NCBI GenBank assembly: GCA_965644495.1
Contig: CBFFSA010000001.1
Coordinates: forward strand, 2,108,001 to 2,172,000
Source of the DNA: Perkinsela sp. CCAP 1560/9
Taxonomy: Eukaryota; Protista; Euglenozoa: Kinetoplastea
Length of the DNA stretch: 64,000 nt
Reading direction: 5' to 3'
In this document: one piece after another, positions 1 to 64,000 of the stretch
Position numbering within the stretch: position 1 is the stretch's first letter
Layout: the number at the start of each line of letters is the position of its first letter
Made by a program: the position numbers and the translations under genes
Notes under the pieces: model-generated
The model's database searches: none
What the model was told of the DNA's origin: nothing
Seen by the model: only the letters and a program-made list of their open reading frames with translations

Positions 1-1991
1 TACAGGAAATTCTTTACATTTTGCACAATCATCAAGGTTCATTAGAGCAACTCCCCACTCCGCATAGTGCACGCAGCGCACTTCTTTCTCGAGGAACTCT
101 GTCCATTCTGGAGAGCCTTATAGATACGGATGACACGGTGGACGTGGCCGATTCCGTGTCCAGCGCTTCGATCATTGCAACGGAAATTTTAGCCAACGTC
201 GAGAGAGGCACTCATTCTGACTATTGGATGGTTGAGCACTACGGGTCCATGGCTGAACGAATTAAGAGCAAACAGTATTCAATTGAGACCGAAAAAGAAA
301 CAGATGCTTCTTTATCAGGCGAGAAACGGAGTCTCTCCACGAATGCGCAAGAGCTGTTTCAATTTGATCCCAGAGCCACACGTGTGTTTCCCTCCCCCCG
401 CGACACGCAAGAGATGGAGGAGATGGACGTCCTGTCTCGTATTCTACAAGAGCAAGATTTGGATCTCCGTGACAACAGCTCCGAGGACGAGTCTCAAGGA
501 GGCGCAATGGAAAGTTCCACCATCGAAAGTGCACTCGACACCGCTACCTTTTCTCACTCAAGCAGCATCGGCTCGGAGAGGTCACATTCCGCTCACCTTG
601 GTTCCACCACCGAGGCCGCCACCTCGGAACAAAACCGATCCAAATCCGTATCCCCCGAAATCGTATCAACCCTCCCCCCGCAACCCTACCCCCCCGGACC
701 CGCTCGCGACCCCTCCTGGCCCACCACCGCACCCAACAGCCACGGCTCCACCTCCCACCTCCGTCCCTCCTCCTCATCCTCTGCCGGAAGCAGCCCCGTG
801 ATCCCCGCGCTTACCCAGCCCCCCTCCCACCGTACCCCCTCCCCTGCGCTCTCCCCCTCCCCGGCCTCCACAGCCTCCTCTCTTCGCCACCTCCTGCTTC
901 GTCACGTGCGGTACCAAAATGCAGCCACGATACTGAAAGAGATTGCAGAGGAGACCCCCTGGCGGGGAAGCGAATTTCACGCAATCCAACACAATCCACG
1001 AAATCGCACAGAGGAAAAGACGACCATGACGAGACCTCCAACCCGGTCGTGTTCAAATACGGAAGAGACCAATTTGGTTTTGTCTCCTGGATTCGCCCAG
1101 CATCCGTTTACCCCTACCCTTGAGGTTTTACGCTCCCGTAACGCGTTAAAGCCCTACATGGTGTTACTACAAAAAGCGACGGCACGGCAGGACATGTCCT
1201 CCGCGGTGAAGGATCTGATCCCTGCGCTACGAAGGCTACGGACCGCAGCGACGCGTGAGGATTTAACCCCCGCGACCCCACGGAAAGGGCGGGAGCCTCA
1301 CCCGGGGGAGTTGGCCACACAATCTCCACAAAGTGCGTATGATGGAAAGGATTATGGGGGGGGAAGGCTTTCAAGAAGAGATTGCGGTCGTGTGGAGAAC
1401 TCACCACGTTCGCGAAGTACAACACGGGTCCGGTTTCACTCTCCCAGTCCGGTGAAGGGGAGTTGGGTTGCCGCTGAGTTAGCCTCCCGTCGTCCAGTCT
1501 CGAGGATACGGTCAACCAGTTTAATGCGCGGACCGGGGTCAAATGATGTCATACGGCAAGCCTGTGCGGTGCAACATGTAGACACAACGCTACGGGAACT
1601 CTCCCCAAGTGGGAAAATGGTTTCTTCGGTAGCTCGGGAGGTAGACTCGAAGGGGTTGTCTCATCCGTATTCTGTTCTGGCACAGTCGGGACGACACAGG
1701 TCTGTGTCCAGTCCCCCACGCGTGCGACATCGTAGCGCACAGGAGATGAGAGAAGCACAGGACCAACTAGAAGGGGAGGAGGTGGCAATGAATGCACCAC
1801 TGACACAACCCAGTCCTAGCCGATTGCCCCGGATGGTCCCGAAGGAGCCTCATGAGTTGTTAGGTCCTACAGCGTTTCCCGCGCGTCCTCCGGTGCTGCA
1901 GGGAAGTGGGCCGAAATCGGTGTTACCGGGTGGCACACGTGAGACGTTTCCGAATCCCGTGCGCCAGATGCGGTTTAGTGACGTATTGTAG
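1..1991 (+). CDS. Hypothetical Ser/Pro-rich, largely disordered protein; 5' end lies outside the window
   Basis: 656+ codon ORF whose frame is open back to the window start (CAG GAA ATT CTT TAC ATT TTG...). Same strand as all other genes. No recognisable domain. Confidence 0.7.
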   Translation, partial: QEILYILHNHQGSLEQLPTPHSARSALLSRGTLSILESLIDTDDTVDVADSVSSASIIATEILANVERGTHSDYWMVEHYGSMAERIKSKQYSIETEKETDASLSGEKRSLSTNAQELFQFDPRATRVFPSPRDTQEMEEMDVLSRILQEQDLDLRDNSSEDESQGGAMESSTIESALDTATFSHSSSIGSERSHSAHLGSTTEAATSEQNRSKSVSPEIVSTLPPQPYPPGPARDPSWPTTAPNSHGSTSHLRPSSSSSAGSSPVIPALTQPPSHRTPSPALSPSPASTASSLRHLLLRHVRYQNAATILKEIAEETPWRGSEFHAIQHNPRNRTEEKTTMTRPPTRSCSNTEETNLVLSPGFAQHPFTPTLEVLRSRNALKPYMVLLQKATARQDMSSAVKDLIPALRRLRTAATREDLTPATPRKGREPHPGELATQSPQSAYDGKDYGGGRLSRRDCGRVENSPRSRSTTRVRFHSPSPVKGSWVAAELASRRPVSRIRSTSLMRGPGSNDVIRQACAVQHVDTTLRELSPSGKMVSSVAREVDSKGLSHPYSVLAQSGRHRSVSSPPRVRHRSAQEMREAQDQLEGEEVAMNAPLTQPSPSRLPRMVPKEPHELLGPTAFPARPPVLQGSGPKSVLPGGTRETFPNPVRQMRFSDVL

Positions 1992-2425
1992 TAGAGTGTA
2001 CTTTTTTTGTGCACATTTTTTATTCCGTTTAAATTGTTGATATTTCGGTGGATAGGTACTATCTTGTGGGTATACACCATGCGTTTTGATAGTTTCAATG
2101 TAGATTTTGCAATAAATTCTCTTCTGGTTTTAGTACAGTGTTGTACAATGTAGCAGGTATTTCGTTTCTTACAAATTGAGAAAACGAAATGTCACGGAAG
2201 TTTAGACAATTTAGTATGCGCCATACGCTTTGTTCATAACGTACTAGAAGTTTCACTCGAAACTTTTTAGATTTCAACAACTTTAACATCTTCGCAATTT
2301 TAACATCTGGTATCATACACGTATTTCTTATTTTCTATACATATTAATCTATCCTTGTTAAAACCTTCTGTTCTCCTGTTATATCACATTTCTATTATCC
2401 AATCTTTACTCAACTGCTACACCCC

Positions 2426-3211
2426 ATGTTTTGTCTACCACTTTCTCTTGCTCCTCGTTCCATATCCAAAGTAGCAGGAAAAATCCCGATAGCTACCGAG
2501 AAAGTCAAAGCGTTGTCTAAAACACCGAAAACATCCCCTAGCTCCAATAACCCAAGCTCGACCCCGATGCCCCATCCAGTAGATTTACGACGACGACATC
2601 AAAACCTCTACGTCCCCGGGATGCACTCGTTTCTTCTCTCCGAGCACCATCTCACGCAAGAGGTAGCGCGGCAAGAGGAGGCATGGCGCCGCAGACTAAA
2701 CATGGTCTACGATAAGGAGAATTTTCCACGCCCCACATGGAGTAAGTCCAGCACATATGATATCGAATTCTGCAAGCCCGCAACCATAGAAAAGGGCAAT
2801 ACCCCATTGGATGAAGCTCATCAAATCGAGTCGAATGTACGCACCAAAAAAGGTAAGAAGTCATCCCGAAATACCCAGCAGGTTTTGGAGAAAAAATCTC
2901 CATCTCCTCATGCAGGTTCGTTGAACACACAATTTTCAGCATCATCAAAACAAGATAAAAAAGAGTTTTGGGATCCACAAAGTGACTACTGGGGTATGCT
3001 GACCTCAGCCATCGCGGGTACCGTGGTGGGGTTCTACTTAGTCGACTGTGTTTTGGAGGGGAAGGAGGGGGTGCGGCTCCCCTATGACCCCGTTGTGGGG
3101 TTTCATCCCACGATACAGGAGCATGAGGGGAGGAGTGAGGCATACAACCAATTGGTGGAGCAGGATATAAGGGAGGGGATTGAAAAGTCGAAGGCAAAGG
3201 TGCTGTCATAG
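2426..3211 (+). CDS. Hypothetical protein with one C-terminal TM helix, possibly mitochondrial
   Basis: ATG after a pyrimidine-rich tract. Basic Ser/Lys-rich N-terminus. Hydrophobic segment YWGMLTSAIAGTVVGFYLVDCVL. Confidence 0.7.
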   Translation: MFCLPLSLAPRSISKVAGKIPIATEKVKALSKTPKTSPSSNNPSSTPMPHPVDLRRRHQNLYVPGMHSFLLSEHHLTQEVARQEEAWRRRLNMVYDKENFPRPTWSKSSTYDIEFCKPATIEKGNTPLDEAHQIESNVRTKKGKKSSRNTQQVLEKKSPSPHAGSLNTQFSASSKQDKKEFWDPQSDYWGMLTSAIAGTVVGFYLVDCVLEGKEGVRLPYDPVVGFHPTIQEHEGRSEAYNQLVEQDIREGIEKSKAKVLS

Positions 3212-3412
3212 AAATCAGATACATGTAGTCCATGCATTTTTATGGCACATAAACAGGTCGTGATCTTGAGTGCTTTGTGATGTACGCCCAATGAAGCAAC
3301 TTTGACATACATGTGCAATTTGTAATTGTGCCAAAGATTATTCGCTGAGATAAATTAAAGTTCATGGCTTAAATCTTGTTTTCCATGTTTTTCCTATGAA
3401 ATCGGACACACT

Positions 3413-3700
3413 ATGTCCACTATAAAATGTCGATGTGGTACCGATTCCGAAGAGGCTCACAGAAAATGGGTGGCATGCGATACATGCGGAGTATGGATGC
3501 ACGCAGACTGCATGGGAATTGTAACTGAAGAAGGATTTGAAACGATCAAGCATCGTCCATTTTATTGCGATCCATGTCGGTCATCTTTCGTAAAAGACAG
3601 AGAGGATGTCTCTGAAACTGTACGGATAATTTCTGAGGAATGCATACGATTTCGAAACTACTTGCTGAGGCAGAAATCAGTGTCCTCCAAATCCGTTTAG
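3413..3700 (+). CDS. Small stand-alone PHD-finger protein
   Basis: C4HC3 pattern: CRC...WVACDTCGVWMHADC...FYCDPC. Confidence 0.8.
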   Translation: MSTIKCRCGTDSEEAHRKWVACDTCGVWMHADCMGIVTEEGFETIKHRPFYCDPCRSSFVKDREDVSETVRIISEECIRFRNYLLRQKSVSSKSV

Positions 3701-3911
3701 TGATACAATGTACATGTATAGTGTCGTTAAACTCCTTGCAGTTATATTAGAGAAACATTAAATGTTTATTGGGCATACGGAAGCCGCGTATGGTACACTA
3801 ATTGGTATGGTACATTATTGATTAGGAACAATATTGGTTAGGAAGCTTTTGAATTATCACAGTCAGAACAAATTAGTGCTCTTTATTTCTTTTCAAAAAA
3901 TCTTTTTCTTT

Positions 3912-4760
3912 ATGAACCCACATCGCACCTCCACAGCACAAAGACTTGCGCTGGGCGTAGGCGCAGCATTGGGGGCACTATGCTTTCCTCAGCAAGGACA
4001 TTTCATCGCTACGCTTAGTGAGGTTCTGTTTCCCGTTCCTGCGCTTTCAGCGATGCGCAATAAGATGAGGCAAGACTTTCACGGCCGACATTTGCTACTG
4101 CAACGTCCCCGAATCACAAACGCGGATCTTCAACGCTGGGAATCCTCTCCCTGTGGGACGGACAGAGATACTCTTACTGGAGCCTATGTCCACTACATGC
4201 GATCGCACGGTTTTGAACCGGAGGGTCGCACGAGTACTCGTTTCATCACGGACCCCGAGCTATGCTACGTGATGCAACGCTACCGTGAAGTACATGACAT
4301 GTTGCACGCCACGCTCGGATTAGAACCCTCGGAGTATGACGAAATGGTGTTAAAAATCGTAGAATTTTATCTCACCGGTCTTCCAATGACAGGTTTGGCT
4401 GTGCTTGGTGTGGCAGCGAGGCGCATGCTTTCTAATTTTTCTGTTCTCGGTCGTAGGACACCTTTTTCGGATAATTCAGCGTTTGGGGAAGGTGCCCAGG
4501 GATCAAGTGAACAGCGAGGAGTTTCTACGTTATCGATGGAGCATGTGGGCCATCCTCTGAAGCGGTCCTTTTGCCCTTTGGTGCAGTCTTACCTGAAGCC
4601 GTATAACCAAGCAAATTTCATATTGGCAAGAAATCAATTTTCCTCAGAAAATCGTTTATTCTACTTAAATTATGACTGGGAAAAAAGTGCGAATGATGGT
4701 GTTAGATTAGGCTGTATTTTGAAGAGTTTAGGATTACAATCTTACAGGTCTTTTTCTTAA
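3912..4760 (+). CDS. COQ4: Ubiquinone biosynthesis protein Coq4
   Basis: YVMQRYREVHDMLHATLG (HDxxH...E motif), RPRIT and TGLPMT. First ATG at 3912; the ORF track start at 3834 is an upstream TTG. Confidence 0.9.
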   Translation: MNPHRTSTAQRLALGVGAALGALCFPQQGHFIATLSEVLFPVPALSAMRNKMRQDFHGRHLLLQRPRITNADLQRWESSPCGTDRDTLTGAYVHYMRSHGFEPEGRTSTRFITDPELCYVMQRYREVHDMLHATLGLEPSEYDEMVLKIVEFYLTGLPMTGLAVLGVAARRMLSNFSVLGRRTPFSDNSAFGEGAQGSSEQRGVSTLSMEHVGHPLKRSFCPLVQSYLKPYNQANFILARNQFSSENRLFYLNYDWEKSANDGVRLGCILKSLGLQSYRSFS

Positions 4761-4940
4761 TAGATTCGAAAACTACTTTAAAAGCAGGTAATATGCCTTG
4801 TTTTCTGTGCGAAGTGGGTTTCTGTACGAAGTGCAAAAAAAAGTACAGCTGTGTTATTGATAATAGCTATTCACACTGAAATACGTTTTTCTTCATATTT
4901 TCCTACACAAGATTAACTGATGTAGTTAAAGGATATTGAT

Positions 4941-7553
4941 ATGGATGGCGTACCTGTTTCTCGCAATACTTCTGGAGCCCCTAGCCCACCTCCAGCTTCG
5001 GATGCATGTGCCGAACTCGTTGAACTCTGGGAAGATTACTTTCGCTTATCAAAGTCCGTGTCTTCGTCAAATTTGCATGTAGCAAAGCATCAAACATGTG
5101 CCGAGGAGGCAACATACTATTCTCTAATGTCGGAATCACTTCGACGTGCTGTTCAACACTCTCCTTTTTTGTGCGAAGCAGCAGGTCGTCAAGTGCTGCG
5201 CTCACCAGACTGGGAGCTTTCGGTCATTGGAATGCCTCCTGTTTCATACACCTCTATTTTAAAGAGTTCATGTGTCGGGCAATTAACTACCTTACGTGGT
5301 GTGGTCAATTCTTCCAGTACGGTAATTCCTCTGCTTTACTCCATGAATTTTATCTGCGATTCCTGCGGTCAGCTTGTGCACCAAATCATGCCACAACTTG
5401 GAGTTTTCAACTACCCGACCCCGCAATCTAGTGAGACGAGTAGTAGAGAGCCTTTGACTAGAGGGTCAGACTCGAATGCAACGCCCAATGTAGCAATATG
5501 TGCGTGCACTAAAAAATCATCAAATAATTTCAGTTTTAGTCGACGCAGCACATACACTCCTCTATTTGACCAAGCGGAATACGTGGATGCTCAAATTTTG
5601 TGCTTGCAGGAACGAGGATCAGGTGATTCGTTTCGAGGAGAACGTGAAGGAGCTAATATGCACCTAGAGAGCGAAGCCCAACATCGTGAGGGTTCAATCT
5701 CTTCCATTGAGGTAGTTCTTGTAAAACATGAAAGATTTTTTAATATTGCGCAACCAGGGGATATCGTTACGGTTAATGGAATTCTTTCTGTGGGTACTTC
5801 CTCTACCGATGCTCTGCGGCGAAGTGGCGGAGATAAGTCGAAATATCGAAAGCAGGGAGGTACAACTGGAGGTCTGAAATCTCTAGTGCTCATGGCGCGC
5901 CACATTACCCTTGAGGAAAACATTGCGAATGAATCAGACTTGGAGGGTAGTTCAGAGACGGATATAAAGGATGTATCCAAAGCGAGACAAGGAATGAACT
6001 TCAAGTCCGAAAATAGAGCAAAACTGTTCTTGAATAAGCTAAAAGCGGTAAGGAACTCAGGCATCGAAGTTGACCTTATTCCGACTCTTCTTTCTTCATT
6101 TTGCTCTTCGATATTAGGTCATGAAACCGTGAAACTTGGAATTTTGTTGTGTGCAGTCGCAGGGCATAGCTCAGAAGAAAATACTATTGAACATCCCCAT
6201 GCTGAAGGAAATGGTGGTCTCGAAAAAGAAGAGAGCTCAAAAAATCCACCTAATCTAGCTCATTATGATTGTGAAGCATTTCGTGCGCCTCTTCAGCGCG
6301 TTAAGACGGTTCATCTTCTTGTGTTGGGGCCAGCTGGAGTTGGCAAATCTCATTTGCTACAGGAAGCGGCCACACTTCTCCCTCATAGCGTTTTTGCATG
6401 TGGACCAACTGCCTCGAATACTGGATTGGGTGTAGCGTGGTCCCGCTCTGGTTCCGAGTCATACGGGTCCGGGGTTTCACTTCAAGGAGGAGTACTCACT
6501 GTAGGCCATCGCGGAATAACTTGTCTAGACGAGATTGATAAAATGTCATCGCACTCATACAATACTCTTTACGAGGCAATGGATCGTGGAGAACTCAGCG
6601 TTGCAAAGGCCTCCGTTCTTCACAGTGTCCCGGCGAATACATGTTTAGTGGCCGCTGGAAATACGGGTGGTCGTATTCCTCGGGCTCTTTTTACTCGATT
6701 CGATCTTGTGTTTGTGCTATCATCGCAACGTAGGACTTCCAGCGGGCCAGAGAATTCCTTTTCGCAACGCACCGACCACTTGGGCCGGCATCTTCTTCGT
6801 CAAATGTTCGACAACTTAGACGATTCTATGACATCGGAAAAATATGCAGCAAATACTTCGCAGGATACTATACCACGTTTACTTTCTCCATCTGTATTAC
6901 GTGCTGTTCTACGAAAGCTTCGGTCAGCACCTACCCCCCGATTGGCTGCCTCTGCGGAGCACGCCATAGCCCGAGCTTATGTATCCCAGCGTATGCTAGG
7001 AACGGGGATGCCGAGCTCCCATGCTCTTTCGAGCGACTTAACATCATCTCAAGTAAATCTCACTGAGTCACAATTGGATGGATTACCCACCACCACCACG
7101 CTACGCCGGCTGCACTCCCTATATAAGTTAGTCCTTTCTATGGCAAAACTAAGATATAAAACAGAGGCAACTGACTCGGATGTACAAGATGTGCTGGATT
7201 TGCTTGACGGATCGGCGTGTTACGAAAATGATACCAGTGGACTCGGTATCTCTTTAACTTCAAATTCAAAACAATTTGCGCAGAGCGCAACGCAACCAGG
7301 AAAGAAAATGAATCAGTCTCAAATGCGAGATTTTTTTGAGGATCAGCTAAGAGATAAACTTCGCAAGGGTTTAATGAAAGACAACGTTTTTAATGAGACA
7401 TTTCTCCGTAGTACATACCATGAATGCTTTGAGGAGTATATAAGAGAAAACTCACGAGGTTTACAGAGCTTTGAGAAAATGCTGCGTGATCTGAATGCCT
7501 CTGGATCACTTCTTATGCAGGGTTCTTCTTCATATAGGCTGAATCGTAAATAG
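4941..7553 (+). CDS. MCM8: MCM-family helicase, MCM8-like
   Basis: Zn finger CDSC...CAC, Walker A GPAGVGKS, Walker B CLDEIDKM, LYEAMD, Arg finger TRFDL, TTLRRLHSL. C-terminal LNASGSLLMQGSSSYRL resembles the MCM8 winged-helix end. Confidence 0.8.
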   Translation: MDGVPVSRNTSGAPSPPPASDACAELVELWEDYFRLSKSVSSSNLHVAKHQTCAEEATYYSLMSESLRRAVQHSPFLCEAAGRQVLRSPDWELSVIGMPPVSYTSILKSSCVGQLTTLRGVVNSSSTVIPLLYSMNFICDSCGQLVHQIMPQLGVFNYPTPQSSETSSREPLTRGSDSNATPNVAICACTKKSSNNFSFSRRSTYTPLFDQAEYVDAQILCLQERGSGDSFRGEREGANMHLESEAQHREGSISSIEVVLVKHERFFNIAQPGDIVTVNGILSVGTSSTDALRRSGGDKSKYRKQGGTTGGLKSLVLMARHITLEENIANESDLEGSSETDIKDVSKARQGMNFKSENRAKLFLNKLKAVRNSGIEVDLIPTLLSSFCSSILGHETVKLGILLCAVAGHSSEENTIEHPHAEGNGGLEKEESSKNPPNLAHYDCEAFRAPLQRVKTVHLLVLGPAGVGKSHLLQEAATLLPHSVFACGPTASNTGLGVAWSRSGSESYGSGVSLQGGVLTVGHRGITCLDEIDKMSSHSYNTLYEAMDRGELSVAKASVLHSVPANTCLVAAGNTGGRIPRALFTRFDLVFVLSSQRRTSSGPENSFSQRTDHLGRHLLRQMFDNLDDSMTSEKYAANTSQDTIPRLLSPSVLRAVLRKLRSAPTPRLAASAEHAIARAYVSQRMLGTGMPSSHALSSDLTSSQVNLTESQLDGLPTTTTLRRLHSLYKLVLSMAKLRYKTEATDSDVQDVLDLLDGSACYENDTSGLGISLTSNSKQFAQSATQPGKKMNQSQMRDFFEDQLRDKLRKGLMKDNVFNETFLRSTYHECFEEYIRENSRGLQSFEKMLRDLNASGSLLMQGSSSYRLNRK

Positions 7554-7797
7554 GTATCAACATTCATGTTGTTCTCGTCCATAGAATATCATGGGAAGTA
7601 GTTGTAAAATGTTCGGCAGGTCTAGTTTCCTGTGCCTCTTCCTAAAACAGGGGCTTCAAGTTTTGTAACCACATAATAAAGATTTACCTAACGTAGGGAA
7701 CACGAAAATTTGTTACCTTAGTGTAGTCATAGGCGCATATTAGTAGATATTTCGCCTTTCTACAAAGACCATTCTTTTTTTAAGTTTTTGGCGCGAA

Positions 7798-8574
7798 ATG
7801 TTAGTCTGTGTGAAAGCAGCTGACACCCTCGTAGATTCGCCACCATTGAAGCGCCGACGAGCAGCCAAGGTCCGCGGCACTGCGCTTTCTCCAGACATGG
7901 AAATGCACCGTTTCGTAAATCAAGTCAAAGGAAAACATCGTTCTTGGAAGCCATCAAATCCTATTTCAGAATGGAAGGGTGTGTATGCGATTCATGAAAA
8001 AGTTCTGGAAATCGATTGGGAAAATTTAGGCATTCGTGGCACATTGGATTTTATCTGCTTGCCTTCCTCTCTCAATGTTCTTTCTATTAAGAATGATATT
8101 GTTGCTCTTGAAAAGCTCTCGGGGGCGCCAAGGTTTGATAAACTCCCGGAAAGTCTAAGTACACTAGAGCTCATCAATCACTCATTTAGCGGACAGGTAG
8201 ATCTAACGCATCTCCCTTTGGCTATCACTTACTTTGACATTTCTGGAAACCGATTTACCGGAACGGTGGACTTGACTGCTCTTCCGCCTAATCTTGGCAC
8301 CCTTTTACTCAGTCGCAATGCTCTCAAAGGAGATGTGTGTCTAACCAAGCTCCCTTTATCACTTGTAGTTCTTTCTCTTGGCGAAAACACGTTTACTGGT
8401 TCCCTTGATCTGACACAACTTTCCGGATCCTTGCATACACTGGAGCTCGAATGGAACAAATTTGAAGGCGTTCTAGATCTACGAAAGTTGCCGCCAAGCA
8501 TACAACGTATAGATATCTGTATGAGTGGGTTCGACGGATATGAGGATGACTTTGTTCCCGATGTAGTCGTTTGA
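7798..8574 (+). CDS. 23-aa leucine-rich repeat protein (family copy 1)
   Basis: Repeats LPxxLxxLxLxxNxFxGxxDLxx. N-cap SW...EWKGV. Confidence 0.9.
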   Translation: MLVCVKAADTLVDSPPLKRRRAAKVRGTALSPDMEMHRFVNQVKGKHRSWKPSNPISEWKGVYAIHEKVLEIDWENLGIRGTLDFICLPSSLNVLSIKNDIVALEKLSGAPRFDKLPESLSTLELINHSFSGQVDLTHLPLAITYFDISGNRFTGTVDLTALPPNLGTLLLSRNALKGDVCLTKLPLSLVVLSLGENTFTGSLDLTQLSGSLHTLELEWNKFEGVLDLRKLPPSIQRIDICMSGFDGYEDDFVPDVVV

Positions 8575-8848
8575 GCGAGTCACATGTACATTATAACATT
8601 GTAAATATCATCGTTACATCTTTCCTTTCGTAATTTCAATTTTTGTAGCTAAACCTGGGACAAGAATAAGTCACTCCCCCCCTTACACTTTTCAAAAATG
8701 TTTTTATGTGGATGTTTTACATATCGGCGGGGTCATACTTAGTAATAAAAGGGGGGAACTTCTTCATTTCTTTGACCACCTACGAAGAACATCTTAAACA
8801 ACCCAAAGAAATTATTTTCCCTATTGGTTCCTTCTGTCTTTTTATATT

Positions 8849-9826
8849 ATGCTTCCACAGGATTCTACGGACTGTGTGTTTCCACGGACTTTATGGCATT
8901 TTCAAGGTTCATGGAATGACGTTATAGCACCCCATCCGGTATCCGAGGTTATATGTGACGTTAGTCGAGAACAAGACTCTGAAGTCGAAGATACAACTGC
9001 ACAGACATATCACCGTTCTCTGTACGAAAAAATGCTCTCTGCTATTTCGCCTTCTTTGCGCAATTCTGAACTTTTGTCTGAAGAGCTTTTTTTCTCACAA
9101 TCTAAAACTTTATCGGCATCGAGTGACGATCCTTACGCCACACTTCACAAAGTATTCCGCATTGTAGAACACCTGTCACCGACCCTTCATAATATTTACA
9201 AAGATGTATGTACAGTGAATGAAATCAATAACGTTTCCAAGTCTTGTCTGTCACTTTTACAAACGCTTGATTCCTCACCTCGACTTGAGGCAAGTCTGAT
9301 AGTGGTGTCAGATGCATTCGCGAATGGAGAAGTATGGGCCAATAGCAGATCTCTTCGGTGCGAGTTTTTGAATATTGTTTCTCAGCATTTCACTTCTTTC
9401 TCGTCATCGCCCGTCGACGTATTGTGCGCTTTGCACTTCCGATACCTTACGCAAACTATCGCTTTCGGTGCCGAAAAGCCTTTCCAATGCAAAACTTATT
9501 TTTCTTCGTCAACAGAACCAAATTCTTCGGTATCAAAACCAACTACTCTTTCTGCCGACGTATTATCGCTCGCCGCCACACTTCCACCTGCAGCGGTACA
9601 GTACCTGAAGCAAAGCGAAATAGAAAACATGAATAGCATGACATCGCGACAAGAGTGTGTCGAAGAGGATTTTAAATCCACAATGACTTTCTCTCGAAGA
9701 GCAATCGATCGTTTTACACAAGATTTGCAGCAATGTTCTCGGCATCCAATGCTCATAAACGAAGATGATTTACAATGCACCGAAGATATCACTCCGGGCA
9801 ACGTGGAATCTATATTAACAGTGTGA
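8849..9826 (+). CDS. Hypothetical protein
   Basis: 325-codon ATG ORF after a pyrimidine tract. No recognisable motif. Confidence 0.6.
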   Translation: MLPQDSTDCVFPRTLWHFQGSWNDVIAPHPVSEVICDVSREQDSEVEDTTAQTYHRSLYEKMLSAISPSLRNSELLSEELFFSQSKTLSASSDDPYATLHKVFRIVEHLSPTLHNIYKDVCTVNEINNVSKSCLSLLQTLDSSPRLEASLIVVSDAFANGEVWANSRSLRCEFLNIVSQHFTSFSSSPVDVLCALHFRYLTQTIAFGAEKPFQCKTYFSSSTEPNSSVSKPTTLSADVLSLAATLPPAAVQYLKQSEIENMNSMTSRQECVEEDFKSTMTFSRRAIDRFTQDLQQCSRHPMLINEDDLQCTEDITPGNVESILTV

Positions 9827-10057
9827 AACGGTTTTCTATATCACCTTACTCCATTCGTATACATGAATTTACACGTAATTATTACGTTTAGAATTTGCGC
9901 TCTACTGTCTCTAGCAAACTTCTTGCACAAAGATAAATATTGAAACATCAGTTCGTTTTAGTTCGCTTCCTCAGTGGAGGAATAATATCAAACAAAATCA
10001 TAATCTTATACTTGCTTGTAGTATATTTTCAAGGCTTGAATTGTTTATATAGTATCC

Positions 10058-10909
10058 ATGAGTTTATTCTCTGCTGTGGATATCCAATCTTCATCGCGCA
10101 GGGCCGGTCGAATCCGAGGTGCCGGGCTTCCCCAAGAATATGAACTGTCTCGAGTGGTAAGCAACATTTCGGGCCACTCCCCTACTTGGACAACGGAAAC
10201 ACACGCTTGCAATTGGGAAGGGGTAACCTGTAATGAACAGAAAGAAGTTGACGAAATTGTTTGGCGAAGCATGTCACTTTTGGGAACCATTTCATGGTCA
10301 GACCTTCCTTTAACTTTACGCAGTTTCATCATAGGACATTACTTGTCTATGGGAACGGGGAACGTAATTACTGGAAACCTTCCTACCTCTGATTTACCTC
10401 CTCTTTTAGTGAAGCTTGTGATGGACAACAACAAGGTTGGCGGTGATTTAAAAGTGGAGACGTTTCCTAGACATTTAGAAATCTTTGAGGCGGCAAAGAA
10501 CCGTTTTGCTGGAAGCATTGCACTTTGTACGCTTCCTGCCACATTACAAACGCTAGATCTTCACGACAACTTACTTTCTGGGAACATCAATTTAAGTAAC
10601 TTGTCACCAGAAATGGTTGCCTTATATCTTTCCATGAACTCCTTCCATGGAGAGGTTTGTCTGCGCTCGCTACCTGCAAAACTCCGCTATCTTGACTTGG
10701 ATAAGAATGCTCTCAGTGGGGAAGTTGATCTGTCGAGTCTTCCTGTAACATTGTTTCGCATATCTCTCAATCATAACTCATTTGTTGGAACCGTTGATGT
10801 TCATAACGTCCCTGATTCCATGGATACCCTAGACCTTCGCGGAAACGATTTCACATCTATCGTACCTGTCCCTTACCCTGCGTGTGTCCACTATGACAAA
10901 AAACTATAA
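10058..10909 (+). CDS. 23-aa LRR protein (family copy 2)
   Basis: N-cap TW...ACNWEGVTC followed by 23-aa LRRs. Confidence 0.9.
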   Translation: MSLFSAVDIQSSSRRAGRIRGAGLPQEYELSRVVSNISGHSPTWTTETHACNWEGVTCNEQKEVDEIVWRSMSLLGTISWSDLPLTLRSFIIGHYLSMGTGNVITGNLPTSDLPPLLVKLVMDNNKVGGDLKVETFPRHLEIFEAAKNRFAGSIALCTLPATLQTLDLHDNLLSGNINLSNLSPEMVALYLSMNSFHGEVCLRSLPAKLRYLDLDKNALSGEVDLSSLPVTLFRISLNHNSFVGTVDVHNVPDSMDTLDLRGNDFTSIVPVPYPACVHYDKKL

Positions 10910-11246
10910 AGCAAAGTGTTTCAAGCAAAGTGAACAAAAAGCGATTCACTAATCTGTGCCTTCACGTTCTAATCAATCTAAAAGAACGTCTGTTTTGTTT
11001 GGGCACAAGAAGTGTCCAAAGTGTCTTTTAAAGACACTGCTTCACTAAACGTCTTGTATTTGCTTGTTTGGAAATTTATAGTTTTCATTGCAAGAATTTT
11101 GAAACTTTCTTTCTCTTACTTTTTTCTCTCCTTTCTCCTCAACCTTTTCCTAACTTTTCTATCCCCACACCTTTTTCACTCCTTTCTTCCTCTCTCTAGA
11201 ACCTTTTCTCCCCTTTTCCTCTCCCCACCTCCTCCACCCCACCCCA

Positions 11247-12218
11247 ATGCGCGTCGCCGTCCTCGGCGCCACCGGCGGCATCGGCCAAGCCCTCTCCCTC
11301 CTCCTCAAACTCCAACTCCCCCACGGCAGCACCCTCCTCCTCTACGACCTCACCGGGGTCCCCGGGGTCGCCACCGACCTCTCCCACCTCGACACCCCCG
11401 TCACCCTCCAGCACGCCCAAGGCACCCTCCCCCCCTCCCCCGACCACCCCGCCCTCGCCGCCCTCCTTGCCCCCGGGGTCGACATCGTGGTGATCTGCGC
11501 CGGGGTCCCGCGCAAACCCGGCATGACCCGCGACGACCTGTTCGCCGTGAACGCCGGGGTCGTCATGGATCTTGTCACCGTCGCCGCAGCAGCCGCCCCC
11601 TCCCCCCCCGTCTTCCTCATCATCACCAACCCGGTGAACTCCACGGTGCCCATTGCCGCGGGCGCCCTCACGCGTCTCGGGAGGTACAACAAGAACCGGC
11701 TGTTTGGGGTCACGACCCTCGATGGGGTCCGGGCGACGACCTTTGTGAATGAGCAACGGGACCCGGTGCGGGTGGAGACGGTGGCGGTGGTCGGGGGTCA
11801 CTCCGGGCCCTCGATCGTGCCGCTGTTCTCGCAGCTCCCCGGGCCGGTGATGGGGCGGGAGGTGCAGGAGGGGTTGGTGCGGCGGGTGCAGGAGGCGGGG
11901 ACGGAGGTGGTGCGGGCGAAGGCGGGGAAGGGGTCGGCGACGCTGTCGATGGCGGAGGCGGGGGCGCGGTTTACGATGTGTGTGGTGAGGGCGTTGAGGG
12001 GGGAGGGGAACCCGCGGGTGTGCAGTTATGTGGATACGGATGGGAGTGCGGCGGTGTCGTTTTTGGCGATGCCGGTGGTGTTGGGGAGGGAGGGGATTGT
12101 GCAACGACTTCCGATTGGGAAGTTGTCGGAGACGGAACAGAGGGCGTTTGAGGTGGCCACGGAGGCGTTGCAGAAGAATATTCAAGACGGGGAGAGGTTT
12201 GTGCAGTCCAAGTTGTAG
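11247..12218 (+). CDS. gMDH: Glycosomal (peroxisomal) malate dehydrogenase
   Basis: VAVLGATGGIGQALSLLL, AGVPRKPGMTRDDLF, ITNPVNSTVP, GVTTLDGVRA, VVGGHSG, KAGKGSATLSMA. C-terminal PTS1 -SKL. Confidence 0.95.
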   Translation: MRVAVLGATGGIGQALSLLLKLQLPHGSTLLLYDLTGVPGVATDLSHLDTPVTLQHAQGTLPPSPDHPALAALLAPGVDIVVICAGVPRKPGMTRDDLFAVNAGVVMDLVTVAAAAAPSPPVFLIITNPVNSTVPIAAGALTRLGRYNKNRLFGVTTLDGVRATTFVNEQRDPVRVETVAVVGGHSGPSIVPLFSQLPGPVMGREVQEGLVRRVQEAGTEVVRAKAGKGSATLSMAEAGARFTMCVVRALRGEGNPRVCSYVDTDGSAAVSFLAMPVVLGREGIVQRLPIGKLSETEQRAFEVATEALQKNIQDGERFVQSKL

Positions 12219-12666
12219 GTAGTGAAGGTGCATAAGTCGTGGGAGGTGGGGGAATAACACGTGGGAGGGAAGTCATGGGCGACATGTGGAATACCGAATG
12301 GTGTCAAAATTTGTTTTAGAAAGGTGATGTTTTCGAAGTTTAGATGTGGCGTCTTAGGCAAAGATGTGCTTTCTTCTGTGCTACATGTTTTGGTTTGTGA
12401 TTATTGTATGTCATACTGGGTTTCTTCAATTGCACTGCTCTTTTGGCTCTTTATATGACGTGCTCATAGTTTTTCGTTGTCGTCTTCGCATCACCAACAA
12501 TGGCGCCTAAATCAACAACGCTCAAATACTCTCGAATAGGGGGACATAATAACGCAATACATACTTTTTATGCTTATTTATTTGTTAACATCCATAGATG
12601 AATAGTTCTTAGACGTATTCTTAGAATTGGCTTTTAACAGGTTTGTTATTTTTTTTCCTGCGTTGT

Positions 12667-13233
12667 ATGCAGAATCCACTACACAATCCACAAGTCCTGG
12701 AGGCATTTACACATGCATCGAAATTCATGTTCAATCGCTCTGGGTGTTTCCACATCATACGTGAGAACGGCGAACACCGACATCGGCACCAAATTTTGGA
12801 CGAGCTAGAGGATGACCTCATTCATTGGTTTTATAGTGAGGGAGAAGTTTATCCGGATGAAATTGAGGCGCATATTCTATCTGTTCTTGCAGATCAACTC
12901 CACACAGAATTAGAAGAGGGTACAGCTCTGGAGATGGGACGACTTTTGCATAATATGTACGTCCGATGCCGCGAAGGAGATTTAAGCTTTTTAGAAGAAA
13001 TTCAAAAAGTAGATACGGGGTCAGATTCCTTAGCTCTCAGAGAGGGACGGGATACGGACACAGTACATGTGGCAGGTTCCGAGACACAAAACTTGGAACC
13101 GAATCCTACGCCAGAAGTGTGTCACGAGAGCAATTTATGTGATTCGAATACACCTATGACTAGAAAACCTCGCTCGCGTGCGCGAAGGCATCAACCCGAC
13201 GCACACGGGTGGCATACGGCAGGGAGATTTTGA
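12667..13233 (+). CDS. TSR2: Pre-rRNA-processing protein Tsr2-like
   Basis: YPDEIEAHILSVLADQLHTELEEGTALEMGRLL...CREGD and a C-terminal DAHGW motif match the Tsr2 (WGG) domain pattern. First ATG at 12667. Confidence 0.7.
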   Translation: MQNPLHNPQVLEAFTHASKFMFNRSGCFHIIRENGEHRHRHQILDELEDDLIHWFYSEGEVYPDEIEAHILSVLADQLHTELEEGTALEMGRLLHNMYVRCREGDLSFLEEIQKVDTGSDSLALREGRDTDTVHVAGSETQNLEPNPTPEVCHESNLCDSNTPMTRKPRSRARRHQPDAHGWHTAGRF

Positions 13234-13475
13234 TTTTTGGTATCCGGGCGTACAGCTGAATCGATTTTGTTCAAAGAGAGTAATCAGGGGTGCTATTATT
13301 TCGTTAGGATCAAGTGAGTTCATCGATCAACATACGTAGCAGTAATACGTATCAATAACGTAGTATCAATAGTCTCATGTTTCCCTATTCAGTATGATTT
13401 CTTTCGACTAGTAGTTTCTCATTTTCTATGAGCTTCCTATCTTCTTGGTTTTCAAACGTCACGATCTGATTTACT

Positions 13476-14939
13476 TTGCGGCTTTCGAAATTTCTTCCTC
13501 GTCGTTCTATACTTCGCAAATCACTTGCTCTTAGTCTTGGATTTGTTGTCTGCTCCACGTATTACTCTGAATCCGAGTTCCTATCCTTGCTTCGGCGATG
13601 CGGTCGCACAGCCCGCGTTGCCTTCCAGGTTGCATGGGCCTACCGAGGAATTCTTGATGATCAGACGCACACCCACGGTGCGAGCCTTGTGTATGATTTA
13701 TGCAGCATAAATGGAGGCGTCTATGTGAAAGCGGCTCAGGTCATTGCGAGTTCCCGTGTTGGAATTCACTGGGCGTATACAGAGAAGCTAAGCGGACTGG
13801 TGGACAGTGCCACCCCGACCCCATATCGTGAAGTTCGAAAAGTGATTTGCAATGAGTTAAAATGCAGCTCGCCGGAAGATCTTTTCGAATTTATTGATCC
13901 GATTCCGGTAGGATGTGCTTCTTTGGCTCAAGTACATCGCGCGAGACTGAAGGGGGAAAGTAGAATCGTGGCGCTTAAGGTGCAGCACCCTCGTCTACAG
14001 TGGGAAATTCCCTGTGACGTGTGGATGCTCAAATGGTGCTTTCGTTCCGCTGAGTTTCTTTTTCCTGGCGCGAAGCTGAGTTTTTTACTCCGACACACTA
14101 GAGAGGGTCTTGCGAAAGAGTTGGACTTTGTAGCTGAAGCTCAGAACATGGAGCGTTGTAGAAACATGTTAAAAAGCTCTAGCGTTGATTGTATTGTACC
14201 AGTTCATTTTCCAAAGCTCTCCACTGAGCGTCTCCTGACAATGGAATATATGAACGGAGTTCGCATCTCCGATGCTAGAAAAGAGTATCGACTTTCATCA
14301 AAGGCATCACAAATCATAGCCAGAAACACTGTTCGACTTTTTGCGGAAATGGTATTTTTGTATGGGTTTGTGCACTGTGATCCACATCCCGGAAACGTAA
14401 TGGTCGAGCCAGAAACACACCGTCTTATACTTCTTGATCATGGGCTATACAGGGAGCTTTCTCCTCGTTTTCAAGAAGCCTATGTCAGCCTTTGGAATGG
14501 CCTTTTTCTTCGTAATGATTCTATTATCGAAAGTGCTTCACGAGATATGGGATCACCGGAGCTTTCCGAGGTATTTTCTCTATTGTTTACGCAGCGCATG
14601 CGAGGTTCTTGGCGCCGTACGGGAAGCACGGATATTATTCAGGCCTTTCAGCAACTTGGGATACTGGGACAGAGCCACACGGGGCAAATTGGAAATGTGA
14701 GTTCGTTGCTTGCAAGTCTCCCTGATGATTTACTCTTTGTCTTGAAAACTGCTATGACGGTGAGATCAGTAACAATGGGGCTCGGATTGGCTGGACCTGA
14801 ACGGCAAGGAGAGTACGCCTGGTGCGCTCATCGTGCACGAATCAAAGGTTTATGGGCTCGTCATGAATGGTTTCGATTTTTCTTTGAAACCATTTGGTTT
14901 CGTTTGGTTTATTTTTTTATCGGTCTGATTCTTGTATGA
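13476..14939 (+). CDS. ADCK1: ABC1/UbiB atypical kinase, ADCK1/5-like; apparent TTG start
   Basis: GGVYVKAAQ, ASLAQVHRA, VALKVQHP, ELDF..EA.N, LTMEY, GFVHCDPHPGN, LLDHGLY. No in-frame ATG before about codon 184. Confidence 0.85.
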   Translation: MRLSKFLPRRSILRKSLALSLGFVVCSTYYSESEFLSLLRRCGRTARVAFQVAWAYRGILDDQTHTHGASLVYDLCSINGGVYVKAAQVIASSRVGIHWAYTEKLSGLVDSATPTPYREVRKVICNELKCSSPEDLFEFIDPIPVGCASLAQVHRARLKGESRIVALKVQHPRLQWEIPCDVWMLKWCFRSAEFLFPGAKLSFLLRHTREGLAKELDFVAEAQNMERCRNMLKSSSVDCIVPVHFPKLSTERLLTMEYMNGVRISDARKEYRLSSKASQIIARNTVRLFAEMVFLYGFVHCDPHPGNVMVEPETHRLILLDHGLYRELSPRFQEAYVSLWNGLFLRNDSIIESASRDMGSPELSEVFSLLFTQRMRGSWRRTGSTDIIQAFQQLGILGQSHTGQIGNVSSLLASLPDDLLFVLKTAMTVRSVTMGLGLAGPERQGEYAWCAHRARIKGLWARHEWFRFFFETIWFRLVYFFIGLILV

Positions 14940-15176
14940 TTTTCAAGAATTTTTCTTGTTTTCGTGTATTGCTCCTTTCTCAGTGTGTCCCATTTTTCTG
15001 GATACGTCTTAGCAATAAAATAGGTTTGCACTAGCGTAAAATTTGGTCAAATAGATCAGTCAAGATATTTAAACTATACATCGCATTTCGTGCCGTATAT
15101 TTCATATTCACTAATCAAATTTCATGATCTGCTTGTTTGTCGTGTTATAAGCAGCTTAATAAAATCACCAAGCAAC

Positions 15177-17921
15177 ATGCCACAAGGACGTCCTGACTTT
15201 CCGTTGAATGCACAAACTCCTTCAGGATACATCATAGGTTCCGGTCGTGTAGTCAAGGTATCAACACAAAATGGTACGAAATTTCAAAAGTCGAAGCGCC
15301 TTCCTAATTTGCCTTCAAAAGACAAGACCGTCGCAAAGTCAGAAAAGGTTGCCTCTCACAGTAGAGGAAAAGCGTTCTCGACGAATCTGTTTGATACAAT
15401 GAGTCAACCATCCATGACGAAGGACACACGGGAAACCTCTATCACAGTGAAAGGAGCTTTCTCTATAAAAGATTCATCGAAAGAAACTTCGATACCACAA
15501 ATTATTGATGATTTGGGTGAGTTACGAAGTCAAAAAAGTGCAGAGCCTGAAAATGCACACAGCGCAATAGCACGACAGATTCATAGCATTTGTACGGAGG
15601 CTACGATTAGTGAAAAGGATTGGGAAAGTATTCCAGAAGTTGTTCCCACGCTTAAAAGAAAGAAAATGATGCATTCCGGAACTGTGAATTTGGGCTCTTC
15701 GGAGGTTCACAGACCCGAACTCATAGTGTACCGCCCAAAAAATGATTCTTCAGTCTCGGAAAACAAACGTCAAGGTATTTCTCAAACATTATCACCTTTT
15801 CAACAGTCGAAATTCGATCACCTCTTGAAAAATGTTGATAAAGTTAGGCAGGAGCTTGGCATTGTGGATGTATCGCTGGATGCTAGTGCAGCAGGAAAAA
15901 TAGTTCAACTTGAGTCTCACCATCTCGAAGATGAGGAAACTCTACAGCAAACGATAAAACATTGCCAACTAATGCTTCAAATCGATGCTTCAAATGAGAA
16001 ATACTGGGTTGACCTTGCTTGCGCGCTCAAAAAATCGGGAGACAATATTGCTTCTAGAAAACTTTTGAAAGAAGGATGCGGTAAGCTTCCTGAAAGTGAA
16101 ATGGTATGGATGGCTTATGTCGAAAGTGTTCCTAAAACAAAGCAACTTTCATGTATAAAGGATGCACTCGTAGCATTACCAACCAGCGCGCTACTTTGGA
16201 ACATTTACGCCGATTCTGCTTCATCTTCTCTGGAAAAGCAAGAAATTCTATTTCAAGCATTAGAAAAAATATCTCACGAAGGACTATTATGGAAATCTCT
16301 TGTTGATACCATGAAAAGTGCAAATGATAAGTGTTTAACCCTTCGCAAAGCAGTAGAATGCGCGACAGATATCGACTTATGGATTCTATTAATACAGCAT
16401 GAAGAATTGGATAACGTTGCCGAGGTCCTTCAAAGAGCTTTGACCAAGTTTCCAGCACATCTTGAATTGTTTCTTGCAGCTACAGATAGGCAACCAAATC
16501 TGGACTATGTCCGTCGAATATTGTCTTCCGCCTTTACCCGTTTACGTGAAACTTACCATACACGCCAATGGTGGTATGAACATGCCAGTAAGTTGGAAGA
16601 AGATGGACGCTTTATTGAGTGCAAGGTGGTCATCAACCTTTCAATGAAACTACAGCTCAACCTTTCTCATAAGCGGGATACCAAGCATGCGTGGATATCT
16701 GATGTTGGGGAATTTCTTTCCAAAAGAAAGTCATACTGCGCAAAGTTTTTATTAGAGTCTGCGGTGGAGGTTATGCCACATAGTAAAGGGCTCTGGCGAC
16801 GATTGGCTGAAGTGGAGCAGCTGATCGGAGGAAAGTCGATTCCTGTTTTAGTCCGAGCCTTGAAACATCATCGGGATAGTGCGAAGATGTGGCTTGCATT
16901 AGCGAAATCGCACATCAAGGTGTTGGAATACAGTGAAGCTGAAAATGTGCTTCGTGAAGGGACACAACTGCATCCGAATTGTGAAGAATTGTGGATTCTC
17001 CTCTTCTTAGCTCAAGAAAAAGCGCACGGAAGCGACGTGGTTCAGCGTACATACGATGACGCATGCAAAGTTTGTCCTACCCCCCGACTACAAACCAAAC
17101 GAATGGTCTTTCTGCGTCGCATACGTGGTCTACATCATTCTACTCTCATCCCACTTCTAGAGGAACTCCTCTCCGGGGCTGCAGACAATCGGAAGTGTTG
17201 GAAGCTTTGGGCTATTTTGCTCAGCGAGTATTTAGCTCAAGTATCAGATAGTACACTCACACAAGCACGTCACGCCGCGGACCGAGCCCTTCGCCTTTGT
17301 GGAACCTCTAGTGCGGTCCTGTGGAACTGTGCTGCGGCCCTGGAAGAGGCTTCGGGTCACATAAGTCGCGGTCGGGCTATCTTGGACACCTCTCGGCAAA
17401 CTCTTCGACGCGACGTTCAGGTCTGGCGCTTTTCTGTCCGGTATGAGCTGCGGAATCAAAATCCCACGTTTGCACGAAAACTTTCTGATTTAGCGGTGAC
17501 TGTTTTTCGAGGTGATAAGCGATTTTTGGGTCAAATTTACGCCATTCAGACAGAGGCGTTGTCGATCAGTGCTCGTTTATCGCACCTGAGATACGTACTT
17601 ACTCAATTTCCCGAGGAACCTCTTCTTTTGCTGCAACAAGTACTTGTTCACTACAGAATGGGAGACACTGGTGAATCGTTAATGCACTGCAGTGCACTCA
17701 ACGAGTTACATCCTGACTACGCCGATGCATGGGCTTTGCGATCTGCGATAGAAGGAAAAGGCTTTTCCTATCCTGAGTTTTCACGTGAACAATTGTATGG
17801 AGAATATTGGGAGAAACTTGCTCGAGAACCAGATGTAGCCGGTCCATGCGGATGTATCCTTCCAGTTTCACAGGCTTTTCAAAGGGTACAAGAAACATTA
17901 TTGAATTACATGGTGGAATAG
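15177..17921 (+). CDS. PRP6: U5 snRNP Prp6-like TPR/HAT-repeat splicing factor (divergent)
   Basis: N-terminal DFPLNAQTPSGYIIGSGR (Prp6 N motif) and DWESIPEV. Many HAT repeats (WVDLA...RKLLKEGC..LPESEMVW, LWILL, MWLALAK) and C-terminal PDYADAWA. ATG at 15177. Confidence 0.75.
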   Translation: MPQGRPDFPLNAQTPSGYIIGSGRVVKVSTQNGTKFQKSKRLPNLPSKDKTVAKSEKVASHSRGKAFSTNLFDTMSQPSMTKDTRETSITVKGAFSIKDSSKETSIPQIIDDLGELRSQKSAEPENAHSAIARQIHSICTEATISEKDWESIPEVVPTLKRKKMMHSGTVNLGSSEVHRPELIVYRPKNDSSVSENKRQGISQTLSPFQQSKFDHLLKNVDKVRQELGIVDVSLDASAAGKIVQLESHHLEDEETLQQTIKHCQLMLQIDASNEKYWVDLACALKKSGDNIASRKLLKEGCGKLPESEMVWMAYVESVPKTKQLSCIKDALVALPTSALLWNIYADSASSSLEKQEILFQALEKISHEGLLWKSLVDTMKSANDKCLTLRKAVECATDIDLWILLIQHEELDNVAEVLQRALTKFPAHLELFLAATDRQPNLDYVRRILSSAFTRLRETYHTRQWWYEHASKLEEDGRFIECKVVINLSMKLQLNLSHKRDTKHAWISDVGEFLSKRKSYCAKFLLESAVEVMPHSKGLWRRLAEVEQLIGGKSIPVLVRALKHHRDSAKMWLALAKSHIKVLEYSEAENVLREGTQLHPNCEELWILLFLAQEKAHGSDVVQRTYDDACKVCPTPRLQTKRMVFLRRIRGLHHSTLIPLLEELLSGAADNRKCWKLWAILLSEYLAQVSDSTLTQARHAADRALRLCGTSSAVLWNCAAALEEASGHISRGRAILDTSRQTLRRDVQVWRFSVRYELRNQNPTFARKLSDLAVTVFRGDKRFLGQIYAIQTEALSISARLSHLRYVLTQFPEEPLLLLQQVLVHYRMGDTGESLMHCSALNELHPDYADAWALRSAIEGKGFSYPEFSREQLYGEYWEKLAREPDVAGPCGCILPVSQAFQRVQETLLNYMVE

Positions 17922-18144
17922 TTCGATTGTATTTCCTTTCTCTCGTTTACGAAACACGATTCTTCTTTTTTGACAACGTGGTTTTTCCTTCTCCTGGCTG
18001 AAGTGCCACATTATGACGCATCTCAAATTTTACACTTTGTTTTCTCAAAACACGAATGGACATGTACCGTTCCAGCAAGATTGCATCTTTTTCTCTTTTT
18101 TACCTTTTCGCCTCTTTTTATCCTTTATCTACGCACAGCTCTGC

Positions 18145-19188
18145 ATGCTACACCACACACGTACTCTGGGCTGGAAAGTGAACTCCGGCGGAGGACATCG
18201 CGGAGGAAAAAACCTTGCCTGGGCGCCCAAACAGAAACATGTCAAACTCTCCTTCGTACGGACAGACATGTCGCACCCGAGACGTCGTCCGACAGCGTGG
18301 CACAAACTCGAGTTCAAACGTCTGGGGTATCACGTGTGGCCCAAAGAGGTGGGGTTCTGGAATGCCGGAGACAACTGGGAGCTCACCCCTGAGTTCTCCT
18401 GGCGGTTTTACCTTCACAACCGGGACAAAGAGGTGTGGACGCAGGGCCACAACGAGCAGACAATCATCGCGTTGCTACCCCTGGTAGAGGTGGACCCCGA
18501 GAGCCACCTCCCTCGTATTCACAACATCTGGCAGCACCACGTAACGCGATTTGGTCCGGACCACATTATCTACAATGCTGTGACCCAAGCTTTTGCGTTT
18601 GCTCGGGATTACGACCAAGCTCTAAGTACGTTCCGCGAGATGCGAAGGCTGGGGTTTCAGCCCAATGCCCAGTCCTACGTCAACATGATGTTTGCAGTGT
18701 ATCTTTGCAAGAAACCTACAATGCTCGCGGAGGCCTTTTGGGATGAAGCCGTCCGGGAGAAAGCCATTACCCCAACGCTTCGTGCGGACTATGAATTCAA
18801 AATGTGGATGGCTCAGTTTGAGCGCATTGGGTCTTTTACTTCCGGTCATGGCTTTCTCTCTGTGAATGAGGAGGGCGCTGCCCCGAGACCTCGCAACATG
18901 TGGGCTCTGTGGGGATGGGATCGCACTGAACGGAAATTTATCTCCGCGCGAGATCGGGTTCGTCAAGAAGCCGATCGCCAGATTGCTCCTGGCAACCGAA
19001 TTGGTCGTTCGCTGGTTTCCTCGCTGCAGCGCCGACCGTGGTACCGTTACAAGGGAATGTTTCCGTGGGATTTCCGAGGTCCTCGGCCCTCCGAGTTCTC
19101 ACGACGAAACCGGATGGAGGAATCACCGCTGGATCCCGAAAGGGAGGTGGTCCCGTACAAGCCGTGCGGAAAAGCAATCCCCATCTAG
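18145..19188 (+). CDS. Pentatricopeptide-repeat protein, probable mitochondrial (mitoribosome-associated type)
   Basis: PPR motifs IIYNAVTQAFAFARDYDQALSTFREMRRLGFQPNAQSYVNMM. Kinetoplastid-style presequence MLHHTRTL. ATG at 18145. Confidence 0.8.
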   Translation: MLHHTRTLGWKVNSGGGHRGGKNLAWAPKQKHVKLSFVRTDMSHPRRRPTAWHKLEFKRLGYHVWPKEVGFWNAGDNWELTPEFSWRFYLHNRDKEVWTQGHNEQTIIALLPLVEVDPESHLPRIHNIWQHHVTRFGPDHIIYNAVTQAFAFARDYDQALSTFREMRRLGFQPNAQSYVNMMFAVYLCKKPTMLAEAFWDEAVREKAITPTLRADYEFKMWMAQFERIGSFTSGHGFLSVNEEGAAPRPRNMWALWGWDRTERKFISARDRVRQEADRQIAPGNRIGRSLVSSLQRRPWYRYKGMFPWDFRGPRPSEFSRRNRMEESPLDPEREVVPYKPCGKAIPI

Positions 19189-19686
19189 CCGAACTTCGAT
19201 CTTTTCGTTATGTTCCTCTTTCCGTTCTCTTCCATATTCCAACCTTTATGATACAGGTATGATCATTGAAGAATAGTAAAGAAAGATCGTTTTTTGTGAT
19301 AAGTTCGCATTAATTGATGTGTTTTTTGAATAGTGTCAATCGAGAGAGTGACACTCATTTATGAGAAATAAAATTCTTCATGTTCATTTTGACTGCATTT
19401 GGTCCACAAGGTTTTGGATATCTTGGAAATTTATTGGAAAACTTTTTATGATGAGAACTATTGTAATTGTCTTATTTTCCATTCCGCATAGTGTCGTTTC
19501 TCATGATCAATGACATTGGAAAGGGTATCACAGTACCATCTCTATTACCAGAAGTTAGATATTTACCCAGCTCCCGAGGCCTTCGCAAATCCCATCTTTC
19601 CGGTGCTACTAATTCTAAGAAGCGTGTCTTGCCATCTGTTTCTAGAGATTATTTTAAGAACATAAAACCTCCAAGGCAAAACAAAT

Positions 19687-20835
19687 ATGAATGAACAAAT
19701 AGGACACCTGAACAGAGTACAAGGGGGGTCTTTGGGGCAAACTAGGTGGGATCCACGAGGTCTCATGCCAAAATCATTCATTACGCAAGGTATCACGCGT
19801 CAAATTAGTTCAATAACTAAACAGGATAAGTTGAAATATAAGAGGAACGTCAAAAACATGGAAGTATCTAAGTCCAAGTGCGTGAATGATAATCCACTGC
19901 GCAGAAATAAGTGCAATTCAAACCTCACCTCAGGAGTAGAAGGCACAAAATACATATGTACTTCCGTAGCGAAGCATTTTCAGCAAGCGCATTTACGTGA
20001 CTTATTCGCCAATCACTTACAAGACATGCAAGAGCAGAATATAAGCTGCAACGGAAGTAAATCGTTGCATTTGGACTTTCTAGATACTTCCAAGAAAGTG
20101 TCGCCTTTTTTGGGACGTTATTCAGCGACGCACGATGTTTCGATAGGTGGGAAAAGAACTCTGCTTAAAGAAGATGGAATTTATCCATTTTTAGAAAACC
20201 TTTCACCTTTTCAAAAAAGCTCTTCTGAAGGCGTATTATTTCTTCAAGACGTTCTGGACCGTAAAAGAGATCTTTATGTTGTTCACAGTGAACTCAATAG
20301 TTTTTTGAGCTTCACATATCAGTGCGGGACAGATATTTACGCGCCACGTGCAACACAGCATAGTTCAACAAAACATCAACAACGGCACCCGTGTTTTGAA
20401 CTTTATTCGCAGTCACGTAATTATCCGATAGTTGAAAACGAAGAGGAATCGAATCGGATAATAGACTCAGATAGAAAGTCATATCACGAAATAGAAGGAC
20501 ACTTACCGTGTAGAAAACAACTGGTCCTTCCTTCCTCCCCAATTAAAGTGAAAGATTCATCCACACGCGAAAGGTGTACCGCAAAAAAGGATGACAACAT
20601 ACAAATATCAAATCACAATAAATGTAGAAATCGATATTCTGAATCTGCGGCTTGGCCACGTTTTGCACGAAACGTTCCAATAGGCATTGACACTAATATA
20701 CTTGATGGAAAGCATTCTTCTGATACGAAAGATAAAAATAAATTGACTACAGCGGTTATCCCGAATCATACAAAATCGAATTCTTTTTTTGAAGGTCCGG
20801 ACTTTCAACCCTATATGGACTTCAACGGTTTTTGA
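19687..20835 (+). CDS. Hypothetical protein (Lys/Asn/Ser-rich)
   Basis: 382-codon ATG ORF in AT-rich sequence, long enough to be unlikely by chance. No motif. Confidence 0.55.
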   Translation: MNEQIGHLNRVQGGSLGQTRWDPRGLMPKSFITQGITRQISSITKQDKLKYKRNVKNMEVSKSKCVNDNPLRRNKCNSNLTSGVEGTKYICTSVAKHFQQAHLRDLFANHLQDMQEQNISCNGSKSLHLDFLDTSKKVSPFLGRYSATHDVSIGGKRTLLKEDGIYPFLENLSPFQKSSSEGVLFLQDVLDRKRDLYVVHSELNSFLSFTYQCGTDIYAPRATQHSSTKHQQRHPCFELYSQSRNYPIVENEEESNRIIDSDRKSYHEIEGHLPCRKQLVLPSSPIKVKDSSTRERCTAKKDDNIQISNHNKCRNRYSESAAWPRFARNVPIGIDTNILDGKHSSDTKDKNKLTTAVIPNHTKSNSFFEGPDFQPYMDFNGF

Positions 20836-21179
20836 TCTTTTTAAAGAACAAAATATGTTATAATTTGCTGTTGCATTGTTTTGCGCCTTGTAGCTGAGTA
20901 GACAGCCGAACCTCGAAAACATAATGTCCACGTATAATACAAACAAATCAGACTCTTTTTATTTCACTTGCCTCCTATTTTTTCTTGCTCACGAATGCCG
21001 TCTCTACTTGCCGCTCTTTATCCTATGTGCATCTTTTTTTAATATCTTCAAAGCCTCTTCATAATAACCCTAAGTCTAATTTTTCTGATTCACGTCTTCA
21101 TCCAATAAATATTTCTTCAAGTCAGAGGCTAATATTTCTTTGCTTTCCTTTTCTCAATAATAAAGCCTACTATTATAAT

Positions 21180-22028
21180 ATGAATCACCGCGGTGCTTGG
21201 CTGGCGCAGTTTGCACAGTGTAGTGAAGTCAAGTCCTTTCAAAAGCCCGGAAAAGTGTCTTTAGCAGTGCTTCCTGCTGAACATACGCTACTCCGTTTCG
21301 TGTCAAATCTCACGCATCTCAGAGTTTCATGGATATTGTCGATTCCCGCGTGTTCATGGGACGGAGTTCGGTGTGACAATCTTGCTAATGTGCACGCCCT
21401 ACAGTGGACAAATTTCCACTTGCGTGGGGAACCAAACTGGCACTTTCTCCCGCACACGCTCAAGCGCCTTTATCTTGGGAGTATATCCAACTGGAACTCA
21501 AAATCCTTATCCGAGATCCGCGCATTGGATCCGTTAAAATATTTTTCTTCGCGATCACCCAATCAACTATCGGGAAGTATACTCACAGAGGCGTTGCCAA
21601 ATGAACTGCAATTGTTCGAGGCCTCAGACAATGTTTTTCGAGGCGCGCTGTGCCTCTTGCAGCTCCCACACTCCCTGGTACGTCTGAACGTTGAACAAAA
21701 TGACCTAAGCGGGTCACTAGATTTCTCTCATCTGCCTGTAGTCTTGGAGAGCCTCACATTTAGCGAAAACTCCTTTTCAGGATCTCTTGACCTTTCGCGT
21801 CTTCCGGCGAGTTTGGTGGAGTTAACCGGTGATGACAACCGCTTCAACGGTCCCTTAAATCTTTCGCTGTTGCCGGATAGATTGCAATTTCTCTTTCTTG
21901 GTGGAAATATGCTCTCCGGACATCTTGACGTCTCACGGTTACCGTGTAGTGTGTTAAAGATCTACTTGCCCGGAAATGAGTTCACATCGTGGAATCCCAA
22001 TTCCCTCCCTGAATGTGTGATCCTATAA
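21180..22028 (+). CDS. 23-aa LRR protein (family copy 3)
   Basis: KPGKVSLAVLPAE motif, SW...PACSWDGVRC cap, LRRs. ATG at 21180. Confidence 0.88.
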   Translation: MNHRGAWLAQFAQCSEVKSFQKPGKVSLAVLPAEHTLLRFVSNLTHLRVSWILSIPACSWDGVRCDNLANVHALQWTNFHLRGEPNWHFLPHTLKRLYLGSISNWNSKSLSEIRALDPLKYFSSRSPNQLSGSILTEALPNELQLFEASDNVFRGALCLLQLPHSLVRLNVEQNDLSGSLDFSHLPVVLESLTFSENSFSGSLDLSRLPASLVELTGDDNRFNGPLNLSLLPDRLQFLFLGGNMLSGHLDVSRLPCSVLKIYLPGNEFTSWNPNSLPECVIL

Positions 22029-22299
22029 TCACACATTTGCCTAGTACGATAGTACCGTACCTAGTACCGTACTATCCGTACTTCGTACGAAAGTCTGTAC
22101 TTTTAGTCACATGTACAGATTTCCTTTTTTTCAAAGATTATTATACATAGACAAAGAGTGCCATATGTAAGTTCACTTTCTCTTTTACTTGTAATATCGG
22201 GTTTTCTCTTACTGTAACATGAAAATAGATAGATGATAGATACTAGTGATATTCGCCCTACTTTTTTTGTGTCCTTACATGAGTCAAAACTCGCAAGGA

Positions 22300-22882
22300 A
22301 ATTCATAACATGGATTTTTGGAAAGATGTAGTATGGTTTGATCCGATTATTTATTGCTGAATATTTATTGCTGAATTCGGTCAATCATACAATTTGCCTT
22401 GTATTTCTGTCGAGCGTGCCAATAACCTCTTTGATCGAGACTTGGGTTTTGCGAACCAACAGGCCCCTCTATTTTCCATTACTCAGATGGACTGGAGAGA
22501 ATACGTTTCCTGTACGAACTTTGAATGGGATCCCGTCTTGCACCACAATGAATACGTCTACTGGTGTACTGTTGGCGATAAACTTTTCCCATCGATTGCA
22601 TTTACTGCCCGCCACTATGTCTGGGTTCCTCCAATGGTAACGAAATGTGATTCGTGGCTATCCATTTTAGCTTACATGTACAGTCCCCGCCAATCCCGTC
22701 TTCTCCCTCATGTTATTGCCCATCGCATATTTATTCGTGGAAATTTGGACAACTTGAAGCCCGTTAAAAATCATTCTGCATCGACAAACGGCACTCCTGA
22801 GGAAGATTCGTTTGAGAGAGATGAATTGGATCTTCTGATAAGCAGTGAGTCAGATGGTGATCAAACTGAAACGTATCCATGA
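22300..22882 (+). pseudogene. Orphan repeated gene, copy A (5'-disrupted)
   Basis: FEWDPVLHHNEY...HYVWVPPMVTKCDSWLSILAYM is homologous to the minus-strand copy at about 44.6-45.3 kb. The 5' region has a 14-bp tandem duplication (tatttattgctgaa x2) and an in-frame TGA. Confidence 0.55.
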
Positions 22883-24204
22883 AATCTGCAGCTTCTGATC
22901 TTCAGTGTACGCAATTAGTTTCTTATTTATACTTTTGAAGAATTGGTTACTCAAGGTAGCGATTTAAATAACTTTAAATAATCGTGTAAGAGATTCACAT
23001 ATCAAAACTTACTATATACTTCAATCAATATTTACTACATTATAGTTTTTATACAGGTATACATAATATGTATCAGCGGACGTCAGTGTATTTTTGATGC
23101 GCGCTAAAGCTTTTTTATAACGAGTAATTACGCATTCCTCCTGTCCCCCCCTACTTATGCGCAACCGTTTGACCCGGCCACTTAAGCGCAAATTTGACAC
23201 ATCGTTCAGAAGAACAGCGCCGCAAAGCGGCGCGATTTTTTTTTTTTTGTGGTACGAATTTTTGTACCAATTTTCGCCGCTGTTGAAATGGAGAGTCTGC
23301 AGGTAGTCCCTTTGGGCGTTCAAAAATGATCTCCAGCGATCTCCTCTGATCCACACTGACCTCCACCGATCTGTACGGCGAGTCTTTGCACGCTATACTG
23401 TACTGTACATCAGAGGAACTCTCCTGCCACGTACTGTACGCTTTTGAAATGATCAGTGCACCAGCGTGCGGCACCGCCTAGATGTGGGGCGGGTAAAGAT
23501 AACGTCGGTAACTGCACTACAAGTGCATGATAAACTAAACTTTAATTTATACACTATTTCGGACCCATGCTGTTAAAAGTCCGTTCTTTTCCTACAATTG
23601 ATCGGGTGCTCGCAAAAAAGGCACTTACTCCGTGATGTGGTCATTTGCGGGCATAAGTAACCATACAAGCGAAGTACTGTACCTCCTCCCTAGTTATCTC
23701 TCACACGTCACCCCCTGTCCGACTGATCATTCCAATGAATCGGTAAACCCTTCGATCTTCGAAAAATTACCTACAGCGTTCGCAACCGGTCGCCATTGGT
23801 TGCCATTGGTTGCCACCGTTCGACAGCGAGCTACAGGTACCGTCTGCACCCCCTCCGCTGATGGTACTGACGCCTACCAACTACCATTTTCTTTCATTAT
23901 TTTTTATGACTATAATTATACACTGCCGACTAATATTATTGAGTTTTTAATTATTGGCGAAGCTACGCAACTTTTAGTTAAAAAATCAATAATTTTTGTG
24001 CCAATAATTTTTGCAGAAATTTGTACACATCGGCAAACAACAGGGGCGGAAAAAAACCAAAATTAGGTCAAAAGGGTTTTTTGTGCTCACAAAAAGATTC
24101 AAGATTTTTTACGGGGAAGAATATTGCTTTTCACCAAAAAATTATTATACCTAGGAGGTACAATAGGTGTCCCTTGGTATAACCAGGAAGGTGGTTTACA
24201 TCTC

Positions 24205-25866
24205 TCTAATTTTGTTAAATGCGTTGCGAAGGGCAGGTTATTAAGTGGTCATTAAGTGAGGGGCTGCGGGTGTGATCTCACATGATTTCACGGCCGGGTG
24301 TTGACATAAAGCCAATCCTGCTCCTCCTACGTCAAATCCTCTCATGAAATTTGAGTTTTTGTGCAAAATCTATGACACTCTTCTCTAAAAAGTGACTGCC
24401 AAGATCAGACCTCATGAGAAATTCAAAAATTGAACAAAAAAAAATGTTTCTCACCCCAAATTGACAACTTTTAATTAAAAAAAACAATATAAACCCCTGG
24501 CCAAAATAAGGCACCCCCCTCTAAAAATTCGATGCTTTGTTTGTTTGAGCTAATTTCAATGGCATTTTGCAGATCTCAGTTCGGGATTTATGTCCTCCCA
24601 CACTTGGTCACTAGTCCTCTAGCTATTTATAAAGTGGAAACTATTTACCACTTTTTTACCTTTTCGCCACCTAGTTCGACGCAGGCCTTCAGTCTACGAT
24701 CGAAACTTAAGATGGTATCATTTATCATCTCAGTCGGTAAAGAACTCCATGTGTTTAGAATACACCTTTGCAGTTCGGAAACTGTAGATGGTAGCTTTTC
24801 ATTTACGTCTTGTTGTACCATTGACCATATGTTTTCAATGGGAGAAAGATCGGGAGAATTTGGGGGCCAATTTTTTAGTAGATTAATTTTTCGTTTGTTC
24901 AGGTAATTTATGGTGGCCTTGGCCGTATGAGCGGTGGCACCATCTTGTTGAAATATTCTTTTGCGGGGGAAATAAACATGTTTTAGTGTGTCTATGTATG
25001 TTTCGTGGGCAATAGAGGTCCTGCTGGATAAATTTTTAAGCATCTCCAGTTAATTCCTATAGCACCCCACACCTGACACTTAGGCGCCCAGCGCACCTTT
25101 AGTCTCTTTGCAGGGGTCTCTCCTTTTTTTACCCACATTTTCATTCGATTATCGTTTGTATCAAACACCTTCTCATCTGAGAATATCAATTTCGATGTGT
25201 CCTCTTTGTAATTTAAAGAAAACTGTACGCGTTTTTCTTTTTGTACAGCGGTGAGCCCTTGTGAAATTGGTCGTGGCCTATATTGATGCCCTGCTTGCCT
25301 CAAATCTCGACGAACAGTTCGAGGGCTTGCAGTAACACCCTTTCTGCACAAAACAACAGAAATACGCTTTGAACTGTACTTTGGCACCCCTGCCGCATCT
25401 TTCTTAGAAATAATGGTTTCAATCCTTTTTTTTACGAGACTTTATTTTTTTTTTCTGTGGGGATTTCTTTAGGCTTTTTTTCGTCTCAATTTTGGGGTGA
25501 TCACGGAGGTATTTTCGAATGTATTTCACGCTTACATTCAATTCACGTGCTATTCGTTTCTTTGGGATGCCATCTTGAAACCTTAAAAGCATGAGTTCCT
25601 TCCCCAGGGGGCTGAGGCCACCTTTCGGAGGCCTGCGGAATGATTTTTTCATAAATCGACCCTAATGTTAAAGTGGTAAAATGTTTTTTTTTCATGAGCT
25701 AAAAACAGCGGGAACGTACAGATCTCAAAATTTTGAACGAAAACATGGTATGATAACCCTACCATACCCCCTCATGCAAAAAATAAGGGGGGGTGCCTTA
25801 TTGGTGGCCAGGGATTTATTTTGTGCCATGATTTTTAGCGATAAAATTTTTTTGCTTGGGTGTATT
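24205..25866. repeat. Interspersed repeat R1 (24205-24489 plus 25819-25866), split by a Tc1-like insertion
   Basis: Reverse complement of the uninterrupted copy at 58321-58652. Confidence 0.85.
24490..25818 (-). mobile_element. Near full-length Tc1/IS630-superfamily transposon, DD35E transposase broken by two 1-nt indels
   Basis: TIRs TAaacccctggccaaaataaggcacccccct / aggggggtgccttattggtggccagggattTA. ORF pieces 25419-25652 (HTH), 24992-25387 (FSDEK) and 24645-25043 (FQQDGATAH...WPPNSPDLSPIENIW). Empty site seen at about 58365. Confidence 0.92.
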
Positions 25867-26260
25867 TCAATTTTTGCTATAAAATATAATATAAAAAAAT
25901 TAATGAAAGGGGGAGTATGTAAAAAGCAGCCCCCCAGGGCACCCCGCGTACATAACTCATGATTGAAACACGCGCCGCGAAGCGGCGCGAAATTTTTTTT
26001 TCACCCTTTTTTTTGACCCGGCTACTTGCGCAATTTTAGGCCAAAACCTAGTTGCGTTTCAGTGGGGTGGGACAGTATGTATTCATATTTTTCTGAGGGT
26101 TTTTCCATGATTTATTCGATGCCTCCAACAAGCATCAGTGCTACACTTTTTCCCCGTTCTAACGTTTAGTTTGTATTATTAGAACGCGCGCTATTTTTTC
26201 CCTTCATCATAATTGTACAAGATGTCTGCTTATTGCACTCACCAATAGTAACAACAATTT

Positions 26261-26359
26261 TAGGCTCTTCGTTAAAATCGGGAGTTGTTTTCAACTTAGA
26301 AGTCACTCATGCTGCGCGCTTCGCGTTGAAAACTACCGCCGCGTTTAACGAAGAGCCTA
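26261..26359. mobile_element. About 100-bp MITE-like unit with TIR TAGGCTCTTCGTTAAA
   Basis: Inverted ends at 26261-26276 and 26344-26359. Second copy at 44273-44371 in opposite orientation. Fragments at about 28808 and 30450. Confidence 0.75.
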
Positions 26360-26859
26360 AAAAAGAAAAATCGCGAAAAGATCATGCATAATCTATTTTT
26401 TGGGGGTAAAAACCTCGATTTTCCGGCAAAAAATGTGAAATTTTAACCCGAATTTGGGCCGTTTTGGATGCCTTACCAATAGGGGTAGGAGGCGAATCTG
26501 ACGCAAAAAACGTCGCAGAATGGTAGCTGAGGTCCCAAATTCCTAAAACACGTTTTAGGAGTCGATTTTGGAAAAATAAGATTTTTACCTTTTTTTGGGT
26601 CTAAAAAACGAATTTTTTTGGTCACCCCAAAAATTTCGGAAATTTTGACCTTGTCGGACCCCTCCCGCGCGTACCAGGGGGGGGTGGAAAATTATCGCCG
26701 CGGCCTACTCTAACACTTCCCTGCGCTCGATTTCGAAAAGCAAAAAATTCGAAAAAAAATTCGCGACATATGCCCCCCTCCCATGGACCCCCAATTTTTT
26801 TGAATATTTTTTTTCAGTTTTGGACTACCGGGGCCCCCTTTTATATTTTCTTCTTCTAT

Positions 26860-27585
26860 TAAACCCCCGCTCACGAAAAGTGACCCCCCTCTTTTTTTTC
26901 GTACAAATGTCCGTTTGAGCTGTTTTTTGTGCACTTTGCAGATCTCAACACAAGGACTTTGCGTGTGCAGAAATGAGACAAAAAGAAACGAATATGCACA
27001 ATTTAGAGAAGAATTACCATTTTGTCACTTTTTCGCCCTTCAATCTTATGCACTCCTTAAGTCGAGAATCAAAACTTAATACTGTTTTGTCGATCACTTT
27101 TTGAGTTAAAGAAGACCATGCTTTACGTGCACATCGGATAAGTGAAGGTTTGTCCGATGGGGTTTGTTCGTCTACCGCCTCTTGGACCATAGACCAGACG
27201 TTTTCTATGGGGGAAAGGTCGGGCGAGTTGGGGGGCCAGTTTCTTAGAACATCACTCATTCAATTCTCAATATACTCTTTGGAGGCACGGGCAGTATGTG
27301 CCGTTGCCCCATCCTGTTGAAATACACTATTAGGGGGGAAATCTAGCTGTTTTAATGTTTCTATGTACGTCTCACTTGTAATAGATGTGTCATTGTAGAT
27401 GTCTCACTTGTAATAGATGGTCACAGGACTCAAAGTGTATTCCCCGCTAGATTTTTTTTCGTTCAGATATTTTTTGATTATCCTTCTAGAGACGTTAAAA
27501 TCACGGGATAATTGTTTTATCGGAACACCTTCTGCCTGTCTCATCTTCAAAAGAACCTTACCACTATCCGTAAGCCCCCCTTTTA
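26860..27585 (-). mobile_element. Internally deleted Tc1-like transposon remnant (DD35E, paralogue of the 24.5-kb element)
   Basis: KGGLTDSGKVLLKMRQAEGVPIKQLSRDFNVS (HTH) at about 27420-27580. VFQQDGATAHTARASKEYIEN*MSDVLRNWPPNSPDLSPIENVW. Left end TAaacccccg. Flanks are contiguous in the copy at 51080-51228. Confidence 0.85.
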
Positions 27586-27741
27586 TTATATTACTGTGTT
27601 TCTCTTTATATTTTCATTGTTTTTGTTCACTTTTTTTTCAATAATCGAGGGTAGAGCGGTAGTTATACAACCACCGCAATAAAGTTAAGTTGATAATATG
27701 CTTATGGTCAATCTTTATAGGTTTATTGTTCTAATCACATA

Positions 27742-28760
27742 CAGGGGTGAAAACTTCCATCTGGGGGTGGGTCTAAAATTTGTAAAAACTTTTCAATTTT
27801 GTAAAATAATAGCGCATTCGAGAGCTCTCGCAGAATTGTATGTCTTCATGCTGGTAGCTTTTAACATATCAAAGTGAAACTACAAATGCCGAATAGGTCA
27901 AAAACTCGAATTGTCACTTAAAAAATGATACAAAAAAGTTAAAAAATAACGTTTTTCCCCCCACGAAGATTGTTAGTAACCCCTTTTAGTATCCGCAATG
28001 TGCACCGTTCTTTTCTACAATGATTCTACAACGCTTTCTGAAGCTTTTTAGCGTATTCTCAAATTTAGATATTTGTTCTGTCTTAAGTTTATCATAGGAA
28101 ACATGAATTGCGGAGAGTAATTGTTGTTGATTTTTGGGTTGAATTTGGTCCTTTGTCCCGTCCATTATTGACCAAAGATTTTCTATGGGGTTTAGATCGG
28201 GGGATCGTGCTGGCCATCGGAGCCAAGAATAACCCTTTTCTTGGGCCGCGGCACGAGCCTTATTATGTGCCGGGCAATTGTCCATCACTATTGTGGCCCG
28301 ATGTCTCCTTAAATATTGGAACAGACCCCCCCTTTTTTTCATGGCTTCATAAAAATTTTGTCCCTTTACAGTTACTTTGTTTCCTTGAGAATCATGGGTA
28401 GGAAAGACATGTAAATGAAACCCATGCTTTAAGCTCACCCCTATTCAAACCATAATACCTTCTCCACCATGATAGGGTTCTAATTCCCCTGTTTGTTCTT
28501 TGGGGGGGTCAGACTTTCGGCAAAGGTACGTGGGTCGGGTGGATCTTTTGCACGTAAATTTTTTTCGTCGCAGAAAATAATATTTTCCAGCATAGCGTCT
28601 CTCCACTGTAGCATTTCAGTGGCAAATTGCACTCTGCTCTCCTTATGATTATTAGATAAGAAAGGGGTCTTTAAAGCTGTTCTGAGCACAATTTTTTCTT
28701 TTGAGTTTTTCAACATGTTGAATTGAATTATAATAATCCAATTTTTTGACTTCAAAATTT
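27742..28760 (-). mobile_element. Truncated Tc1/IS630-like transposon, DD32E spacing
   Basis: KTPFLSNNHKESRVQFA...IIFCDEK and IVMDNCPAH...WPARSPDLNPIENLW. End TA-caggggtg... is shared with the element at 53380-53977. Confidence 0.85.
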
Positions 28761-28844
28761 ATCGAGTCGTTTACCCCTCTTTCATACAATGTAGAATGTC
28801 GGTGTGGTAGCTGCTTCGTAAAAAAGCGGTGGTTGTTGGTAAAC

Positions 28845-28972
28845 CGGCTTCGCAAATTGCTTCCCACTAACGACGCCGCGTATGGCTCAGGACCGCTCAC
28901 GCGGGCCCTCGCCATACCCCCTCCCCTTCGGCTTCGCAAATTGCTTCCCACTAACGGCGTCGCGTATGGCTG
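28845..28972. repeat. About 45-bp GC-rich direct repeat x2 (cggcttcgcaaattgcttcccactaacg.cg.cgcgtatggct)
   Basis: Two copies at about 28846-28888 and 28928-28971, immediately 3' of the minus-strand tRNA-like head. Confidence 0.85.
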
Positions 28973-28977
28973 AAAAT

Positions 28978-29046
28978 ATAACTGCCGTGAGTCGAACCTG
29001 CGACCACCAGATTATGAACGGCAGGTCCTATCAACTGGACTACCTG
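28978..29046 (-). pseudogene. tRNA-derived sequence (A box and B box, CAT at the anticodon position), not a foldable tRNA
   Basis: Minus strand reads ccaggTAGTCCAGTTGATAGGACctgccgttCATaatctggtggtcgcaGGTTCGACTCacggcag. The D-stem GTCC/GGAC is intact; the anticodon and T stems are mispaired. Confidence 0.6.
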
Positions 29047-29211
29047 GGTTCGAGTCCCGGGACCTACGTTTTTAGGCACCGTGATTTGTTCCCAAATCGA
29101 GGATAGAGGGGGGGGCTGGACCCCCTTTTCTCACCCTTCTGGATCCACCCTACCCCGGACACCATAAGGAAGGGAGAGGCAGAGGTTGTAAACAACCCCC
29201 GCAATAATAAT
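29043..29211 (+). mobile_element. Candidate tRNA-headed SINE (T-arm/B box, body, 3' stem-loop, (AAT)n tail)
   Basis: Starts ctggGTTCGAGTcccgg. Ends gaggcagaggttgtaaacaacccccgcAATAATAAT, similar to the tails at 27648-27682 and 51196-51227. Confidence 0.45.
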
Positions 29212-30324
29212 TGAGAGTATGGAGAAAGTACGGATAATAGTGACCATAAATGTATCAAAAAATCGGAAAAGCACTGATGAAACAAAAAATAGTTTTTTTT
29301 CAAGTACTTTCTCAAAATAATTCGTTTTTAATGCATTTCTAGCATTTTCAAGCATATTTTGTCTACCAAAATTTATGTACCAGATTGTGTACCAATACTT
29401 ATTAACTGACCTGTTCCGGTTCTCGGACTTTTGCTTGTTTGCTCGTTGTGACCTCGATTGTTGACTTTACGGAGAAAAATAAAGTAAATCGGTGACACAA
29501 CCACCGATTCGGAGCTGGAACCGTTTGTGGACGCTGCCTTGTTAGGCCAACTAGCACAAAACGGCAATGCTTCATGAGATTTGGAAATGGAACGCAATGC
29601 CGAAAGAATTCCGGAGTTTGGGCCAAGGTAGGTGGCCAAAAAGTTCCAAAAGGTCAAAACGTAGGTGGAAACAATACCACCTAACTGAACATTACATACT
29701 GATTTTAATCGACTTAAGTAAAAAAACATCAGAAAAAAGAAGTTAGGGCGCTCTACGAAGTTATTTGTGGGCGTAGAGTGATTTCCAAAAATAATTTTTT
29801 GATACATTTATGGTCACTTTGACCCGAAAGTACCTGTAGGACTCTGGCAGTTTCTGTCAAGAACTCCCCCAGGGCTCGAACATTTATAAATGATACACAC
29901 TATGTTTGCAGCATGTGTGAAGTTTAGAACTTGCATGCACACAGTCCGTCCAACGTACACGCGGCAAGTTCGCTTGACACGGTTAATATTATTGCCACGC
30001 TCGTCAAGTTTTGCTATAAGAGCAGGCGACAATGTCTCGGGATCTTGAGGGCCATGACAGCGTGGACACAGAGGCGTTCCCATAGGAATACACTTTTCGC
30101 CGTAATGTGTACACAAAATTATGTGAATATAATATCCGTCGCTGAACGGCCACAATACAGACTAATGGATTTACGATTCGTACTAAAATACTTATCTGTC
30201 TTGCAAGAAGAACAAGAGCGCTTGTTTGCTTCTTCCATAGTGTTTTTAAATTTAAATGTGCAAAGGAAATTCTATGAAAAAAGGCAAATAAAACTGGAGA
30301 ACAAAGAATTGATGACGTCCTATA

Positions 30325-30912
30325 CCGTCAAAACACTTATTAAGGTAATTAAAATTAAAGTACCAGAAATTAAGGTACCAGAAATTAATGTAATAATTAT
30401 GTGACACTCATTTTTCCGAAAATCTGCTGCAATACTTAATTTCTATTCTAGTCGCTTCGTGAAAGGCGGTGGTTATTTTCAACTTAGAATCTATCAGCGT
30501 GCATTCAAAAATGTTTAAAACGCGAGCTAACCAGGGCAATGTGAATGCCATTACCAACGTACACGTATTTGGGCTAAATCAGGCTGAACATTGCTTACTT
30601 AAATACACTGGTGCGCGAGTTTAAAGGTGTGTTATCTAATGTTCTAATTCCGAATGATGATTCTACGCATAGACTATATTCTTCATGGACTAATACTCTA
30701 ACTCACCTGGTTACAGGTGTTGTAGGTACTTTCAACTGAATTTTGTTCAAATTTCGAAGGATATCGACATCGGGAATATGAGCTCCAAATAATAATAAAG
30801 TAAATAAATAATAATAAAGTACCAATAATTAAGGTACCAGAAATTAAGGTAATAATTATGTGCCAAAAAACGTTACCTTAATTTATGTTATTCTTAATTA
30901 ATGTTTTCACGG
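30325..30912. mobile_element. TA-flanked MITE, TIR ccgt(c/g)aaaaca.t.attaag
   Basis: TA-ccgtcaaaacacttattaag ... cttaattaatgttttcacgg-TA. Subterminal aattaaggtaccagaaattaa repeats at both ends. Confidence 0.75.
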
Positions 30913-31105
30913 TAAATATGAAAAGTGCTACAAGGTCGATTTCCTGGTAGTCGCTGTAGGTAATTTTTTTGGCTAACAAACCCCCTTTTGCAGATGTTCG
31001 ATATTTCATGTTTGCTATACAAACATGTACAAACAAATCTAACATGCAGCCCCTCATATATTATATTTTTTTAATTCTTGCTAGCTCTCTTGATTTCTTG
31101 TAATC

Positions 31106-32218
31106 GTGTTGTTAGGCTCACTACCCGTGGATTTACCAGGTCGCCGAGGGTACCTGCAACTTTGTCGAGCAACAAGAGACTGGTTAGGTGCACTTCGGTT
31201 AGTGCAAAAGGCTAATATCTGCCGCGATTCTTCGCAGCAAGAATTCTCTTTTGCAATATCTATTTGTGTAGAATGTAGGGCAATTAAGGCGCTTCACGAG
31301 TTAAAGCGTCTTACTAAAAATGTTAACTTTACAGAAAATGTCTCGAAAGGTCCTGAATATTCAAGGCTCATTCCAGATTTATCCACATCGAAATCGAATC
31401 TAGTTCAGAGTACATACTCCATATTTGCGCCGAATTCTGAAGTACCCAAGAATCAATCGGCTAAGAGTGAAGAAACCTCCGCATACAATCGAAAATTGGC
31501 GAATTCTAAATTAAATTTTGTTGAAGATAAAATCGGAAAGGACGTGAAAGAAAATATTTCATTCGAGAAGAGCACAGAGTCACGAAATCATGATCTCTTT
31601 TTTTTCTACTGTGCCAAAGATATATTGTCTATCCTTGCACACTACACAGAGATTGAAAGACCAAGCATTGCACTACACTTGCTTGAAACTATTCTTAAGC
31701 ATCGACGTAACGTTAGAGTAAAGCATCCCGAGACTTCTTCAGGTTCTATGTTACAAGATACGTCTACTAATAGCGAAGCCGTACAAACCTCGACAACGAT
31801 AAGTGAGAATGCATCTGAGACCTCAGATGACTCAGTTTTGCAACGTGTGACTGACACCGACATGGATGATTCTGTTTCCCACTCTATCGCTGCGGAATCT
31901 CCCATTTTCTGCGCTTACCCTCTCCCAGATGCATCCCCATCGTCTCCTTCTCTTTCGGACGAATTACTCGTTAAGGGCATCGAATTATGCGATCGAACAA
32001 ATCAATGGAAACGTGCTCTCGCGCTGATGGGATCCGTACAAGGCTCAGAGTATCCGTCCGCGGCTGCCCTGTTAATGTCCATGCTGGAGAAACGAAAACT
32101 GCACGACGCGAAATCCAATGTATTGCGCACCATGAGTCCTGAAGCTACAGAGTCCTTTACGGAGGCCTACTGTGCTCTGATTGGGGCTTGGGCAGTGCAT
32201 AAACGTCATGGGGGGTAG
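31106..32218 (+). CDS. Helical-repeat (PPR/TPR-like) hypothetical protein; apparent GTG start
   Basis: 370-codon ORF with repeated LC..T..W..AL.L motifs (LCRATRDWLGALRL, LCDRTNQWKRALALM). First in-frame ATG only at about codon 214. Confidence 0.65.
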   Translation: MLLGSLPVDLPGRRGYLQLCRATRDWLGALRLVQKANICRDSSQQEFSFAISICVECRAIKALHELKRLTKNVNFTENVSKGPEYSRLIPDLSTSKSNLVQSTYSIFAPNSEVPKNQSAKSEETSAYNRKLANSKLNFVEDKIGKDVKENISFEKSTESRNHDLFFFYCAKDILSILAHYTEIERPSIALHLLETILKHRRNVRVKHPETSSGSMLQDTSTNSEAVQTSTTISENASETSDDSVLQRVTDTDMDDSVSHSIAAESPIFCAYPLPDASPSSPSLSDELLVKGIELCDRTNQWKRALALMGSVQGSEYPSAAALLMSMLEKRKLHDAKSNVLRTMSPEATESFTEAYCALIGAWAVHKRHGG

Positions 32219-32459
32219 CTTTTCTTTTTTTCTGGCAGTTTTTGAATAGAGTAACGGCATGCATGGTCGTATCAATAATGTTTTGTATATATTTTTGAAC
32301 AGTGGTCGTCAGGGATCAGCAATACAGTAGCTCCCTTTCCGTATTGTATGATCCAAACTTTACGAAAATCTAATTTCTTGAGTTTCCATTTTTTCCCACA
32401 AACACTATATTTTATACTCTACTACCATTTACATTTTCCCATTTACATTGTAAATTTGT

Positions 32460-33380
32460 ATGGCCACCGTTCAACTTCTTCACTCGGCTGACGACCAACC
32501 TACCTCCGCTGGCCGCCGGCCTGCAAAGACCAGAGGCACTGCCCTCCCACCCGAAATCGACCTCATCCGTTTTCTCCAAGACAACACGGAGGAGATTCAC
32601 ACCACGTGGAGTTCCGAGATCCCAGCATGTAAGTGGCACGCGGTGAAATGTGACGAACACTACCACATTGTAGAGATCAACTGGGGCAGTAAGAAGCTCT
32701 CCGGGGAGGTGGGGTGGCCCCACCTTCCTCGCTCCCTCCAGCGTCTTGATTTGTCCGTGAATGCGCTCTCCGGGGAGCTCTGCACCCAAGTCCTCCCCTC
32801 CCCCCTCGTGAGCCTCACCCTGTTTAACAACACCCTCTCCGGAGCGGTGAACTGGAAAGGGTTACCCCGTGGGTTACGTCACCTCCACCTGGCGAATAAC
32901 CAGCTCTCCGGACCGATTCAACTCGAGGATATGCCCTACGGGCTGCGTGAGATTGTCCTTGCCCAGAACCTGTTCGTGTCCGGGATTGATCTCGCAGAAC
33001 TCCCCCCTCAGCTCCAAATGATAAATCTGAATCAAAATCATTTAACCGGGGAGATCGCACTGACGGAGCTCCCACCGAGTCTATGTGTACTCAGCGCGAA
33101 CCGAAATGGGTTCACGGGAAGTGTTGATTTCTCCTCCCTCCCCCCGAATCTCTATCGCCTGTGTTTGAGGGATAACGCCCTAAGTGGGGTGCTGGATTTG
33201 CGTAAGTTGGGTAGAAGACTGAGTGCCCTGGACGTGCGACATAACATGTTTGAAGGTAAGGTGCTGTGGTCGAAGAATGTGACCAACCTGTGTAAAAAAT
33301 TTAAGTTTGGTGGAAATAAACTTTGTGGTTTTGATCCTGCGGATATTGACGAGTGCCTCATTGTGGGAAAGCAAGGTTAG
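32460..33380 (+). CDS. 23-aa LRR protein (family copy 4)
   Basis: SADD...RRPAKTRGTALPPE motif, TW..EIPACKWHAVKC cap, about 9 LRRs. Confidence 0.9.
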   Translation: MATVQLLHSADDQPTSAGRRPAKTRGTALPPEIDLIRFLQDNTEEIHTTWSSEIPACKWHAVKCDEHYHIVEINWGSKKLSGEVGWPHLPRSLQRLDLSVNALSGELCTQVLPSPLVSLTLFNNTLSGAVNWKGLPRGLRHLHLANNQLSGPIQLEDMPYGLREIVLAQNLFVSGIDLAELPPQLQMINLNQNHLTGEIALTELPPSLCVLSANRNGFTGSVDFSSLPPNLYRLCLRDNALSGVLDLRKLGRRLSALDVRHNMFEGKVLWSKNVTNLCKKFKFGGNKLCGFDPADIDECLIVGKQG

Positions 33381-33549
33381 GTGTCTCAGCATAGCGAAGC
33401 AAGTATTAAAACGGTCAATTCTTTTTAAAAGAACTAATTATCCTTATCTTACTTTAAACAGAAAAGTACGTAAATTGCTTTTGGGAAATTTTGAATCTAT
33501 ACGAGAAAATAGGAAAAGACAACTTTTCTTCTATCCTTTTTTAGTTACG

Positions 33550-34107
33550 ATGGAATTCATTAGGCTTGGCGTTGCGGCAGGATGCGGATCAGCACTCACC
33601 CTTGCCATGCAGCATAGCAAATACGCGGGGAGCTATTTTGCACGTCATACGATTGCCGCTGGGTGGGGAGTGACTCTCTGGGCCTCTGGGTTAGTCTTGT
33701 ATCGTCTTCGTCGTCATCTCACCCTTCCCACCGCTCGATGGCTGCATGCCGGACTCATGACTGCCGGGGCTCTCCTCATGGACTACAGCGTATACGTGAT
33801 GTGGAACGTGAAAGAGGAAAAGAAGCGAAAGCATTACAAGACGTGGCACGGTCAAATCGCACTTACTGCAGCGCTAGTTTCCACTGTTCAGGCTGCCGGA
33901 TCGTGGTGGCTTATGTACCCGACACGTCGAGCTTCTATTTGTAACAATCGAGAAACGCATCGCTGGATGGGGTATGGGATTATGGTCCTTTCTACAGCAG
34001 CGCTGAGCATTGGATGGTGGAAATCTGAAGTAATTGGAAAGAGTGACATATACCGTCCGCTTGGTCTCGTTGGGTGTCTTCTGCTTGGAGGGGCAGTTTC
34101 TCTTTAG
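33550..34107 (+). CDS. Cytochrome b561-like di-heme membrane protein
   Basis: TM helices with four spaced His (RHTIAAG, RWLHAGLM, KTWHGQIAL, ETHRWMGY). ATG at 33550. Confidence 0.75.
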   Translation: MEFIRLGVAAGCGSALTLAMQHSKYAGSYFARHTIAAGWGVTLWASGLVLYRLRRHLTLPTARWLHAGLMTAGALLMDYSVYVMWNVKEEKKRKHYKTWHGQIALTAALVSTVQAAGSWWLMYPTRRASICNNRETHRWMGYGIMVLSTAALSIGWWKSEVIGKSDIYRPLGLVGCLLLGGAVSL

Positions 34108-34550
34108 TTTTTTGGAATATGGTCTTACGTTTCCCTTTTTTGGCATTCCAAAATGTTTTTTTAAGTAAGAAGCAATGATTCTAGCCTTTAAAAGTAATCT
34201 TACCGCATCCATACTTACAGTGCACTTGAAGCTAGGAGTTCGCAACTAGTAGCATGTTTATGTACAGTGCATGAACGGCACAAAAATAACTGATGTATAC
34301 AATATTACGTGATGCACCTACTATGTATGTAGCGGTTTGAATGGTCATGCTATTTTCGTTATGAGTTTCTAAAAGATTAGTAATACAATTTAGTAGTACG
34401 ATTTATCGTTTATTATGAAAGGTTACTATACACTTTATGTTATGAAGGGTTATTATGTGGTGTAAATGCTACGAATCAAATAGTTAGCTGATACGTATCT
34501 CAATATGGCATTTGCACCCGATTTCGTTGTCGCCCTATTCTTTTTACGAC

Positions 34551-35423
34551 ATGTTTTGGTCTGTTAGGATTTTCATACGCCTTGAAGACAACACAAAGAC
34601 ATATCGTAAACCGAGCAAAGTGCGTGGAACTGATCTACCTCCTGTGGTTCAACTCGCCCGTTTGGTCAGCAATATTACCAATCCACATGAAACATGGAAT
34701 ACCGAAGTTCATCAATGCCTTTGGTCTGGAATACAATGCGCAACTCTAGACCGTACTCAGGTCCGATCTCTGTTTTGGTCGGATAGAAATCTTTTTGGGA
34801 GCTTGCTTTTGAATTACTGTCCTTCCACTCTTCTTTCCATTGATGTGAGCGAAAATCAGTTAGAAGGTTCACTTCCGTGCTCATTGCTACCCGACGGACT
34901 CCGAGACCTAATACTACGACGCAATCAATACACGGGGCCTCTTGATTTTACTCAACTTCCCATGGCCCTAATTAACTTAGATATTAGATCAAATATGTTT
35001 TCGGGTGGTGCGAATCTTATGAAACTTCCTCCTTCCTTGGATTTGCTCTGGATGAGGTCAAATTTGTTTTCCGGTGCGTTGTTGCTCTCACACCTTCCGA
35101 CCTCTCTGCGCGCCCTCGGGAGCTCACGTAATCTTTTTCAAGGTCCACTAAATTTAACGCACCTTCCCCTTAAATTGGCAAGTCTACATCTAAATCGCAA
35201 CCAATTTTCCGGTGAGCTAGATCTTACAAGGTTACCCAATAGTTTGGACGCGCTTGTTTTGGACCGAAATCAGTTTACAGGTAGAGTGGATCTCCGATCG
35301 CTTCCAGAGGGTATGGATCTTCTCGATATTTCTCATAATTATATCACATCCGTCGCTGATAAACATATTCCAGACTGGGTGAAGATTCGTCCCCAAAAGC
35401 GCCCCACCACTTCAAATGTTTAG
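34551..35423 (+). CDS. 23-aa LRR protein (family copy 5)
   Basis: RKPSKVRGTDLPP motif, TW...QCLWSGIQC cap, LRRs. ATG at 34551. Confidence 0.9.
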   Translation: MFWSVRIFIRLEDNTKTYRKPSKVRGTDLPPVVQLARLVSNITNPHETWNTEVHQCLWSGIQCATLDRTQVRSLFWSDRNLFGSLLLNYCPSTLLSIDVSENQLEGSLPCSLLPDGLRDLILRRNQYTGPLDFTQLPMALINLDIRSNMFSGGANLMKLPPSLDLLWMRSNLFSGALLLSHLPTSLRALGSSRNLFQGPLNLTHLPLKLASLHLNRNQFSGELDLTRLPNSLDALVLDRNQFTGRVDLRSLPEGMDLLDISHNYITSVADKHIPDWVKIRPQKRPTTSNV

Positions 35424-35742
35424 CGAGCTTTTCATACATGAGCAATTAATTTGATAAGCAGATTAATTTAAACTGCTTCTGCGTTATTTTGGAAAAATAT
35501 TATTATTCTTTCTTTTCGGTTCATCTATGCATTCGCGTTCTTACAATGTGCAAAATAAGTGTTTCTACGCTTTTGGTGCCGTGGATCTTATCAAATGGAT
35601 GGAAACTCTGAAATTCAAACCTATTAAATTTTTTGCTTTTCTATTAATTAAATTCAACTGAAAACGTTTATGGATACATCCGAGAAGAATGCACAACGGG
35701 GGTGTAGGCGAAGAGATTTTTTAAAGTGCAAAGAAGGAAAAG

Positions 35743-36384
35743 ATGTATAAAACAGACTCTCAGAATTTCTCACACAACCACAGTGTGATTCTAATAGGAA
35801 TGCGTGGCGTTGGAAAATCTTTAGCGGCCAAGTTTCTTTCATGCCATTGGAACACCAAGCGGTATTCCGTATGCGTGGATATGGACGATGTGTTCACTTG
35901 CTCCTCAAGTAGGTTTCATGATCTATTTCCAACAATTTTCCGAGATACCCTTCGTTCGTGCCTAGGTATTTCGGAGTTTGTTAATACATTTGGATGGGAC
36001 CTGTTTCGCAAAATTGAGTATCTTTTGTTATGTCGTCAGCTGCGAGAAATGCCGGTCGGAGCAATCATAGCCACAGGTGGGGGTATAGTTGACTACCTCC
36101 CGTCTAGGTTTCTTTTACTGCGCTGGCCAATAGTTATTTTTCTACATCGGCTCCTGCCAGAGGACGTATCAGATACATCAGGTTTAGGTTATTGTATTCA
36201 ATTCGGGAATAATGATCACCGACCTCCTCTTCCGTTAACCTTTCACGAAATGTATAAAAGAAGAATTTCTTACTATTGCACTTGCAGTACGCACATCTGG
36301 AATCTTGATGTTCCTTTCGGTACAGGTAATGTGAAAGAGATTAAAAAAGGAATATTAGACCTGGTTCGATCCAGCAAGTTATAA
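35743..36384 (+). CDS. aroK: Stand-alone shikimate kinase-like protein with PTS1 (-SKL)
   Basis: Walker A LIGMRGVGKS, DMDD, FGWDLFRKIE, IIATGGGIVD, RP, KRRISYY. Ends SSKL. Confidence 0.8.
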   Translation: MYKTDSQNFSHNHSVILIGMRGVGKSLAAKFLSCHWNTKRYSVCVDMDDVFTCSSSRFHDLFPTIFRDTLRSCLGISEFVNTFGWDLFRKIEYLLLCRQLREMPVGAIIATGGGIVDYLPSRFLLLRWPIVIFLHRLLPEDVSDTSGLGYCIQFGNNDHRPPLPLTFHEMYKRRISYYCTCSTHIWNLDVPFGTGNVKEIKKGILDLVRSSKL

Positions 36385-36978
36385 ATTTTGATAGGTAATT
36401 TATTTTACTGGCCACCCGAATATTATAAAATACCACCCAAACATTATCAGGTATGTGGATTGGAGACGGCACTCAGATACAGTAAAGTCACGCGATGGCT
36501 CTGGTCTCTAAACTGAGGCCCTTTACTCTAATCCCCTTACAACTGTGTACTCTAACCGTCCAGTGCGGTTCCATGCGGGTGGGATCTTGTTTCCGAATAA
36601 CAAGGTTGCAATCTATGCGGTGGACCTCAACTGGGTGAACGAAATCTGGGTGCTTCCAGTTGGGGTCTCCTCAGACCGTTGCTGATAGGGCATATATTCA
36701 TAAAGCCTCTTGCCCCATCCTAGGTCAGCCCTCAAAGCTGTGGTGGCCAACATGGATCTCTATCCCCTGACGTTCACTACTTTTTGGTGCATTTCATGGG
36801 AATGGGACCATTTCATCATTTATCAAAATAGATCTTTAGCATGCAACACATTAATTTTCCATACGTGTATTACTTGCATTTACTCCCGAATTACGGACAC
36901 GGGTCTTTTTTCTTCCTACAATCTCTTTAAAGCTTTTTGATCACCTAGTATGATTCACCTGATACGGATTGCATCTTA

Positions 36979-37962
36979 ATGCGGCCCTCATTTCTGCTCT
37001 TTTGCATTCATTGTTCTGTTCTTGCAGTGGCTCAAGACAGCACTGCACTTTCTACTTTGAGCTCATCACTATCTGCAGAACACGAACTTGAAATTTTTCT
37101 CAAAAACATTCACAACTGGCATCATACATGGGATCTACAAAATCCCATCCGATCTTGGAAAGGTATTTACTGTAACGATCAAGGAGAGCTCACACAAATT
37201 GATTGGCGGTATATGCGACTCCAAGGAAATCTTACTTGGAGGCACATCCCACCTCATATTGAAACCTTATGCCTCCGAGAGAATGATCTTCAAGGTACCA
37301 TTCAACTTTGTGATCTTCCGCCCCGATTAAAAGTCTTGCTTCTTGACAGTAATCATTTTCGTGGCCACCTTTACTTAGAGGAATTACCATGGCAAATTCG
37401 TGTGCTACGTGTTGGTCACAACGCTTTGGGTGGTCCACTTGAAATTCCTTTTTCTCATCCTGTATTACGTGAGCTTCACGTCGAGTACAATGCTTTCCAC
37501 GGTACGTTGGATCTTGAACAGCTGCCACTTCGGTTGCGAATTCTTGACGTCACTCAAAACAACCTTAGCGGAGACCTAAACTTGACTTTTCTTCCCAGCG
37601 GCCTCAACGTCCTTTCCGTGGCATACAACACATTTTCGGGTGGTGTTTATTTAAGTCAGCTTCCTTTCGAATTGCGCGTTTTGAATCTGAGCCATAACCA
37701 ACTTGATACCGGAGTTGACCTTCAACGTCTTCCCGTTGAACTTGAAGAACTCTATTTGAACCACAATTATTTTTTTGGTAGGCCGAAACTTCTTGAATTG
37801 TCTCCTTTCTTAAGAGTACTTCACCTTCACAATAATTGTTTTCGGGGTTACATTGATGTTTCCCATGTAAATCATAAAACCGAGATACGAATTTATCCTC
37901 AACGAGAGACTTTTGTGCGAACCTATGTGAGAACAAAGCCTGAACCTTGCTGTGTGTCCTAA
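36979..37962 (+). CDS. 23-aa LRR protein (family copy 6) with a signal-peptide-like N-terminus
   Basis: Hydrophobic leader MRPSFLLFCIHCSVLAVA-QD, TW...RSWKGIYC cap, about 9-10 LRRs. Confidence 0.9.
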   Translation: MRPSFLLFCIHCSVLAVAQDSTALSTLSSSLSAEHELEIFLKNIHNWHHTWDLQNPIRSWKGIYCNDQGELTQIDWRYMRLQGNLTWRHIPPHIETLCLRENDLQGTIQLCDLPPRLKVLLLDSNHFRGHLYLEELPWQIRVLRVGHNALGGPLEIPFSHPVLRELHVEYNAFHGTLDLEQLPLRLRILDVTQNNLSGDLNLTFLPSGLNVLSVAYNTFSGGVYLSQLPFELRVLNLSHNQLDTGVDLQRLPVELEELYLNHNYFFGRPKLLELSPFLRVLHLHNNCFRGYIDVSHVNHKTEIRIYPQRETFVRTYVRTKPEPCCVS

Positions 37963-38222
37963 GCACGCGTGTTTTAAATACTGTTAGTTTGCACATTAAG
38001 TCTAAAAACTGATTACAGTCCTAAAACATTGTACTTTTTTCGAAAGTATTTTCGAAACATCATTATTTAGCTGTTCTGTTGAGGGCGGTGATTAGTTTGA
38101 ATAAAAAATGTTTTTAAGCATATTTAACGCATTTAATACTTTAAAAGATTAAAAGAATAATTTTGTCTTACATCCTGAACAATTCTGTCTATACACCTGA
38201 ACTACAAAGCTACTCTTTGACC

Positions 38223-41200
38223 ATGAGTTCCAGTTACGTTAAACTACCAGTTGCTGGTAGTCCATCCTCCGGTATTAAATTCGTTCGACACTTGGGAATT
38301 TTATGCAATGAGACCGCTAGACTACACTCAGTCTTTTCTCGTAGACGGCATTCCTACCCTGAGATTCCGTACGGCAGTCGTCCGATTCAGTATAGGGATC
38401 AAACTTCGAGCGATACAGTGTCATCGCAGTGGGATGATATTCCCTACACGGAGAAGGGGCATTCTGAATTTGAAAGGAGATATACACGAAACAAAACTGT
38501 AAACTCTACACGTAGATCCATCCAAACTCCGCATTTCGCACTTCATGCGAAAAGTACAACTGTACCCAATTCTGTGCCCGTCTTGCCGCATCATAAACCC
38601 AACACTTCTTCCTCCTCTTCACTTCAACATCGACTGAAGAAACTTCTTCCTCATCGGTCCCTTCTCTCGGAAAGAATTGAACACGATCACGAATCACAAG
38701 TAGGAGTGCAACACGATCGCCACAATAACACGCAACTTCCACTTTGGCTTAAAAATCGCTCACGAGAAACCAAACACCCGACAAGGGAACTGAGAACAAA
38801 CGCCAATATTTCTTCACGTTCATCCATCCGGTCCGCCGCCCAGACTTCTCAATGTAAGACACACCCGGAGCACCACCCATGTCTCCTTCAGTCTTCCGGT
38901 GCACGTTGCACCCATCAACCACCCTCCCGATGTCCGTATCGAAACTTACCTCGGGAGCTGTGCCTTACTTTTCTAAAAACAGGGGAATGCGTACCTCACG
39001 AAACCGGGGGGCACTGCCCATGGGTTCACCAAGACGTGGCGCAGTACGAAGCGAGCCGGACAAATAAGAGAACAAATATGGGTGGTACCTTACAGAACCC
39101 TGCGGATTGCGCTGTGCAGCGTGTGGTGGATGTCTCGGTCGCCTCGTTGAATACTTCGGCTCGGACAAATCGTTCTGATAAGCATAACGATAACGAAACG
39201 TCGACGAGTGCCAAACAAGAAGCGATACCCTATTCAAGAGTATGTGACGAGGATATTTCAACGGATAAAGGCCCCACTGGGTTCTCTTCTCACGTAGCTC
39301 TTCAGCTAATAGACTACATAATTCACTGTCCGGGCTCTCTTCCATCGGACACATTATATCGGATATGCCAGAATTTGACCACGCAGAGGCCCTCTAGTGG
39401 GAATCCAGACTGGAAACAGCTTCAATGGGGAAACTCGGCTCGGAGGTTTTTCCAATCTTGGACACCGGAGGTCGTTGTAGCCACCGCATCCTATCACAAT
39501 TCTCTTCTCTCTGTGCGGGACGACAGGCTACGATGGATTGGTGGTCAACTCAAATGCCTAGCAAAATCTTCCAGTATTAAGGGTTCAGATCGTTGGTTGT
39601 TTGGTCAAGAGGGTAGTACGCCTTTATCCATGTTCCGCCTATACTGCATAGTTCTTGAAAGTAGTACATCGTGGATGGAAGCAGTACGCCATCTGAGATC
39701 CTTGCACTCGATCCGGCCTCACTTGAAGAACGAAATTCGACACTTAGCGAGTTGTGGTGATGGATTTCTTGCACAACTTTCGAAATTAGTTCTTCCCATT
39801 TCGTTGGTGAAATACCTTGTATCTCTTTTCGTGGCGTGTCCACAAAAGATGAACTTTGCGACTGAGTTTTTCGCCCTATTTAATTCGTGTGGCCAAGCTG
39901 CTCATCTTAAGGAAACTCAAGGTGGGAATATGATTGAGTCGACACATAAACTTTTTGGTTCATACAATCTAGCAAGCCGTGATTATCAGAACATGGTAGT
40001 GGAGATATTACATCCCCAGCAGGCTCATGCAAGCAAAAACAATGTTTCTCCCTCAATCTTGGACGTTCTAGTTTCTCCATATTACTGCATTTCCGATCTT
40101 TATAGAAAGAAGGACAACACTTCTTCCGGAGACGGTTTCGAAAAGGTCTCTCAAGATGCATCTACCCAAGAAGCGCGACTAGGTCTTATATCGATGGAAC
40201 AAGCTCTTCAACGTCATACTTTTTCTCGCATGGTATTGCTACACGCTTGCGGAGGACTTTTCTCTGACTCAGCGTTGAATAGCGATGCTGAGGAAGATTT
40301 TACGCGTTTACGATACAGCCGGGCGTCACGTCAAAGTGCTCTCAAGACGCGATCTACGCATAACTCACAGCTTCTTAACAAAAATGTTCCACGTCGGCTC
40401 CCCCCACCCTCTGTTGTTTCCGCCTACCTTCTTACGTCACTACAGATTGGTTCTTGTCAGCAAGCCTATCGTTGGCTCCGTTCGTACTTTACTTTTTCGC
40501 AAAGCAACACCGCATGGCTACACTGGACAGACGATACCTACGCCGTCACACTTCGTGTGCTTTGTGTCTTGAAAAAACCTATTCCTGCGTGGCGGTTGTA
40601 TTTTCAGATTATGCAACACACGCAGGTTCGTACACACCAGGCGTTATTCGATCAAGACGGTTCACTAGAAAACGACCCCCAGGAGGCAACTTTTAATTCT
40701 CACACCCATTCCCACTTTTCAGACAGTCGGATTGCATCGTGCCCGTTTGCGTTAAGCACGGAGGTAACTCTTCTTTCCATTTGCAAGTCTTTCCGCGATA
40801 TAATGAAAGTAATTCACGCCGTTCAGTACCGTGACAAAGCCAATCGAACGCCGCGGGAACTGAAAAGGGTTTTCTCGCACAGAGTTGTGGAAAATCAGGA
40901 ACATAAAGAAACTGTTGCAGGAGAAACAAACGCGGATTTCCGTGAGTCTTGTTTTCCTAGAGCTGTAGAATGGGAGTCCTCTGCAATTCCCTCTCGCGTG
41001 CGTGTGCTGCGTGCAGCGACGTGGTCTCTTTTTCGTTTCGGCTTGTACAAAGAAGCTGGGTATACTCTGTGCAGTGAAAAAGACTGGGCATTGCGTAGTG
41101 ATTATGTTTCTGCATCTACCGCTGCACGCTCCTGTACAACTGAAAACGAGGGATCACGAAATGAATGTCTCAGTAGAATAGGGAAAGATGTAATTATTGG

Positions 41201-41471
41201 TCAGCGTGTTTTAACTTTACTGGCAAAAAAAATATACAAACAGATTTTAAAAGTAGGGCACACAGCGGAAAATACGGGTACTAAAACAGATACTTCTACT
41301 TCTTGCTCTCAGTCTTCTCTTGGGTGTGGGACTTTTTTCTCAACTGACGAATGCGCAAGCACCCTTTCAAGACATTTTACCCTGAAGCGATCTAGATGTG
41401 GTACGGAGGCCGTTCGGGCTTTCTCTACACCTCAAATGCTACAATTTCTCGAAGAGAATTACGAAGTGTGA
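38223..41471 (+). CDS. Large protein with a CCCH-type zinc finger, probable RNA-binding protein
   Basis: About 1080 codons. LCLTFLKTGECVPHETGGHCPWVH preceded by a second Cys cluster. ATG at 38223. Confidence 0.7.
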   Translation: MSSSYVKLPVAGSPSSGIKFVRHLGILCNETARLHSVFSRRRHSYPEIPYGSRPIQYRDQTSSDTVSSQWDDIPYTEKGHSEFERRYTRNKTVNSTRRSIQTPHFALHAKSTTVPNSVPVLPHHKPNTSSSSSLQHRLKKLLPHRSLLSERIEHDHESQVGVQHDRHNNTQLPLWLKNRSRETKHPTRELRTNANISSRSSIRSAAQTSQCKTHPEHHPCLLQSSGARCTHQPPSRCPYRNLPRELCLTFLKTGECVPHETGGHCPWVHQDVAQYEASRTNKRTNMGGTLQNPADCAVQRVVDVSVASLNTSARTNRSDKHNDNETSTSAKQEAIPYSRVCDEDISTDKGPTGFSSHVALQLIDYIIHCPGSLPSDTLYRICQNLTTQRPSSGNPDWKQLQWGNSARRFFQSWTPEVVVATASYHNSLLSVRDDRLRWIGGQLKCLAKSSSIKGSDRWLFGQEGSTPLSMFRLYCIVLESSTSWMEAVRHLRSLHSIRPHLKNEIRHLASCGDGFLAQLSKLVLPISLVKYLVSLFVACPQKMNFATEFFALFNSCGQAAHLKETQGGNMIESTHKLFGSYNLASRDYQNMVVEILHPQQAHASKNNVSPSILDVLVSPYYCISDLYRKKDNTSSGDGFEKVSQDASTQEARLGLISMEQALQRHTFSRMVLLHACGGLFSDSALNSDAEEDFTRLRYSRASRQSALKTRSTHNSQLLNKNVPRRLPPPSVVSAYLLTSLQIGSCQQAYRWLRSYFTFSQSNTAWLHWTDDTYAVTLRVLCVLKKPIPAWRLYFQIMQHTQVRTHQALFDQDGSLENDPQEATFNSHTHSHFSDSRIASCPFALSTEVTLLSICKSFRDIMKVIHAVQYRDKANRTPRELKRVFSHRVVENQEHKETVAGETNADFRESCFPRAVEWESSAIPSRVRVLRAATWSLFRFGLYKEAGYTLCSEKDWALRSDYVSASTAARSCTTENEGSRNECLSRIGKDVIIGQRVLTLLAKKIYKQILKVGHTAENTGTKTDTSTSCSQSSLGCGTFFSTDECASTLSRHFTLKRSRCGTEAVRAFSTPQMLQFLEENYEV

Positions 41472-41540
41472 TTGAAGTAACGCACCTTGGCGAGTACGTA
41501 CTCGCATGTACTCGCCGAAAACGAATTTTGAAATCACTTA

Positions 41541-41850
41541 CCGTGATCCCCCCTTTAATATGCACCCCCTTCCCTCCCCCCCCCCCTTAATATGCACAAA
41601 TTTTGGTGAAAGGGGACTTTTTTCCCCCCAAAAAACACTTGATTTTTTTTCACGGTGGTTGCGCAGACAAAATTTCAGTACTTTGCTACTTACACGACTC
41701 CGCTCTATCATTTTTCTTTGCACTGTAAAATGTATGACCGTATCACTTTTTGTAGTTGGGAACCTTGGATGACGTGATGATAGAAGCGTGTACCGTACGA
41801 TGTGAATTAAGGAGTTCTTGTGCCGGTGACAATTAAGTAGGGGGGCACAG
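41541..41850. mobile_element. MITE end remnants (TA-ccgtgatcccccc...; ...taggggggcacag-TA)
   Basis: TA-flanked C/G-run ends with a duplicated subterminal ttaatatgcac. The right end resembles the 46479-48432 family. Confidence 0.5.
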
Positions 41851-42302
41851 TAAATATTTTAATATTTAATATGTAATTCGCCAGGCTCAAAAGTCTATTT
41901 TAGTTAGCTTAAGATAGATTGTTTTCTCTAGAATGTAGATAATAATAGCGCAGAATGTTGTTTTGAATGGTAGAAGTTTCATTCCTAAATATGTTCCATA
42001 TATTCTTGTCGTAGATTAAATCATATATTATTCTTGCACAACTTGCGAGTGGGCTCGTCCGCCATTTTGGTGGACCGAAGGGTAGTCATACATGTACGTG
42101 TCAGGTTGATATGATTGACACGGGGGGAAAGGTGTATTCGAATAAAGTCACTCCGGATAGTAGTATGGCGAAGTAAACGTGGATTGTGGTGTGCCGCTTG
42201 GTGGTAGACAATAATACCGTTGACGTCTGTCTAGATACCGTTGACGTCTGTTGACTGGCTGTGGCAGATGAAATTGGTATTCGGTCGGTAGCTTGCTTTC
42301 GG

Positions 42303-42480
42303 TTTATAACTGGCTTTCGGTTGATAACTGGCATGCGGTTGATAACTGGCTTTCGGTTGATAACTGGCTTTCGGTTCATAACTGGCTTTTCGTTGATAAT
42401 TGGCTTTTTGTTGATAACTGACTTTTTGTTGATAACTGGCTTTTTGTTGATAACTGGCTTTTTGTTGATAACTGGCTTTG
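42303..42480. repeat. 18-bp tandem array, 10 units (ttgataactggcttt(cgg/ttg))
   Basis: Directly visible. Extra unit at 42521 and a TIR-like end actgataaagggggggtccaat-TA at about 42672-42694. Confidence 0.9.
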
Positions 42481-42839
42481 AATGGGTTTAGTTGGCGTAC
42501 TTTCACTTTCTTGGGTCCTTTTGATAACTGGATTTTGAAATGGGGGCGGACTCTTTGAAGTCACATTCGACGACCAGACCCCCGCCTTGGAAAATCCCGG
42601 CCTCCTCGTGCGTTGCTCGCCCCACGGGACACTCGCGCTGAAGAAAAGCGCCCAGGACGAGATTTGTTAAAACTGATAAAGGGGGGGTCCAATTATTATT
42701 CACATCCATTTACTATTCACAAACTCATTTACTATTCACATTCATCTACTATTCACAAACAATTATTTGTTAAAAAAAATTACCCTTCCTTCTTTACGTG
42801 ACTTGAGTTCGAAAGAAACTCGAAAAAATCTTGTACCTC

Positions 42840-43124
42840 ATGAACGCTCTTCACGCATCCTCCGTGAGAACACTTAATGAAACCGACGTGGAGTCGGGGC
42901 TTTTTGAGGAAGCTGAAGGCGATGAAGATGCATCGGAAATCGTGGACGACGACTGCTTTACAGATGATGCACGTCTGCTACAGTTTTTGGATTCGACTTC
43001 CGGCACTCCGGCTGAAGAATGCTATAAGTCGGGATACATTTCTGACGAAACTATGAAGGAAGAAGAGAAAGAAAGACTTTTCTTTGATAGATTTTCCAGA
43101 AAAAAGTTATTTTCTCAGTCTTAA
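42840..43124 (+). CDS. Small acidic hypothetical ORF or gene fragment
   Basis: 94-codon ATG ORF, Asp/Glu-rich, inside a repeat island. Confidence 0.3.
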   Translation: MNALHASSVRTLNETDVESGLFEEAEGDEDASEIVDDDCFTDDARLLQFLDSTSGTPAEECYKSGYISDETMKEEEKERLFFDRFSRKKLFSQS

Positions 43125-43198
43125 GTTGTCTCAACTACAACAGTTCTACAGAATACTACAGTTGTACAGTTCTACTCTACTTGTACCAGTTACTACAG

Positions 43199-43303
43199 AA
43201 TCTAGAGTAGAGTACGAATCTAGAGTAGAGTACCAATCTAGAGTAGAGTAGAATCTAGAGTAGAGTAGAATCTAGAGTAGAGTAGAATCTAGAGTAGAGT
43301 ACC
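43199..43303. repeat. 17-18-bp tandem array (aatctagagtagagta(g/c)), about 6 units
   Basis: Directly visible, embedded in cagttcta-rich low-complexity sequence. Confidence 0.9.
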
Positions 43304-43546
43304 AGTTCTACAGAATCTAAAGTTGTTCTACAACTTTAGACAACTTTAGTTGTCTAAAGTTATTCTCAGAAAAAGTTTTAGAAAGAAGTTCTTTCATAAG
43401 AAACTATGAATTTCTGACGAAAATATGATGCTTAATCGCTCGCTTGGATAATACTGAAATTTTGTTTGAGAAACCACCACGAAAACATTTCAAGTTTTTT
43501 TGGGGGAAAAAAATGTCCCTTTTCACCCAATTTTGAATTTTTGCTA

Positions 43547-43854
43547 AACCATGTTCCAGGATAGTATACCCATGCCCACTTAGTGTACTAGGTATACTAA
43601 GTGTCCCCAAGCCACTTAGTATCCCCCCTCCCAGCAACAGGAGCGGGATATGTCCCTTTTTTAGAAACGACAGAGCAAGAAATCGTATTTTAAGGTCAAG
43701 GCACCATTTTGCTAGCAACTACAGCTAAGGAACGCGCCGCGAAGCGGCGCGAAATGTTTTTTTGCATTTTAGACAAAATTTAGTACACCGTACCCATTTA
43801 GTATACCGTACCCACTTAGTATACCTACTAGGTATACTATCCTGGAACATGGTT
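43547..43854. mobile_element. TA-flanked MITE, TIR aaccatgttccaggatagtatacc
   Basis: Perfect 24-bp inverted ends, internal cccacttagt repeats, hairpin at 43734. Solo right end of the same family at about 54860-54947. Confidence 0.85.
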
Positions 43855-44272
43855 TATAAAAAATAGTAAGTCTTAAAAAAAGGTTTTTTCAAAATCTTGT
43901 CCATTGTATTTTGAGAGTATGGGACCTATACAAGCTTTCTATGCCGTTGTTTTCGCAAAGGACGCCTTTTTGGTGTCGAGGTACACCTCCCAAAATGACA
44001 CATTTTTTAACAAAAAAAATGAAAAAGTAATTTTCGGGCCGGAAGGCATCATTTTACGTCAGAAGAATCGTGTGGTTGGAGTCGCATTCTCTACCCAATA
44101 CGTTCGGCAGGCTTTCATTCATGCCTACGAGTGATTTCCTACACGCAAACTTCGGATTTGGTGCTCTCAGAGCAAAAATAGCCAAAATTTCCCCCATTTT
44201 TGCCTACAAATCGACTATTTTTGATACTAATCCTACCGGTTTCTTGCGCTTTCGTAGCCAATTTTTCTTTTT

Positions 44273-44371
44273 TAGGCTCTTCGTTAAACGCGGAGGCAGT
44301 CTTCAACGCGAAGCGCACTGCATGAGTGACTTCTATGTTGAAAACAACCACCGCGTTCAACGAAGAGACTA
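44273..44371. mobile_element. Second copy of the TAGGCTCTTCGTTAAA MITE-like unit
   Basis: Reverse-complement similar to 26261-26359. Similarity extends into the flanking repeat sequence. Confidence 0.75.
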
Positions 44372-44619
44372 AAAAAGTAGTATCTGTAACTTATAAATTT
44401 AGTATCTGTAACTTACTGTATAGTATCTGACAAATTGTGAGTTAAATATTTGTAAGCTGGCGTGACAATACCCGGAGTACAACCACAGGAAACATCACGA
44501 CGCAGGAAAGCAGCTCAGAGTAGTCTTGTACTACTACTGTAATTTGAAACTAGAAAAGAAACTATCGAAGAAATGCGCTACATCTCCTTAAGTGCATTTC
44601 GTTGAATCACTTCCCACTT

Positions 44620-45280
44620 CGAATTCATTATCTTCTGATATGTTTTACATAGACACTATAGAGTTTCATACATTGGACTGTATAGTCCAATTTGTCGACA
44701 TTTTCCCGAATGAAAACCTGCTCTGCGTTGACTTGCGAATACAACGAAGTTTGTCGTGAGTTTTACATGTAACCTAGGACTGATAACCAAGAGTCACACT
44801 TCGTGACCAGTGGAGGTGTCCATACGTAGTGCTGCGCTGCAATTAAAATTTGAGGGAATATGTGACGTCCCACACTGATCCACCAATCATGCTCGTTTCC
44901 ATGCAGAATAGGGTCTCACTCATAGTCATGCAGGTCGCGCACGCATTCCACTCGTTTTCCGATATTGAAAAAATCGCGTTGTGATGAGAAGAGTTAGTAG
45001 CCAACAAGTTATTATCCAAGTCAACCAACGTAGGTGGACAGTTACATGGACGTGCAAAATGAACAATTGATTTAGGACTAAACCACATACATGTAACATG
45101 CTTACAAAAAGACATATTAATTTATTATTTTTTTCTAACCGTCTTTGATGGTGTCTGAGAGCATCATTCATACTTTCCGGAGCTTCCTCCGTCTGTCCGT
45201 ACTCAAACAATTGTTTCCACGTTGGACAACATGTGTTACCATGGAGTACCCGACATGATCCAAAACTTTCGTCAAGCCTT
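44620..45280 (-). pseudogene. Orphan repeated gene, copy B (frameshifts and stops)
   Basis: Manual translation gives YE*DPILHGNEHDWWISVGRHIFPQILIAAQHYVWTPPLVTKCDSWLSVLGYM*NSRQ...VFIRENVDKL, matching ORF 22394-22882. Confidence 0.7.
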
Positions 45281-45617
45281 CATGAAGAAAACGACAGTCC
45301 TAGAACTGCGCTCTGGCGTTTCAGAGGGCTCACCCACAGAAGGTGAAGAATCTTCGGTTGGAGTCACTGTTTCCCCCTAGTCAATTACAGGGCTGCACTC
45401 GGTACGTACTCGCTGTACTCGGTTAAGGTATGAAGTAAGTAATTTACGCCTTTTTTTATGAAAAGCTACTCTCTTTTTAACAGCGTCTTTAACACTCGAA
45501 AAATGAATATCTATCAGCAGTTGCATTGCCTCATGTTATTTTTCTTTGTCAAACTTGCATTGAATATTCCGAAGTACACATACTTATTTGATATTTTTTA
45601 CTTACAAGGCACCATCA

Positions 45618-46397
45618 ATGAAATGTACATGCTCTGATCTCCCCCGTGTTCGTCCAAGTAAGGTTTCTTCCCAAAATCTTCCTGCTGAGTTCTATCTTGC
45701 ATCTTTTACCCGAAATTTAACAGGCAGAGATGCCAGTTGGACACAGTACACGATGTCACCGTCGTGGCCGGGTATCGTGTACGACGAGTTAGGCGGCGTT
45801 TCTGATATTCGGTGGTACAGCCTTTCGCTTTATGGCACTCCACAGTGGGCTGCGTTACCTCAGGGCTTGGAAGTTCTCAACATTCAGGAAGTCTTAATTT
45901 CTGGTTGTTTGCCTGTTTCCGACCTTCCCAGTGGGCTTCGTCTACTTGTTCTTGATAATACTTCTTTAAAGGGGGAAGTGGATATGACAGTGCTTCCTCA
46001 AAATCTAGTTCATATGTCCTTGGCGAACAATTATTTTTTTGGGTCTGTGAATCTGGGAAATCTTCCCATCACTTTGATGTTCTTGTCTCTTCATGGCAAT
46101 GTTTTTAACGGTACGATCAGCTTAAATAAATTGCCTCCTCAAATGGAAACATTGGACGTGTCTCACAACAAGTTTTGTGGAGACTTCGATTTATCTTTGC
46201 TGCCAGTAACCATGCAACGTATCTTTGCACTAGCTAATCACTTTGACGGGGAGCTTGACCTAACCTCACTACCTGAGAGCATGATTCGCGTTAGTGTTTG
46301 CCGTGATAATTTTGCCAAAGCAACGGTACCTGCTGGATGGGTGTACAACCTAAATCTCATGGGAGGATACGGTAAGAAACCCTCTCGAATCACCTAA
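45618..46397 (+). CDS. 23-aa LRR protein (family copy 7)
   Basis: CSD...RPSKVSSQNLPAE motif, LRRs. ATG at 45618. Confidence 0.88.
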   Translation: MKCTCSDLPRVRPSKVSSQNLPAEFYLASFTRNLTGRDASWTQYTMSPSWPGIVYDELGGVSDIRWYSLSLYGTPQWAALPQGLEVLNIQEVLISGCLPVSDLPSGLRLLVLDNTSLKGEVDMTVLPQNLVHMSLANNYFFGSVNLGNLPITLMFLSLHGNVFNGTISLNKLPPQMETLDVSHNKFCGDFDLSLLPVTMQRIFALANHFDGELDLTSLPESMIRVSVCRDNFAKATVPAGWVYNLNLMGGYGKKPSRIT

Positions 46398-46478
46398 GTG
46401 TCTATCCCCAATTCGTATCCCTTTGCTAGTACATGCGAAGACGTACTCGGTGTACTCTTTTTGTCATTAATTAAGATA

Positions 46479-48432
46479 TTGTGCCCCCCCCCACTTATAG
46501 TGCCGCGGGCTACCCCCCCCCCCCACTTATAGTGCCGTTTCGAAAAAAAATGTCCAAAAGAAAATAATGATTTTTTTTGACCAAAAAGGTAGAGTAAATA
46601 TGGTGTAAATTTCCAATATTTTCATTTATGAAAATCATTGAGACTTTATTATTACCTTCAAAGTACTTATTAACGGAATACAAATCATTGGAATAAAAAT
46701 TAACGGAATAATAATTAGCGGAATAAGTATTTTTTTTTAGATTTTCACCAAAATCTCAAATATTTTAGTCGGTTGTCGGTCTGTTCATCAACAAAATTCA
46801 AAATATTTCTCTCCGGAAGAAAAAATACGACGTCACCGCGAAAGGACGAATCGATTACGACGTATCTGCATAAGTTACAAGATAGATGTATTGAAAGGTT
46901 TTATCCAACCAAATCACGTTACTGATATTGGCTAAGGTTTTGATATCTTTAAGAACGTTTAGTATGTTTTCATATCATGTTTACTTGGGTTTTTTCCGCT
47001 CATTCTTAAGGTTGGCCTTGTTTTTCCCTCATGTAAACACACATAATCGGGTTTCTTAATATGTTTTGAGGATTTTTTGAAAACTTCTCATTAATGTTTT
47101 CTCTCGATGCTTAAATTTTGTTACGAATTTCGTAAAAATCATTGGAATAATAATTAACGGAATAATTTCCTCCCAAAAAAAATCCGTTAATTATTATTAT
47201 TGTTAATAAGTACTTTGACGGTACTTTGACGGTAGTTACCTTCATCGATTACATGACTGCTGGTTCTCACGAAAACGAGGCGCCGGACAAAGCGCACACT
47301 CGTGGCCCTTCCATGCAGGGCATTGGACTGCGTATAGTGCCCCTTTCAAGGAGCTGAGCCAGACTGTCCGGGGAAGGCGAAATGTCGCCCTTCTCTGTAA
47401 CCGCGCCATGAGTAAGGGGTGTTCGGGTTTACAGTTTGTAGATTTCTCTTCCGAATCTCTAGAATCGAGTCACGTACTTCATGGAATCACTAAAAATGAA
47501 AATTGGGCTGTCAACGTGCAACTAGGAAAAATGAGAATGCGTCTCTGAATGACCATCTCAACGTGCAACTCCATTTGAGAACCAAAAATGAGCCCAAAAA
47601 AGTTCCATACAGCTTATGCACTTCCTCTTTATACCTAATATTACTCTCCCCCTATCCTAGCGTTGTCTCGTTTGCCTTCAGTGGAAAGGGCTACCGTTGC
47701 AGAGACTGGAAAGGAATTCATACGACTTGCAACGGCCCCGGTTCTTGGCAAAGGGGGGCTTCGAATGATGCACTTGCTTATCGGCCAACGATTTTCTAGG
47801 GAATATTCAGACATAGGGATGATAATTCAAAGATTGTAATTTAATGAGACTTATAGCTAAAGCGTATAACAACATGGGATTAATAAATTGTTGAAATCAC
47901 TAAAAAAATCATGAAAATAAAATTCGGGAAAAAATGAATGGAAAAAATGAAATTCACTGTCTCATACTCATTCTCTTTCCGTAGAGTTCTTCTCGGGCTT
48001 CGCTAGGTTCATTAACAAAGTTGTCGATGTCAATGAGGACGTGCTGCTGAAGAGGGTTTTTATTTACTTTATTTTATATTCTTCCATGTATCTCCCTTTT
48101 TTGTGGCTACCATTTTTTTTGCGAAAAAAGAAAATGAGTAAAAATGAGAATCTATCCCAATTCTACTAAAAACGTGCTGTCAACGTGCAACAGGTCTATT
48201 CTGAGAATTGTGACGAAAATCTGCCCCCAAGTGGTTTTTTACGCGGGAATGTGCAACTGACCATTCTCAGAATTGTGATTTTTACTGTAATAGAAAGATG
48301 AGCGCCGCGAAGCGGCGCGCTTTTTTTTTTTGAGGATGGAAAAAATTTTACCCTCGGCCGGAAACATGCTACCCCCCCACTTATAGTGCCGCGGTTTTCG
48401 ACCAAACGGCACTATAAGTGGGGGGGGCACAG
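46479..48432. mobile_element. About 1.95-kb TA-flanked non-autonomous element, TIR (c/t)tgtgccccccccacttatagtgccg
   Basis: Matching inverted ends, duplicated subterminal ccccacttatagtgccg, hairpin at 48302, nested MITE inside. Confidence 0.85.
46655..47221. mobile_element. Nested TA-flanked MITE, TIR cc(t/g)tcaaagtacttattaac
   Basis: Inverted ends and aattaacggaata subterminal repeats. Architecture like 30325-30912. Confidence 0.75.
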
Positions 48433-48619
48433 TAATCTAAAAAAGGCGTGGTGAAAACTCTCAAAAAAATAACAACATACATATGTATTTTCTTATTTAT
48501 CATTGGTCGGAAGAAGCACAAGCACAAAACTGAAAACTAAGTTTTTTGCCGCGAAACATAAGCCCAGATAAGCCCAGATAGTAAAGTTTTTTTTGGTAGT
48601 TACCACCGATTTTGGGTAG

Positions 48620-49248
48620 CTACTAAAAATAGCTTTACTATTTGGGAAAACCGTTTTTGGGACTTTACCAGCTGGGGAATCAATTGTCGTTGAAGCACAG
48701 AAAAAAAATGAAAACACACCATCAAAAAACAACTGGGATGGAGTCTTGGACAACGCTTTCCAACGCAAGTCGTATGCGAATGTCCGTTGTCATAATTTAA
48801 AAAAAGTAGATGAAATGAAATCAATTTCTTGTACCGTAGACCCCCCAGTAATAGAATCGATTTTGGGTCAAAATGGCCAAATCCTTGTTACTGGGGGGTA
48901 TGCTTTTTGGGTGATAAAGGACCTTTTTTGTTAATGAGTGCGTTGATTTTCAGCCCACCCAACCCCGAAACCACGCCATTCGCTCCCTCGCAACCGCCCT
49001 CACCCCGTCCAACCACCCGCACCCGCCCAAACACCCCCCCCCCCTCCAACGACCCTCCCGAGCCAAATCCTTGTTACTGGGGGTCAGCCGAAAAAGGGCC
49101 AAATCCTTGTTACTGGGGGGGTGTCCATTACTGGGGGGTCTACGGTAGACGAAAATCCTCGAAAAAGAGAAAAGCTCTAAAAAACGGTAACTGCTAAAAA
49201 AAACTTTACTATTTGGGAAAACCGTTTTTTGGGACTTTACTAACTGGG
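48620..49248 (+). repeat. About 60-bp direct repeat pair (ctttactatttgggaaaaccgtttttgggactttac) at about 48620-48677 and 49187-49248
   Basis: Directly visible, bracketing the 48834-49145 MITE. Confidence 0.8.
48834..49145. mobile_element. TA-flanked MITE, TIR ccgtagaccccccagtaat
   Basis: Perfect 19-bp inverted ends and three internal aaatccttgttactgggg repeats. Confidence 0.88.
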
Positions 49249-49390
49249 CGCACTGTGAGCCTTTCATAAATTGACTTTGTACTTGGTGCCATTCGTGATA
49301 AAAGAGAGCATCAAAACGTTTTTGATCACTTTTTCCTGTTATAGATTTCTATAGATTTATATTACTATACAAAGGATGTATAGTGCTATA

Positions 49391-50458
49391 CAGGGGGGGG
49401 GCACGAAAACAATTACACCTGCCAATTTTGGCCTATGCGGCCGTTTTGGCTAATTTTTGTTGCATTTTGCAGATCTCAGTGTTAATATCGTGTTGAAACC
49501 ATTCTGAGTACAAGAGTAGACGGGGTAGGGTGATTTTTTGGACTTCGAAAACAAGAACTTTATAGTTTTTGCAAATCCTTTTGGCTACCAAAAAATTTCA
49601 TATTTAACATTCAGTAGTCAATGGAGCCACCATTTTTGTCCCGCAGCTCTTGTAATCGAGTTGGGAGGCTGTTTAAAGTATTCAATACTGATTCCCAGCC
49701 CTCGTTCAATAGATGATCCTTCGCCTTAACAATGGCGATCTTTAGCTCAGACCGATTTTTGGGACGAAGGTGCACGTGGATGTAATCATCCATGATTTCC
49801 CACAAATTTTCGATTAAGTTTAAGTCCGGAGACTGCCGGCCAATCAATAATGTTTATTTTCCCACTGACCCCAACAGAACGAGCTGTTATGTGACCTGGT
49901 GCATTGTCCAGCACGACAATAGCACCAGGTTTACGGTGAACCCAAGAAAAAAAGCCATGAGGCTTCTTCATCGTTTCTAAGAAGGTAACGTTTGTCACCG
50001 TTTCGTTTTCATTGAACACATGAAAACATTCAAGGGGTATTTTCCACTTCATGCTCACTCCCATCCATACATGGACTCCTTTCTCACCATACCATTTATC
50101 CATTTGTGGATTCGCGCAAAGAGGCCCCTTGGTCCACCTCGTGAGCGCAAACCACTCTAGTGACATAAGATGTTTGCTCCGGCGAAAGCTGGCGACGATT
50201 TAGACGGGATCTTTTCCCCATTTTCGACAAAAAAACAGATCAAAAAGACAAAAAAGGGACTTTTTCTTGTATTTTTGCATCTTTTGGGGGTGACTTTTTC
50301 GTACTTTTTGTACCAAAATTATTGTTTTCGGAAAATCGAAAAGTTGTTGGTTTCAACACGATATTAACACTGAGATCTGCAAAATGCAACAAAAATTAGC
50401 CAAAACGGCCGCATAGGCCAAAATTGGCAGGTGTAACAGTTTTCGTGCCCCCCCACTG
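49391..50458 (-). mobile_element. Internally deleted Tc1/IS630-like transposon with about 110-bp TIRs, DD32E spacing
   Basis: Near-perfect TIRs at 49391-49501 and 50348-50458 with TA flanks. GVHVWMGVS...VVLDNAPGH...IDWP/QSPDLNLIENLW (one frameshift). Confidence 0.92.
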
Positions 50459-50486
50459 TATAGTACTATAATTTTTTTCCAAATAC

Positions 50487-50578
50487 TTTCCCCCCTACTT
50501 AAGAGTCCGCCGATTTTGGTCATTTGGACTCTTAAGTAGGAGGGGTCACAATTTTACGGACTCTTAAGTGGGGGTCAG
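50487..50578. mobile_element. MITE end remnant (ccccctacttaagagtcc and two inverted copies)
   Basis: TA-ctttcccccctacttaagagtcc followed by ggactcttaagt x2. Confidence 0.5.
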
Positions 50579-50729
50579 CATTTTTTTATAACATTTCAAT
50601 ACGGCCGGTTCCTTTTTTGTCTATGTTTTATTCTCTATTTTTTTCTCTATTTTTGTCTACTGAAGGTCGGCGTCTGTATTATCGATAAGATAGCAGTGCC
50701 AGGGAAGACCACGAAGAGGTCCCGACCAT

Positions 50730-51227
50730 ACTTCCCCATTACGCACTCACATCAGCAGTGGTAAAGTTTATGAATTTGATAAAAACTATTGGCTCGATGC
50801 CATCCAAAATATGCCCTAAAAACTATTTTTTTGATTTTTTTATATTCTTCATTTCTTTATCCCAGCTTAAACCTAACATGGTGGCAGCTGGGTCATTCCC
50901 CGAGAGATACGCCGTAGAACACAAACGGAAACAGCGAGAAGCCGAAGAAGCTAAAACGAAATTCACAGCAATGGTTGTCGAATCGTACGGATCCTGGATC
51001 CCGGCTGCTCTGGCAGTACTACGGTGAGTGGCGAAAATCCGGGCTGCAAAATCTGGCGGGACTGTCTCTCACAGGGAGTGATTTTTTTTCAGTTTGGGAC
51101 CACCGGGGCCCCCTTTTATATTTTTTTCTTCTATTACATTACTGTGCTTCTCTTTGTATTTTCACTGTTTTTGTTCACTTTTTTTCAATAATCGAGGGTA
51201 GAGCGGTAGTTATGCAACCACCGCAAT
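50730..51227 (+). mobile_element. Remnant of a CRE/SLACS/CZAR-like non-LTR retrotransposon (restriction-like endonuclease domain) plus putative 3' tail
   Basis: ITHSHQ ... AAGSFPERYAVEHKRKQ...KFTAMVVESYGSWIPAALAVLR*VAK fits the K..K...F.P..(V)E(T/S).G.W...A...L pattern of CRE-clade REL domains. Ends in a stem-loop gcggtagttatgcaaccaccgc-aat. Confidence 0.55.
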
Positions 51228-51416
51228 GGTCACTATTATGCCAACGGTGTTTTCAGGATTTGTCTATGTCTTAGTGGGGTCGAAGAGGGTTCTACCATTA
51301 AAGGAGTCAAAAAAGAGAAGAAAAAAAAGATTTCGTACTTTTAATTAAAATTTAGCCCTCAAACCGCGTTAACCTTACCATTTCCTGTTTTTTTCTTCAC
51401 CTCCCTCTCCTTCCCC

Positions 51417-51980
51417 ATGCTTTCCAAAACTCTAGCGCTGCTCATGCACGGCAAACCCACCGGCGGATGCAACAAACGCACCAAACACCGCGCTATCTGG
51501 TGGAAAAACGCTCATCCCAACCGTCTTACCTACAAACACATCCGTGACATCTTCATCATGCCCACCGTACAGCCGTTAAACGAGGAGGTCTATGGCCCCC
51601 CACTACTCCCCAACTCCCGGGACCCCAGCTCCTCCCTTCCCTGTCTTCAGTGTAAACAACCCGTGGACACTTCCATGATTCATAACTACATATGGATGCC
51701 TGCGGGGCGAGCAGCCCAGCCCGCCCCGTATGGGTATCTCTTCCATCACTTGTGTTTTCGCTGTGTGGTTTGTAAATTTCGTTTCTACAACAACAAATTT
51801 GCCACCCGCGGGGGTCAGGCGGTGTGCCTGTACTGCGTGCGGGGGATCACCAACAGCCGTCCGGTGCGACGGTGGCATCTCCCAATGGTGGAGCCCGGGA
51901 GGGAGGGGAGCCGGTATGTGGGGGAGATCTTTCCTCGGAATAACACCGACGAGGACTGGATCTTTGATCCCGATAGTTGA
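51417..51980 (+). CDS. LIM-domain zinc-finger protein, probable mitochondrial (mitoribosome-type)
   Basis: CxxC...HxxCxxCxxC...CxxC LIM pattern. Presequence-like MLSKTLALL. Confidence 0.8.
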   Translation: MLSKTLALLMHGKPTGGCNKRTKHRAIWWKNAHPNRLTYKHIRDIFIMPTVQPLNEEVYGPPLLPNSRDPSSSLPCLQCKQPVDTSMIHNYIWMPAGRAAQPAPYGYLFHHLCFRCVVCKFRFYNNKFATRGGQAVCLYCVRGITNSRPVRRWHLPMVEPGREGSRYVGEIFPRNNTDEDWIFDPDS

Positions 51981-52245
51981 GGGGGGATAGTTGTAAGGGG
52001 GAGGTGTGGGTAGTGTAAAGCTCCTGTATAAAAAGGAAGGTGGTTGTATGTAGAAGCGGGGAGTAACATTGTTGATGTTAATGGGAAGTAAATGGTGGGT
52101 CGGTTTATCTCGGGTCTTCGTGCTGTTTTGTTTAAGGTAAATTGTGTTTCTAAAGGTAAATAAGCCATTTACCATTTGAAAAGTATACATCTTGAATGCG
52201 CACCTATTCCGTTTGATTTCTTGGACTTCATAATATTTAATCACA

Positions 52246-52962
52246 ATGTGTCGTCCTATATGTTCTGCTGATTCCTCCTCCGTACCACGAGGAAAAATAC
52301 GGTTTTCTTTACTGCCATCTGAGCAACGCATGAAGCAAGTTGTAGAAGGTGTCACAAATCCTCACCCCAGCTGGAAACACGTCAGAAAAAACTTCTGGGG
52401 AACTGCCAAAGCAGTTTCTCCTTGCACCTGGCACGGTATTCTGTGTGATGCGCGGCATGAGATTAGGGAAGTTAAATGGGACTATAGGCATTTGGAAAGG
52501 ACACTACAAGGAAATTTTTCTTTCTTATGGCTTCCAGAAACTTTGCTTCGGTTACATCTTTCTGTCCATCTACTCGGAGGTGAATTAGATCTATCCTCAC
52601 TTCCACAAGCCGCAATGACGTATCGATTGAAACGAAATTTATTTACGGGGGAAATAAATCTTACCCAACTTCCTCCTATTTTGAAAGCTCTTTCGGCGCA
52701 ACACAATCGGTTGACTGGTCTTGTCGACCTAAACTACCTACCCGAAGGATTTCTATCGCTAAATTTAAGTTACAACCGGATACGAGGCACCGCTGATCTT
52801 ACTCACCTTCCTAGGGGAATACGAAAACTGTCACTAAAAACAACTGAAATCTCGAGTCTCAATTATCCTGATGCTCGACCCAGCGCAGCTTTTGTAGCGG
52901 ATCTCACAGGAAACCTTATAAAGGAGGCAAAAGGGAATAAACAAAGCTTCGTCCGGATTTAA
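52246..52962 (+). CDS. 23-aa LRR protein (family copy 8)
   Basis: CSAD...RGKIRFSLLPSE motif, HPSW...PCTWHGILC cap, LRRs. Confidence 0.88.
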   Translation: MCRPICSADSSSVPRGKIRFSLLPSEQRMKQVVEGVTNPHPSWKHVRKNFWGTAKAVSPCTWHGILCDARHEIREVKWDYRHLERTLQGNFSFLWLPETLLRLHLSVHLLGGELDLSSLPQAAMTYRLKRNLFTGEINLTQLPPILKALSAQHNRLTGLVDLNYLPEGFLSLNLSYNRIRGTADLTHLPRGIRKLSLKTTEISSLNYPDARPSAAFVADLTGNLIKEAKGNKQSFVRI

Positions 52963-53033
52963 GAAAAATGAGATTCTGCTGAATCTCTATTTGTTATTAA
53001 AAATTCATATTTGTTGTGCATATAAAGAAATTA

Positions 53034-53346
53034 CTATCCCCCCCCTATTTAATAGGGCTACGTGTCACCCCCCCTTTAATAGGGCTATTTTGTCTGGAAG
53101 GCCAAAAAAGATTTCGGGTAAAGTGCGGATAAATTGTCGAATGCGCCGCGAAGCGGCGGATTTTTTTTTCCATATCTACCCCAACAACCAAAAGTGTATC
53201 AAAAGGGACTAGGACTTTGTTTCACAACGATAAAAAAGGCGCCGCGAAGCGGCGCCGATTTTTTTTTTCATATTATTTTCCATCTCCCACCCCTTCATTA
53301 GGGCCTTTTGCCCAAAATCGGAGTCCTATTAAATAGGGGGGGATAG
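53034..53346. mobile_element. TA-flanked MITE, TIR ctatcccccccctatttaatagg
   Basis: Near-perfect inverted ends. Two GCGCCGC-GAA-GCGGCG hairpins at 53143 and 53238. Confidence 0.88.
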
Positions 53347-53379
53347 TATATGCAGTGTATAATATACAGATCGTGCATA

Positions 53380-53977
53380 AAGGGGTGTAAATTTGGATGT
53401 GGGGGGGGGTCTAAAATTTGTAAAACTTGGCCAATTTTGGAAAATAATAGCGCATTCGAGAGCCCTCGAACAGGGCTCATGAACGTGCATGTACGGCATC
53501 TGCTTTAATTAGATTTTCAAGTGCACATAAAAAAACTCATTTTTTTGGGAGACAAATCTTGCATTTTTCACAGGTTTTCTGATTTCTCCCCTGATTCATG
53601 CAACAAAGACGGGGATGTGGACGATCGCCCGAACACAAAGACTACGAAAGGGCTTATTCTTCGCCTGGGCACGTAAAAGCAAGCTGGTGCATGGTTCTTG
53701 TTGCCGATTACGAAACAACACAATCTTTTTCGCTCTAAAAATTTATTTTCCATAGTTGGCGACTTCAAAAATGGTTGAGCCCCTCGGAATCGCGCAGATT
53801 TGATCATTGCGATCGAAGAAGCGTTTCAAGGCCCCTGAAAATGCCATGCAGAGCTTTCGAAAGCGATGCCGTATTGTAATTGAGATAAAACGACGATAAT
53901 AGCAATTAATAATTTTTTTTTTGATATTTGCTATTGCTTTAGAAAGTTGCAAATAGCATTCCAAATTTACACCCCTG
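53380..53977. mobile_element. Non-autonomous derivative of the 27.7-kb DD32E family, TIR (c/a)aggggtgtaaatttgga
   Basis: TA-flanked inverted ends. The first 90 bp align to about 27742-27830. Confidence 0.8.
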
Positions 53978-54058
53978 TATTCACATAAACGTCATTTTTC
54001 TGCCATTTGGTTTCTCTTTGCTGTTTAAGTGCATTTTTGTCTTGAAGTGTTTATCTCG

Positions 54059-54760
54059 ATGGATTACAATAGATGCGCTTCTCGAGCTGGAAAGATAACT
54101 TCAATAAATTTGCCACCAGAAATTGAGCTCGGAAGATTGATTCAAGATGTAAAGAGCACACATCGCTCCTGGTTTTCTGAAAAGTCTGCCTGCGATTGGG
54201 ACGGTGTAAAGTGCAACAAACTCTTAGACGTGATTGAGATATCTTGGAGTTTTCGCGAATTAAAAGGAAACATAAACTTAGATTTTCTTCCGCGTTCTGT
54301 TATTAAATTTTCTGTGGGAAAGAACTTTCTTTTAGGTGAAGTACAATGGAGGCACTTGCCTCCTAATTTGACGGAACTAAATTTGTACAGCAATGAATTT
54401 ACGGGCACCGTGGATTTAACCAGACTTCCCGATGGCATAACCTGGATGAAGCTTTCCAGTAACAAATTTTTCGGTCCTGTATCCCTTACTAGCCTTCCAT
54501 CTCACCTGTCATACCTCAGTCTTCAAAGTAATAAATTTACTGGAACTCCCGATCTTCGAAAACTCCCTTTAACATTAAACGGATTAAATTTATCGAACAA
54601 TTGCTTGCAGGGACGCGTATTCTTTTGTTCCTTGCCTTCCAGTTTGTCGAATTTATTTCTGCAAGATAATAAGAAATTGTTTGGGGATTATGACCGAAAG
54701 CAACTTCCTAGAGGTCTGCGTTTGTTTGTCCAAAACACTGAAATTGTTAAGATAGTATGA
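54059..54760 (+). CDS. 23-aa LRR protein (family copy 9)
   Basis: RAGKITSINLPPE motif, HRSW...SACDWDGVKC cap, LRRs. ATG at 54059 (upstream GTG at 54029). Confidence 0.88.
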   Translation: MDYNRCASRAGKITSINLPPEIELGRLIQDVKSTHRSWFSEKSACDWDGVKCNKLLDVIEISWSFRELKGNINLDFLPRSVIKFSVGKNFLLGEVQWRHLPPNLTELNLYSNEFTGTVDLTRLPDGITWMKLSSNKFFGPVSLTSLPSHLSYLSLQSNKFTGTPDLRKLPLTLNGLNLSNNCLQGRVFFCSLPSSLSNLFLQDNKKLFGDYDRKQLPRGLRLFVQNTEIVKIV

Positions 54761-55003
54761 AAATGGGTAAGCGAAACATTGGTTACGGGAAAAGAGAAAG
54801 AGTAAGGTGAAGAAACGGTGTAAAGGGAAGTAGAAATGTTGGGGCGTGATACTATTCTTCTTCTCCGAGAAACGGCGCGAAAAAATCCTTTTTTTACACA
54901 TTACATTGCAGTATGCCTACCAGGTATACTATCTTGGAACATGGTTTAAAATCATTAAATGTTAAACGTATTTCTTTTTATTAAGTTCTGACATTTTTCC
55001 CTC

Positions 55004-56743
55004 ATGCACCGCTACCCTTTGTGTACGAACGAAACCTCCCCCGGGATCGTACGAACCCATCAACGATTCGTGCTCCGTAGACCCAGTTTTACCCAGCAAT
55101 ACGCCACAATGTACCACCACCGGCTCAGCGAGCTACGTAGCCTCGCGCGTGACAGCGCCCAAGCGGAGTGGGAGGACAGCAGCTCTCCCTTTATCTATGT
55201 CCCACGCATCCTGGATCTCCAGGCCGAGACCCCGACCCCGCAGAGTCCGCAGTCCCCTTCTGGTTTTGATTCCCCGAGCGGCGATTCGTCTCCTCCCCCC
55301 TCCCACGCCTTGCGGGTCTGTGTTGGGTGTGTGTGCCGCGAGTGTGACTTGCGCCCGAGTTTTCTAAAAGACTATACTCGGGAAATCGTCACCTCATTGG
55401 AGGTACAGACCCAGGAAGAGGGCGGGGCAATGGATCTGGAAGAGGGGCAAGATCTCGAAATGGGGAAATCCGCTGCCCCATGGAGGCTGGAGACGGTTTT
55501 TTTGGAAGATGACAGCGGGCGAATTGAGCTCGTAGGGGGGCCTGATCCCCGACACGTGGTTACCGGGACGTTGGTTTCCGTTCAGGGATGGGTGCATATC
55601 TCGGGAAAACTGCACGTACAGCGGTGGAAAATGATTGGAATTCAAGACAATGTGCCACGGGCGTTGCGTACTCGTCCAGTGTTCACACAGCAACGTATGT
55701 GCTCCAACGAGGAGGCGAGATATATTGCCTTTGTGAGTGGGCTGAACCTCAGTGGTGATCCTCACTCCGATGCCTCTCGGCGTTCCTCCGCTCTGCTTGA
55801 GTTCCTTCGAGGGAATGCGCAATCACCTCATGCGAGTGTTGCACAGTGTATCGGGCATTTGGTAATTTGTGGCAACTTAGTTTGCGAAACGCAAAGTGAG
55901 GCAACGAAGGCAAAGCTTCGCCTGGATAGCGAGGAGACAAAGGCCTCGCGAGCGGAGTTGGGAAAAGCGGTAAAGGCGGCCGATGCCTTTCTCGCCGCCC
56001 TTGCGGAAATCATTCCAGTTGATGTCATGCCAGGGGCCAATGACCCTGCCAACGTTTTCTTTCCACAACAGCCGATTCACCCTGCATTACTCCCGCAGTC
56101 CTCACCGCACTCCACTCTTACACTTGTCACAAATCCGTTCGAGTTTCACATCCCTAGCGAAAGTCAAAAGCCACAAGAACCTACCTCACATGAAAAAAGT
56201 CCGAAGAAGCACCGAAAGCAAGAACCGCAAGGCGATGCTTCTTCAAGCAAGTCCAGTGAGAGCTCCCTGGCTTCCTGTATTACTTTTCTTGGCACATCAG
56301 GTCAAAACATCGATGACATTGACAAGTACACGTACGGGTCTCTTACCGATTTAGATATTCTTGAAATGTTGCTCTGTGCACACCACTTGTGCCCCACAGC
56401 CCCCGACACCCTTCCGTCGTATCCCTTCGTTGAGGGCTACGATCCGTATTGTATGACCTCAAGTACCTCACCAGCGAAAACTAAACCTCATGCAGAAACG
56501 ACAAAAGCGCAACCTTACGTACCCCCTATAGAGAGGGATAGGTCAGATGTACTTTCATGTCTTCCAAATGTCTTGTTCGCCGGGAATCGTCCTACGTTCG
56601 GAACACGGTGGTTGGGACACCTTCCGTGTAGGATTCTCTCCCTTTCTTGTTTTGGAACGAGTGGTTCTATCTGTTTGCTGAACGTAAGAAGCTCTTCTCT
56701 GGAAGTTTCGGAGCTCAAAATCGGGTCCGAGGAAACTAAATAG
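55004..56743 (+). CDS. POLD2: DNA polymerase delta small (B) subunit
   Basis: QQYATMYHHRL, FLEDDSGRIEL, AFVSGL, VDVMPGANDPAN.FFPQQPIH, VTNP, FLGTSGQNIDDI, HLCPTAPDTLPSYPF. Confidence 0.93.
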   Translation: MHRYPLCTNETSPGIVRTHQRFVLRRPSFTQQYATMYHHRLSELRSLARDSAQAEWEDSSSPFIYVPRILDLQAETPTPQSPQSPSGFDSPSGDSSPPPSHALRVCVGCVCRECDLRPSFLKDYTREIVTSLEVQTQEEGGAMDLEEGQDLEMGKSAAPWRLETVFLEDDSGRIELVGGPDPRHVVTGTLVSVQGWVHISGKLHVQRWKMIGIQDNVPRALRTRPVFTQQRMCSNEEARYIAFVSGLNLSGDPHSDASRRSSALLEFLRGNAQSPHASVAQCIGHLVICGNLVCETQSEATKAKLRLDSEETKASRAELGKAVKAADAFLAALAEIIPVDVMPGANDPANVFFPQQPIHPALLPQSSPHSTLTLVTNPFEFHIPSESQKPQEPTSHEKSPKKHRKQEPQGDASSSKSSESSLASCITFLGTSGQNIDDIDKYTYGSLTDLDILEMLLCAHHLCPTAPDTLPSYPFVEGYDPYCMTSSTSPAKTKPHAETTKAQPYVPPIERDRSDVLSCLPNVLFAGNRPTFGTRWLGHLPCRILSLSCFGTSGSICLLNVRSSSLEVSELKIGSEETK

Positions 56744-57304
56744 TGCAGCATGGCTACTGGCTTCCATGCATTCCGGGTATAATTTTTTGAAGGGTATCAG
56801 TCTATTGAAGGTCTTCGTATGAGTGTTCAGTGAACTTGCGTCTTTCAAAACCGTTATTCTGAATTTCTGTAATTATCTGTTTTCCTCGATTTGTCCTCGA
56901 TGGGCTTGTAATGAAAGGTGAAATATTTGTTTTCTTCTGCGATTCACTCTTCTTACAAGTGCTCTTCTTACCGACTGGCTTCTGGAACTACATTTTTAAC
57001 TTTTACGCGTCACGGAGAAACTAAATTGTTATCCCTTTTTTAACATGTGTTAGTTCTTATGCCATCGAATCAGTATCAAAATGCGTGCTAATTTTCAGTA
57101 ACGGTAAATTTTCGGTCAAATCAAATTTTCTGCAACAGTTTAAAAAGGATTGAACTGTTAATTGAACTAAACTGCACATACAAGTAAGTAAGCACACAAT
57201 TCAAGTATAGGACGCTATCTATCCGGTTTAACAACCCTTTGTCGAGACTTTTAATCAGCTTGATGATTTTATTGGCTTTTCGTTAGTAAGAATTTATAAT
57301 CTTT

Positions 57305-58291
57305 ATGGACAACGTGATCTCTATAGAAGATCGTAACATTCGTACTCGAGACAGTCACACAACAATTGCTCTTGAAAGTGCTACAGCAAAGAGAATGAAG
57401 CTCTTTCCTTCAAAATATATTCCGAAAAATAATTTTCCACCCCACGTTTCTGAGCCATCTCGGAGTGCGTTACGTCAGACAACTCTTTGCTTACAGAGTT
57501 CCGTTTCTCGGAAGAAACCCACAAGCAATTCTATCCCAGTCCCTACCCCCGCTCCATCCCAGTCTGCACTTTTCTCCCTACTCAAAGATCCAGATTGGAA
57601 AGACGCACTAGGTTCCGAATTCATAAAGCCCTATTTTACCCACTTGGAAAGTGCACTGACCCGTTTGTGGGGCCAAAGTACTGTGGTGTATCCCCCAAGG
57701 TCTCAAATCTTTGCCGCTTTTAATGCCACCCCATTGAACCGCTTGCGTGTCGTGCTCATTGGGCAAGACCCCTACCACGGTCCGAATCAAGCCCATGGAC
57801 TTTGCTTCTCCGTTAGTCCCGGCGTCCCTCCTCCCCCCTCACTGCTTAATATGTACAAAGAGTTGGAGAGAGACATTCCTGGTTTCGTGACCCCTTCTCA
57901 TGGCACGCTGCTGTCCTGGGCTCACCAGGGGGTACTGATGCTAAACGCCACGCTCACGGTAGAAGCCCATAAGGCGAACTCTCACTCTGGTATGGGGTGG
58001 CAAACCTTTACCGATGCGGTGATTGATTACGTCAATCGAAAGAAGAAAAGTGTGGTGTTTCTGCTTTGGGGAAATTTTGCGCAGAAGAAAGCAAAGAGCA
58101 TTGACTCTCGTAGACATCGTGTGGTGGCGTGTGCCCACCCTTCTCCGCTTTCGGTAACAAAGTGGCGCGGGTGTCGGACGTTTTCTCAATGCAATAGCGC
58201 GCTGCTTGACATGGGGGCGAAAGAGATCGACTGGCGACTTCCCCTCACAATTGAGGAGGAGTTGTGGAGGCAGGAAAAGTGTGCAATTTGA
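57305..58291 (+). CDS. UNG: Uracil-DNA glycosylase (family 1)
   Basis: VVLIGQDPYHG, QAHGLCFSV, PPSLLNMYKEL, QGVLMLN, VFLLWG, HPSPLS. Confidence 0.97.
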   Translation: MDNVISIEDRNIRTRDSHTTIALESATAKRMKLFPSKYIPKNNFPPHVSEPSRSALRQTTLCLQSSVSRKKPTSNSIPVPTPAPSQSALFSLLKDPDWKDALGSEFIKPYFTHLESALTRLWGQSTVVYPPRSQIFAAFNATPLNRLRVVLIGQDPYHGPNQAHGLCFSVSPGVPPPPSLLNMYKELERDIPGFVTPSHGTLLSWAHQGVLMLNATLTVEAHKANSHSGMGWQTFTDAVIDYVNRKKKSVVFLLWGNFAQKKAKSIDSRRHRVVACAHPSPLSVTKWRGCRTFSQCNSALLDMGAKEIDWRLPLTIEEELWRQEKCAI

Positions 58292-58320
58292 GTAAAAAAC
58301 GGAAGCAAATCTTTTTATGC

Positions 58321-58652
58321 AATACACCCAAGCCCAAAATTATCGCTAAAATTCATGGCACAAAAATTATTGCCTTTCTATTAAAAATTATCAGTTTTTG
58401 GCGAGAAACATTTTTCGATTTTTTTTGGTCAATTTTTGAATTTATCATGACGTCTGATGTTGACAACCACTTTTTAGAGAAGAGTGTCATAGATTTTGCA
58501 CAAAAACTCAAATTTCATGACAGGATTTGGAGGCGGAGCAAGAGGCTTTTCATCAACACCCGGTCGTGGGATCATGCGAGATCACACCCGCATCCCCTCA
58601 CTTAATGAGCACTTAATAAACTACCCTTCGCAATGCATTTGATAAGATTAGA
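58321..58652. repeat. Interspersed repeat R1, uninterrupted copy (TA-cacccaag end)
   Basis: Reverse complement of 24205-24489 joined to 25819-25866. Confidence 0.85.
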
Positions 58653-58667
58653 TACAAGATAGATATA

Positions 58668-58738
58668 ATTTAGGTAGATATTTTAGGTAGATGTAATAGA
58701 GGTAGAATTTAGGTAGATGTAATTTAGGTAGGTAGATG
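58668..58738 (+). repeat. Degenerate ttaggtagat short repeats
   Basis: About five imperfect units are visible. Confidence 0.6.
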
Positions 58739-58877
58739 TTGTTCAACGCGATCTCAAATCTAAGTTTTCTTCTTAATTCTTAATTTTTATTCTATATAAT
58801 CTTAAATTTTTGTTGAAAAGCTACTTTCTTCCCCGTAAAACATCTTGAATCTTTTTTAGAATAAACAAAACTCTTTT

Positions 58878-59531
58878 GACCTGGGGGAGTGCCAGGAGGG
58901 GGGGTTGGGGTTACGGGATGTGCAGGAGCATGTGGTAAAAGGGGTGAGGTATGGGGAGGAGGGGGGGAGAGACGGTTTGGAGGTTGCGGAGGGTTGGGTT
59001 CCGGAATCGTTTGTGGGGGAGGTTTGTCGGGAGCTGGGTAATGTGGTTGACGGGGTGGGGAATTATTCCGCAAGGTGGAGGGAGGAGCGGGAGAGTTTGT
59101 GGGAAGGGTTTGAGGAGGTGAAAAGGAGTGGGGTGTCGCGGGATGGGGGAGGAATTGGTCCTCGTCTCACGGCGGAGGAAATTACTGCGCAACTTCACGA
59201 TAAAGAGAGTAGAAGGAGGAAAGAAGACCAGTGTTCAAGAGTGTATCATTTTATGCCTCAAAATGCTCACGCAAAGGCTGTTCGTGTTAATCAGAACAGT
59301 TTTGTTCGGGAAGACGCAGTGTGTTGTGACAGAGTGGTTGACTTTTCTCTGAATAATAGAAGAGATTGCGCTGAGGATGCAATGGACTTAGATGAAGTAG
59401 CTACAGAAGCAGCTACTTCGTCCACAGACAGCTACACTCCAGTTTTGCGACGAATCGACGCAGACTCAGGGAAAACTCTCATTGGACTTTCAGAAGAACG
59501 GCTTTCTTTTTCGCAGCGTTGTTCACACTAG
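58878..59531 (+). pseudogene. Probable 5'-truncated gene fragment (G-rich, no usable upstream ATG)
   Basis: Open frame with G-ending codons starts abruptly after AT-rich repeat sequence, with an in-frame TAG at 58857. Confidence 0.4.
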
Positions 59532-59659
59532 TATTTTTTGACGAGCACATTTCTAGTTTATATTTTTAGACTTCTTGTTTTATCCATATTCTTTTGTAGT
59601 GAGCTAAAGTTTTTTCAAAAGACTCCTTTTAGTTTTAGCTTCACCCTTGTTTTCAATCT

Positions 59660-61297
59660 ATGGAGGTTCCTTACGAAGAGGATGTCACCTGCACGGTTTG
59701 TTTGCAGCTCTATGATAATCCGCTTCTGCTTCAATGTGAACACTCTTACTGCGCACCCTGTGCGGATAAGCTATACTCCTTAACCACGCAGTTGAACCCT
59801 CATTGCGCCAAAACACACTCATCTACCTTCGATTCATCAACTCTATCTCATGAAAAGGATACTACTGCAAAACATACTTCGAAGCAACAAGTCCTTCCGT
59901 TAACCACCCCCTCCCCTGGAATCCGATGTCCAGATTGCGGCTTCTTCTCATCCCTACCCGATAAAGGAGATCTGCAGCGTCTACGACGAAACGATCCCCT
60001 GTCTCAACGCGTTGCATCCTTTCGTCAGCAGCAAACCTCCAAACTCAGCCCAACCTGTGGCATCTGCGAGCGTCAGCCCGCCTCTTTGGAGTGTCAAGAG
60101 TGTCAGTTTGAAATGTGTCAGGAATGTCGAGAAAAGGACCACAGCCGGGGGCGATACAAAGAACATAAAGTGGTTCCTCTCGGGGAGCTGGCCCGAACAC
60201 GCCCTCGGAAATGTGCCTTCCATGAGGGATATCTCACCGATTTGCTTTGCTTAGATTGCGGCGTTGTGGTTTGTCTGCTGTGTAACTACATGGGTGCGCA
60301 CAAAGGGCATCGTGTAGAGCCCACAGCTCCCGCAGAAGAGGACATCCGAGGTGCTTTGAAACGAGCCCTGGAGCACGCAAATGCGAGGCAGGAGAGTATT
60401 CATGCGTCTATTGAGGGCCTGGATGCCGCCTCCGCAACGAGCGTCGAGAAACAGTGTGACTTAGCAAGCGATGCAATTCGCAAACATTTTAATGAACTGC
60501 ACGAGCGACTGACGGCTCGACAAGAGAATCTCCTTCAGCAAGTTCGTGGGATTAAGGAAACTCGGCTTAAAGAAATTCATAGCTTCAGAGATGCGTTGGT
60601 TTTATTAAAACAAACCATCACCGGGACCTGTGAGGGCTTGCAAAAATTTAGCACGAAAGCTCATTTCTCGACTCTTCTAGCCCGTCAACGATCGATACGA
60701 CATTATTTACAGTCTCTATGCAAAATAAGATGGACTGAGCAAGACCGTACGAAATTTAACTTGAACGTCAATTTTGATGCTACAGAGCATTCCGTGCGAC
60801 AGCTCTTGTCCGACATGGGAAAAGTGACCACAAATTTTGGGTCACCATCCCCTGAAAAGGCAACATTAAATGACGTATCGTCTCCGCATCTTTCTTCGGC
60901 GAACGAAGATTCCTTTTCCCGTACGGTTCCACAGGAACAGCTTCTGACATCAGTTCATACCGATATTTCATCTTCAAAAACTCCTAATTTCCGATCTAAA
61001 AATTCTCGAAATACAGGCCGAAGTCCGACATTTGGACTGCTGCCTTTAGGTATATCTTTAAAAAAATCAATGAGTCCATCTTCTCGGACATGCACTCGCG
61101 AATCTCAGTCTAAATCCGCTCCAGAGCATTCTAAGAATCGTCTCTCTGTATTTCAATCTTCAGAAAGTATTTCAACTAGTTTGGTAGATAAGGGAGACAA
61201 GAGAAACGACAGGAACATCGATCAATCGATAACTTCGTCCAGTAAAAAGCGTCGCTCCTCACATCCGAATAGTAGCAAATGGGTGTTGCGCATATGA
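59660..61297 (+). CDS. TRIM/RBCC-like E3 ligase: RING, two B-boxes, coiled coil
   Basis: CTVC...CEHSYCAPC...CPDC, CGIC...CQEC...CQEC...H...H, CAFH...CLDC...CLLC...H..H, followed by a heptad region. Confidence 0.88.
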   Translation: MEVPYEEDVTCTVCLQLYDNPLLLQCEHSYCAPCADKLYSLTTQLNPHCAKTHSSTFDSSTLSHEKDTTAKHTSKQQVLPLTTPSPGIRCPDCGFFSSLPDKGDLQRLRRNDPLSQRVASFRQQQTSKLSPTCGICERQPASLECQECQFEMCQECREKDHSRGRYKEHKVVPLGELARTRPRKCAFHEGYLTDLLCLDCGVVVCLLCNYMGAHKGHRVEPTAPAEEDIRGALKRALEHANARQESIHASIEGLDAASATSVEKQCDLASDAIRKHFNELHERLTARQENLLQQVRGIKETRLKEIHSFRDALVLLKQTITGTCEGLQKFSTKAHFSTLLARQRSIRHYLQSLCKIRWTEQDRTKFNLNVNFDATEHSVRQLLSDMGKVTTNFGSPSPEKATLNDVSSPHLSSANEDSFSRTVPQEQLLTSVHTDISSSKTPNFRSKNSRNTGRSPTFGLLPLGISLKKSMSPSSRTCTRESQSKSAPEHSKNRLSVFQSSESISTSLVDKGDKRNDRNIDQSITSSSKKRRSSHPNSSKWVLRI

Positions 61298-61650
61298 ATT
61301 GTATTTTCTTTATCTGGCACTATCGCTTCTCCATGTTCTATGAGTAGTCGATTGTTTTGAACGCGTTCAAAACTTGGTCGGGCACCTTGCAATAGTTTTC
61401 AGTTGCTAGCTTTAGATACAATGTAAATAGAACTTCCGGTTAGAACTGGTTTGACTTATCTTTGGACCTTACGTTTCAGATTACAAAAAGTGGTGGTTCA
61501 GCATTTTAGAGCTTTTATTATGCAATATTTTGATTCGTGAATTATGCGATGTAAAGCAAGATATTCTCGCATTTCTGCACTTCATGTTTTGATTTTTACT
61601 GTTCAGCTCTCGCTCTTTTTTTGTACTGCGTCTAATTTTATCATTCTTAG

Positions 61651-62475
61651 ATGGCCGACGAACAGCCTCGTTCTTCTACTCGTATTGGAAAGGTGGGTGG
61701 AGCATCACTGCCCCAGGAATTTTCATTAGATCTTTTTCTTCGTAACGTCACGAACCGACGTCCGTCATGGTGTACCTCTACGCCAGCGTGTCAGTGGAAT
61801 GGTGTCACTTGCACGCAGGAACAAGTTCGCGCAATTCATTGGGACGGACACAATCTCCGAGGGACAATCTTATGGTCTCATCTTCCGGTCACTACCGCGG
61901 AGCTTTCTTTGGGATCTCTTTGGAGTGGTTATAACCGAAATACTCTTAGCGGTCCAATACACGTTGAAGTCCTTCCTCCCCAACTCTCTCGATTGGACTT
62001 ACATACTAATGCTTTTACCGGGGAAATTAGATTTGCCAATCTTCCTCCTGGTCTCGAGTATTTGGGTGTTTCGCAGAATGATTTGCACGGCAGCGTTGAT
62101 TGGACTCTACTTCCACAAGGGCTTATCTCTCTGAGACTCGATCAAAACTCATTTTCGGGTCAAATCTTTCTGACTTCACTTCCATCATGTCTGAGTACTT
62201 TGACTGTAAGTACGAACATGTTTGAAGGTCCGGTTATTCTTACCGAGCTTCCTTCTACATTAACCTTCTTAAACTTATCAAAAAATAAGCTATCGGGAAG
62301 TCTTGATCTAAGAAGACTACCCTTGCGATTGCTCTACATCTATCTGAACGAAAATCATTTTAATGGACTAATAAATCTCTCTCTTCTCCCTCCATCATTA
62401 AAATTGCTCAATGTTCAAAATACCTCTGTTGAAACACTCTCTTCCCCACCTGATGGATGCGCATTATTTGTTTGA
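61651..62475 (+). CDS. 23-aa LRR protein (family copy 10)
   Basis: MAD...RIGKVGGASLPQE motif, PSW...PACQWNGVTC cap, LRRs. Confidence 0.9.
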   Translation: MADEQPRSSTRIGKVGGASLPQEFSLDLFLRNVTNRRPSWCTSTPACQWNGVTCTQEQVRAIHWDGHNLRGTILWSHLPVTTAELSLGSLWSGYNRNTLSGPIHVEVLPPQLSRLDLHTNAFTGEIRFANLPPGLEYLGVSQNDLHGSVDWTLLPQGLISLRLDQNSFSGQIFLTSLPSCLSTLTVSTNMFEGPVILTELPSTLTFLNLSKNKLSGSLDLRRLPLRLLYIYLNENHFNGLINLSLLPPSLKLLNVQNTSVETLSSPPDGCALFV

Positions 62476-62973
62476 GTTGAATGGGTGTACCTAAAAATGC
62501 GGTGGTAGTACTTGTGTTCAGAATGTCATACTACATGTAATACATGTATACATTGTGTGTGTATACATTTTGACCCGAGACCAATTCTATTCCTGTGGGA
62601 TATACGGTAATCTCCATAACACAATATACCACTTTTGATATTTTTAGTATCTTAAAATTTTTCTCCATTTGAAGAACAAGCAAATTTTTCGTTCTGTTTA
62701 TGGTAGTATGTAAAGTTCACCTTTTTGGGGGGCAATGGTCAAACGAAGTGAATGAAGAAATTGGAACAAGAAAAGCCACTATAAACTCTATCACTATAAA
62801 TCAACTCCTAGACTATAAACATTTTATCTAGAGCTATCATACCGTATAGTGACATTTTTTTTCCTCCTTGTCTTGAATGGTTTCTTTTTAAACGATTCAT
62901 TGGACATTGTTTTAAACAGTTTCATCTGAACGATTCAAGCGTCACACTCTCATTATGTACCCTTTCCCTTGTT

Positions 62974-64000
62974 ATGCGTGATTCAAGCATCGCCAAAGAT
63001 CTTCAAATCGTAAACCGAAAAAAGGATCACCTACGCATCTGTCTTAACGAAACCGTACAAGGAGCTCCATGTTCTCTGGATGCCTACACTCTCCCCTACC
63101 GTGCCATTCCGGAAATCAATCTCCCAGACGTCTCTCTTGAGGCCTCGCTCTTCCCTCATCTCCCACCACTTCGTGCCCCCCTGATGGTAACCTCCATGAC
63201 AGGGGGTGAGCACCACGGTCGACGGATTAACCAAAACTTAGCCGTTGCCTGTGAGACCGAAGGCATTGCTCTTGGGTTAGGCTCGATGCGGATTGTCGAC
63301 CGCATCCCCTCCGCGCTACGAACCTTTGACGTGAGAAAGTACTGTCCCTCCATTCCACTGCTGGCGAATATCGGGCTGGTACAGCTGAACTACGGGTTTA
63401 CGGTAGAGAAGGTTGCAGAGCTCGTGTCTCGTGTCTCGGCCGATGCGCTGTGTGTTCACGTGAACGCGTTGCAGGAGGCGGTGCAGCCCGAGGGGGAGAC
63501 GAACTTTAGTGGTCTGCTGCCCAAGCTGCGGCAGCTGGTCGCCAACCTTCGTGTGCCGGTGGTGGTAAAGGAGGTGGGGCACGGGTTTGACCGGGTTAGT
63601 GCCACACGTGTGCGGGAGTGTGGGGTAAGGCTGCTGGATGTCTCGGGGACCGGAGGCACGTCCTGGGCGTGGGTAGAGTCGCGAAGAGTACAAAGGCCGA
63701 TGGTGTCTTCTGGTTCCTCCTCTTCTGTTTTGTCCGCAGTTTCTACCTCCGCCCCGACTTTGGGTGAGTTGCTGCGCGACCGGGGGCTTTCCCTCGCGGA
63801 TTCTCTGCAAGAGTGTTCTGGAATTGATGGATTGGATCTCATGGCCAGTGGTGGCATACGCAATGGAATGCACATGGCGAAGAGTCTAGCACTCGGCGCG
63901 AAGTGCTGTGGTGCCGCACTTCCGTTTCTGAAACCAGCAATGGAGTCTTCCGAAGCAGTGTGTGAATTGGTCAGGGAGTGGAAGAGACAACTTCGCGTGG
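62974..64000 (+). CDS. IDI: Type II (FMN-dependent) isopentenyl-diphosphate isomerase, runs off the window end
   Basis: Not in the ORF track because it has no stop in the window. Manual translation from ATG 62974: RKKDHLRICL, SMTGG, INQNLA, GLGSMR, ANIG, HVNALQE.VQPEG, PVVVKEVGHG, DVSGTGGTSW, ASGGIRNG, KSLALGA. Confidence 0.93.
   Translation, partial: MRDSSIAKDLQIVNRKKDHLRICLNETVQGAPCSLDAYTLPYRAIPEINLPDVSLEASLFPHLPPLRAPLMVTSMTGGEHHGRRINQNLAVACETEGIALGLGSMRIVDRIPSALRTFDVRKYCPSIPLLANIGLVQLNYGFTVEKVAELVSRVSADALCVHVNALQEAVQPEGETNFSGLLPKLRQLVANLRVPVVVKEVGHGFDRVSATRVRECGVRLLDVSGTGGTSWAWVESRRVQRPMVSSGSSSSVLSAVSTSAPTLGELLRDRGLSLADSLQECSGIDGLDLMASGGIRNGMHMAKSLALGAKCCGAALPFLKPAMESSEAVCELVREWKRQLRV

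Follow-up and report, generated by a model that had tools for sequence, protein, structure and literature searches.

LRR genes between housekeeping genes

The window, by which we mean the whole 64,000-nucleotide stretch of DNA analysed here, contains exactly ten LRR-only genes, all of them intact and on the + strand, and no further LRR clusters are present in it, in agreement with the earlier note. Their products are 233-327 aa long, inside the range of 230-330 aa given before, and each copy has 4-9 recognizable units of 23 residues. Start codons were assigned by polyY/AG geometry only: each gene was taken to begin at the first ATG that follows the polypyrimidine (polyY) tract and AG in front of it. 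The copies are as divergent as had been described, with pairwise identities of 29-45% (median 34%). Pfam detects in them the LRR families and LRRNT_2 (PF08263) and nothing else; no 19-residue stretch has transmembrane-like hydropathy, the maximum (1.52) lying inside the leader of the copy that starts at 36979.

LRR gene 1 (7798..8574) encodes 258 aa and has the basic N-terminal motif together with the LPxE-equivalent at 7858-7896; an NLS-like SPPLKRRR stretch precedes the motif, and both cap cysteines are gone. Gene 2 (10058..10909, 283 aa), which was used for AlphaFold model 1, has the motif at 10100-10138 and the cap at 10127-10231. The third gene (21180..22028) specifies 282 aa when read from the ATG that follows the polyY tract, with the motif at 21243-21281 and a CaaX-like C-terminus, CVIL. 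Gene 4 (32460..33380, 306 aa, motif at 32517-32555) provided AlphaFold model 2, and it is followed by gene 5 (34551..35423, 290 aa, motif at 34608-34646). Gene 6 (36979..37962) is the exception, since its 327-aa product, with CCVS as its C-terminus, has no basic residue where the motif would lie (37042-37080). Both cap cysteines are gone in gene 7 as well (45618..46397, 259 aa, motif at 45651-45689), and gene 8 (52246..52962, 238 aa) combines a motif variant, GKIRF (52285-52323), with a longer cap loop. The motif of gene 9 (54059..54760, 233 aa; motif at 54083-54121) begins only 8 residues past the start codon, while gene 10 (61651..62475, 274 aa, motif at 61681-61719) starts with M-A-D-E and has no hydrophobic leader. 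A protein identical to the gene 10 product is present on a 181-kb ENA contig.

The adjoining housekeeping genes are those for COQ4, MCM, glycosomal MDH, ABC1, PPR, DNA polymerase subunit B and UDG, and another neighbor encodes a HAT/TPR-repeat protein with HAT domains of the pre-mRNA-splicing-factor type. The description of the LRR genes as scattered singly is correct for the window, where they lie between these housekeeping genes, but it does not extend to the rest of the genome, in which dense tandem clusters occur too. The family is spread over many contigs (1359 first-look candidates and 182 scored matches) and accounts for a few percent of the 21-Mb genome. It is lineage-specific and comprises several hundred or more small proteins, possibly over a thousand, in each of which an LRRNT-like cap is followed by 4-10 LRRs of the plant type, 23 residues long. 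A copy number of 250-660, extrapolated from the frequency of a strict pattern, was discarded as biased by cluster sampling. No paper describing the LRR family or its motif was found in the literature.

Fold, cap and binding face

The consensus of the 23-residue unit is L-P-x-x-L-x-x-L-x-L-x-x-N-x-F-x-G-x-V-D-L-x-x, with N13 kept in 98%, G17 in 97% and P2 in 94% of the units and a spacing of exactly 23 residues in 224 cases out of 260. The cap is LRRNT-like, as claimed, and its motif (helix, W, C-x-W-x-G-V-x-C) is near-invariant in alignments A1, A2 and A4. PF08263 matches five of the ten copies (E 1e-4 to 1e-2), one of them above the curated cutoff of 20.7 bits (22.7 bits) and four just below it, including one at 20.5 bits. 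A Foldseek search with an AlphaFold model (pLDDT 93) returned 185 PDB matches at E<=1e-3; among those listed, plant receptor ectodomains and PGIP lead, with E as low as 2e-10 and TM as high as 0.74. The likeness to plant LRR ectodomains and LRR-only proteins (PGIP 1OGQ, PSKR, HAESA, MIK2, TMK3) concerns the fold and the cap type, Pfam LRRNT_2. In contrast to the family described here, the plant proteins are secreted or membrane-anchored, have units of 24 instead of 23 residues and two cap disulphides, and only a signal peptide precedes their cap helix. Membership in the F-box-LRR class was rejected, because no F-box (PF00646) was detected at E<=0.01 and the region after LPxE is modeled as one helix plus a loop, LRRNT-like, rather than as three helices.

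The cysteines of the family point in two directions. The two cysteines of the cap are kept or lost together (both in 141 members, neither in 14, one in 7), the pattern that a disulphide formed in the secretory pathway would give, and this argues against a cytosolic origin. On the other hand, even and odd cysteine counts are found in 88 and 76 members, respectively, with no bias toward even numbers, and CaaX-like boxes terminate about 7% of the members; both features fit a cytosolic origin.

A dN/dS comparison of position classes, along the lines proposed earlier for the LRR face, gave an omega of 0.93 at concave positions versus 0.46 at convex x (other exposed) positions (p about 0.01), with 0.12 at scaffold positions, as measured on six independent young pairs. 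These values support diversification of the concave LRR face at a near-neutral rate, and the family members are candidates for a varied binding repertoire. Positional entropy across all 224 units was abandoned as a measure of selection; all x positions are saturated (3.0-4.0 bits) and hence uninformative, which is why the dN/dS of young pairs was used instead.

The N-terminal motif and the leaders

Nine of the ten window copies carry the eight-residue motif R-x-[GAS]-K-[VI]-[RS]-G-[AT] directly ahead of the LPxE helix of the cap, as first noticed from the DNA letters; all eight motif strings quoted at that time were recovered exactly, and the ninth copy (7798) reads RAAKVRGT. The logo of 57 copies from the same genome is R-x-[GAS]-K-V-R-G-A-x-L-P-Q-E, with 2.0-2.9 bits at each motif position. 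The motif is far beyond chance: the codon pattern of KVRGAxLP has 92 matches in the 21-Mb genome and that of RxGKVRGA has 40, versus 0 in the control for either. It is present in 142 of the best 150 public cluster representatives. The motif tail is translated and under purifying selection; in the genome matches the third codon positions are free and arginine is specified by both CGN and AGR codons, and in young paralogue pairs the identity of the motif (85%) equals nearly that of the cap helix (86%), versus 53% for the leader.

Upstream of the motif, the [S/A]-D element reported earlier is real (83 of 153 N-termini, versus a mean of 41 in shuffles) but looser than claimed; of the nine window copies with the motif, about six show it clearly. 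Within the 285 kb sampled (1.4% of the genome, with 200 kb plus six loci as the additional DNA examined), the motif was sought on non-LRR proteins and found only on the LRR family, each PSSM match of at least 15.5 bits lying ahead of an LRR cap or of an LRR pseudogene. When metagenomes were scanned with the N-terminal alignment A3, 46 pattern matches appeared, none of which was confirmed as a relative. Several known signals were also compared with the motif and rejected. The PTS2 consensus for glycosomal import, [RK]-[LVI]-x5-[HQ]-[LA] near the N-terminus, fails at positions 8-9 after K-V, which are P-Q and not [HQ]-[LA]; the RVxF, 14-3-3, cyclin RxL, myristoylation and F-box readings were dismissed for mismatch between their consensuses and the logo.

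The leaders that precede the motif are short, with a median of 11 residues and a median uncharged run of 5, and several copies begin directly at M-[AS]-D. According to a hydropathy heuristic, an h-region is absent in nine of the ten window copies, while a minority of the family members have h-regions of 10-15 residues. The start codons lie just downstream of a polyY tract and AG, and the longer, signal-peptide-like ORF extensions upstream of some paralogues coincide with polypyrimidine tracts; they probably represent the trans-splicing signal and are probably untranslated. The leader and [AS]-D themselves were also considered as merely a translated trans-splicing signal. This reading was discarded, since in most copies no further Met is available ahead of the cap, and the polyY tract and AG lie upstream of the ATG.

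The copy at 36979 departs from this picture in the way first described: it has TALSTLSS at the motif position, with no basic part, and a hydrophobic leader (36979..37035) in which a short and basic n-region is followed by about 15 uncharged residues and then by small residues ahead of Q-D-S. This leader must be translated, given that no Met occurs later ahead of the cap. The nearest paralogues all keep the motif, and consequently its replacement by a signal-peptide-like leader in 36979 is a single derived event. The two elements do coexist elsewhere, as some members and relatives combine a signal-peptide-like leader with the motif; in the protein P0008 of a relative the leader is strong. A more distant protist lineage has a homologous but non-basic variant, L-G-R-[VL]-D, which is net neutral.

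About one sixth of the proteins (10 of 59 local copies and 26 of 141 public representatives) possess an NLS-like insert, P-x-x-KRRK-[VQ], located 20-30 residues upstream of the motif and present in the window in the copy at 7798. A genome count of the KRRK codon pattern (40 versus 2 in the control) was set aside as not clean, since about half of the matches are identical 24-mers of a repeated element.

Whether the motif belongs to the fold of the cap, as the earlier note asked, was addressed with two AlphaFold models, built on 53- and 101-sequence alignments, in which it appears unstructured, with a pLDDT of about 52-70, while the domain reaches 93-98. The pLDDT is about 52 over residues 1-20 of model 1, in model 2 the first three blocks of ten residues have 54, 62 and 78, and neither model assigns secondary structure ahead of the cap helix. 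Furthermore, the internal cap modules of the multi-module proteins P0007 and P0008 occur without the motif. Both results support its description as a conserved, apparently non-structural N-terminal element. Low pLDDT is not proof of disorder, and the small residues G(-3) and A(-2), as well as V(-5), could pack on the cap.

Origin of the family and role of the tail

The best named relative of the family is the LRRNT_2 protein of Neobodo designis (UniRef A0A7S1LZM3; P0002), with E 2e-72 versus the family profile. It shares the 23-residue unit, L-P-x-x-L-x-x-L-D-L-x-x-N-x-F-x-G-T-V-D-L, and the C-x-W-x-G-V-x-C cap, but differs in having a canonical signal peptide, a Cys-rich extra N-terminal domain and a Cys-rich C-terminus, and in lacking the basic tail and any known expansion. 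Because this homologue keeps its signal peptide, the family probably descends from classically secreted LRR proteins. Most copies here would then retain a short leader remnant ending in [AS]-D, reminiscent of a former signal-peptidase junction, followed by the eight-residue tail immediately before the cap helix. The LRR proteins would be made in the cytosol, and one partner common to them all, involved in docking, sorting or processing, would recognize the tail as a short linear motif. A wide range of binding specificities would come from the concave face, changing at its near-neutral rate, and a subfamily would add the classical P-x-x-KRRK nuclear-import-like signal. The final site of the proteins may be the cytosol or nucleus of the cell itself, its surface or vesicles, or a host cell. 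This reading, a family-specific N-terminal linear motif for docking, sorting or processing on cytosol-made LRR binders, is the best available explanation, and we give it about an even chance of being right.

The tail might instead be a structural extension of the cap, lying against the N-terminal end of the solenoid or plugging it, and selection would then preserve it solely for the sake of folding or stability. Its conservation at the level of the cap helix in young pairs, the invariant G, A and V, which are typical packing residues, its confinement to this fold in the 285 kb sampled and the rise of pLDDT to 78 in the decade with the last motif residues of model 2 would all be explained in this way. 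We consider it unlikely nevertheless, as the pLDDT stays at 52-62 across most of the motif in the two models, with no secondary structure, the internal caps, the Neobodo homologue and copy 36979 have an intact cap sequence without the motif, and plant LRRNT caps have no equivalent. It is very improbable that the members are true secretory proteins, with the short leader acting as a signal peptide that is cut off at [AS]-D and the motif serving as a pro-peptide site (basic at -9, -6 and -4, cut after R(-4)). The [AS]-D junction obeys the -1/-3 small-residue rule after a hydrophobic run, a minority of members have the 10-15-residue h-regions, the cap cysteines are co-conserved and the ancestor was secreted; yet most leaders offer just 4-6 uncharged residues, several copies start straight at M-[AS]-D, the longer hydrophobic extensions are probably untranslated, many cysteines are unpaired and some C-termini are CaaX-like, and R(-4) is missing in the lineage with the non-basic variant. 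Least probable is a nuclear family for which the basic motif itself is the localization signal. The tail is basic, and with the KRRK insert upstream in about one sixth of the members it could form a bipartite signal, but the invariant G, V and A do not characterize importin-alpha ligands, a K-[KR]-x-[KR] core is missing from the motif, the homologous variant is net neutral, and a motif sufficient by itself would make a separate KRRK insert superfluous.

A bolder proposal, which goes back to the earlier note and which we regard as doubtful though worth stating, is that the tail is a new, signal-peptide-independent host-targeting or sorting signal of a kinetoplastid that may be endosymbiotic or intracellular. 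The family would have left classical secretion, as retained in Neobodo, when its lineage moved inside a host; the tail would export the LRR proteins to the host cytosol, where the LRRs would bind host molecules, and the KRRK subfamily would proceed to the host nucleus. Several observations are favorable. The tail is N-terminal, conserved and apparently unstructured and closely follows a vestigial leader, the family is very large with a diversifying concave face, and the sole copy that gained a signal peptide (36979) lost the motif. A search of the genome for the flagellar markers PFR and IFT57 found no match to either family, the MDH tree places this kinetoplastid beside Perkinsela and PhF-6, and the nearest protein-atlas clusters are labeled Euglenozoa and Discosea, the class of Paramoeba. 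In the secretomes of Leishmania and Trypanosoma, moreover, most proteins have no signal peptide. The Perkinsela genome paper itself speculates that the endosymbiont secretes proteins into its host (PMC5601477). Against the proposal, the MDH is just 64% identical to that of Perkinsela, and no LRR units were found in the syntenic 20 kb of Perkinsela; the homologous variant in another lineage is non-basic, and P0008 joins a signal-peptide-like leader to the motif. The analogy to PEXEL (Plasmodium) and RxLR-dEER (oomycetes), which are short conserved motifs tens of residues from the N-terminus and ahead of a variable effector domain, is a poor one. The tail matches neither R-x-L-x-[EQD] nor R-x-L-R, as its R-to-L spacing is 4 and not 2; the upstream ER signal sequence that both systems need is absent in most members by the hydropathy heuristic; and PEXEL and RxLR occur on many unrelated effector families, unlike the motif, which was seen on no other protein class in the sampled DNA.

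LRR proteins that enter host cells are known from bacteria. The bacterial YopM, IpaH/SspH and GALA proteins are LRR-only or LRR-plus-adaptor effectors that enter host cells, some of them reaching the nucleus, by means of N-terminal unstructured secretion signals outside the fold; however, they use type III secretion, belong to different LRR classes and are not homologous to the family here. A further comparison is with the LRR families of the microsporidia Spraguea lophii and Trachipleistophora hominis, which are the largest lineage-specific expansions in these small genomes of intracellular eukaryotes and have been proposed as host-interaction factors, with no predicted secretion signal in the T. 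hominis family (PMC3749934). Their sequences are unrelated, the families are much smaller (97 ORFs) and, in contrast to the strong motif found here, the authors state that they detected no conserved targeting motif (PMC3749934).

Large, fast-diversifying LRR families recur in intracellular eukaryotes. In the family described here, the single N-terminal tag borne by nearly every member, which can be written as a pattern, offers a directly testable handle on the way in which such a set of binders is put to use in a deep-branching and perhaps endosymbiotic kinetoplastid, and natural contrasts are at hand in the one copy that lost the tag and gained a signal peptide and in a free-living relative with the ancestral secreted form. 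The finding also bears on the evolutionary re-routing of a secreted family.

Gene content and affiliation

Every long ORF of the window lies on the + strand, and housekeeping ORFs among them encode COQ4, an MCM, malate dehydrogenase (MDH), an ABC1 kinase, a PPR protein, a DNA polymerase B-subunit, UDG and a HAT/TPR-repeat protein with HAT domains of the pre-mRNA-splicing-factor type. The MDH ends in SKL; its nearest solved structures are two MDH entries, presumably the trypanosomatid glycosomal enzymes, and its nearest named protein is the glycosomal MDH of Perkinsela sp. CCAP 1560/4 (64%). In the MDH tree, the window falls outside the well-supported Neobodo/Bodo/trypanosomatid clade, and its position, adjoining the Perkinsela + PhF-6 clade, is unresolved. 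The window (11247-14939) and Perkinsela CCAP 1560/4 (L031/L032) have one gene order in common: MDH, a small ORF, then the ABC1 kinase. Searches of the 21-Mb genome gave 0 matches to the paraflagellar-rod family and 0 to IFT57. Given the tree placement, the synteny and these missing matches, the organism is probably a deep-branching kinetoplastid without a flagellum; it is not close kin of the published Perkinsela.

In Perkinsela, UDG lies on the opposite strand directly upstream of MDH; in the window it is on the same strand as MDH, 46 kb downstream, and an LRR gene is found upstream of MDH instead. No LRR unit lies in 20 kb of sequence surrounding the syntenic Perkinsela MDH, no named Perkinsela protein is among the matches of the LRR family searches, and the Perkinsela genome paper (PMC5601477) makes no mention of an LRR family. 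In the protein atlas, clusters that resemble the LRR protein carry the labels Euglenozoa and Discosea, the class holding Paramoeba; this hints at a paramoebid association but does not prove it. Three sets of Tc1/mariner-type transposase fragments (24645-25652, 27014-27259 and 27986-28755, minus strand; DDE-region strings such as W-P-x-x-S-P-D-L-x-P-I-E-N) sit in the stretch, poor in genes, that separates LRR gene 3 from the following housekeeping gene, and tandem heptapeptide-repeat ORFs of the N-R-K-P-V-I and K-A-S-Y-Q-Q types (42101-42506, minus strand), in the gap before LRR gene 7, suggest a tandem DNA repeat of ~21 bp.

The LRR family and its basic motif

Exactly ten LRR-only genes are present, as the earlier note had counted. 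In all ten, a polypyrimidine tract and AG precede the assigned ATG by 0-100 nt, and because of the position of these signals four starts were set further downstream than in the mechanical ORF list. The proteins are 233-327 aa long, with 29-45% pairwise identity and 4-9 recognisable units each; Pfam returned nothing beyond LRR families and LRRNT_2 for them, and the claim that they lack a transmembrane segment holds. The basic motif reported for nine copies is indeed found in 9/10, directly before L-P-x-E, with all quoted strings correct, and copy 36979 has the hydrophobic leader ascribed to it (15 residues), with no basic residues at the motif position. A 9-codon upstream ORF (36949-36981) overlaps the 36979 start codon in a TAATG arrangement.

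A search with one window copy gave 1359 first-look candidates, of which 182 were scored matches; they are spread over many contigs of the genome, mostly in open frames of 260-350 aa. The 59 local members come from the window, one relative's contig and 200 kb outside the window. Of 260 unit spacings, 224 are 23 residues. The logo anchored on the L of LPQE reads R(-9) x [GAS] K V R G A x L P Q E Y [EQ] L A R F, with 2.0-2.9 bits per position in the basic part. The strict codon patterns KVRGAxLP and RxGKVRGA matched the genome 92 and 40 times, respectively, versus 0 for either reversed control. Third codon positions vary freely and arginine derives from both codon families, which indicates selection at the protein level. 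Furthermore, a search of 1.84 billion proteins with a 74-column N-terminal profile retrieved 886 cluster representatives (365 at E<=1e-10), and helix, cap and logo are alike in 142 of the best 150; the ten representatives looked up all come from ENA assemblies, one being identical to copy 61651. The motif observation is borne out, and it applies genome-wide. Single open frames of 640-880 aa that combine at least two cap-plus-LRR modules also occur (contig positions C11:439268-440182, C1:3698407-3699741, C1:1271108, C1:639767 and C10:239799-241547).

When a PSSM of the eight basic-motif positions was run on all six frames of 285 kb, each match of at least 15.5 bits preceded an LPxE helix and cap or sat in an obvious LRR pseudogene, and weaker matches fell in frames with stop codons.

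Cap, leader and site of action

The solenoid has pLDDT 93-98 in the AlphaFold models of copies 10058 and 32460 (alignments of 53 and 101 sequences, respectively). Values are ~52 over residues 1-20 of the former and 54, 62 and 78 for the first three decades of the latter, and neither model assigns secondary structure ahead of the cap helix. The earlier note had asked whether the motif is part of the cap fold; it appears unstructured, as far as a model can tell order from disorder. In the public multi-module proteins P0007 and P0008 the first module alone has the motif; their internal caps, the Neobodo designis homologue and copy 36979 do without it, so the cap sequence is independent of the motif. 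Young paralogue pairs are 85% identical in the motif and 86% in the cap helix, versus 53% in the leader and 60% in the cap loop. Taken together, the models, the motif-less caps and this conservation would favour a short, conserved linear motif over a structural element; a structural extension of the cap, conserved along with its helix, is unlikely.

The segment before the motif (median 11 residues, median uncharged run 5) often ends in [AS]-D: it does so in 83 of 153 N-termini, where shuffles average 41. This element usually lies 5-12 residues ahead of R(-9), and hydrophobic residues are enriched just before it. The segment looks like a signal-peptide stump with an A-x-A/D cleavage junction, in line with the full signal peptide seen in the Neobodo homologue and with several members that begin exactly at M-[AS]-D. 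Longer hydrophobic extensions in some ORF calls overlap polypyrimidine tracts and are probably untranslated. A classical secretory pro-peptide site would suit such a junction; it is improbable, and a usable signal peptide is missing in most copies. This absence was counted toward a cytosolic origin, as were cysteine counts without even-number bias (88 even, 76 odd) and CaaX-like ends, with Cys at -4, in 12/164 members versus 2.2% expected (p = 4e-4). Counted against it were the two cap cysteines, which are retained or lost as a pair (141 both, 14 neither, 7 one), and the few members in which the motif follows a signal-peptide-like leader. Most proteins in kinetoplastid secretomes have no signal peptide, and the missing signal peptide is therefore compatible with release. 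Export by the motif would be a live special case of a linear motif, albeit unlikely; the proposed analogy to PEXEL/RxLR fails on the definitions of those signals. Nor does the family match the definitions of F-box-LRR proteins or PTS2.

The CaaX-like C-termini (22014-22028 and 37948-37962 in the window, and in loci L014, L015, L016 and L019; boxes CVIL, CCVS, CVKL, CVKM, CVTI, CVRI and CRIV) suggest possible prenylation of this sub-family, which would be a cytosolic modification. About one-sixth of members (10/59 local, 26/141 public representatives) have an insert [ST]-D-x-x-E-P-x-x-KRRK-[VQ] between leader and motif that reads as a textbook monopartite NLS, and copy 7798 has a version of it (7837-7860); for the motif itself, an NLS role is very improbable. 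The insert also occurs in loci L002, L003, L006, L017, L019, L020 and L021 and in the public protein P0003, often beside an S/T-P-x-K/R site, like CDK-regulated classical NLSs, and the sub-family is old and present in two relatives' contigs too. An identical 24-mer encoding E-P-I-S-K-R-R-K lies at at least 12 places on many contigs (C1:1430316, C2:960145, C8:98830 and C28:26226 among them), and two more identical 24-mers recur 6 and 3 times in the genome; they probably belong to a repeated element of recent origin that has no relation to the LRR family.

Evolution and probable role

In six non-overlapping young paralogue pairs, with five concave-face positions per unit, omega is 0.12 for the scaffold, 0.46 for non-concave variable positions and 0.93 for the concave face (concave versus convex, Fisher p = 0.0095). 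Concave omega is indistinguishable from 1 in these pairs. When the window's genome is compared with contig L001 of a relative, it drops to ~0.2; binding surfaces therefore change rapidly once a gene is duplicated and are conserved thereafter. All the nearest paralogues of 36979 (35% identical) have the motif, so its signal peptide is a single derived gain coupled with motif loss.

A distant intron-poor protist (ENA ERZ25071330, 957-kb contig L028, and ERZ25074155, L033), whose Rpt5 is 66% identical to that of the window's genome, carries the same LRR family in tandem arrays. There the N-terminus is homologous and net-neutral (hydrophobic leader, [SA]-x-D, [AG]-L-G-R-[VL]-D, x3, [LM]-S-x-Q), which makes G-[KR]-[VIL] the old conserved core, lying four residues ahead of L-[PS]; the strongly basic character is specific to the window's lineage.

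The family groups with plant-type LRRNT-capped LRR proteins in fold and repeat type but lacks their defining extracellular signal. The closest biological analogues are the expanded LRR families of microsporidia, in which a conserved targeting motif was not found (PMC3749934). The most likely reading of the sequences, at about an even chance, is that the motif would be a family-private N-terminal linear motif for docking, sorting or processing, carried by diversifying LRR binders of cytosolic synthesis.
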